In this document: in pieces, positions 1 to 47,272 of the stretch
How the letters are laid out: each line of letters opens with the position of its first letter
Numbering within the stretch: the stretch's first letter is position 1
From: Bigelowiella natans CCMP2755
Lineage: Eukaryota > Protista > Cercozoa
Length of the DNA stretch: 47,272 nucleotides
Direction: 5' to 3'
Assembly: GCA_000320545.1 (NCBI GenBank)
Contig: ADNK01001136.1
Span: 1-47,272, forward strand
Made by a program: the position numbers and the translations under genes
Notes under the pieces: model-generated
What the model was told of the DNA's origin: nothing
What the model saw: the letters and a program-made list of their open reading frames with translations, nothing else
Database searches by the model: none

Positions 1-233
1 TGTTGTGTGAGTAACTCCGTAAAATGCCATCCGCGAAAAAAGAAGAAAGAGAAAATAAAGCATTCTGTGACAAATATTGAGGTACAATGCTGTTTTTTCG
101 GGATACGAAATACACTGACCCAACAGCGACGTGCAGTGCATGATCCATCAGAGACGCCTCCGCCATTGGTCCTCTTGGCGAAGCGATCTTGCATATCAAT
201 CCAGACGCTACCATCGTGCCGATAACAATCCTG

Positions 234-270
<37 letters not shown>

Positions 271-354
271 ATACAAATAGCAAGAAAATCAGCATACTCC
301 TGCATGCTTCGTATTCCGAGTACACTTTTCTTTTGTTTCATTAATCATCAATAC

Positions 355-388
<34 letters not shown>

Positions 389-417
389 CAAAAACAAGAA
401 AACAACATCAGCACACG

Positions 418-452
<35 letters not shown>

Positions 453-759
453 GCTCGGCAGCGCCTTAGCGAGCCCCTGTATGGCTGAGTCTTTCTGGAA
501 GAAAACAACGGGAAGATCAGCGAGGTAGAATAGGGCAAAAACGGCTGCAAGAGACATAAGTGTACGCGACAGAAGCAGTGCGCAATTCGTTTGGCCTCTC
601 GCAGGCAAAAAACGCTCATTTTTATTAATTTCAATACAGAAAGTCATTCAAGGTACTACTACCATCATGTTCTTGGCGCTTCCACGATATACTGCCAAGG
701 AGTGTACACAATCAGAACCCACACACTCACACACACATACAAATATTACATATATATAA

Positions 760-798
<39 letters not shown>

Positions 799-1115
799 TG
801 TCAAGAGAGAGAGAGAAAGAGAGAGTATCCGCATCCATCCATTGAATATAAGAATGAAGTCAATCAATACAACACGTATAAAAGATTTATAGCATATATG
901 CATACGCATACCCGCACATAATTTCTAAACAATCTATACATACATATACTATTTTGAACAGAAGCAAACGAGTGCGATACAAATAGCAGAGAAGGCATGA
1001 TTATATCGAATGGAAAGGCCCTTCTTTACCTATAAAATGAGCTGAATACGCCGCCCTGCGTAAACGCCACAGCACGACACCGGAAAGGGACAATATGTTT
1101 TTATAAATACATAAA

Positions 1116-1156
<41 letters not shown>

Positions 1157-1250
1157 GGGAATAAAGAAGATGCAATGCAAACATAACGATGAGTTGTGGC
1201 GACGAAGATAAATCAGAATAGATTGCTAGGTGTTCTATGATATATATAAT

Positions 1251-1314
<64 letters not shown>

Positions 1315-3188
1315 TTCTTTGATAGGAGTGCTGTCGTACCTGAAGAACAGATTCACGCAATTTGACCATACGATCCCCACGCTTCCATACACTGTTGATG
1401 ACATCGAGGAGATGATATAAATGAAGGGTGGGGGGAGGGGATTGGAAACATAACTATCTAAATAACTCTATCTGCGCTCTCATCATCATCACCATCAACA
1501 TCACTACCATCCTGCAAAGTCATATCGTTCTTATACAATAAAGAGAGGAGGAGGGGGGGGAGGAGTGCTGCTAATCGTACGTGGAACGATGCTGTAAGCA
1601 ACGGAGGAAGAGAAGACAAACGTTATCAGCATGAAACCCTGCACACATGAGGGGGGGGGGGCATGGAGAATGAACCGATGGCCGATAACAACACATATGG
1701 AGATTGATTTGTTACGAATAGTAGGCTACAGCAATAACAACAGAGCTTGTAACTCTAACCTCTTTTTTTAAAAAAAAACAATAAGATTCATGCTGATCGA
1801 AATACCGTCAAGCCGAAGGGAGACCGCGAAGCGAGCTGCTCCCTCGTAGCCGCTGGTGATAACCGATTGCACAACAATACAACACAAACAACAACACAAC
1901 ATTGCGAAGGGAGAAGCAACGAGTTGGTTGATGACATCATAGATTCAATGATGGATACGAAGATTGCTGAAATTCTGCCAAAATGCGCCCCTTCCAGCTG
2001 CTCTCGAAGCAAAAAGGCAAAGATGATGCGAACACCATCTTTTTCATCGGCGAAATGGGGGAACTTCTACAGAGAATTTGCCATTGCACAGACTCGTTCC
2101 AATCTCGCACTAAATTTGACGGGAGAACATGCAAGCTGCGCTGCACGACGACCTGAGTCTCTCAAAGCTTCAAGCATCCCATTGAACGCCATCAGGAACA
2201 CGTAGAGGCAGTACCTAGACAGAAGGGAAAATAAGTAGTAAAGAAATCACAACGCAGCCGATCCTGTAGCTGATGTTTTTTTAATGTTATTTATATGTAC
2301 ACGGAGCAGAGTGGCGAGTATCGTTCAGCCCCCCTCCTCCCCCCCCCCCCGCGCCCCATCCTCTCTAAGGGAAGAAAGGGAAATGAAATGGACAAAGATA
2401 ACTTTGCCCTTCATATCCCTCTCTCCTCCTCCTACTCCTCCTCTATCATTATCATCATCATCATCATCATCATCTTCACTTTCTTCAAGTTATTTCTTGA
2501 GTTCAGCTTGGTTCGGAAGAAAAAACCTACCATGATAGCACAACCGGGGCGTCGGTGTTGGAGTACTATTACAACAGGAGGGGGGGGGGGAGGGGGGAAG
2601 AGGATGAGTGGATTAGTCGAAATAGGGATACATGAATTGATACGCTGCGATTTGGTGGAACACATGGAGAACGGAGTATCATCAAGATGTACCTTTTCTC
2701 GGTACAGAAGATGCAAAAGCAACCATGTGTAGGAAGGTCCCAAGCTCAAGATGATGCTGCAAAGGAAGATGGTAGCAGCATACGACAACAAAACGAGAGG
2801 AATGAAATCGCAAAATCTCAAAATGAAAGGCAAAAAATATGGCGCGAGAAGAGCTCATCAATTAAATTCCCTATAATTAATTAAAGTCCCAATAATTAAT
2901 TAAAGTCCCCCCCCCTCTCTCTCTCTCTTCTGATCGACTACCCTGCAATTGTAAGCAGAAAGCGAGTGCGGAAGGCAAATAGCTCGCAAATCTCTCTCCA
3001 CTTTTGCTAAGAAGTAGCAGTAGTAGTTGGATGAGATTATGGTTGAGAGTAATAATGGTAATAATAATAATAAGAAAAAGAAAACGAAAGAATAACCAAA
3101 ACAAGCAAGCGAGATAACATAATTTCAGTATGAAGCTCGAAATGCCCTCAGCGCATCATTATCCCGATGTGTGTGTTTTGTTTGCAGC

Positions 3189-3237
<49 letters not shown>

Positions 3238-3957
3238 CGCGCGACACAAACGAGAGGTAAAGAGGAGAACAATCCAGGCGCTGATGCCTTCGGGATGAAT
3301 TACTACCTATTCTACTACTACTACTACTACTCTCACTACCTTGTACGCAAGGAGAGCACCACTCTCCTTGTGGCCTCCTTTCGATTGCTTTTCTTCTTCT
3401 TCACCTTCTTCTTCTTGTTGTAGGCTATGAGTGTATTGATAAGGCACAAAACGGGTCAATAAGATGTGACGATTAATCAACGAAAGCAGCAGCAGCAGTA
3501 GCATGCGGTAGTAGTAGTAGTAGTGCATTTTTGAAAAGATATATAGAATAGAATGTTCTAAACACTAAGAAATACTCCTCTTGCCTCATCATCATCATCA
3601 TCATCATCACCATCATCACCAATATCATCGTCATCATCAAGCAAATGCATCATCAATCACAACCTCAAGCGAGCTGACGACAGCTTATCGAATTGCACAC
3701 GTGAGTGCGTCTCGACGGGCTCAAAGACCAGCCTTCCTGCAGAGCGGAGATCGATGGATCATAACCACGACGGGGCGGGGGGGGAGGGGGGCTAAACAGC
3801 ACGCTCACGTGGCGGCCAACGTTTGTGTGTTAATTACTTCCTCACAAGCAAAAGCAAAAGTACTTCTAATTCTGATCTGTTTACATCCCGCTCTCGTCCT
3901 CTTCCCCTCCCCTCCGCTATTCTCCATCTCCCCCCCCCCCCCCCTCTCTCCTTGTTT

Positions 3958-3989
<32 letters not shown>

Positions 3990-4356
3990 GCCAATCCCCA
4001 TTGGCAGCCGCAATAGAACTTGTACACCGCAAAAGCAGCCGCACCTAGCAGTGAGCCGAGATTGAAGACGACGCCATAAACAGCATCCATATCTTCATTC
4101 GCACTTCCACCATTTCCTCCTGAGGCAGCGGTTGATGACGATAACTGGGTTTTCGCCTTGGCAGACATCAAGATAATCTTATCCCCTTCCGTTAGAACCT
4201 GGGTAGTGTAGTAGTAGTAGTAGTAGTAGTAGTAGCAGTGGTAGTGGTAGCGGGTGGTGATTCAGCTGCTATTTTACTTCATCCTCCCTCTATAGCACTA
4301 GTGGATGAGTTATGTAGTAGCTCTCGTTATCAGCAGTAGTAGCAATTGTCTTCTTG

Positions 4357-4388
<32 letters not shown>

Positions 4389-5718
4389 TGTAACAAATCA
4401 AAGAAATCAAGGGCAAAAAAAGGCGCTGAAGATGCTGCTGCTACCCATTTCACGACGTTCTGAGCGCTCAAAGCAAGAGCAACCCCTGAGGGTCGGGGGG
4501 AGGATAGGAAGAAAGCAGATAGCATTTAGTAGCGAGCAGAAGCACGAAGTGTATGATATCATTCCTCCAAGGGACAATCTCTATTTAGCTTCATCACGTG
4601 AATTAGCTACTTAATTTTACCCTTCGATTCATTATCTATTAGTGCTGTCTGCGTCTCCTCCTCCTCGTCCTCCTTCTTCCGATTCTTGCTCTTGGGGCAC
4701 ATTAGGACGCCATTCCTCCGGATGTCAACCGAAGGCATCAACGACCCTGCGGCAGCGCAACGATAGAGCGAAGATGACGAGGACGCGGTTAGATTGGAAA
4801 ACGAGTTGAGGCAAAGGCAATGCCAAAAGGAAGGAGAAACCGATTGATTTGATTGAAATATCTTTTGGGGATTTGTCGGAGAGAGGAGAGAAAAAATATG
4901 CGCGAGAGTGTGCGATGATGATGATGATGATAATGATGATGATGATGGCGATGCGGCTGCTCGAAACCTAATGATAGCGGCGTCCCGTCTGGTTTTTTGA
5001 GAGCTGGCAATTGCGCTGATAAAGGGTGTCGGTTTGAGTGTTTGTGAGGGCGAGCAGAAGATCTTAGAAGAAATATTCTTGAGCGATTGACGATGACGAT
5101 GATGATGATGATGGAGACGAACGATAAAAACATTGAGAGGACCCCCCCCCCCTCCCCCCTCCTTCCCCTTCTCTCACGCTCATACCGTTACGATCAATAT
5201 AATGAAATAACACAATGCACGCACGACGACGGCTATATACGCTTGTGCTCCATCGTCGGCTACAAAAGCATGCTTCTTCTTCTCAGGAAGTGAGGTGTTC
5301 TCGAAAGGAGTCATCACCATATGCGACATATCCATAGTAGCCTACCAAATGAGTCAAGGAGAACCCTAGCTGTGTGTGTGTCGCACCCAAAACATTAAAA
5401 TTTAGCCTTATCAACACGATTCAATGTATTCTTCGTGCAGTCCCGTCGAGGGCCGTTTGTGCGAAGGAGAAGAAGTAGCAGAATCAGCTCTCCTGCACAT
5501 CTTTTTTATCATCATCATCATCGTCATCATCATCATCATCATCATGGGAGAAGAGGGAGATGCAGAGAGAAGAATGGTGATAACAATGAAGATCCCATAT
5601 ATTATTAAATGATGGTAGTAATGGACAACAGTATCCCCGTCGCTCCTACCTGCGCCAGTGCATATATGATAGGCCCCATATTTAAATAAAGAATGCCAAA
5701 CAGCAGAATCAACGCCTG

Positions 5719-5755
<37 letters not shown>

Positions 5756-6993
5756 GCAAAGCAGCTGGTATCTATCACCCCAGGGCATCTTTACCCAGAA
5801 TGGTCAATTTCAAGCGTTACAAGGAAGGAGGAGGGGAAGGGGGAGGGAGGCGGCGGCTTTTCCGTATCATTAATACTAGCTATTCTTCCCTTTTTCACCA
5901 TTCAAGTTAGAAGCAGGAGGAGAGGCGAGAACAACACTGAAGACTTTCGTCGAACCATCATCATCATCATCATCATCATCATCATTATTATTATCATGAC
6001 CAAGCAATATGTACAATTTTGAATGACCTTTACGATGATGCCTATACCCTCAACGCACGCCTTAACCTGCAGGAGCTCGTGCGCAATGATCTGGGAAAAA
6101 GCGGCCGCGGAGCACCATTGTAACGATAGCAAAAGCAGCAATAGCAGCAATATCACCACCAAACAAATACTTCATTTTTTTTGGAAAAACAAAACAACGT
6201 TTTTCTCTCTGATCCCATCCTCAAACAATCTGTCATTGGTCGCTGGGAGGGAGGGAGGGAGTAGAGAGAGAAAGAGAGTACTCTTGTCGAATACACAATC
6301 CCAGGCTCGCGAAGTTGCTCTCGTCTTATTGTATTACCACGTTGAAAGCGGGTTCTGCGAGTAGCTCGACTAGCTGATATTATTCACATTAAAATGTTAT
6401 TTGGAGCTGTTTTCTTTCGCAAGCCTTCGCGAGTGGGCTGCAGCGTACACCCACTGGCGTTATGGTGGCCTTGCTATACGGCACATAATGAGTGGTTGTG
6501 TGCGTATAGTGCAGCTTACCGCAGAAGCCATCAGAGCGAAGTAGACCGCATTGGACACCTAATAAAAGGAAAATGAGGCTCCTTTTGACCGCCGATGGCT
6601 GCTTTCTTTTTCATATTAAAAAGATTGTTTTTGGCCAATTTTTTGTTGTGTGAAAGTCCCGTGGAAAACATGAACCCCTTGGTACTGGAACTGCGATATC
6701 CCAAAGAGCGCAACAGGGCCAACGGCGAATACCTAAAATCCACGTTTCGCATTTACCTTCGATGGGCTGCTATTATCTTGATTCACATAAACTTGTGAAA
6801 ACTCATCACGAGATTGCTTTTATTATTTTATTCCTTACCGCTGCAGCAACACCGACCCAGCTAAGATTGACCATGTGGAACAGTCTGATGTTATATATTG
6901 GCAGGGGAGGGGATAACCAAAATACTATACATTGTACACTCACATATATGCGCGCCCGCGCGCGCGCGCGCGCACACACACACACACACATAA

Positions 6994-7034
<41 letters not shown>

Positions 7035-7475
7035 AAGCAGCGAAATCTCTCCTATCTCTTCCCTGCAGGACAAAGCTACGTTGGTACCTTTTGCGTCTCG
7101 TTTGCTGAGTTATACCCAAAGCATTTAAGTCTATGCGCCTGCAAGCTCCACGAACCCCCTGTCACGTTAAAAACATCACCACACCGACAATTAGCGGCTT
7201 CAGTGTAAGCCGCGATTCTATTGGTGTGCCCGACCTCTCTAGATAGGAATTGGACCGTTGATAGCAGTAGTGCTAGAGGCACTGCGCCGATTCCGTACAT
7301 CTTCCTCCCTGTAACAATGCGAATTCTTAGCAGTCAGCAGCACAGCATCTCCAACAGACAGCCTACCTGTCTGCTTGACGATTGCGACGTTGAGGCCAAA
7401 GTTGACGATCTTTGCAAGTATCTGGACGCCCAGCAAGGACATGATGGCCTTCCTTGAGGAGGAGGCAAAGGGCAT
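1..7475 (-). CDS. RFT1: RFT1-family protein (Man5GlcNAc2-PP-dolichol translocation factor), many exons; 3' end probably runs off the window start
   Basis: Spliced in frame via GT-AG introns: exon 7475-7367 (MPFASSSRKAIMSLLGVQILAKIVNFGLNVAIVKQT), 7308-7235 (GRKMYGIGAVPLALLLSTVQFLSRE), 7158 onward (GVRGACRR), 6884-6839 (LFHMVNLSWVGVAAA). Later RFT1-like motifs: ELLQVKACVEGIGIIVKV (~6050), VYGVVFNLGSLL (~4060), GRLVFEPVETHSR (~3720), YVFLMAFNGMLEAL (~2180), GSVGIVWSNCVNLFFR (~1370), AAYSAHFI (~1045), HALHVAVGSVYF (~120). Confidence 0.88.
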
Positions 7476-7752
7476 GATTCCGATATCAACCCCTTCGTCT
7501 CCGAAAGCTCCTCCCCCGTTTGCTTATTTGGCCAGCGGAATCGAGGAGAATTTCAGACACAATATCATGCATAATATTTGCAAGATTTCGATAAATCCAA
7601 TGAATTATCTTTCTGTGTCAACTAAAAGGGAAGGTTATACGTTCGCATTGGATGTTTCTGGAAGTCATTGGTCTCATAGTCAAACCCATCAATCATTGAG
7701 TGCGGCACCACCTGCCTCTCGGCTGCTGTTCGCCAATCTAGTTGTTCCCTTC

Positions 7753-9100
7753 TCCTTGCAATGATGTTTGTTGAGGCTCTGCTGCGTGCACATGCCTGTC
7801 TCCCATGACGGTTCTGGCGCATGTAGTTTTGACCAATGCTTTTTTCAATGTTCAATGTTCAATGTTCCCCGCTAGCCCGTCGCAGAACTCTTAGTTTTTT
7901 TTTTTTTGGGGTGTCCGGTTCCGATTGTCAGTTTCAGTCGGAACTTAGGCACATGCTGACCTCATTGACAATTGACAGTTGGTTCTCCTAGCTCCTAGCC
8001 TCCTTTTTCTCACCTTCCACAGCTTCCTTAGATGCAGATTGTTGACTAGTTGTGCCACGTGTCACCAACAGGGCCAGAGGGTGCTGACAAGTCCTCGCAA
8101 TGATTTTTGCTGAGGTGCTGCTGCGTGTGCGTGCACGCGTCCCCCATGTGTTTCTTGCGCGTGAGGTTTTTGCATCATTGCTTCTTTCATTGTTCATTTT
8201 TCATTGTTCGTTGTTCCATCGTCACGTTCATTCTAGCGCATTGTTCATTGTTCACTTGTTCGCTCGGGATGTTGAAGCAGTCAAACTGGCAAGCCAGTAA
8301 GGACTGGTTTTGGAAACGTGCTAGCGTGGTTGCATCATCAAACTTCTCTCTTTCTTTCTTTTTTCATCACAGCAGCCAACATGTCAATTTCTAGAATTTT
8401 CGGTCCTGATTGAAACTTCATTCGAGCCAGCGAGGTGCTGCACTTCGTGCTTTCTGGCTTTGCAATTTAGCAATGCAAGTCCAGAAGTGTCATGCATGTA
8501 TCTATACATGTCAACACTTTGCTTGGAAGTGTCAGTTCGCCTTTCAGTCTAGCAGTTGCTAGTTTGTCCATTGCAGCATTGCTAGATTGCCAGCTAGCTA
8601 GCTAGCCAGAACCATTTTGCAAAGTTTGTCCTCGACAAGTGAAAAGTGTCAGTCATCGTGCTGGCGTGAACCCAAACAACGAACACAGCTAGACAAGCTG
8701 GACACAATTGGCTGGACAAGTCTAGAAGTGCAATGATGCAGCACAAGACAAGCGCACAACTCATGTCCGGATGCATGCTAGCATGGCTAGATGGACAATC
8801 TGGAAATGTTGAAGTTGCACGCTAGCACGTACCACTCAGACCATGCAGTCTAGCAGTACTAGAGTACCATGGAGTGTGAGTGGCATGCACAACAAAGCAG
8901 CTCACTCTGTCACTGCTGTTGCCTCGCTTTAAAAAGGGTGCATTTGCACACCACAGCCACCACCCTAGCTAGGTAGCACTGGCGATCACAGCTTGCATTC
9001 CTTGCACGAGCACTTTGTCTTGCGAAATTTTGCGCGCGCCTCACTAGCTCACAATCTCTAGATCTAGGAAGTGTTGCTACAGATGCTCTGTGCTCTGACC
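7753..9100. repeat. Degenerate interspersed repeat block (family Y), CTAG/TGCA-rich, non-coding
   Basis: Unit TCCTTGCAATGA..TTTGTTGAGGCTCTGCTGCGTGCACATGCCTGTCTCCCATG..GGTTCTGGCGCATGTAG..CAATGCT..(TTCAATG)n at 7753-7865 recurs in degenerate form at ~8061-8270 and aligns by eye with 45047-45170 and 45184-45345. No credible ORF. The right boundary is approximate. Confidence 0.75.
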
Positions 9101-9342
9101 AGAACTGGAGAAGAACACGTGCTGTGCGGTGCAAGAATCTACGCTATGGCCAGTGAGTGAATCGAAGGATCATCAACAGCAAGAACCAGCAAGGATGATC
9201 AAGAACAACAGATTCCAGTGGCAAAGCAAATGTGCAACAATGGACTACGGACTGTGCAAAAAAGATAACAGTAAATCCAAAATGATGAAATGAAATGCGA
9301 ATCGAATATCGAGTATTTGAGTGCCAGCGCCTTTAGATTGGG

Positions 9343-9724
9343 TTAATCAGGGTTAGTGAGGTCGATCTTCTCTTTCTTCGCTGGGGCGGATGGGGTTGGT
9401 GATTTTGAATGTGGCACTGAATGACTAATTTCGCCACTTCCGTAAACGCCGCAATCTGCAATAGTCATTTGTTGGGTGGGTTTCCCATGCTTGGATCCCA
9501 TGGTTTCCATTTTAGCAAGGACTTCGAGTCCTTGCGTCAACTGATGATTCAAATGAGTGCAGACAGTTACAATCAATCAAATATAATAAATTGTTGAAGA
9601 TACTGACATGATTTTAACGTTTATAATGCCACTACCTTTCCGAATACCACGTGCCTTCCATCCAGCCATCCACATTCCGTAAAACAAATGAAAAACTGTT
9701 GAATTCCAACAAACGCGCACGCAC

Positions 9725-9766
<42 letters not shown>

Positions 9767-10054
9767 ACACACAAAAGCACAAAAAAGACGCAAGAACCCC
9801 ACACGCATAACCACCTTCGTGAAAGACCGCACATGATCATGTGTGAAACTTAAAAAAATAGACCAATGTGTTATGGACAAATGAGTAGGATTTACACGGT
9901 ATGTACGCTGAAATTCAATTTTTGCATCGTTACTACATGATCATGACAACAGAAGGAATGGCACGCACGCACGCACAACTGCCCCTCTCCCTCCCTCCCT
10001 CTCTCACACCATCTCTTTCTCTGCATACATAAGTATAAACAAATTTATACACAT

Positions 10055-10087
<33 letters not shown>

Positions 10088-10827
10088 CAGATATAAATAA
10101 TATTATATTAAAAAAATAAAACCTGAGAGCCATTTGTATCAGGCCCAGCATTAGCCATTGAAAGAGAGTACTTCTTGTGTGGGAGCCTGTGAAGAGAGAA
10201 AGAGGCAACATCGTGTTGGGAACATTTCCAAATCCACATGTCGTATCGTAAAAAACATCATCGTTTTTCCTTGCAGCAATGGCATGTTATTACTTGAAAT
10301 TCTCGTCCTTAAACTTCTTCCCATAGATCGACTTGCCCCCCGTCCCGTTTCCTCTGCATGGAGATGGAAGTTGCGGTGTTCAACAATGAAATCGATGACG
10401 GCATTGCTACTAGCTATTACTCCTGGCAGGACACACAGATTAATGCTGAAAGTTATGGAAGAGATGAAACTAGTCACTTTGTGAAATCGCCCCCTTGAGC
10501 CATAAATCCCTTAATGACCCGATGAAAGTGCGATCCTGACAACAACACAGAATGATGGGCTGCAGAAGAATAATGTAAATATGCATGATGCACACCATCC
10601 TTGTCCCCTCCCCTCCCGCGTGAGTGAGTGGACTTTGAGGAGGAATTTTCCTTCAGCCGTATTCATGCAAAGAACGTTCATCATAGAGGTTCCTGCGGAG
10701 CTCTTCTTCTTCTCTTGTATTGTTTTAACAACCTTTATATCCATAGCCATGTTGGCCAGTACAGAGCTCCACAAAATTTTTGCACGTTTTCGGGACAACT
10801 GATGCATTATACACACATGCTTACTAT

Positions 10828-10870
<43 letters not shown>

Positions 10871-11446
10871 CATATACTATATGGCAGGATGATTGTTGTC
10901 CATATTGCTTTGTTCTGATTCGATAGGAAGTGTGTGGGGGGGGGAGAAATGAACCACCCGTCGCGGTGATGGTGATGGTGATGATGAAGATAGATGCCAA
11001 GCGGCGATGTCGATAAACTATCGTCAAAGCACGACACTCCATGATGACAATGCCATAGGGCAACAACAACGCATCTTTTTTCTTCAGAATATGAGGAGGC
11101 AGCTGTGATGTGTGCTTGTGTCTAGTCAAATCTGCTACCATCTGGGCGCAGCTCAAGCACCAATCTCCCTAGAGGCTTTCCTCCCGCCGTCATGTCCATA
11201 AATACGCAAGTCGCCTGATAGATGAATAATGCTCACTCAAAGAACTCAGCTCCTTTGGGATGTTACAAAGATTATTTCTCACCGCCTTCTTCATTACAAA
11301 TTTCATCTCCTGGACGTCTTTCAGAGCAGTTTCTGAGACCTTTGCCTCATCTTTCATTTCCTTTGTGAAGTAGTCGCCGAGGTATTGATGTCAGCCAATC
11401 GTGATGGCCGCAAATAAGAATAGAATAAACCCAACCACAGGCTCAT

Positions 11447-11498
<52 letters not shown>

Positions 11499-12465
11499 CA
11501 TATATAATATCAGCATCGATGAAGATCGCATACTTTATCATTTATCACGGCAGTAGTACCTTGTTCCCAACGAAAAGACCGATTTGGGGAAGTGTCAAGC
11601 TCGTCTGTCCAAACGCGACACAAAACATACACGATTGGCGATAAAGAATCTTGCTGTTCGAATGGATAGATGATTATTTCTTCTTTGGCCAGCACAAACC
11701 GTAGTAGGTAGTAAATATTTTTAATATATTTGTTAGTCTATTACAAATCAGAGATTTTTATTCCTTTTATGCTCCCCCCCCCCCCCCCCCCCCCTCTACC
11801 TTTTTTCCATCGTCGAATTCTTCGATGCCCTGATCGAGTAGGGGGATGCGGATGTAAACAGTATTATATTACTTTACACGTGTACTGTGCCCAGCTAGGA
11901 ATGGCGATTCATGCCCTAAGGTTGACTTAGCGTTTGCAGTTACTTCATCTTGGAGTTTCTTCTTCACAATAAGTCCAGAGTCTTTGTTGGATATCTTCAA
12001 GTTTGCCAGCACCTTTGTTGAGCAGTAAAAGGGTAGGAAGAAGACGTTCGCACTTCATTCAAGAACAAGAACGCGCGCGCGCGCGCGCGTGGCGCCCACG
12101 TAAATGCAGCGCCGCATTCCACGTACCTTCCCTGCCAGATTTTTAACCACCACTTTGAACTCCTATTCGATGATGAAATTCAGAAAAGAGCTGATGAGCT
12201 GATAATGGCGCTCCCCTTGGTTCGCAAAAAGCTTCACAGCAGGTCGATAGGTCACGCGTTCCCTCCTATGATTTTATTTCCTGCCCCTCCCCAATCCCAA
12301 CTCTCCTAACCTCTTCCGTTTGTGCCATTATCGTATGAACTCGATGGGAGGAAGAAGGGGGTGGGTTGGGTTATAAGGAAGCAGACTAATACTGTAAGGG
12401 GAAATTTAGCAAAATTACGGGAAATTATCTGTAAAATACTACAAATTGTCCTCCGTTTGCGACAT
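9343..12465 (-). CDS. Cyclophilin-type peptidyl-prolyl isomerase with an N-terminal ubiquitin-like segment
   Basis: Exons reconstruct ATCVFMDMTAGGKPLGRLVLELRPD|VVPKTCKNFVELCTGQHGYGYK|GSHFHRVIKGFMAQGGDFT|KGNGTGGKSIYGKKFKDENF|KLPHKKYSLSMANAGPDTNGSQ|FFICFTECGWLDGRHVVFGK|LTQGLEVLAKMETMGSKHGKPTQQMTIADCG, with stop at 9343. Canonical active-site R, F, Q, N, W and H are present. The start codon (12465) and upstream exons are less certain. Confidence 0.9.
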
Positions 12466-12541
12466 GTTGCTAGATTTTGTATTTCCGTTTTTTTTAGTTT
12501 GACTGTCGTAAACGGAAATCACTCTGCAATCCGGCCTTTTT

Positions 12542-12553
12542 TTACCTGCGACA
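12542..12553 (-). promoter_or_regulatory. Candidate promoter motif TGTCGCAGGTAA in the cyclophilin/TrmB head-to-head spacer
   Basis: Exact TGTCGCAGGTRA also occurs at 32238, 35953 and 36100, all in head-to-head spacers. Confidence 0.5.
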
Positions 12554-12665
12554 ACGCATTTTTTCCCCCTCACTACCCGTGCCGACGACCGATCTCGTCG
12601 GGTCGGCATGCCCCCCCACCTAAAGGCGAGTGCCTTTACACAGCGGCGGCAGAGACTTTAAGCTC

Positions 12666-14443
12666 ATGGCATCTAGACAATTATTTCTGGAGATTTATCA
12701 CCTACTCAGAGTGATAGCTTTCTTACTCAGCGTCGCCCTTCTCGGTGCAGATGCCTCTTGCCACTGCGCAGCGCCGCGTTTCCAGTGCCGTGGTAAGTTC
12801 GCGTCCTCCTCCTCCAACATCGGGATAACAGGATGGAAGAGGATCATTCGAAAGTACAAGAAGGATTACAGACAGGTAATCTCTTCGCCGATAATGTTGT
12901 ACAAACGGGAGCAGATCGTTCAGTCTTCCGGCAAAGATGCGGAAGGGGGGGGCAGCCCTTCGATAGATGGCGATGACGGCGATTTGTCTTCCGCTGACCG
13001 AACCCAGAGCTACAGACGCAAGTATAGTCTTATTTGTGCAACACTTAATTTCGGCAACCCAGCCGCTGCATTGAACGTGCCTCTTCTTGCCTCATGTGCC
13101 TAAGGCCGCAAGGGGTGTTGACCCGAAGCCAGAGGAGAGCTTTACGGGAACTTTGGCCTGATTATGGGTGATGGATATGCATACCGGATTCATCTCGAAC
13201 TAAGCGCTTCTGCCTGCTGATCAATTTGGTTTCGTATAATTCGTAGCATTGACGCCGGCTACAACGTAACGATGACAGCCCAAACCCTACAACTGGAATT
13301 CGGTGACGATGGAAGCGAGGCCGCAACTACGGGGGAAGCGAGATTAATTCTAGATGTAGGATTTGGCTCAGGAGAGGTAGATGATACGACAGGATTACTC
13401 CAATGCCACCTTAACAATCGTTCTCGTCTGCGTTCAGGAGACTGCTACTACAGCAGAGATGTTCCCCAGCTGCAGATTCCTCGGGGTATGCTACCATCTT
13501 TTCCCCGATTTCGTTGTCTATATAGTACACTCGTTCTTACTGCGCACTATTCTCCTCATCTCCCCTCCCCCCCCTCCTCTCTTCACTACCAGGTGGAAGT
13601 GCACAAGCCTGGGCTTGCATCATTGTTAAAGAGGATACGAAGAAAGAACTTGACGAATGTCAGGGTGGTGAGGTCGGATGTCATCACGCTTCTAGCAGAT
13701 AGAATGAAGGTAGCGATTCTGTTTTCATTGCCCTCTTTTCATTTCTACTTCTATAGCATTTGCAGCTGACAACTGAATAACGAAAAAAGGGGCGTGTTTT
13801 CGACGAGGTTTGGGTTCTGTTCCCAGATCCGTGGTCATCTTTCAATAAGCGCCGTTTGATCCGACCGTACTTCTTGACCCTCCTCTCACAGGTCGCCAAA
13901 CCTCCAAACAAACGTGATGGTGAGGGGGGGAGTTTAGGGCGAGGGCAGAGAGCGAAATTTCTTGTGTAAGAACTTCACGCATGTTTTCTCCTGAAACATG
14001 AATCAATAGCGACTGAATAGCGGAGGGGTATTGCGGGTGGCGTCCGACGTAAAGGAGTACATCGAGCACGTGGAAGCTGTTATGGACCCCCTCCTGCAAG
14101 GGCCTGCGGCTTCAAATGATGCCGATGGCGAGAAGGGGCTGTGGGTGGCAATGACAGACGAGTTTCGAGACGCAGATACTGCTCTGCCAACTTATCGAGG
14201 AGCTACACATTATGAGTGAGAATATACGATGATAAACCTCTGCTGATTCTCAATCATGAATTTCTAAGAGATCTCCTCGTTCGTGCTGCTTGCACTCGAA
14301 AACGCATATTCTCATCATCGGTACTTGTCATATCACTGAACCGCACTGTTATTACGTAATTGCGAAGACAACGGGCACTTATGCAAAACGGGTCGATTTG
14401 GGAAAGAGCGTACTGTTGGACATCAACTCAAGACGGACAATGA
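12666..14443 (+). CDS. trmB: tRNA (guanine-N7)-methyltransferase, bacterial TrmB type, with an N-terminal signal/transit-like leader
   Basis: Motifs LILDVGFGSGE (~13345), VEVHKPGLASLLKRIRRKNLTNVRVVRSD (~13590), DEVWVLFPDPWSSFNKRRLIRPYFL (~13800), GGVLRVASDVKEY (~14025). A last exon 14368-14443 gives THYE-QRALMQNGSIWERAY...stop. Leader MASRQLFLEIYHLLRVIAFLLSVALLGADASCHCAA. Confidence 0.9.
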
Positions 14444-14734
14444 TGTGGGCAATGGCAGCACTATTATTAAAGTGTGCTGACAGAATTGGAAAAGGCAAGG
14501 TTGTGCTTCGCTTACGCCTGATGATTGCTTGTCTTTTGGTATGCAGCAGTGTATTATTCCATGCACTTATTTCGCCAATCGTGGCCTGCAATCCCACGAA
14601 AATGGGCGCAAATCATTCATATTCGGATGTGGAAGAATCTGGCTTTGCGTACCTGGCTGATCTTGCACAATGTGACATATAGCAGTTTCAGCAGACCGAT
14701 TTGGCTAGTTGGCTGCATATGTAAGGCGCTTTTT

Positions 14735-14779
14735 ATTATGAGACTGATGTAATGATGAACTTAAATTTTATCAATGGTC
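14735..14779 (+). repeat. Dispersed ~45-bp element X, copy 1
   Basis: ATTATGAGACTGATGTAATGATGAACTTAAATTTTATCAATGGTC; matches the copies at 27346, 34450 (reverse) and 43713. Confidence 0.75.
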
Positions 14780-15264
14780 CTCCGCGTTTTAATAAATTAC
14801 ATTGCTGTCAATGTAACTATTCACGCGATCTATGGTCGCCTGCGTTTCACAATGCAATGCGCGAAATAATCCAATTCAAATTTAACTTCCTTAATTATGC
14901 GATAAGCGACATGCTATGAAACCGATTCAGAAGCTATAAGAATAAAACAGGTTGCGAGGCTAGGCACAACCCCATACCGCGTATTACGACAAAGCTCACA
15001 TTACAGACGTATTCAGATACAACGTGCAAAGCTCGTCAGCTGCGGTTGTTTCGCTCGATATGTACTTATTAAGTTTCTATATCTCTATAATACATATCTA
15101 GATACGTGCGTGTTGCGCTCACTGCGACCACGTAGTGTCTATAATATACGCCGAACGTCATCGATATGCGATGATACCAATGGTTGCATGTATGGCGGCC
15201 AGAGAGAACGGTGTACAAAAACTGGCTTTGCACGGTAGTTATCACTACACTCATTTCTCGAGCA

Positions 15265-15581
15265 TCATCCCCCACTCCCCTTATTGGAATCGTCATTATT
15301 TTGGTTGGGCTGGGGAGAGATGGGAGGGGGCATGGTCGACTTGAAAAGCTCTTCGAATCGCCTATTAAACACCCAACGCGCCACCCCCTCGTTGCGGAAA
15401 TCTAGCATTGCGTGTCGAGCAGTCACGCGAAACTTCTTGTCCGTGAGCGCCGTCGGAATAGGGAGCTGATACATGTTACCGTTTGGTAGCTCAAGGATCA
15501 AAGGCGACCTGTCGGTTGTATGGTTTTGTTTGTTAGAAGAAACTGCTCCCCCCCCTGCCCTCCTCTCCCCCGACATCATCC

Positions 15582-15625
<44 letters not shown>

Positions 15626-16650
15626 TTATATTTATATAGCTTACCCTGCTTGGTGGCTATCAGGGACTGTGATATCAAACTCTTGCTCGATTGGCAGGTG
15701 CGCCCCGATCTTCGATCCGGCATTCCACACCCACGCGACGCTGCCGTCAGGGTTGATGGTCCTGTCAGCGCCGCTGATGCTCTCCGGGAAGGGCGCGAGG
15801 GCGGGGAGGATGATGCGGAGAAGGTCGCCCGCCTTGCTGCCGACAGGGAAATCTGTCCGTAGCTCCCGTTTGGCCACTCGCACGATGAAGGAGGATGGGA
15901 TCGTGTCATTGCCGCCCCCCCCCCCCGCCTCCCTCGACGGGATTCTCACCTCGTAGCGCGTGGCGGGGAGGTAGATGACCCCGAGCTTGCGCGGGAAGGA
16001 GACGGCGCGGTGCGACGAGGACATGCCGCTTGACGACGGCGGCGCCGAGAACGAGGAAGCGCCTGCGCTTCGGTAGTTCGGCCGAGATGCGTCCGGGATG
16101 ATGGGGAAGGACGGGCGCGAGAAGCGCGAGCGCTCGCCGCACATGTTACACGCCTGCACGGAGATCTGGTAGGATTTCCAAGGGCTCAGGCCCTTGAGGG
16201 TCACGGGAGAGTACCGCCCCGTCGCCGCCCTCCTCCCCGGCAGCGCCACCACGGTGTAATTCACGGCGCCGCAGGTGGGGTCGTTCTCCTGCTCGAAGAA
16301 GACCTTGATGTGCTTGAGCCCTTTGAGGAGGAATTTGATCAGCGGCGTCCGCGGGCTGGCGAGGGGCACCACGCTGAAGGGGTAGGTGCTGAAGGCGCTC
16401 TCCCCTTTGGCGTTGACCGCTTGGATGTTGAGGTTGTAAGCTAGGCCGTTTTTCAAGCCGGAGATTACCGCCGGGCTCGTCTCGACGTTCTTCAGCTCCA
16501 CGGGCGGGTGCACCGAGGAGTAGGCTACCTTGGCAACCACGTTGTACCTGTGTTGTTGTTGTTGCTGTTTTTGTTGTTGTTGTTGGTGGTGGTGTTGGTG
16601 GTGGTGGTGGTGTGCGGATGGATTGGAGATGTGATTTATGTAAAACAAGT

Positions 16651-16687
<37 letters not shown>

Positions 16688-16723
16688 GAGAAAGAAAGAG
16701 AGAGAAAGAGAGAGATTTATTTC

Positions 16724-16777
<54 letters not shown>

Positions 16778-17319
16778 GCACACGCACATTCATCAACTAC
16801 AAGCGCAAAAAAGAATGCGAAACCAACTTCCCTCCCCCCCCCCCTTCCTATTCTCTCGCCAACTCCTACTTGCACTTGAGATTGCCCCCGAGCCGATTTG
16901 GCGTGAAGAACACGGAGACCTTGCCATTCGCAGGCTGCAGGTGCGTGATAGTGGGAGGATTCGGAACCGAGACGCGGTATATCCTCCTTATGCACATATT
17001 GAGCGTATCGGTGACATAGAGATCCCCATCCCTTCCAAAGCCGATGGAGCATGGGTTTCGGAACAACGCGAGTGTTGCGCTTCCGTCCCGATAACCCCCC
17101 CCGCCGCCCAGCCGCGGATACTCGTAGCTCGTCTTCGCTTGCCATATGTGCGATTTCTGCTGTTGGCGGCTCTCCCCCCCCTCCCTTATCTGCTTTGCGT
17201 GGAAGTAGCTTCCGCGTTGTTGCTGGTTGGTATTACTGCTAATACTGCCGCTGCCGCTGTTAGCAGCAATCCCGCCATCCCCCCCCCCCCCGCCTCGATT
17301 TCGTCCTTCATTCTCATCT

Positions 17320-17350
<31 letters not shown>

Positions 17351-17606
17351 CAGCGGCGCTATCGAGAAAGTAGCCCGCCACTGTCGTTACTTCGCCAGAG
17401 GAAGAAACCATGCGGATGGCGTGGTTGAACGTATCCGTGATGTACAGAGTGCCGTCGATATCGGCGGTGAGGCCGTGCGGCTGGTTGAATCTGGCAATGC
17501 TTCCGATCCCATCGGTGTGTCCTTCGTGTACGTGCAGCAAGTAGATTTTCACGAATAAACGGCATGATGTAATATCGTGGCGGAGGATTTAAAATCTCTA
17601 GTAATA

Positions 17607-17648
<42 letters not shown>

Positions 17649-18898
17649 CGCGCGCGTGTGCTGTGCGTGCCAATGCATTCACCCGAAAAGACACGTGCAG
17701 CCAGAGCATGCAGCTAACCTGCAGTGGAGCTTCCGGCCAAACACACCAGCTTCCCGGTCCTTGCATCCACGCGCCATATTTGATTCTCATAACTTCGATC
17801 TTCTCCTTCACCGAGCAATGCCTCCCCACTGCTGTTGGTGGGGCGCGTTTCCGAGGAAGGCTGATGAGCAGTAGCCAACAGTTGGCTGGAGGGCTGCTTT
17901 GTGCGGGACTCGTTGTCGTTGTCATCGTCGTTGTTGTTATTGTTATCGTTGCAGCGTCTTTCTCTTTGATTTTGCCGCTGCCCCCCCCCCCAGGAAGAGG
18001 CGGCGCAGACGAAGAAGATGTTCCCGAGGGCGTCCTGGGCAAGGCCTCGGACGTAAGGGACGCCAAGTAAGACAGTGTCTACAAATCCGGTCGGTCTTGG
18101 TGACGATGGTGATGCGGATGATGATGCTGAGGAGCTTCTGGCACCGATCTCTTCGGTTCCAGATCTTGCCTCCTTTGCCTCTGATATAAGCGGCATCATC
18201 GTCGACGTTGTCGTAGTCGTTGTCCTCGCCCGTTTTCGATTGCTCTCCTCCATCGCTGCCCCCCTCCCCGTCTCCCCCCCCCCCTCCTCCTCCTCCTCCT
18301 CCTCCTCCTCCCCCCCTTCCTTCCCCTTCTCTGTTTTTGCTGCTGCAGCGGCTGCTGGTGTTGTCGTCATCGTCGTTGCTGTGCCCAGATCGCTGCGAAG
18401 AAGCGGGATGTGAATACGGCGTATTGCATCGTTTCCGTTGTCGGCCACAAGGAACGAGGCCCACCATGTAGGCGCTGATGATGATGATGATGATGATGAT
18501 GAAGAAGAAGATGATGGTGATCCATTTGATTGCGTATCAGCGGATTTGCCGTGCAGTACTTGCATGCTCTTGGCGGCTACGTCATTATTTAAACGGTCCT
18601 CTCCACTATTACTGCAGGGTTGGTGTGTGCGGGGCTGGGTCAGGGAAGGCCTCGAGGTGACGATTCCTTGCGAGAGACTTGATGGTAATCGGAAGCGCTG
18701 ATTGGGGCGCAGACAATAAATGAATGATAGTTTTGATATGGTATGCATCTACCGATGTATGAGTGTGTAACGCGAGGAAAGGTGATGCGACGCCTGGCTT
18801 CTATTCTAGTGTATATTCGTGTCTGCTACGGTTCATTCGCCATGTGTGCGTGGAGGAGGTGAGGGTTGAAGACACACACACGCACACACACACACACA

Positions 18899-18983
<85 letters not shown>

Positions 18984-19223
18984 AAAATATTTGAGGTACT
19001 GCTGTCTACTACCGCGGAGGAGAGTGGTCCATCTTCGAGCCCCCCAATACGGTGGGCTGTGCTTAAGAATGGCTCGCTCGCATTGACTTGGAAAACGCCC
19101 GCAAATGGAACCACGACGCCTTGACGACAACGAATAATGAGGCGGAATTTAAGATCAAAACACGCGCGCACACACACACACACACACATACACACGCACA
19201 CACATACACAATTACGCATTTAA

Positions 19224-19266
<43 letters not shown>

Positions 19267-20130
19267 CGACGTCGCTGCCCGATCAGATTCCTCTCCTCCT
19301 CCTTCTCCTCCCTTAGTAACAATAATACTGCTAGTATACTGCTACTCTACTACTGCTGCTACTACTATTACTACTACAAACTGCTACTTGCTGCACCGTT
19401 GGGCATAATCCTCCTTATCACATGGTTCATCGTATCCGAAAAGAACACGCCTTCGTTCCCTCCCAGCTGCTGGCCAAGCTGATCCATTTCGCCTTTGTGA
19501 TGATCCTCGACGGCTCCTCTGCCATCTTCCACAGCCATTTCACCTTCTTCCCCATCCATTTCATATGTTGGCCTCCCGTGCGGTGGCCTTGGAATATTTT
19601 CCGCCGCTGTAGAACCCCATCCCCCCCCCCCACCCAATGGCAGCACCGTGACACCGTATGGGTAGAACATTCGCGCGAGAAGGCCTTCGCCGTCGCAGTG
19701 GCCTGATGTTGTTTTTATTTGACTGATGCTATCATCATTGCTACTTTCACTAGTATGATTATTGCTACCATCATATTTATCATCATCATCATCATCATCA
19801 TTATAATTTCTATTATTATTATTCTTCGACAGCATCGTTAATATCATTCAGCGACACCGTGCTTTGCTCCCCCTCCCCCCCAAGATTTACAGTAGGTGTG
19901 TGTGATGATGAGTAGTATTATTAGAATGAGCAAAAATATTAACCCCCGTCTTTCCCTCCCCTGCCCCCCCTTTCTCTTTTCTTCACTTTCACCTGCAATA
20001 TGCAAATCAGTGGTGCGAGTCGGCCCTGCTACAGTGGCCACTCTTCTGGTATTACTGGTTGCGCTGCTGCTGCCTCCTTTGGAACATTGGATCCTACGGA
20101 TACGATGATGTCCTAGATGGGGGGGGGGGG

Positions 20131-20175
<45 letters not shown>

Positions 20176-21090
20176 TAACTTGGGTGCGAACGAAAGCTAT
20201 ATTTTCAAGTCAACAACCACGTGGGTTTCATTCAAGGCGTGTGCCGTCTGCGAGCTGATGAAGCAACCTACACAGAGGCACTGCTCTTCGCTCGAAACGC
20301 TACAACTAGCCCCAAACGTGCTTACCAGTATCGGCGACATAAACAGCCTCGTTGCTGGGATCTACCGCGACTCCGTGCGGGTGATGAAAGGTCACCTTCC
20401 TGCTCACTCGCTGGGAAGACAGATCGCCGTTATGATACCCTCTTTCACCGTCAGCAAAAACGCTGTCATCACCACCGTCATCATCGTCAATATCGGTATC
20501 GTCATCGACCACTTCCTCCCCCCCCTCGCCGTCCGCCGCAGCTGCTGCCAGGTTCTCTCTTCTTCCGCTGTGGCGCATCGCATAGTCTCCGGCAAATGCG
20601 ACCGACACTTCTTCCCCCCCTCCCCCAACGTCTCGCTTGTCGCCATAGCCTGCAATCCCTCGCCCTTCCCTGGCCACTGAGCTGTTGCGTCTGTATGTGC
20701 TGAAGGGCCCCGCATGAGTCGAGACCTGCAAGCAATCACCGAAGAGCTTTGGGAACGGTTTTGTCCGGTCTGCTGGATGGCGAGGGGGGGGGGTGAAGGA
20801 AGGGTGATAGGCGTTTTCGTGAAGATTGTTAATCTCAGTAATTCCTTGTGGGGCTGAAGCGATGTGCTGTTGCCATCCGCCCCTCTGCGAGCTCAGCACC
20901 TGAGAATTGAGGGGGATCTTGATTAGATACCTTTCCTTCGCGCACAACCACCCCCTCCTCCTCCCAGCCGGTTGGCAGTGAGAACAAAATCAAATTTGAG
21001 CATTACCAGGGTTACGCACGCGATAAGGGCTGTCGCCAAATTGGCGAGCCGCCCCCGCCGTCTTTGGTGGCTATGCGGAAGCAGACGCAT
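15265..21090 (-). CDS. NHL-repeat (beta-propeller) + fibronectin type III protein with an N-terminal hydrophobic anchor
   Basis: NHL blades: FHHPHGVAVDPSNEAVYVADTG, MFYPYGVTV...VFFSDTMNHVIRRI, FNQPHGLTADIDGTLYITDTFNHAIR, FRNPCSIGFGRDGDLYVTDTLNMCIRRI. FN3 motifs: VISGLKNGLAYNLNIQAVNAKGES and VTLKGLSPWKSYQISVQACNMCGE (exon 16547-15645). The last exon ends at stop 15265. Probable start MRLLPHSHQRRRGRLANLATALIACVTLVML at 21090. Confidence 0.85.
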
Positions 21091-21949
21091 GCCGGCGGGG
21101 GGCGCTGGCGTGCATCCAGGGCTGACGATTGGCTCTCTGAAGTTGGGACATAATTCGTACTGAAAACATCTAAAGGGGTGCATGCATTCTCTTCATTTGA
21201 ATAGGAACTATTCCATAGTTGAAATATCTGAATTAGATTCATACTTTCTGTACGGGGAATCGACTGATAATAATTATGCTAGAAGGGATAGATCTGAATA
21301 TTCTTGGGAATAATTTCCCAGACATTTTTAGCCCAGAAATGAAAGTTCCATCTCTAATTTTTGCCCAAGTGCGTTTTCCGTGTAAAATAATATGGCTTTT
21401 AATAAAGACAAACGGCAAAAGAATTACGATGTCGCATGTATAATATTGATGCTAAGATTACTTTTTTGAAATTGAAAAAAAATAAGCAGTACTGAAAATT
21501 ACTTTGAAAAATCGACTACCCTCTCCTCCGGCTTGTATGCCTTTCTCACCCCTCCACAGCTCCGGGCTAGGAGTCGTCAGGGCTCAACAGTAAGAACCAA
21601 CTTTACGGTAATGCTTGCACCTGTCATACAGCTATCATTCTCGCGAGCACATGTGATTTCAAAGACCGTTCTCGAATTGAGCTTACTCACGTGCATGGTG
21701 CGATGTTGAAGTGATGAAGTCATCTGCATGCTATCGACGCTTATCCTACCACATTCTCCCATGGAGATCAAAATACAGCCTGTCTTCGAAGACATGTCCT
21801 TCTCCCCCTCCCCCCCTTCGACAGCAAGCACGGGGGTTCGATCCCAGCCGTTGGGGCACGTCGGTTGATGCGGCTATGTGTTATTTCTCAGACTGCTGTT
21901 GTGTACATCCTATTAGGGTGTCATCCTTCGCGACCAAACGCAGCAAATC

Positions 21950-22361
21950 ATGTCACGCGATATCATCTCGAAACGACGCTACCTGATGCCTCTTTCAGCC
22001 ATAGCTGCCTGTTTTATTCTCCTGGCTCTGCCACTCACAACAAAGGTATGAGACCCCCCCCTCCCCCCCCTTGGCTCGCTCGCAGGCTATCATCTTGAAA
22101 TTTATTATCCTCTCCGCCAGGGGCGATATAGCAGCGGTATTGGCACGGGGATAACGGGTACGTCAGCTCGCAGCTGCTCCAGTCGCCACCAGGGAACATG
22201 CTTGCGCAATGATTGGTTGTTTGGGGATAGATACTGCTCTCCGACAGGTCAATCATCCACTCAAAACCACCCCCTACCACCACCACCACACTGCAACAAC
22301 GACGAACAGTAATAACGTCGCTGAATGGACACAAGTGACGCACTGCGTTGTTGGTTATTTG

Positions 22362-22396
<35 letters not shown>

Positions 22397-23984
22397 GCTG
22401 TTTCCCGTCCCCTGCGTCCCCCCTCCCCCCCCCTCCTCAGATGTTTACTACGGACTTCGCGACAGGCAGAAGACAAGAATCACGAGGATAAGACGGGGCG
22501 GGGGGGCTCGCATCCGCGCAGCTAGCGTGCACGTGCCGCCCCTATATCCGCCCCCAACTAACCGAAAGAGCCTCCGTGTTGCGGGAGGGGGGAGAGAAGG
22601 TAACCTCCCTGCCATAGCAGCTCAAACAGCAGAAGACAGTGCCTCCAATGCACGGGAAGATAACACGGCGGCGTCTTTCCCTTCCGCTCCCTCCCCCGCG
22701 GCCTCATTTGCCAACAAAATTGGTGACAGCTATGGTGCTATGGAGGGGTTGGCACGGTGGGTACTTGACCGAGGAGGGACTCTCTCTGGGGTGAAGGTTG
22801 TTGGAAGAGATAATGATAATGACGATGATGATGATAATAATAATGATAATGATGATGGTGCGACTACATTCTCATCATCCCCTCTCTAGCACTCCTTTCC
22901 TCTCCATCCCCCCTTTTCATCACTTCCCCTGTGTTTTCTTTCCCCTTTGGATTGGGTTTGTAGTTCTTCCTAACGAGATGATTCTTCTGCATTTCGAACG
23001 CTGGTAGGTTGGCCTCACCGAGCTTGGTAGGGGCATCGTCGCGACGAGAGACCTCAAAAGTGGCCATACGGTATGCGAGTGTGAGGAGGAGGAGGAGGAT
23101 GAGGAGGAGGAGGAGGAGGAGAAGCGACGTTTCATGAGTGAATGGAAGAGCACGTGGCGACGATGGATGCATGATAGCTTTTGCAGCTGTGCGCGAGCGG
23201 CAGAATCATAAATTCATTCGTTTTACAGGTGATCTCCACTCCGCTGAGCCTCTGCCCCTCCCCCCTCGCCTTTGAGGAGAAGCACCATCTCAAAGGAATC
23301 GAGCAGCTTGTTGAGGAGCATGGCTATGGTAGACACACGAGAGTGGGCAGGGGAAGGATGAGGATGAGGATTGATGGGAAATGACTTAATGGAGAACCTT
23401 CTCGTCGAGCACTGACTTCCCTCCGCTTTGATCTTGCTTGTCAAAGCCTTACTATTGTTAGCCATAATTATTCTCCCCCCCCCCCCCACCCCGACCCTCT
23501 CTCTCCCTCTCTCTCCTCTTTCCTGCTCGTGTCCACGAAGGAGAGGATTACGTCATGGCTGTTCTTCTTGAGTACGAGACTCATGCAGAGAAAATGCAGC
23601 AGGTTACTGTGCATGTTTTGGTGCAATGCTTCTTTTTCGTCTAAACAACACAAACTACACCACTCGCGCACACGCACAGGGAGGAAGAGGAAAGGGGTAA
23701 AAGCACGGCTCTCTTATGTAGTTTTCGTCGGTTGATTTCTTCCATATTATTGCGTACAGGACCTGCTTTATGGGCCTTACGCGTCCATATTGCCCACCCC
23801 GCCTCTCCCAAGCTGTTTCGAGGAAAATGACGGAGGGAAGGGGGAGGGTGTTCCCGACGAGATTGGGAAGTTTATCGACCGAGAGCTTGCACAGACGTAC
23901 GTCAGACGCCAAGAAACTGACAAAAAATAACCAAATTTTGAGCTTGAATTCGGCGACATGAGAGAAGCAGCGCTCCGAGAGAAG

Positions 23985-24032
<48 letters not shown>

Positions 24033-24845
24033 AATATGTATATATATCAAAACGAATTGAGAGCCCTGGCCATAGAATGCGTGCACGTTCCTTAACGAGG
24101 GATTGCAGACGCGTAAATTGCATGTATCATCATCGCATAGTAGTCTGATTTTGGACCCCCCCCCCCCCTCCCTCTTCCTTCCACCCAACAGATATAGCGG
24201 CGAGCAAGTATTGAAGTTGAGGAGGGCGACTCAGAAAGCCTATGTAATACATATGCTGTAGCGAGTGCTGCTTTGTGAATATGGCCATGGTGGCGGCGGT
24301 GAAAGTGCGTGGTGATCATGATATCTATGCCCGTGTAGTGTATTATATAAGGATTTCCGCACATGTACACGCACACAGCGCGCGCGCGCGCACACACACA
24401 CACATGCGGTCTTGAAAACGCATTTCCCTGCACATCCAGCTTATCCATTTTCTCCTTCTTCTCCCTCAGGAACAGCTCTTCGTCCAGGGGTTATTCCAAA
24501 CCCACCCTCATCTCTTTTCCTCCGAGACTACGACGCTCGCTTCCTGGAGGTGTGTGTGGGGGGGTGGGGGGGCGGGGGGGTTGGGTCATTTCGCAGAGTA
24601 TTTGGCCAATTCTATTTCGATTACAACATAAATGTATTTAACTTATTCGTATATATATCTTACCTCAAGCGCCCCCCCTCCGTCCCCCCCCCCCCACTTC
24701 CTATCATTACTTCCAACAGCAAGTCGCTTGCCAAGGTGTGGAGCCGATCGTATAACCTCTACAGGTATGTAGCTATGCGGATGGTGGAAAACAGTACCTG
24801 CCGTTTGTGTTGTTGATGAGCAATACATCATCGAAAGGGCTTCTT

Positions 24846-24881
<36 letters not shown>

Positions 24882-25412
24882 CAGCAGCAGCAGCGGTAAG
24901 GCTCGTCTTAATTTCTTGTTTTGTGCCCCCCCCCCCCCTTCCCTCTCTTGCGCCGAGTAGAGACAGAAGCCAGAGAGGGGATAGGCTGATGTGGGCGATG
25001 GTGCCCCTCGCCGATCTCGTAAATCACGCGTTGGATGCGGAAAATAACTACATCCAAGACTTCGACGCGGACCCCCCCTCCTTCAAACTGCGGCTGGCGA
25101 AGGATGTCAAGGAGGGGGAGGAGCTGCTCATCACGTGCGTTTGTGTTTTTTTATTTTTTGGCACGTTTTCAATGCTTAGGACGGAGGATATTCACCGAGT
25201 TTCATGGTCCCTCATTCTTTTTTTATAGTGAGGGAAAGGCGGGAGGGGGGGAGAAAGAGAGAGACAGGGAGAGAGGGAAGGAGGGAAGGAGAGAAGGAGA
25301 GCAGTGGATATGTTTGAATACGTGTTTCTGTATTGTTGTGCTAATCGATGCAGATACGGAGCTCATACGTCTCTTCAGTATTTTCTTTTCTACGGTCATA
25401 AGTAAATGAAGA

Positions 25413-25449
<37 letters not shown>

Positions 25450-25663
25450 TGAATATATGTGGTGTTTGTTACATTTGCACGTATTTCTTTCTCAGTCTAT
25501 TATTATAGTTGTCCTTTCGCGTAAGATGGAAAATTGTATCTCGTCGAATCTAAGAGATCATGAATGCTGCCAATGCCATAGCCAAACAAAATAGTATTTA
25601 CCATCACTATACATTGCTGCTTTTAAAGCCCCGCCCCAAGGATGAGGCTTCAACCTTTATATC

Positions 25664-25696
<33 letters not shown>

Positions 25697-27015
25697 ATTT
25701 CGCTCTTTATCATCAAATCGTAGGTTTTGTGCTGCCAAATAACCCTTACGACTTCATCAACTTACGCGTGAAGCTTCCTTCATCATCATCGCCTTCCTCC
25801 TCCTCCTCCTCCCCTCCTCGCCCTTTCAAATCTTGTGAGGTAGTTCAAAAACACACGCAAGCAAGCGACAGCAGAGAACCCCCCCCCCCCCCCCACCCCC
25901 CTCCTACGCAAAAAAAGAAATTCGGTTTTCGGGCAAGTAACACAACATCGCATCGAAGACTATTGATCTCGATGTCCATCATATTCATTGTTATTTCAGG
26001 TGAACGCTGCTGGCAATGTGCCTTTGAGATTCCTAGCTCAAGCAGCGGTCGATAAATATTACACAAATGAATATATGTGTATGTGTGTAAAGAGAGCGTG
26101 TTTTTCCCAGTGTTGCTTTTGTACCGTAAGTTGCGAGGCATATTAACGAGCTCGGATGTCTAGTTCTACTGCGGGGCGTCGTAGCACACCGACCTTTAAA
26201 TTCGCGATTGACAGGCTCTGTTTGTTTACTTTTGGAAAGGCCATACGCTACCCCTCTCTAGATCTTGTTTCCGGTGTTCGAGAGGCGGCCATGTGGGTGC
26301 AGAGAATCCTACAAGGCAAGTGCATTCGAAGACTATTATACAGCGATGATGATGATGGTGGTGATGATGATGATGATGATGATGGTGATGATGTTGATGA
26401 TGATATGATGATAAATCTTACGCGCGATCATGATAGCTGCATGTATGCATAACACAGTGAGCGCATCGTTGTGATGATATAGTTAATTTGTGTGGTTTTT
26501 GCCTTTGCTATCTGCACCCCCCCCCCCCCCCCCCCTTCACTGCAAACCAGATCGCCTTGATTCGTCTCCAACGACCCTCGAGGAAGACATGGAGCTGATG
26601 GGGTCATTAGGCAAAGGTGACGGCAAAGAGTCTCCTGCAGCAGCATCTGTTTTGCAGCTGAAAGTCAATCACAAGCTGCTTCTGGAGAATGCGGTGAGTC
26701 TGCTGCGTGACAAGCGCGCATGCAGATGCACATAGTACATCTAGACACATGACGAAGAACCTATTTCTAATTAGAGCCGAAGAATGTTTGAGAATAGTCA
26801 TCAGAGGTGATCAATTGTCATTGCAACGTGTTGTGTTGGAAATTTCAAATCAGATGGCGCATCTTTCATCTTTGGCTCGGGCGCCGATCTCAGAGGATGA
26901 GGTAAATGAAGCATACATCAAGGGAGAGCTCTCCGACCCTCCATCCCTAGCAGACTACGGCTTGCCCATCGACGACATAGAGATGATCTTGGCTTCTTCA
27001 TCCGACGAAAAATAG
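21950..27015 (+). CDS. SET-domain protein-lysine methyltransferase of the Rubisco-LSMT/SETD3 class, with a signal-like leader
   Basis: Exons give LARWVLDRGG, GRGIVATRDLKSG, YGPYASILP, SLAKVWSRSY, MVPLADLVNHA...KDVKEGEELLITYG, QYFLFYGFVLPNNPYD and a C-terminal PTTLEED segment. First exon MSRDIISKRRYLMPLSAIAACFILLALPLTTK at 21950; stop at 27015. Confidence 0.88.
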
Positions 27016-27345
27016 CCCGCGCTCAGTCCAGCACGCGCATGTGATTTAAGTTTTACATGTTGCCCTTAGTAATAAACGATAATGAGCAGAAAGCTGTTTG
27101 GTAGGTTGTCATTGAAGGCTCACATTATGCAATGCATCGCACTGGCATGGCGGCGCCCATGCTAGCATGCCAAATCGGCACACTCTAGCTACGTGAAAAT
27201 TGCCGCTGGCAAAACTATGTATATATTTAGATGTATCTTGTCCGCCATTCGTAATCATTACTCGAATAGTCGATATTCAATCAAATACTATAGCGATCGA
27301 GCTATTTTCGGACGCATGTGTATTAGGTTGACTGAACGGCTTATA

Positions 27346-27390
27346 TATATGAGACGGATGTAATGAAAGATTTAAATTTTTTCAATGGTC
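27346..27390 (+). repeat. Dispersed ~45-bp element X, copy 2
   Basis: TATATGAGACGGATGTAATGAAAGATTTAAATTTTTTCAATGGTC. Confidence 0.78.
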
Positions 27391-27601
27391 ATCCTGATAT
27401 ATATATATATATATATATATAGAAAATACGATAGTGAATGCACATACACACACAAATGTGCGAGCATACATCATTACCGCAATGTAGCCGCTGCCAAATA
27501 GCTAACCATGGCTACATCAGAATAACAACTATTGAGCAAGTATTTAATCATTTCATTACATTAATAACATCTTGTGTTACTTCGCACATCATCATCTCAT
27601 T

Positions 27602-29590
27602 TCAGCCAACATTAGTCTGGCAACGGTCTCGCGGCCCAGGCAAGTCAGGAAGGTCCCATGTTCCTGCTATCACAGACTGCTGCACCGTGCTTAGCCTTCT
27701 CTCAACGAATAAATCTCTTAATTCGCCTCGCCGCTTCTCGGGCTTTTTGGTGTAGACATCCTGTTTCTTAACCCTGCAGAAGAGGTCTTTCAGCTCGGAG
27801 TCTTTGACATCGGGCTCATCCGCTGTGTCTCGCGCCGATCGTGCGAGTCTAGATTCACAAACATCAGCGCATCAGGTATTCTTCCCTCAAAGCACCGTTG
27901 CAAACGAAATGGCGCGCGAATGGGTTTTTGTTTTTTTAATGTGTCATCGTCGAAAGCTCCCCGGCATTTATACTTTCCCATTTCAAGACGACTTTCTCTG
28001 TGTTCTCTACTCTGCACAACACCGCCTACCCCTCTTGCGCGGCGTCTTTGATCAAGCCCACTGTCATCAGGGCGTCCACGTATCTATTGTTGTTGGTTAA
28101 AACCGACATTAGTGACAACAGCGGCGACGACTAGCAAAACGGTGAATTGAGCCTTACGAAGTGCCAAACACTTCCACGGGATCTTCAAATACTGCCGGAG
28201 GCTGCTCCGCGGCCATTTTCGCCTTTCCATCCGGCTTCCGGTCCGCGCCTTCTTGCTTCACGGTGTCGCAGGCTGCTGAGGTTCGGAGCATCTTCTCGTT
28301 CAGCCTGGCGTCTTTGGCCACGCGGGCGCGGACGCGCGTGCGAATCCAATGGACGAATTCATGGCGTGTGATTGCCCCGCTGCCGCTGCAATGAGTGTGT
28401 CATGTGGAACAAAAGCGTGTGAGTGAAAGTGTCTGCTGCCGGCACGGTCAAAGGCCGGGTTAGTAGTTAACGCCCCCTGATCCTCTGCCCTCCCTACTTC
28501 CAGAAATACGTCACATGTGCATGTACGAGACATGTGCATCCTCATCACCGCACTCGTCTCGGTCGGCTCTGGCAAGAATATCTCCCCTACATATATATGC
28601 GCCGGCATCGGCATCAGCACGACCTGACATTGACGTAGGCGAATGCTTTGTCTAAAATGTGCGCCAAGCGCTCCTCTGGTGACGTGTACGAACGCGACGA
28701 CGGGGCTTTGAATGGGGATGGGGACCCCCGGCGTGAAGATGAGGGCGAGGAGGCCGCCAAATTGTCGAAAAGATTCAAGCATTCAGCCTGTGTTTGTTCA
28801 ATCATCATTCACAAATTGATTACGATGCGATTCGAAAGAATGGTGGTCTTCTTCTTTTGGTTGATTCTCTCCTGTCCTTTCTCGCATTAGCGAGACGATC
28901 GATGATTGGCTGTGGAAGGAAAATAGCGAATGCGAGCGACTGTGGCACTAACACACACACACACGCACACGCATAAACACATACACATACACACATAATG
29001 TACATGTTTTGCGTTATCCGTATTGTGCGTGGGTGCGTGCGTGTGTGTGTTTGTTTGCGTGTGTATATATGTGTACGTATTCATCTTGTGTTTCAACAGG
29101 CACGACAAACAACATACACCCCATTCGGAGCAAAGAAGCTCAAAACTACCAAACGGACGAATTCAGTGGCCTCTAGGCTCCCCGAGCAATCCACATCAAA
29201 CTCGTCAAATTTAAGCGCGGCCCACATCTCAAAGCGATCTACCCGCCCCTCCCCATCGCTGTCGATGTTCTCGAATTGATCCCGGATGCTCTTCAGAAGG
29301 CCGCCTATACGAGCACGTGATGGTGGGCAGGTTGGAAGGGGCAGAGGAGGGCGAGGTCCGTTTTGGTAAAGAATGATTGATTTATTTTCTTTTAATTTAA
29401 AAAAAAAAATGCTTCTTCGCTGATATATGGCGACAACAGAGCAAAACGTATCAGCCGTGTAACGACGTGCCAGATACCGAGATGGACACCTTTTAGATTA
29501 ACTCACACGCCTTAGGGGCTTTTACCCCGAATATCGTTGCAATCCCCAGTTGTCAGATCATTGTCCTCCTTCTCCTCCTCCTCCTCCTCG

Positions 29591-29624
<34 letters not shown>

Positions 29625-31317
29625 TGTACTGACCATCTACAGCGCCAAGCCGCATGAGCGTCATGATCAGGAACCCATTCCAGTCGATTTCGTTGGGTCT
29701 TAGCCCCATCATCGTCCGGAGGAACTGGAGCCGTTTCCGCAGCTCAGGATCGGTTACGCTAGTCTTCAGCTCCTGCTCGCTGGGAAACACTTCCAAAATC
29801 TTTATGATGAGGACGGGGGGGGCGGGGGGAAGGAGTGATTTCATAGATTTAGGCTTGTAAATAGGCATGCCCCTGCTTGTTTGCTACATATATCAACTAC
29901 TACTACTACTACTACTACTAATTGCCAACTACTACTACTAATTGCCAACTACTACTACTATTCAATACCCTTTTGAAGTCCCTCTCCCTAAACGTGTGCG
30001 CAAGTGCAGCAGCAGCATGAAATTCTTTGGCGGTCGCAGCTCTTCTCATGTTCTCGTATAGCCGTGCCTCCGCCCCCGACGCCGCCCAGCCAGAGGCCAG
30101 CTCGATCAGAACGTATCCGTACACCTGAATAGGGGACCGGGGGGTGGGGGGGCGGGGGGAAGAGATGCCGTTCGATAGGTAAATAAGCATCTTGCAATCG
30201 TGTGGTTTTATTCATTGGCAGCACTACCGGTATTCCAACGAGAAGCCAGACGCCAAGGAAGAATATACCTGCGTCCTCTTCGTTTACATCCACATCGGGT
30301 GCCTGTATTGTGTGTGTGTGTGTGTTGTGAACGTTTGCACACGCACGCACGCACGGACAAATGCGTAAGTGCTCTTCTAGTCAGTACTAAATTTTGCTTA
30401 GGGAACTATTTCTGGCAGGGGGAGAGAGACGAAGAGAGACGGAGCAACTCGCTGCAAACCCAGCACACGTGGCCAAACGCGCGGGACGATAATTTCACGA
30501 CGACCATTATTGTCATGATTATCCATATTCCTTTATTTATATTTATATATATACATTATGTTAATATCACTCCCCTCGGCCCATCACCTGCAGGCCGCCG
30601 GTTGAGAGCGCTGAGATGGAGAAATACAATGCCTGAATGAAGGAGTACCTTTCTCTCACCATGCCGAAGACAAGGCCGCATACGACCAACACCACCAGCA
30701 GCCAGCGCGTCCAGAACGCATTCGTGCATTGCAGCATCGGCGGCTGCTCTTGCTCTTCATCGCCATTCCTCTCATCGAAGGCAGCACTCGCGCTTCGACT
30801 CCTTGCTGCTTCACTGTCGTTGGCCGCACAGCAGCAAAATACGCAGTAGAGACAGCTCAAGATGGCGGGCCGCCGCGCGCCGCCGCTGCTGTTGTGCTTT
30901 TGAAATGAGAGGAGCTTTCTCCAGTAATTGTCGGATGACTCCGACGCCAAACTAACCTTGAACCCATTGGAACGGAGAGTTTCGTGCCACTGCGCGTGAT
31001 CATCGACGAATTGCTCAATGAGGAGCTGAGAGATACCAGGAAAGGAGAGGGGGGGGGAGGGTGAGCAGCAGAGGAGGGTGAAGAAGAGAATGAGGGGGTA
31101 TAGGGTGAGGAGAGGAAGGAAGCCGACAGATTGCACAGAATGGGCAGAATTGACTTGATAGCTCTATATGCTCTGACGGCGATTATTATTACCGATAACA
31201 GGTAGATGACGATGCTCGAGCCAATCATCACATGGAATACCGTATAAATTCGCGACCTATCGTCCTCTTCCACGATGGCTCCGAAGCCTACCGACAGACC
31301 TGCCTGCACGATAAATA

Positions 31318-31376
<59 letters not shown>

Positions 31377-32285
31377 ATTAAATATGTAATATATTTAGAC
31401 ATAAATCATCGCGGTCAGTGCGGTTGCAATTTCGACATTCTTTTGTGTTGGAGGATACGCATGCAGGATTGAAATGTTGGATATATCCGAGAAGCAATAC
31501 CTGCACCGCATAGTAGAAAGCAACTGAATATGACCAGTCGTTCATTTCCATATAGAACACCGCACCCAGCAGCATCCATGCAGCCGTGAAGAGAAGGAGC
31601 AGAGAGGTTGTGCCGCAGAACATCCGTTTGCACGCCGCGGTCTGTTCCTTCATCGCTATTTCAAGCCGCATGGACTTCAACCCAGTCCCGGATTTCCCAA
31701 ATCTAAATTTGTTCTCCCCGACATCGAAGGGAACCTTCCTAGCGTCCTTTTCTTGAAGGAATATCATCCTGCCATTCGCTATCGCCCTCGAGTTCGCCTC
31801 TTCGATCTTTCTAAGTTTTGTGCCGACCTTAGAATTCAAGGTCTTTCGATTGAGCGTGTGCTGTCTATGGAACTGGGGCTTTCCTTGACCGGAAAGTCTT
31901 TGCTTTCCCTGACCGGAAAGTCTTTGCTGGAGGGAGGTGCGAGGTGTCATCTGTCTTTTAGCAGAAAGGCCTCTCGCCTTGAGCTCGACGGAAACAATGT
32001 CGGTTTGCGAACGGAATTTCCCCCCTTCATTACTTGTGGAACGCATACGCAAGACGAGAAGGAAGAGAACGGAGAGAGGGTCTGGGCGCCGGGGGGGGAC
32101 GAGCTGATTTGAGCACGAGCACAGATTCTACTAGTTGGCGAAATACGAGCGTAGAGGAAAAAGGAGGAACGGGCTGCTTTTTTTACTTGCGACAACAAGA
32201 CAAAAATAACTCGTAAATTATATGCTGGGTACTTGCATGTCGCAGGTGAAAATCGCCCGTCTATCGTCTTTTTGGAAACGTTCAT
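27602..32285 (-). CDS. Two-pore-domain (TPK/KCO-like) potassium channel with C-terminal EF-hands
   Basis: TM1-P1: AAWMLLGAVFYMEMNDWSYSVAFYYAVQ|AGLSVGFG. TM2: YTVFHVMIGSS. TM3-P2: WLLVVLVVCGLVFGMVRERYSFIQALYFSISALSTGGLQ. TM4: IFFLGVWLLVGIP. TPK-like tail NEIDWNGFLIMTLMRLGAVDGGLLKSIRDQFENIDSDGEGRVDRFE, plus EF loops DVDCSGSLEATE and GSGAITRHE. Start is uncertain (ATG 32285 or 32046); stop inferred at 27602. Confidence 0.85.
32238..32249 (+). promoter_or_regulatory. Candidate promoter motif TGTCGCAGGTGA in the K-channel/MGCGAS head-to-head region
   Basis: Exact match; near-matches at 32183-32194 (reverse, TGTCGCAAGTAA) and 32291-32302 (CGTCACAGGTGA). Confidence 0.5.
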
Positions 32286-32449
32286 TCCTGCGTCACAGGT
32301 GAAAACGGCGAACAGAATCGCCGGGTGATCGCGGAATTGGATAAAACACATGGGATTTTTCACTTACGACAACACTACAAGCTATCCAAATCTAGAAATC
32401 TTAAAAATGTAAAATGATCTATCCACCGGTACATCCGAAGTAGACGTGT

Positions 32450-33778
32450 ATGGGGTGCGGCGCCAGCAACGAGAATAACGGTTCTGATAACCCTTCTCCT
32501 GGGGGAGAGGGGGGGAACAATAAAGATAACGATTTCGCTAAAGGAGGCGTTAAAAACAAGGAGGATGGGGATAAGAACAAGAAGTCCGAAAAGAATGAAG
32601 AGCTCGAACGTAAGCAAGAAGAGGACCTTGAGAGGATTAGGGAAGAGGAGGAGCTGCGACTGAAGCGAGAGGCGGCAAGGGAGATGTTCAGAAATAGGCC
32701 AAAGCAGGCTGAAGAAAAGAAGGATGCGTTGAAGAATTTTCGCTTGAAAGTTAAGGAGACGAAGCCTGGGATGGACAACCTTATCCGCCTTTTCGAAGAG
32801 GAAGTCTGCAACTACGAGTTTCTCGCAGCAACCGGCCTAAACTCAGAGCAGCTGTCGCTTGTTCTCGCGGAAGATTTGACAGATTTCGCTTTGGCTGCGG
32901 CCAAGAAAGAGGCAGCACAGCAGGGGCAAATTATAGATTTGTCTTCAAATGGTGCCGAACTTTTGACGACAGGAAGCGCATCGAAGCTACTCCGAGCTTT
33001 CCGCTGTTGATCGAAACCTGTTTTCCAGGGTTCAAATATGTCTTCAAAGGTGCCACTTTTGTAAAGGGGGAAGATGGAAAGGAATCTCCCATCGAGGAGA
33101 GTATAAGTACTGCCGGAAAGAAGGCGACGCAAGATGCAAGCCAGCCAGAGCGCAAAAAGGCTGCATCAGACGAAAAGAAGCTCTATGACTGGTACCGCTC
33201 CAAGCTACAGGAGCTGGAATTTACGCCAGAATCGGAGGCGAACAAGTTTCTGAACACCGTGGTGTTTTTCGCCGAGGACCTGGCTGTTGTACGGGAGGTA
33301 GAGGCCCTCGCCAGAACGGTGACGAAGACGGCGGGAGAAGCGGAAATCAAAGACCTAAATCACAAGTTCGGTGATGGGCGGCTCAAGCTGCGAAGACTGT
33401 TCAAGGAACATGAAGATCCGCTAAGACCGGCGATCTTAGCCAAAGAGGCCATCCAGCGCATGGTGCGCTATTGGAAGCCGCAATATACCTCTGTGTCGAA
33501 GGCGATTGTTCTCCTGGCGCAGTTCTATGCTTTCGCTAATGATGATCGAGGTCTCCAAGGCTTCGAGCGGATGTGGATCCGAGTTGCACGGTTGTTTGCT
33601 GACGTGTATGAGTGGACGGAACATGAAGGTATCACCACGCGACAAGAGCAATATTCTTGTAGCGATCACCCTCTAGTATCGTTTTGTGTGGGTAATTATA
33701 TACATGTACAATGTAAATATATTTATACAATATATATATATATATATATATATGCTATATATGCTCAATGAATTAATG

Positions 33779-33824
<46 letters not shown>

Positions 33825-34063
33825 GTGTTTCAAAGGAACTCAACAGATTCATGGCAGCGCACAACAGGGCGGTTATAATCATCGGGCGCCTTGGGAGGCA
33901 GGATGTTCTCAAGATATTCGCCAAAACAGACCGCATCATGAATTTGAAGATTGCCTATGAACAAGGGAATAAGTGGCATTTCCCCGACGCGAACAAATTT
34001 GCGTTTAATGACGTCTGGAAGCCTCAGTTCTTTCCGAGCGACTACTCAGGCACAAAGATCTAA
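32450..34063 (+). CDS. Unknown protein (446 aa) with an N-terminal myristoylation/palmitoylation-type motif MGCGAS and a charged coiled-coil segment
   Basis: Three exons, 32450-32951, 33029-33628 and 33825-34063, join in frame (1341 nt including stop) through GT-AG introns. No family recognised. Confidence 0.75.
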
Positions 34064-34449
34064 GTAGGTCCCGGAGCGAAGGGAAGTTCCTTTACGATGG
34101 TACATGATATTCGAAGAGAAGACAGATCATGAATAGTAAAGCTAGGACAGTCTGCAATAGAGCGTGTATCCACACCTGCATGTAGTAGTCGACACAGTGA
34201 GGGAAATTAACACCGAAATGTCCGAATCGCACGACATTCATTTCTGAATGGACTAGCCTGCCTCAAGTATGCATATGCATCTCCGGATGTAGCGTAAGAA
34301 CAGCCATACCCAAGGCGAAAATGAGTACAACAAAAACAATAGAAATGACTTTGTGGTTATGGTAATGATATTAATGAGAATATTAGTAATGCTAATATTA
34401 TAGGCCTTAAACGTACTTGCGATGCAACATTGCTGACACAATGAGCCAT

Positions 34450-34495
34450 GACCATTGAATAAATTTGATTTGATTGATTACATTCGTCTAACAAT
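34450..34495 (-). repeat. Dispersed ~45-bp element X, copy 3 (inverted, more diverged)
   Basis: The reverse strand reads ATTGTTAGACGAATGTAATCAATCAAATCAAATTTATTCAATGGTC. Confidence 0.6.
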
Positions 34496-34930
34496 GCGCC
34501 ATGCACACCATGCAATAAATAAGTGATGACTAAAATCTATTTACGAAGGCGTATGTGCATGGCTGGCCTTCTTATACTATTAGACAGAGGCGTAAAGAAT
34601 TCTATGTAATGTAGCGTAATACATGTCTAGGCTTCATGCAAATACGAGCCCATTATTACGCATTTGTTTCGATTCCATTATCATAATCCACCCTTGTAGA
34701 ATATATGACTTTGCCCTCTAGATGCATGGTAAACAGTTGGCGAGAAGCTATGCTGCTGTTGCCTCGAGTCATCATTTTTTATTTATTAGATATCAATGAC
34801 GCTCCTGTCACTGCTGTGATGAAATTGGTTAAATTCATTCCGAAACCGGATGCATTTCCATACCAAAAAACGAGTCCGCTGAGCTGCAACGAGACAGAAA
34901 ATCTTGTTCTTATCTTGTGCTGATCTTTAT

Positions 34931-35770
34931 TTATGCACACCGTCCGCCGTGGCCATATGGTCTAGTGCAGCGAAGGCCCTCTCTCTTTCCTCCCCGGCGC
35001 ACAATCTTACGACACTTGTTCTGTCTTAACGCGAGATCATTGTCCCTCAACCTCCGAGTCGAGCCTGTTCTTTCAAGCCTCATATTGAAATGGATGTCTC
35101 TCTCTGGATCATATGGCCCCACACAAAGCTCCGGGCAATTGTCTGCAATGCAACGATTGCAAGGAAATTTCTGGTCGTCGACTGCTGAGCACCGCCTCTT
35201 TGCCGTGACACAGTTTGCGCATCCTTTCCGCTTTCTTCGGCGTCTTCTTCTTCGAGGTTGAATACTGCTGATAGCCTCTTTCGTTTCCTTAGTCTCGAAT
35301 CTGCTCGATGATCCCATCACTATCAATGCAGGGACATCAGCTGCCATTGTGGTGCCAGCTGCTTCGAATGGGTTGCATTCTTGACTGGGATCACTGATGC
35401 TCTCCGTTTTGCGGTCACACTTGCTTTCGTCCAGCAGTGGAAGGGAATGGATCGGTGGTGAAGTAAGACTTTCAGGATTCATTTTCTGATCCTCCCCCGA
35501 CAGAGATATTCCACAGGGGTCATCTATGTCGAAGCAGCTAGGTTGCTGGTGCGAGAAACCAGAATCCGATGGCTGTACAGGGAGTACATCCTCAGACGCG
35601 TCAGTCTGGCTGTTCACGGAGCCAAGTATGTTCTCGTTGCCATAGAACATTGGCTCGTCGTTCTGAGTACCGACGGTGATTGCCGTGCTGCAGAAGAAGA
35701 TCGAATCGTCGTCCTGAGTGTTGGCGGTGCCTGCCGTGGCGTTGTTCTCTGGCTGAAGATTGTTGGACAT
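34931..35770 (-). CDS. Zn(II)2Cys6-like DNA-binding protein (putative transcription factor); 5' end uncertain
   Basis: RRRRRKRKG-CANC-VTAKRR-C-SAVDDQKFP-CNRC-IADNCPEL-C (35221-35123) fits Cx2Cx6Cx9Cx2Cx8C. It follows an acidic/Ser-rich region in an intronless 279-aa ORF. Confidence 0.7.
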   Translation of the reverse strand: MSNNLQPENNATAGTANTQDDDSIFFCSTAITVGTQNDEPMFYGNENILGSVNSQTDASEDVLPVQPSDSGFSHQQPSCFDIDDPCGISLSGEDQKMNPESLTSPPIHSLPLLDESKCDRKTESISDPSQECNPFEAAGTTMAADVPALIVMGSSSRFETKETKEAISSIQPRRRRRRRKRKGCANCVTAKRRCSAVDDQKFPCNRCIADNCPELCVGPYDPERDIHFNMRLERTGSTRRLRDNDLALRQNKCRKIVRRGGKREGLRCTRPYGHGGRCA

Positions 35771-35940
35771 AGGGGGCAGTAAGGCGTTGTAATACAGACG
35801 TAGTTCTTTCGAAGTGTTAGTCTATTAGATCGATGTTTGGATTCTGTCCGCCCCAAAGCCGAAGTCATACTCCACTCGCCGGCTCCGGACCTTGGGAGCT
35901 GGTGCTGGTGCTCTGGAAGCAAGGCGAGAATCTGTTTAAG

Positions 35941-36232
35941 ACTGAGTTTATTTGTCGCAGGTAAGAAATCCATGCCTTTTTTCCTTTCGAACTCTAGCCG
36001 AAATCTGAACTGAGCTCCGGAAGGATGCTCCAGTAAGCTGCGGAGTGGAAACTGTCGTAGAAAAAAGTGCTCTGGCTAAGCTCAAAGACTGATTTTGATT
36101 GTCGCAGGTAAGAAATCCATGCCTATTTAAAATTCGAACTCAAGCCGAAATCTGAACTGAACTCCGGAAGGATACTCCATAGCTGCGGAGTGGAAACTGT
36201 CGAGGACAAAAAGTGCCCTGGCTAAGCTCTAA
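35941..36232. repeat. Tandem duplication, two ~147-bp units
   Basis: 35941-36087 and 36088-~36232 share TTGTCGCAGGTAAGAAATCCATGCCT...GCCGAAATCTGAACTGA.CTCCGGAAGGAT...GCTGCGGAGTGGAAACTGTCG...CTGGCTAAGCTC. Confidence 0.9.
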
Positions 36233-36489
36233 AAGAAACACGTGAATTTCTTTGTCGTTGATACTGAAATTATCTGCGTTTCCGCAATAACAACTACTAT
36301 GCAAACAGTAAGATCGTTGGACAGACAACGTGATGGATAATCGATGGAAAATACACTGGTATTGGCTACTGAGACATAATGTAAGAGTTTTTTTTGCAAA
36401 AATAAGATGCAAACGGTACTCTGCTGTGCTCGATGCCGTTTTGGAACAGGCTCTTAAGAAGAGAGCTTGTGAGTCAACTCAAAGCCGAA

Positions 36490-39400
36490 ATGGCTCCTCA
36501 GAACGACGAAAAATCCGTTGAATGGCCACTGGATTCAAACACTGGGAGCCCTTTGCCGCCATTTGATCTTCCTGTATCGAATCACGGGATGTTTTCGTCT
36601 GTGGCGGTAGTACACTACGGGGGAGGAGGAGGGGAAAATAGCGGGATTAGAACATCTGAGAATATCGACGAAGGAGAGCAATACACCTTCCTCCTCAAGC
36701 ATTTTGATCTTCCTGTATCGGAACACGGGGTGTTTCTGTCAGTGGCGGTAGTACACTAAAGAAGGAGGAGGCGGGGGGGGAGGAGGGGAATATAGCGGGA
36801 TTAGAACATCTGAGAATATCGACGAAGGAGAGCAATACACCTTCCTCCTCAAGCATTTTGAGCTCCATTTTTTTTCATCATCAGGGTGGGCACGGCGGTC
36901 GCTCAGGGAAGGCAGAAGCTCGTCACAGCAGAGCTTTCCGCACATCGAATGGAGGCAACGCTGTCTTTACATTCATCGACCAGAGCAACGACAAAGAGCC
37001 ATCTTCTTCAAGTTCCAATCCGATCACTAGGGATAAATCGGGAGAATCTTCCTCCAGCACTCAAGATCAAATCGAATGGACGAAATATAAGGCAGATATC
37101 GACCGTATAAATCGCACAATCTGTGCAACGAGGGTTGACAAAAGTAGGCAAAAAATACGTAGACCAGTGCAACTATTCAGAAACGGACAGTTTAACTCTA
37201 ACATTAAGAAACACTTGAAAACGGCTTACAAAATTCTTGAAGGGAAGACCGGCTTTGATCGTTTTATTGAGAACGAGATAGAACGTATTCGAAAAATAGC
37301 AAACGAGTTAAAAATGCGTGAGCAAGAAGAAACAAAAGAATTCGTTCCACCTCCAATGGAAAGAAACAAAACCATTGAAGATGGGAACAGGGTTACTCTT
37401 GATTTCACGGCATCTCTTTCAAAGGAATTAGTTTCTGAGATAGAACGAAAATACACCAAATCCGAATCCAATAAACAAATAGCTGAGAAAAAGTTCAGTA
37501 CAGCAATACATACCAAGCTAATGAGAGAAAGCTCCAATATGGATGACTTTTTGTTAATCTGCGGACCTCTTCAGGAGATGGATGAATCCAAAGGCCGAAA
37601 ATGGCATTTCACACTAATGTTCGAAAAGCCTTACTACAATGACAATAACGATACTGATCATAAAACTATAGGCAATCTTGAAGATTTTACCAAAGAAGCA
37701 TTCAAAACAATTTTGGATATAGATATTGGACGCATTGTAAATAAAGCTGGCAGCATCATATTGCAGATTCCAGTTAAAGGCCATGATATACTCACCTTCG
37801 TGAAAAAACGGCTCGCCTTCCGAAAATTCTTCATCGAGAAAAGCCACGGTACAAGCATTATCTATTATGAGTTTTGCATCAACAAATCAGATGAGTTAAT
37901 ATGATTTTGTCGCGAAGTTATCAACAACTATTCCCCATGACTCCTCTCTATGAATACACAATCTGCCTTGCGATCTACGAAAGAAAAAAAGTTCGTTTTT
38001 TCTCCAATTATAATGTAATCTTCTGATAAATTCGGTAAACCAGGCGACGATGATATGGTACCTACAATGAGCTTGGTAAGGCAAGAAACCATTTCGATAG
38101 AATCGTTTCCAAAGAAATACAGATTCAAGGTGATTTGTCGATCCCGAGAGGCTGCGGATTTCATCATCAACAACATGAAGAAGGACCTGGGGATATGGAG
38201 ACATTTCACGATTCAGGTTAAAGAATGGTCTAAATTTATGCAGTTTTTACGCTAAGAGTAATATTTTGAAATTAGGATGTGCTTTGTAACAACAAGAAGA
38301 TCAGAATCGATGGAAGCACACCCCTCCACCATGCTGCTAAAAATAATCATATTGATGCGGCGCGGTACCTTGTGGAGAAGACCAACGCCAACATCGAGGC
38401 TGAGGATAACGCTGGACGCACGCCCCTCCATTGTGCTGCTGAAAATAATCATGTTGATGTGATGCGGTATCTTGTGCAGAAGGCCAAAGCCAGCGTCGAA
38501 GCTGAGGATGAATATGGATTCACGCCCCTCCATTATGCTACTGAAAACAATCATATTGAGGCGGTGCGGTACCTTGTGGGGACGGCAAAGGCCGACATCG
38601 AAGCTGAGGACAACATTAGATACAAACCCCTCCACCTTGCTGCTGAAAATGGTTATATTGATGTGATGCGGTATCTTGTGCAGAAGGCCAAAGCCAGCGT
38701 CGAAGCTGAGGATGAATATGGATACACGCCCCTCCATCACGCTGCTGAAAACAATCATCTTGAGGCGGTGCGGTATCTTGTGGGGACGGCAAAGGCCAAC
38801 ATCGAAGCTGAGGACAACGATGAAAACACACCCCTCCACCGTGCTGCTAAAGAGAATCGTATAGATGTGATGCGGTACCTTGTGGAGAGGGCAAACGCTA
38901 ACATCGAGGCTGAGAACAAGAATGGATACACGCCCCTCTACCGTGCTGCTAAATGTAATCATGTTGATGTGATGCGGTATCTTGTGGAGAAGGCAAACGC
39001 CAACGTCGAGGCTAAGGATAACGAGAGATGCACGCCGCTTCACTGTGCTGCTGAAAATAATCATGTTGATGCGGTTCGGTACCTTGTGGAGAGGGCCAAC
39101 GCCAACACCGAAACTGAGGATAAATACAGATGGACACCTCTCCACTTCGCTGCTGCTAGAAATAATAACATTGATGCGGTGCAGTACCTTGTGGAGAAGG
39201 CCGCCAACATCGAGGCTAAGGATTACCATGGATACACACCCCTCCACCGTGCTGCTGAAATTGGTCATATTGATGTGGTGCGGTACCTCGTGGAAAAGGC
39301 CGCCAACATCGAGGCTGAGGATAACGATGGATGCACACCCCTCCACCATGCTGCTATTAATGGTTATGTAAATGCGGTGCGGTATCTTGTGGAGAAGGCC

Positions 39401-40351
39401 AAAGCCAACATCGAGGCTGAGGAACACGATGGATGCACGCCGCTCCACCGCACTGCTATTAATGGTGATGTTGATGCGGTGCGGTACCTTGTGGAGAGCA
39501 ACGCCAACGTCGAGGCTAAGGATTACCATGGATGCACACCCCTTCATCGTGCTGCAATAAATGATCACATTGATGCGGTTCGATACCTTGTGGAGGAGGC
39601 CAACGCCAACGTTGAAGCCGAGGATGTCAAAGCATACACACCCCTCCACTATGCTGCCGAAGATAACCACATGGATGTGGTGCGGTACCTTGTGGAGACG
39701 GCAAACGCCAACATCGAGGCTGAGGATAACGATGGATGCACGCCGCTCCACTGTGCTACTGAAACCAATCAAATTGATGCGATGGGGTACCTTGTGGAGA
39801 GGGCCAACGCCAACGTCAAGGCCAAGAACAAGAATAGGTGCACACCTCTACACTGCGCTGTTAAAGAAAATCATATCGATGCGGTGCGGTATCTTGTGCA
39901 GAAGGCCAAAGCCAGCGTCGAAGCTGAGGGTGAATATGGATTTACGCCCCTCCATTACGCTGCTGAAAATAATTATGTTCAGGCGGTGCGGTACCTTGTG
40001 GGTACGGCAAAGGCCGACATCGAAGCTGAGGACAACGATAAAGACACACCCCTCCACCATGCTGCTAGAAATAATCATATTGATGTGATGCGGTACCTTG
40101 TGGAGAGGGCCAACGCCAACATCGAGGCCAAGAACAAGAATGGGTGCGCACCCCTACACTGTGCTGCTAAAAAAAATCATACCGATGCGGTGCGGTACCT
40201 TGTGGAGAAGGCCAAAGCCAACATTGAGGCCAAGAATAATACTGGAAGAACACCACTTAATGTTGCCTTTGGACAGGAGACCAAAATGCTTTTGCAAGAG
40301 GTGACTCTTATCATTGTCTTCTTTCTATCGATTGGAGTGTCTTATTGCTGA
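36490..40351 (+). CDS. Ankyrin-repeat protein with a long uncharacterised N-terminal region; may continue into the caspase-like gene
   Basis: ATG at 36490 (MAPQNDEK...FSSVA) can splice in phase to the 36858-37904 ORF. The acceptor at 38275 opens a ~2-kb exon with 19 full ANK repeats (e.g. GRTPLHCAAENNHVDVMRYLVQKAKASVEAEDEY) plus a capping repeat. Linking exons at 37895-38275 are ambiguous. Confidence 0.75.
36560..36853. repeat. Tandem duplication, units of 140 and 154 bp
   Basis: 36560-36699 and 36700-36853 share GATCTTCCTGTATCG...GTGGCGGTAGTACACTA...ATAGCGGGATTAGAACATCTGAGAATATCGACGAAGGAGAGCAATACACCTTCCTCCTCAAG. Confidence 0.92.
38312..40290 (+). repeat. Coding tandem array of ankyrin repeats (99-102 bp units)
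   Basis: 20 TPL-type motifs in one exon. The near-identical DNA block GCGGTATCTTGTGCAGAAGGCCAAAGCCAGCGTCGAAGCTGAGG occurs at 38464, 38668 and 39886. Confidence 0.95.
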
Positions 40352-40733
40352 TTATAACAACGCAACAGGCCATTCGCGCACGGGAAAACATGCTTGAAGA
40401 GGGTGAAAAGAAATCAACAGCTGAAAATGTGAGCAAGGGAGAGGATGAAAGAGGAGCATAAAGAGAATTATAATCAGATTTTATGTTGATATGGAAGCTT
40501 ATCAGTAGTTCGCTCTCCTCTGAAGTGGCTAGACGGTCTACTGATCATGCTCTTTGTCCCTTTCTTCTTTATAGATGTCGATGCTACTTCCCACTCTAAA
40601 GCTACCAGTGACTCTTCGTTCAAGCATTCATTCAAGCAGAGCCTACGCTCGGATCCAAAAGAGCGAGGAGATCTTATACGAGTTAGTCGTTACTTACAAC
40701 ACAAAAGAGAAGAGGAAGAGGGAGGGAGAAGGG

Positions 40734-40764
<31 letters not shown>

Positions 40765-41477
40765 TGTGAAGCCTCTATACTATGTTTTTCAATAAACATC
40801 ATGCAACGATTTTATCCATTTTATTCCATTACAATTCAATTTTGCTAGAGGTGAAGCGAGGCCTTCGAAAACGGAAGCTCTTCCAATTGGAGGTATTTTG
40901 CACACGTGATATTTGTGCCGTAGTTCCATTTCGCAGAACTTAAGAGTATGTATTCACACATAGAGCAACCGACTGATTACATATTTTGCGTCAGAGAAAT
41001 TGAAACGAGAAGACCTTCTAAGGCTACCAGTCACTGTCCTTGTTGACGCAATAATGGAACGGTTCTCTCCGAAATTACATTTTACATATTGATAGGATTG
41101 ATATGGTTGAATGAAGCAAGCCTTTATGTGACCTATTTTTGCAACACGATCAGAGCATGAATGAGTAGAAGTCAACCATATTTTTGTTTTCCCCAATATA
41201 ATTGAAAATTAATCTTATACACGTAATATCTGTTTTTGCTGTTCACCACCAAATTTTACGGCCTTAAAAGTGAAGAACAGATCGAACAGATCGATGAATT
41301 TCAACTGAAATTGGGCGTGGCTCTTGGGAAATTAAAAAAGTTTCATCAAAAGCTACAAAAGAAAATGCCTGTTGAGTTTGCACAAGTTGCACAGTCTATG
41401 ATGACTTCGGTATCCGATCTAACCATTTTTTCAATTATGACAAAACTACACGAGTCTTGCATATGTGAAATGCTGCT

Positions 41478-43390
41478 ATGGTATTTTTCGTGAGAATTAT
41501 TATCTTCATAAGATGTCCATGGTCGCAGATAAAGAATGAAGAACATTCACCTTCATATTCGAATCCGTTGAAGAAGCGCAATCGCTCTGAGCTAAACACA
41601 TTTTCCGGGTCTCCATATTCATGGCTGTTTCCGACGGGCCAAAAACGGCAGCGTAGGGTGCGTTGTTCAGAAAAACACAGTATACGCATAGGACATCATT
41701 GCGATGTGATATGTTCTCAGGTGGGAGGGGAACACATCGTTATGATCAAGGAATTGAATCCGGACGATTATAAAGACGTTCGAAACAACAACACGTACCT
41801 TTGGATAAACGGGGAACATCGCATGAAGGACATCGTTCGAGTCTTCAAGCCTATCAAGAGCGAGCTTGCTGCACAATACGACTACGATAGGACAGTGGAG
41901 TTGCATGGAGAGGCTGATGAGAAGCTGAAAGTAAAGTTTGCACGGTCTGATAATGGAACCGTGAGGATACAGCAAAAACCTAAGGAACCCGCCACCATTA
42001 ATCTCAGCGGAACGATCTTCCTCAAAAGCAACTTCCCCATTGAGAAGCTAGAGCTATTAGATAAGGACATGAAGCCCATCAAGAACAAAGTGTATCAACG
42101 TTTGCTGCATCATGAGCCACTGAGGCAGCAGCATCAGCATCTCGATGTCGCTAAATACAAACGATCTTCGCAACTTACCAAAAAGCCTAGATTATCGTCT
42201 AAATCACCGTCGAATACTATCCCCGCATCGATACGTAAAACGGAGGGACATTCTCTTGGAATTGTTGATAACTCACCAATGGAAACGGAAACAACGTCTC
42301 AGGAGAGTGGGAAAATTGAGAAACACTTTCCGAAAAAGCCACACCGTAAAGGGTTCGAAAAGGCAATCAAGGAAATGAAAAAGATCGCAGTAGTGAGACC
42401 TAGCAAAAAGCCGGAGCCTGTTATTACCCACAAGTTTGCATTGATAATCGGTAATGGAAACTACAGCATGTGCTCGTTGGGATCAAACCCTGTTAACGAT
42501 GCACAAGCCATGAGGAATGAATTTGAATCTGAGTACGGTTACACGGTCTTCTATCATGAAAACCTGACAAGTCAGGGTATGAAGAAAGCTCTTTACGAAT
42601 TTGGAGAAGCCCTCTGCCAACATAAAGGCAATTCTCTAGCAGTTGTATTTTTCGCCGGCCATGGTATCCAAACAGCAATTGGGGACGAGGTCGATGATTT
42701 TCTACTGGGTATTGATTGCAACTTTGCGCATGAAAGGTAGAGAGGTTACTGCCTTCTCGATTATCATTTAAATAACTCCATTTTCCTGTTTTAGGGAACT
42801 GATAAGGAAAGAACTATGTGTTAAAGCTATAGTTGACGAATTGGATGCAGCAGAAGTCTCGATGGCGATTCTGGTGCTAGATTGTAATCGTGATTCTTCA
42901 GGTATTTGGATACATAAATCATCAACCATCTCTCAAACAACACAGTTATGATCTACTATTATGTTAGGATTACCAGGCTCAAAGGTAAGTAAGAATCGTT
43001 CATTGACGAGAAGTGGTTTGGAGATTCCAAAGGAAGAGTTACAAAGATGCATGATATTCTACGCTTGCCAACCAGGTAAATTTATCTTTGGTAACACAAA
43101 AGATTCTTGGGCCGAAGGATGGTTAAATGGTGTGTGTCACATATGTGTCAGGCGAGGTAGCTGGAAATGGAGAGAACCAACATGGACTGTTCACCGAATC
43201 ATTGATGTTAGCCCTTAGAAGCCAGAGGAAAAATTGTAGGCATTCTCCAAGATTCATCGATCTCTTAAATGACGCTGCAAAATTGATGAAAGATCGAGAA
43301 CAGATACCTGCTTTTGAAATAATGCCGCTACCTGGCACAAGCACTGACATTTGCATTGATGGAACCCTCTACAAAGACTGGTACAAATGA
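41478..43390 (+). CDS. Caspase-like (peptidase C14, ortho/paracaspase-like) domain protein; 5' end unresolved
   Basis: KFALIIGNGNY...NPVNDAQAM...GYTV...NLT...M..AL..F...AVVFFAGHG (His 42660-42662). In-frame exons 42795-42901 (AILVLDCNR), 42968-43075 (RSLTRSGL...MIFYACQPG) and 43152-43390 (GNGENQHGLFTESL...EQIP) complete p20- and p10-like parts. Confidence 0.85.
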
Positions 43391-43712
43391 GAGCTGAGAA
43401 GTCACAAGCACGCTGACACAGTGGAACGATGTAGAGAAGTAATTGCCTTCCACATGCACACATTTGTGATCATCATGTGGCAACCAACATGCGCTCCTTC
43501 ATGCCAACCAGCGACAAACACCATGCACGATGTTGTCACGTAGCAGACTGCTTGTCCATGTGCAATTGCCACATGAACGCTACACGCACTGCGTGGCATC
43601 GACGACAGGACATGGATGCTTCAAAAATGCATACTTCACGCGATGGCAGAGACAAATAAACACAACATGAGCTTTGTAACCATAACCGCTGCTTCGTACT
43701 GGTACATTAGAA

Positions 43713-43808
43713 TGACCATTGAAAGATTATGAGACGGATGTAATGAGATGTTTAAATTTTTTCAATGGTATAACTATGACCATTGAAAGATTATAGACAC
43801 ATGTAATA
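43713..43808 (+). repeat. Dispersed element X, copy 4, with inverted ends and an adjacent partial tandem copy
   Basis: TGACCATTGAAAGATTATGAGACGGATGTAATGAGATGTTTAAATTTTTTCAATGGTA (43713-43770), then TGACCATTGAAAGATTATAGACACATGTAAT from ~43777. Confidence 0.8.
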
Positions 43809-44328
43809 CCATATATATACAATATATATGATGTTACTGTGTCTATTATAAGTATAGCTCTACCATATATATACTATATATATGATATTACTGTGTCTAT
43901 ATTATTGTAAAGGATTTGTTCAGTTTCATCTACGGAGCATGGAAACAATTAGAAGGTCGCTATATCGCGAGCGCTATAGCCGCTACTTTGCATAGATGGC
44001 TGTACATATTAGGATGAAGAACTCGCACAGCAAAGAAATCACGCACATATTAGGATGACTATCGTACGTTGAAAAGATTTAATCACTTTATTACATCGCT
44101 AGCAACCGTCTAAATCATTGTTACTGGTGTCTGCCGTCTCTTATTATTACGTCTAGAAGTGAGCTCGGCACCACCAGCTTCTACCTGCTTGCACAAAAAT
44201 TATTTCAAACTTTTCTACGTACGGTCTAGTCTTCATGAGTGTCGTTGGAACCATTGTGTATGAGCGCATCCCCAATTAATCCCACGAGTGTCATTATCAT
44301 GACAGCTAGATAGCCTGCATCGCAGCTA

Positions 44329-44951
44329 CTAAAAAGCGAGCAACATGGTAAGAACTAATGCGAGAAGCGCAGCAGAAATGATGCTTCCAATTGCATGGCC
44401 GGGCCCTATATGATCTGCGCAATTATAATAGTCATCTTTCCCTACTTCTTTCTTCTCAGCTTCCTTTCGCCATAAGTAGGCAGATCGGGCATCTATCATT
44501 GTGAATACCGTTTGAACGGAGAATAAAGTTATCAGCTTTCGATCAACGGGATCGAATCCTTCGATGGCACCTGCGTTCGATGTATTGCGACGTTTATTGC
44601 ATGCAACACAATAATATCTACCACTATAACATCATTATAACAGAAGCGGCGAGAGAATAATTCTGAGACGCTGGTGAGCGTCATATCACGAGAACATGAA
44701 GGACGAAAGTCAACTGTATTACCGGAAATAGAACTAATAAGAAGTGCAACCATCCAAAGTAATGTGAGTACGACGTAAGAGTTGGCCAGTGCAAATGGAG
44801 GGAAGGATCTTCGTATTAGCGTGGCAAATGCCCAGATCGAAATACTGATATCAGCGACAGCCACGAAGATGGTGCAACCTCTAACTGCAGTCAGCTTCTG
44901 ATATCTTATGCTTTCGTTCAGAGTTAATGCGTCGAAAATGATGTTCAGATT
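44329..44951 (-). CDS. Putative multi-pass (about 4 TM) membrane protein; first exon not found
   Basis: Exons 44951-44723 and 44570-44329 splice in phase (G|GTAATA...CAG|GT) into ~157 open codons with hydrophobic segments TIFVAVADISISIWAFATLI, YVVLTLLWMVALLISSI, LITLFSVQTVFTMI and AIGSIISAALLALVLTMLLAF. No family recognised. Confidence 0.42.
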
Positions 44952-45046
44952 CTGCTCGTAATTTCAGAAGGGGGGCTAGGGGGGGACACAGAATCAGAAA
45001 TATTTGTAAACTGTACGAGTTCTTTTTAGTTTTAAGGATCAAGACA

Positions 45047-45720
45047 TCCTTGCAACGAGTGTTGTTGAGGCTCTGCTGCATGCAAACGCCTGTCTCCCAT
45101 GTGGTTCTGGCGCATGTAGATTTTATCAACGCTTTGTTCATTGTGCATTGTTCATTGTTCATTGCTCGCAATGTTTAAGCTGAATGCATGCTCTAGATGC
45201 TGCATGCATTCGCTTGTTGTCTCCCCATGTGGTTCCACATGCGCATGCAGTAGATGTGCATCAATGCTTTGTTCATTGTTCAGTGTTCATTGCTCATCAT
45301 CATCAACAGGCTAGCAGGGTGCTGCCAAGTCCTCGCAATGGCATTTTTTTGAAGGCGCAGCTTCGTCTAGCTAGCCAGTTCGTGCTGGCAACGTGGATTC
45401 GTGTGCGATGCAAACTCACACACAGGGGCAAGCTAGCAAGCGTGTCAAGCTGTCAAGGTGCATGTGTGAACGGTGCTGGTGTTCCTTGCAAGCATGCCAG
45501 CATGCACGCTGGCACGTGCAGAGACTCAAGTCTTTGTGCTCCTCAATTTCAGACAATGCATTCAGTGCTGACGTTCTTGTTGGTTGCGCGATTCCATGAT
45601 TGCAAGCAATGCCAGAATGACAAAGACAACAAATAGCATCTGTGCGTGCACGAGCAGTCATTGCTTTGCCTCTCATCTAGCACTCTCTAGCTAGCTCTGT
45701 CAAATCTCAAGCTTTTGTCG
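45047..45720. repeat. Degenerate interspersed repeat block (family Y), second locus
   Basis: 45047-45170 aligns with 7753-7865. 45301-45345 (CAACAGGCTAGCAGGGTGCTGCCAAGTCCTCGCAATG) aligns with 8066-8102. Rich in CTAG and TGCA. Confidence 0.78.
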
Positions 45721-45741
45721 CGCGCCTGTTGCATGCATGCA

Positions 45742-47272
45742 TCATTGATGATCGGAGGATACAACTGCAGCACGGCTGATGTCAAGCTCGGGAGATCCCA
45801 GCACATCTTCGAGCAACGCCTTCGGGTCCTTGCTAGCTCCTGGCTCGAGAACCGTTCGTCGATACCTGATCCCGCACAAAATATTGCCAACTCAAGGCCT
45901 TTCATCAGCTGAATGAAAATGGTGAAAGCCCGAGTCATTCCCTCCACGACAAACTGCAGAAACATCCACATCGACGATGCATGCAATGTGCGGACAGCAA
46001 GCTTTACACCTTTCCCCCGCCTCGCTGCTGAGGGGGTCGTCTTCGAACACGCTTTGCCACACTTGCTCCGCGAACATCGTGCCGTACAGATAGCTGTAAT
46101 ATGACCCTGCGTAGTGCGTGAAGTGCTCGAATCGCGTCTGCCAAAGCGGCTGCTCAGGAAGCTCTACCGGCAATATTTCTTCCATCACCGAACGTACGAT
46201 AGAGGAATGATCGATCGAAGAGGCCTGGGAGTGACCCTGGGAGCGCGCGGAAGGCGGCCCGCAGAGGAGTTGGTCAACCTGTCGAGTGTTTCGGATGATG
46301 AGGGGGGGCGAGGAAGGGAGGAGGGGAGAAAGACAGACAGAGATATGGAGAGAGAGAGAGGAAGAGAAGGCAAGGAAAGACTGGACCTTTGCTCGATACA
46401 CACTGTTTAGAGTGTCTATTGCATGGAAGAGCCGCTTTGACTTTCGGAGCTTGGAGACCTTGATGGTAAAGAGTCAAAGTGGCCACGGCAATATTTCGCA
46501 GAACGAAGATGTCAGAGAGATATATGAAACAATTGGTTCGCTGCCTCATCATGCGTGAGACAAACGAGAGAACGCTCTCACACCACTACGCTTCAATGCG
46601 TCATCCATTCGTTCGAAATGCATGCAGAATGCATGAACGTTGGTACTAGCTAGCTGTTGATGCATGCTGGGATTTGTAGCTACGTGTACTTCATTTCACA
46701 TACCGTATCCGAGCTAATAGTCTCCCCCGTCTAGAAGTAAAAAAGAAGGGGGTTGGGTTCGTGGTTGTTTATAACTTTTCTGAGCATTGCAAAGCCCTTC
46801 CGTTTTCCTCCCCCCTCCCCCCTCCCTCGTTGTTGATTCTCAAACATACACCGTCCACACACACGCACGCACACACGCACAGGCGCTGCTTCTCACCCTA
46901 TAATGCTTTGCGAACAGCTTCAAATACCTTCAGAACGCACACACACACACACACAAAACAAGAAAAACCATACAATCGACAACGAACATCACAAACGTAC
47001 ACACACACACGCGCGCGCACGCACGCACTTTCAAATCTCACCCGCACACTCATTCCTCCTTTTCTTCCTCGTATAAATCTCTCCCCTCGCTCATCACACC
47101 CTGCCTTTTTTTACACACAAGCAACGAATGAGGTACCTATGATCGTAAGCAAACTTCTCAATCACGTGAGATGGCGTCTCGACGAAGTCCAAAGGGCCTC
47201 GGAACCTAGCATTTTATCAAACAAATATATGTGTACATCTACATACAACTATTTACCCTCCCCCCCCCCCCA
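45742..47272 (-). CDS. MIPEP: Mitochondrial intermediate peptidase (M3 family), C-terminal part; 5' end lies outside the window
   Basis: Exons read FRGPLDFVETPSHVIEKFAYDHR|YLKLFAKHYR|TGETISSDT|VSKLRKSKRLFHAIDTLNSVYRAK|VDQLLCG...WQTRFEHFTHYAGSYYSYLY...VWQSVFEDDPLSSEAGER|YRRTVLEPGASKDPKALLEDVLG, with stop at 45742. Confidence 0.9.

What the first reader, a model, noticed from the sequence alone, without database searches (positions are those of the whole stretch)
14735..43808. A ~45-bp element sits in every one of the four tail-to-tail (convergent) spacers
Seen: consensus TTATGAGACGGATGTAATGA-N4-5-TTAAATTTTTTCAATGGTC at 14735, 27346, 34450 (inverted) and 43713. These are the TrmB/NHL, SET/K-channel, MGCGAS/Zn2Cys6 and caspase/TM-gene spacers. 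Each copy lies ~290-390 bp after the plus-strand stop (14443, 27015, 34063, 43390). I found no full copy in genes or other spacer types. Inference: either a bidirectional 3'-end/termination, boundary or origin element, or a tiny mobile element that targets or is only tolerated in convergent spacers. I do not recognise it as any named family.
Basis: partly seen in the sequence, partly recalled or inferred. Interest (0 to 1): 0.8.

Follow-up and report, generated by a model that had tools for sequence, protein, structure and literature searches.

The report
Short repeat marking convergent gene junctions
A conserved 45-base DNA motif, the core of a longer repeat that often sits as two copies facing each other, occurs only in the gaps between tail-to-tail genes in this stretch of the alga Bigelowiella natans; it is either a small selfish repeat or a transcription-stop/boundary signal, and the data here cannot yet decide which.

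Summary
Three near-identical cores lie at 14736, 27347 and 43727 (+), and one weaker core at 34450-34494 (-). Each half-site pattern matches 4-5 times against 0.03-0.04 expected by chance. No profile hit falls outside the four 3' spacers.

New findings:
- The window is Bigelowiella natans nuclear DNA.
- The 45 bp is the core of a directional unit of about 82 bp or more: block 1, a variable 4-5 nt, block 2, a linker, and a GTAGC-G-GCTAC palindrome.
- Decayed copies in the opposite orientation sit in the same spacers (27526-27574, 44062-44115), giving facing pairs, plus truncated fragments.
- One further copy lies on a metagenome contig.
- The two 20-bp blocks are almost invariant, while the 5 nt between them and the rest of the unit are free to change.

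Best reading (about 0.5): a small non-coding dispersed repeat, like a MITE, foldback element or REP, confined to promoter-free convergent spacers. Its core would be a protein recognition site.

Main rival (about 0.3): a host polar termination or boundary element.

It matches no Rfam family or tRNA, has no coding capacity, and I found no mention in the literature. The decisive tests need the whole genome, other strains and 3'-end or nascent-RNA mapping. Another first-stage note (s1-417393) reports the same motif in convergent spacers elsewhere in this genome; I did not check it.

The parts
14735..14781 (+). Core copy c1 (block 1, 5-nt gap, block 2) in the spacer between the TrmB-like gene and the NHL/FN3 gene. 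It lies 292 bp after stop 14441-14443.
   Evidence: (E 3.9e-13). The stop is placed by homology. No recognisable linker or palindrome follows.
27346..27392 (+). Core copy c2, 332 bp after the plus-strand stop (27013-27015). A (TA)n run follows directly at 27393-27422.
   Evidence: E 2.4e-13; 59 bp, 88% to the L001 unit.
27479..27517 (.). Box 2 and hairpin (GCAATGTAGCC ... GGCTACAT). It is shared as the 3' end of both the + unit (c2) and the facing - unit (U6).
   Evidence: (exact 14-mer match).
27526..27574 (-). Decayed inverted core U6. It starts about 30 bp after the stop of the minus-strand ORF 27605-27871.
   Evidence: E 0.069; 20-nt arms, 85% complementary to c2.
34448..34495 (-). Core copy c3, the weaker one. 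Two of its three consensus TpA sites are changed to TpG or CpA. It lies 385 bp from the plus-strand stop and 436 bp from the minus-strand stop.
   Evidence: (E 3e-11).
34363..34400 (+). Possible very decayed facing partner of c3 (GGTAATGATATTAAT...). Not significant.
   Evidence: (p 0.068 against shuffles).
43683..43724 (-). 5'-truncated unit: the end of block 2, the linker and a weak box 2. It abuts c4 head to head.
   Evidence: 42 bp, 79% to L001 unit positions 52-93, E 7e-6.
43726..43771 (+). Core copy c4, 336 bp after stop 43388-43390 and about 270 bp beyond the end of transcript contig L004 (43453).
   Evidence: (E 4.5e-12).
43776..43809 (.). Partial repeat of the 33 bp at 43712-43744: an inverted block-2 end followed by a degenerate block 1 (TTATAGACACATGTAAT).
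43829..43905 (-). Two further motifs resembling block 1 (ATAGACACAGTAAYAT at 43831-43846 and 43885-43900), within a TA-rich local palindrome.
   Evidence: The pattern itself is not above chance: 16 of 100 shuffles give 2 or more matches.
43970..44115 (-). Full but decayed unit U5, 218 bp from the minus-strand ORF stop. Its parts are the core at 44062-44115, with an 8-9-bp GCTAGC-containing insertion at about 44098-44106; duplicated TCATCCTAAT linker pieces; and box 2 at 43970-43995.
   Evidence: E 2.7e-4; 29-nt arms, 83% complementary to c4.

Best explanation
The 45-bp motif is the conserved core of a family of short, non-coding, directional repeat units in the Bigelowiella natans nuclear genome. 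Each unit is about 82 bp in its most compact copy: block 1 ATTATGAGACGGATGTAATGA, a free 4-5 nt, block 2 TTAAATTTTTTCAATGGTC, a linker, and the palindrome GTAGC-G-GCTAC. Units stand alone or as two units facing each other, so that a locus forms a long imperfect palindrome.

The most likely reading is a small non-autonomous selfish repeat, working like a MITE or foldback element, or like bacterial REP/REPIN doublets. New copies arise by insertion or local duplication. They persist only in the promoter-free DNA between convergent genes, either because insertion is targeted there or because copies elsewhere are removed by selection. They then decay through this genome's TpA>CpA/TpG mutation, CTAG-type insertions and microsatellite growth. 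The two invariant 20-bp blocks would be the recognition site of the protein that mobilises or copies the unit.

Shown: the anatomy, the copy list, the restriction to four 3' spacers in this window, the decay states, and one further copy on an unrelated contig. Inferred: mobility, the recognising protein, and the cause of the spacer restriction.
For: - Family of common descent. Five near-consensus cores are 85-96% identical to one another, on unrelated flanks: four in the window and one on ENA contig L001.
- The similarity extends beyond the core. A linker and a palindromic box 2 are shared by L001, c2/U6 and U5, at variable distances.
- Facing inverted pairs. They occur in spacer 2 (20-nt arms, 85%) and spacer 4 (29-nt arms, 83%). 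These stretches fold as long hairpins, with z -2.2 and -3.0. L001 has a probable decayed partner (p 0.004).
- Debris typical of repeats. There is a 5'-truncated unit at 43683-43724, partial duplications next to c4 and c1, an 8-9-bp CTAG-containing insertion inside U5, and a (TA)n run inside the c2 unit.
- Decay. In c3 two of three TpA sites are changed in the direction of this species' known hypermutation (bioRxiv 10.64898/2026.01.13.699255, read).
- Location. All hits lie in 3,212 bp (6.8%) of the window. P is about 3e-5 to 3e-4 for four independent cores, even if only half the window counts as non-coding.
- No coding capacity. ORFs through the core are 26-64 aa, with a stop four codons upstream. 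There is no Rfam or tRNA match.
Against: - No target-site duplication and no short terminal inverted repeats could be defined at unit ends (read).
- No transposase or other mobilising gene is linked.
- Copy number and insertion polymorphism could not be measured, because the genome is not in the searchable collections.
- Conservation is uneven in a way neutral repeat decay does not predict. The 5 nt between the blocks vary in every copy, while 40 other columns carry only 5 single variants (P about 0.008).
- In c1 and c4 the core is 89-96% intact while the rest of the unit is gone.
- In each pair one arm is near consensus and the other is decayed.
- No copy lies in the many introns of the window, where a small neutral insert might be tolerated.
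Confidence: 0.5

Rival explanations
1. A host cis-element: a polar (orientation-dependent) RNA polymerase II termination, pause or roadblock site, or a boundary site. A sequence-specific protein binds the two 20-bp blocks. The element sits between convergent genes so that read-through from either side is stopped before the polymerases collide. Facing copies serve the two directions.
For: - The architecture is bipartite: two nearly invariant blocks and a free 5-nt gap of fixed length.
- Every one of the four spacers keeps at least one core at 85% identity or more, while neighbouring copies and the rest of the unit decay.
- In both clear pairs the + copy lies nearer the + gene and the - copy nearer the - gene.
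- c4 lies about 270 bp beyond the end of the transcript contig for its gene, where termination is expected.
- The one tandem spacer with an evidence-backed 3' end has no copy. This is the spacer downstream of the M3 peptidase gene at 45.0-45.7 kb. That fits a function specific to convergent junctions.
- An unchecked note (s1-417393) reports the same motif only in convergent 3' spacers of another window.
Against: - Truncated, nested and heavily decayed copies, and a linker-plus-palindrome at variable distance, are not expected of a plain binding site.
- Distances from stop codons range from about 30 to 436 bp.
- The fragment at 43683-43724 breaks the 'sense to the nearer gene' rule.
- The only copy in spacer 3 has lost 2 of 3 TpA sites.
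- The core holds none of the Reb1/TTF-I-type motifs I recall from memory.
- Transcript contig ends are not mapped poly(A) sites.
- No binding or termination data exist.
Confidence: 0.3
2. An RNA-level element. One form is a small hairpin within the core: a 7-bp A/U-rich stem (UGAAAGA/UUUUUCA) closed by GGAUG/CAUCC. It would act in extended 3' UTRs, possibly with the invariant UGUAA serving as a poly(A) signal of the green-algal type. The other form is the facing pairs read through into long hairpin RNA that feeds small-RNA production at convergent genes.
For: - The hand-drawn structure pairs 78% of cells, against 72% in shuffles (5 of 500 shuffles reach it) and 30-64% when slid. Five pairs change on both sides.
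- ATGTAAT is invariant in all seven copies.
- UGUAA is the poly(A) signal in Chlamydomonas and Ostreococcus (PMC11529991).
- U6 starts about 30 nt after a stop codon, so it could lie in a 3' UTR.
- The pairs fold as long hairpins.
Against: - RNAalifold predicts no consensus structure.
- Single-copy folds are no better than shuffles for most copies, with z from -0.7 to -2.4.
- The structure was drawn from these same sequences.
- The transcript contig of the caspase gene stops 270 bp short of c4.
- No ORF-bearing transcript in the protein collection covers c1 (a weak negative).
- A poly(A) signal would be needed at every gene, but the M3 peptidase 3' end has no copy.
Confidence: 0.08
3. A DNA-level chromosome element other than a terminator, for example a sequence-defined replication origin or a cohesin/condensin loading site placed where transcription does not run through it.
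For: - It occurs only in transcription-poor convergent spacers.
- It is a long bipartite conserved motif with an A/T-rich second block.
- From memory only: origins favour convergent intergenic regions in budding yeasts, and Kluyveromyces lactis uses a roughly 50-bp origin consensus.
Against: - Sequence-defined origins are known only in budding yeasts (from memory).
- There would be far too many sites if every convergent junction carries one.
- Decayed and truncated copies argue against it, and no data bear on it directly.
Confidence: 0.05
4. Chance similarity, or an assembly artefact.
For: None beyond the small sample: one 47-kb window.
Against: - Shuffles give 0.03-0.04 matches where 4-5 are seen.
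- An independent assembly (ENA ERZ1742973) carries a 96%-identical copy with different flanks.
Confidence: 0.01

Closest known systems
MITEs and foldback-type non-autonomous DNA elements of eukaryotes
   Same: They are short, non-coding and AT-rich, and occur as dispersed copies with unrelated flanks. Loci form long imperfect inverted repeats that can fold as hairpins. Internal microsatellites, truncated copies and nested copies occur.
   Different: No target-site duplication and no defined short terminal inverted repeat were found. The two arms of a pair are unequally preserved. Single units are common. Only a 45-bp internal core is strongly conserved. Copies are absent from introns in this window.
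Bacterial REP / REPIN / BIME elements (mobilised by RAYT transposases)
   Same: They are very short repeats confined to intergenic DNA at gene 3' ends, often between convergent genes. They frequently occur as inverted doublets. They are tied both to selfish spread and to transcript-end effects.
   Different: Those are bacterial and each unit is itself a palindrome. Here the genome is a eukaryotic nucleus, the core is not a palindrome, and no RAYT-like gene is known to be linked. This is a resemblance in behaviour, not membership.
Helitron/Helentron-derived short elements (HINEs such as DINE-1), recalled from memory
   Same: The unit is directional, with a conserved 5' block, a variable middle that can hold a microsatellite, and a 3' stem-loop close to the end.
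   Different: The unit does not start with TC. A CTRR end followed by T is seen only in the L001 copy (CTAA|T). No Rep/helicase gene is at hand.
Polar protein-roadblock terminators (Reb1/Nsi1/TTF-I sites, the rDNA Sal box), recalled from memory
   Same: They are short sequence-specific DNA sites that act in one orientation, are placed downstream of genes, and are sometimes arranged in both orientations.
   Different: The known motifs are absent from the core. Those sites are 10-20 bp, not 45 bp plus a palindrome. They do not occur as decayed or truncated copies. No binding or termination data exist here.
UGUAA poly(A) signal of green algae (PMC11529991, PMC1868727)
   Same: An invariant TGTAA sits inside block 1, with a T-run and a CA about 20-25 nt downstream.
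   Different: A poly(A) signal is a pentamer in otherwise free sequence and is needed at every gene. Here 45 bp are conserved and at least one gene's 3' end lacks a copy. Its use in the cercozoan host nucleus of B. natans is unknown.

Membership tests
MITE / foldback element | Terminal inverted repeats at the two ends of one element | tested here: inconclusive
   Whole units face each other in spacers 2 and 4 (arms of 20 and 29 nt, 83-85% complementary), and probably in L001 (p 0.004). Single units (c1) have no partner (p 0.52). The unit itself has no short terminal repeats.
MITE / foldback element | Target-site duplication flanking the element | tested here: not met
   The flanks of c1, c2, c4, c3, U5 and L1 share no duplicated bases at the unit or pair boundaries (read). 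The decayed outer ends weaken this test.
MITE / foldback element | Many homogeneous copies genome-wide, and insertion polymorphism | not testable with these tools
   The B. natans genome is not in the searchable DNA collections. One metagenome scan found a single extra copy. The viral and prokaryote collections held none.
MITE / foldback element | No coding capacity | tested here: met
   Only one frame is open through the core. The ORFs are 26-64 aa, with a stop four codons upstream.
REP/REPIN-like repeats | The unit is a short palindrome able to form a stem-loop | tested here: inconclusive
   The core has only a weak 7+5-bp A/U-rich hairpin. The unit ends in the palindrome GTAGC-G-GCTAC.
REP/REPIN-like repeats | Inverted doublets in intergenic DNA at gene 3' ends | tested here: met
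   There are facing pairs in spacers 2 and 4, and all copies lie in 3' spacers.
REP/REPIN-like repeats | An associated RAYT (IS200/IS605-type) transposase in the genome | not testable with these tools
Helitron-derived short element | 5'-TC and 3'-CTRR termini, with insertion between A and T | tested here: not met
   Units start with ATTATGAG. CTAA followed by T occurs only after the L001 palindrome, not in U5 or c2.
Helitron-derived short element | A palindromic hairpin a few bases before the 3' end | tested here: met
   GTAGC-G-GCTAC lies at the 3' end of the unit in L001, and box 2 recurs at 27479-27492 and 43970-43995.
Polar roadblock terminator | A binding motif of a known terminator protein | tested here: not met
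   The consensus contains no Reb1-type TTACCCG or Sal-box-like sequence. Those motifs are recalled from memory.
Polar roadblock terminator | Lies downstream of the poly(A) site, and polymerase stops there | not testable with these tools
   The only hint is that transcript contig L004 ends at 43453, 270 bp before c4. Contig ends are not mapped 3' ends.
Poly(A) signal (UGUAA type) | Present in sense orientation near the 3' end of most genes | tested here: not met
   The element is absent downstream of the M3 peptidase gene (transcripts L002 and L003). No sense-orientation copy follows the NHL gene or the plus-strand gene ending at 34063.
Any Rfam RNA family / tRNA-derived SINE | A match to a curated covariance model or a tRNA-like fold | tested here: not met
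   No hit reaches the gathering score in the window, and no tRNA is found. At E<=1 only far-sub-threshold miRNA-like hits appear, in TA-rich palindromes.

The most novel reading that the evidence does not exclude
B. natans marks its convergent gene junctions with a dedicated 45-bp bipartite DNA site that is read by a sequence-specific protein in an orientation-dependent way. The site may have been spread originally by a mobile element and then kept by selection. It stops or insulates transcription between tail-to-tail genes. If so, this would be a genome-wide, sequence-defined terminator or boundary system in a eukaryotic nucleus.
Probability: 0.25. Interest if true: 0.8.

Novelty: new variant of a known kind. 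Interest (0 to 1): 0.55.

Why it matters
Almost nothing is known about how transcription ends, or how neighbouring genes are insulated, in Rhizaria.

If the core is a host element, it would give a short, testable sequence for transcription termination or boundary function in a transformable chlorarachniophyte. It would also be a rare case of a long sequence-defined site at convergent junctions.

If it is a selfish repeat, it would be a eukaryotic parallel to bacterial REP/REPIN elements: tiny, often paired, and confined to convergent 3' spacers. Its copies would serve as a natural clock for the TpA-directed hypermutation and CTAG-type insertions recently described in, or noted for, this genome.

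Either way, the motif is a useful marker of convergent junctions for annotating this genome.

Tried and rejected
- Known RNA families and tRNA/SINE origin: rejected. Rfam gives nothing at gathering score, ARAGORN finds nothing, and only noise appears at E<=1.
- Coding exon or micro-protein: rejected. One frame is open through the core (YETDVM..LNFFNG), but stops lie four codons upstream and the ORFs are 26-64 aa.
- Spliced-leader or small-RNA gene ending at ..CAATG|GT: rejected. The sequence after GGTC is not conserved and the copies are not in tandem arrays.
- Part of an LTR of the retrotransposon remnant on L001: rejected. The copy lies 2.7 kb from the integrase remnant, and nothing else on L001 matches the window.
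- Origin from viral or prokaryotic sequence: no exact pattern matches in IMG/VR (two scans) or in 185,579 prokaryote genomes.
- TpA-hypermutated hidden copies: a degenerate search that let each TpA read as CpA or TpG found no extra copies.
- More copies through spurious ORFs in transcript or metagenome gene calls: no candidates. The query was specific to c1, so this negative is weak.
- Literature: searches for the motif strings, for B. natans poly(A)/UTR biology and for B. natans MITE/Helitron reports turned up nothing relevant.
- Annotating the left 12 kb by Pfam and a codon-usage score failed, so the count of convergent spacers there stays open.
- Weak hits near 7.67 and 7.84 kb are an 8-mer match and a (CAATGTT)3 run, not copies.

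Full report
**What is there**

Reading the four sites shows the same sequence, about 45 bp long, at 14736-14779, 27347-27390 and 43727-43770 on the plus strand. A more diverged copy lies at 34450-34494 on the minus strand. An alignment with 100-bp flanks shows that similarity stops sharply at both ends of the core. With up to 3 mismatches, the block-1 pattern matches 4 times and the block-2 pattern 5 times. Dinucleotide-preserving shuffles give 0.03 and 0.04. A profile built from the four copies returns them at E 2e-13 to 3e-11. It finds nothing with E<1 outside the same four spacers. Apart from an ankyrin-repeat array and microsatellites, ATGACCATTGA is the most repeated complex 11-mer in the window.

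**Whose DNA it is**

The TrmB-like exons are 100% identical to JGI Bigelowiella natans model 134145. Transcript contigs held in IMG match the caspase gene and the M3 peptidase gene at 100%, and at 98% for another strain. Caspase paralogues are all from Bigelowiella.

These data fix two of the gene ends:
- The TrmB-like gene stops at 14441-14443. The frame is confirmed by the C-terminus of an MMETSP homologue.
- The caspase gene has exons from 41000 to 43390, stop 43388-43390, and a transcript contig that ends at 43453.

Pfam places NHL/FN3 domains on the minus strand at 15.6-21 kb and an EF-hand on the minus strand at 29.1-29.5 kb. The other flanking genes rest on ORFs only. I could not confirm the names SET, K-channel or Zn2Cys6.

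The minus-strand ORF 27605-27871 puts that gene's stop near 27602. The four spacers are then 14444-15264, 27016-27601, 34064-34930 and 43391-44328. They total 3,212 bp, or 6.8% of the window.

**New anatomy**

The same profile picked up two decayed copies in the opposite orientation inside spacers 4 and 2. They lie at 44062-44115 (E 2.7e-4) and 27526-27574 (E 0.07).

One scan of metagenome contigs with a strict pattern found one further copy, on ENA contig OZSS01003905.1 (ERZ1742973 NODE_3905). This contig is held as L001/L005. The copy is 96% identical to c2 and c4 and has unrelated flanks.

That copy is the most compact, and it shows that the element is longer than 45 bp. The core is followed by TCATCCTAATGTAGCTATGCAATGTAGCGGCTACAGCGCT, which ends in the palindrome GTAGC-G-GCTAC. 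Using this unit of about 82 bp as a query, the linker and palindrome turn up in three places:
- downstream of c2, at 27479-27492, beyond a (TA)n run;
- downstream of the inverted copy U5, at 43970-43995;
- within the inverted copy U6.

In spacer 2 the two facing units share the palindromic end. Spacer 4 also holds these pieces:
- a 5'-truncated unit at 43683-43724, abutting c4 head to head;
- a partial repeat at 43776-43809;
- two motifs resembling block 1 within a TA-rich local palindrome.

The facing cores are 83-85% complementary over 20-29 nt. The paired stretches fold as long hairpins, with z -2.2 and -3.0. L001 probably has a very decayed facing partner about 120-200 nt downstream (p 0.004). 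Spacer 3 may have one (p 0.07). Spacer 1 has none (p 0.5).

**Signs of turnover**

- U5 carries an 8-9-bp insertion containing GCTAGC inside block 1.
- c3 has lost two of its three consensus TpA sites, to TpG and CpA. This is the direction of the hypermutation reported for B. natans (bioRxiv 10.64898/2026.01.13.699255).
- c2 has a microsatellite inside the unit.
- c1 and c4 have lost or replaced everything after block 2.

**Signs of constraint**

Among the four best copies, the five columns between the blocks are all variable, with 2-3 states each. The other 40 columns carry five single variants. After correcting for the choice of window, P is about 0.008.

Each spacer keeps one core at 85-96% identity, while its facing partner and the rest of the unit are much more decayed. 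A two-armed element decaying neutrally should not be this lopsided.

**Where it is not**

No copy lies in genes, introns or divergent spacers. None lies downstream of the M3 peptidase gene, whose 3' end faces the next gene's 5' side.

The palindrome-rich, TpA-poor islands at 8.4-9.0 kb and 45.0-45.8 kb have no copy. In spacer 4 such an island (43451-43630) lies between the end of the transcript contig and the repeat cluster. The islands and the core are therefore separate features.

Distances from the co-oriented gene's stop are 292, 332 and 336 bp for the plus copies, and about 30, 218 and 436 bp for the minus copies. There is no fixed spacing.

**What it is not**

- There is no Rfam family, tRNA or SINE signature.
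- It has no coding capacity.
- It does not match viral or prokaryotic collections.
- I found nothing in the literature.
- A small A/U-rich hairpin can be drawn in the core. It shows some compensating changes. However, RNAalifold predicts nothing, and the folds are barely better than shuffles.

**Interpretation**

The extended unit, the facing pairs, the truncated and nested fragments and the range of decay states are what a dispersed repeat of common descent looks like. I take that as the base reading: a small non-autonomous selfish repeat, like a MITE, foldback element or REP, confined to promoter-free convergent spacers. My confidence is about 0.5. Mobility itself is inferred. I found no target-site duplication, no defined termini and no linked transposase.

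The uneven conservation, one good core per spacer, and the gene-proximal orientation of both clear pairs fit a host function. Most plausibly that would be a polar termination or boundary site bound through the two blocks (about 0.3). The two readings are not exclusive: a mobile element could have been retained for such a function. RNA-level roles (about 0.08) and other chromosome functions (about 0.05) are weaker.

An unchecked first-stage note on another window of this genome (s1-417393) reports a GACGGATGTA(ATGA) element only in convergent 3' spacers. If true, it extends the pattern beyond this window. I did not test it.

**Limits**

- This is one 47-kb window plus one 6-kb contig.
- The genome itself is not in the searchable collections.
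- Gene models are partial.
- Transcript contig ends are not mapped poly(A) sites.
- The left 12 kb is not annotated, so 'every convergent spacer' is shown only for the four spacers named.

Noticed in passing
window 13272-14443: JGI Bigna1 model 134145 is 100% identical to the window exons but ends at ..RGATHYE. An MMETSP homologue shows one more C-terminal exon (..ALMQNGSIWERAY.., stop 14441-14443), so the public model looks 3'-truncated.
   Followed up: partly
window about 45680-45697 (minus strand, M3 peptidase 3' UTR); L002 against L003: The 98%-identical strain (L002) reads GAGCTAGAGAG where the window and L003 read GAGCTAGCTAGAGAG. This is a 4-bp CTAG presence/absence difference between strains, in line with the CTAG 'scar' notes on this genome.
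   Followed up: partly
window 43451-43630, 45001-45800, 8401-9000: These are TpA-poor islands (0-1 TpA per 60 bp) rich in CA/TG and in CATG/TGCA/CTAG. The island in spacer 4 starts exactly where transcript contig L004 ends (43453). A 2026 preprint already describes TpA>TpG/CpA hypermutation in B. natans (10.64898/2026.01.13.699255).
   Followed up: partly
whole window, e.g. 1113-1156, 9727-9775, 18940-18981, 11764-11791: The window is dense in (TA)n, (CA)n, (GA)n, (CAT)n and poly-C runs. Yet PMC12730881 states that simple repeats such as (AT)n are largely absent from the published B. natans assembly. The window may come from a newer long-read assembly that recovers them.
   Followed up: no
window 46702-46730 and 46897-46929 (minus strand): Transcript alignment shows micro-exons of 29-33 bp in the M3 peptidase gene.
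   Followed up: no
window 41000-43453: Transcript contig L004 confirms seven exons of the caspase-domain part of the large ankyrin-caspase gene. The introns are 55-205 bp and the stop is at 43388-43390. The contig starts at 41000, so it does not show whether the ankyrin array belongs to the same mRNA.
   Followed up: partly
L001/L005 4360-6162 (minus strand): The contig carries a decayed retrotransposon integrase remnant (weak Integrase_H2C2 match). It comes from a low-coverage (2.9x) ENA metagenome assembly, ERZ1742973, that evidently contains a Bigelowiella-like organism.
   Followed up: partly
window 14773-14790 and 14832-14849; 14797-14817: Next to c1, the end of block 2 plus 10 nt (ATGGTC+CTCCGCGTTT / ATGGTC+GCCTGCGTTT) recurs 59 bp later. 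Between the two lies a perfect 8-bp-arm palindrome, TTACATTG-CTGT-CAATGTAA. I have no explanation for this.
   Followed up: no
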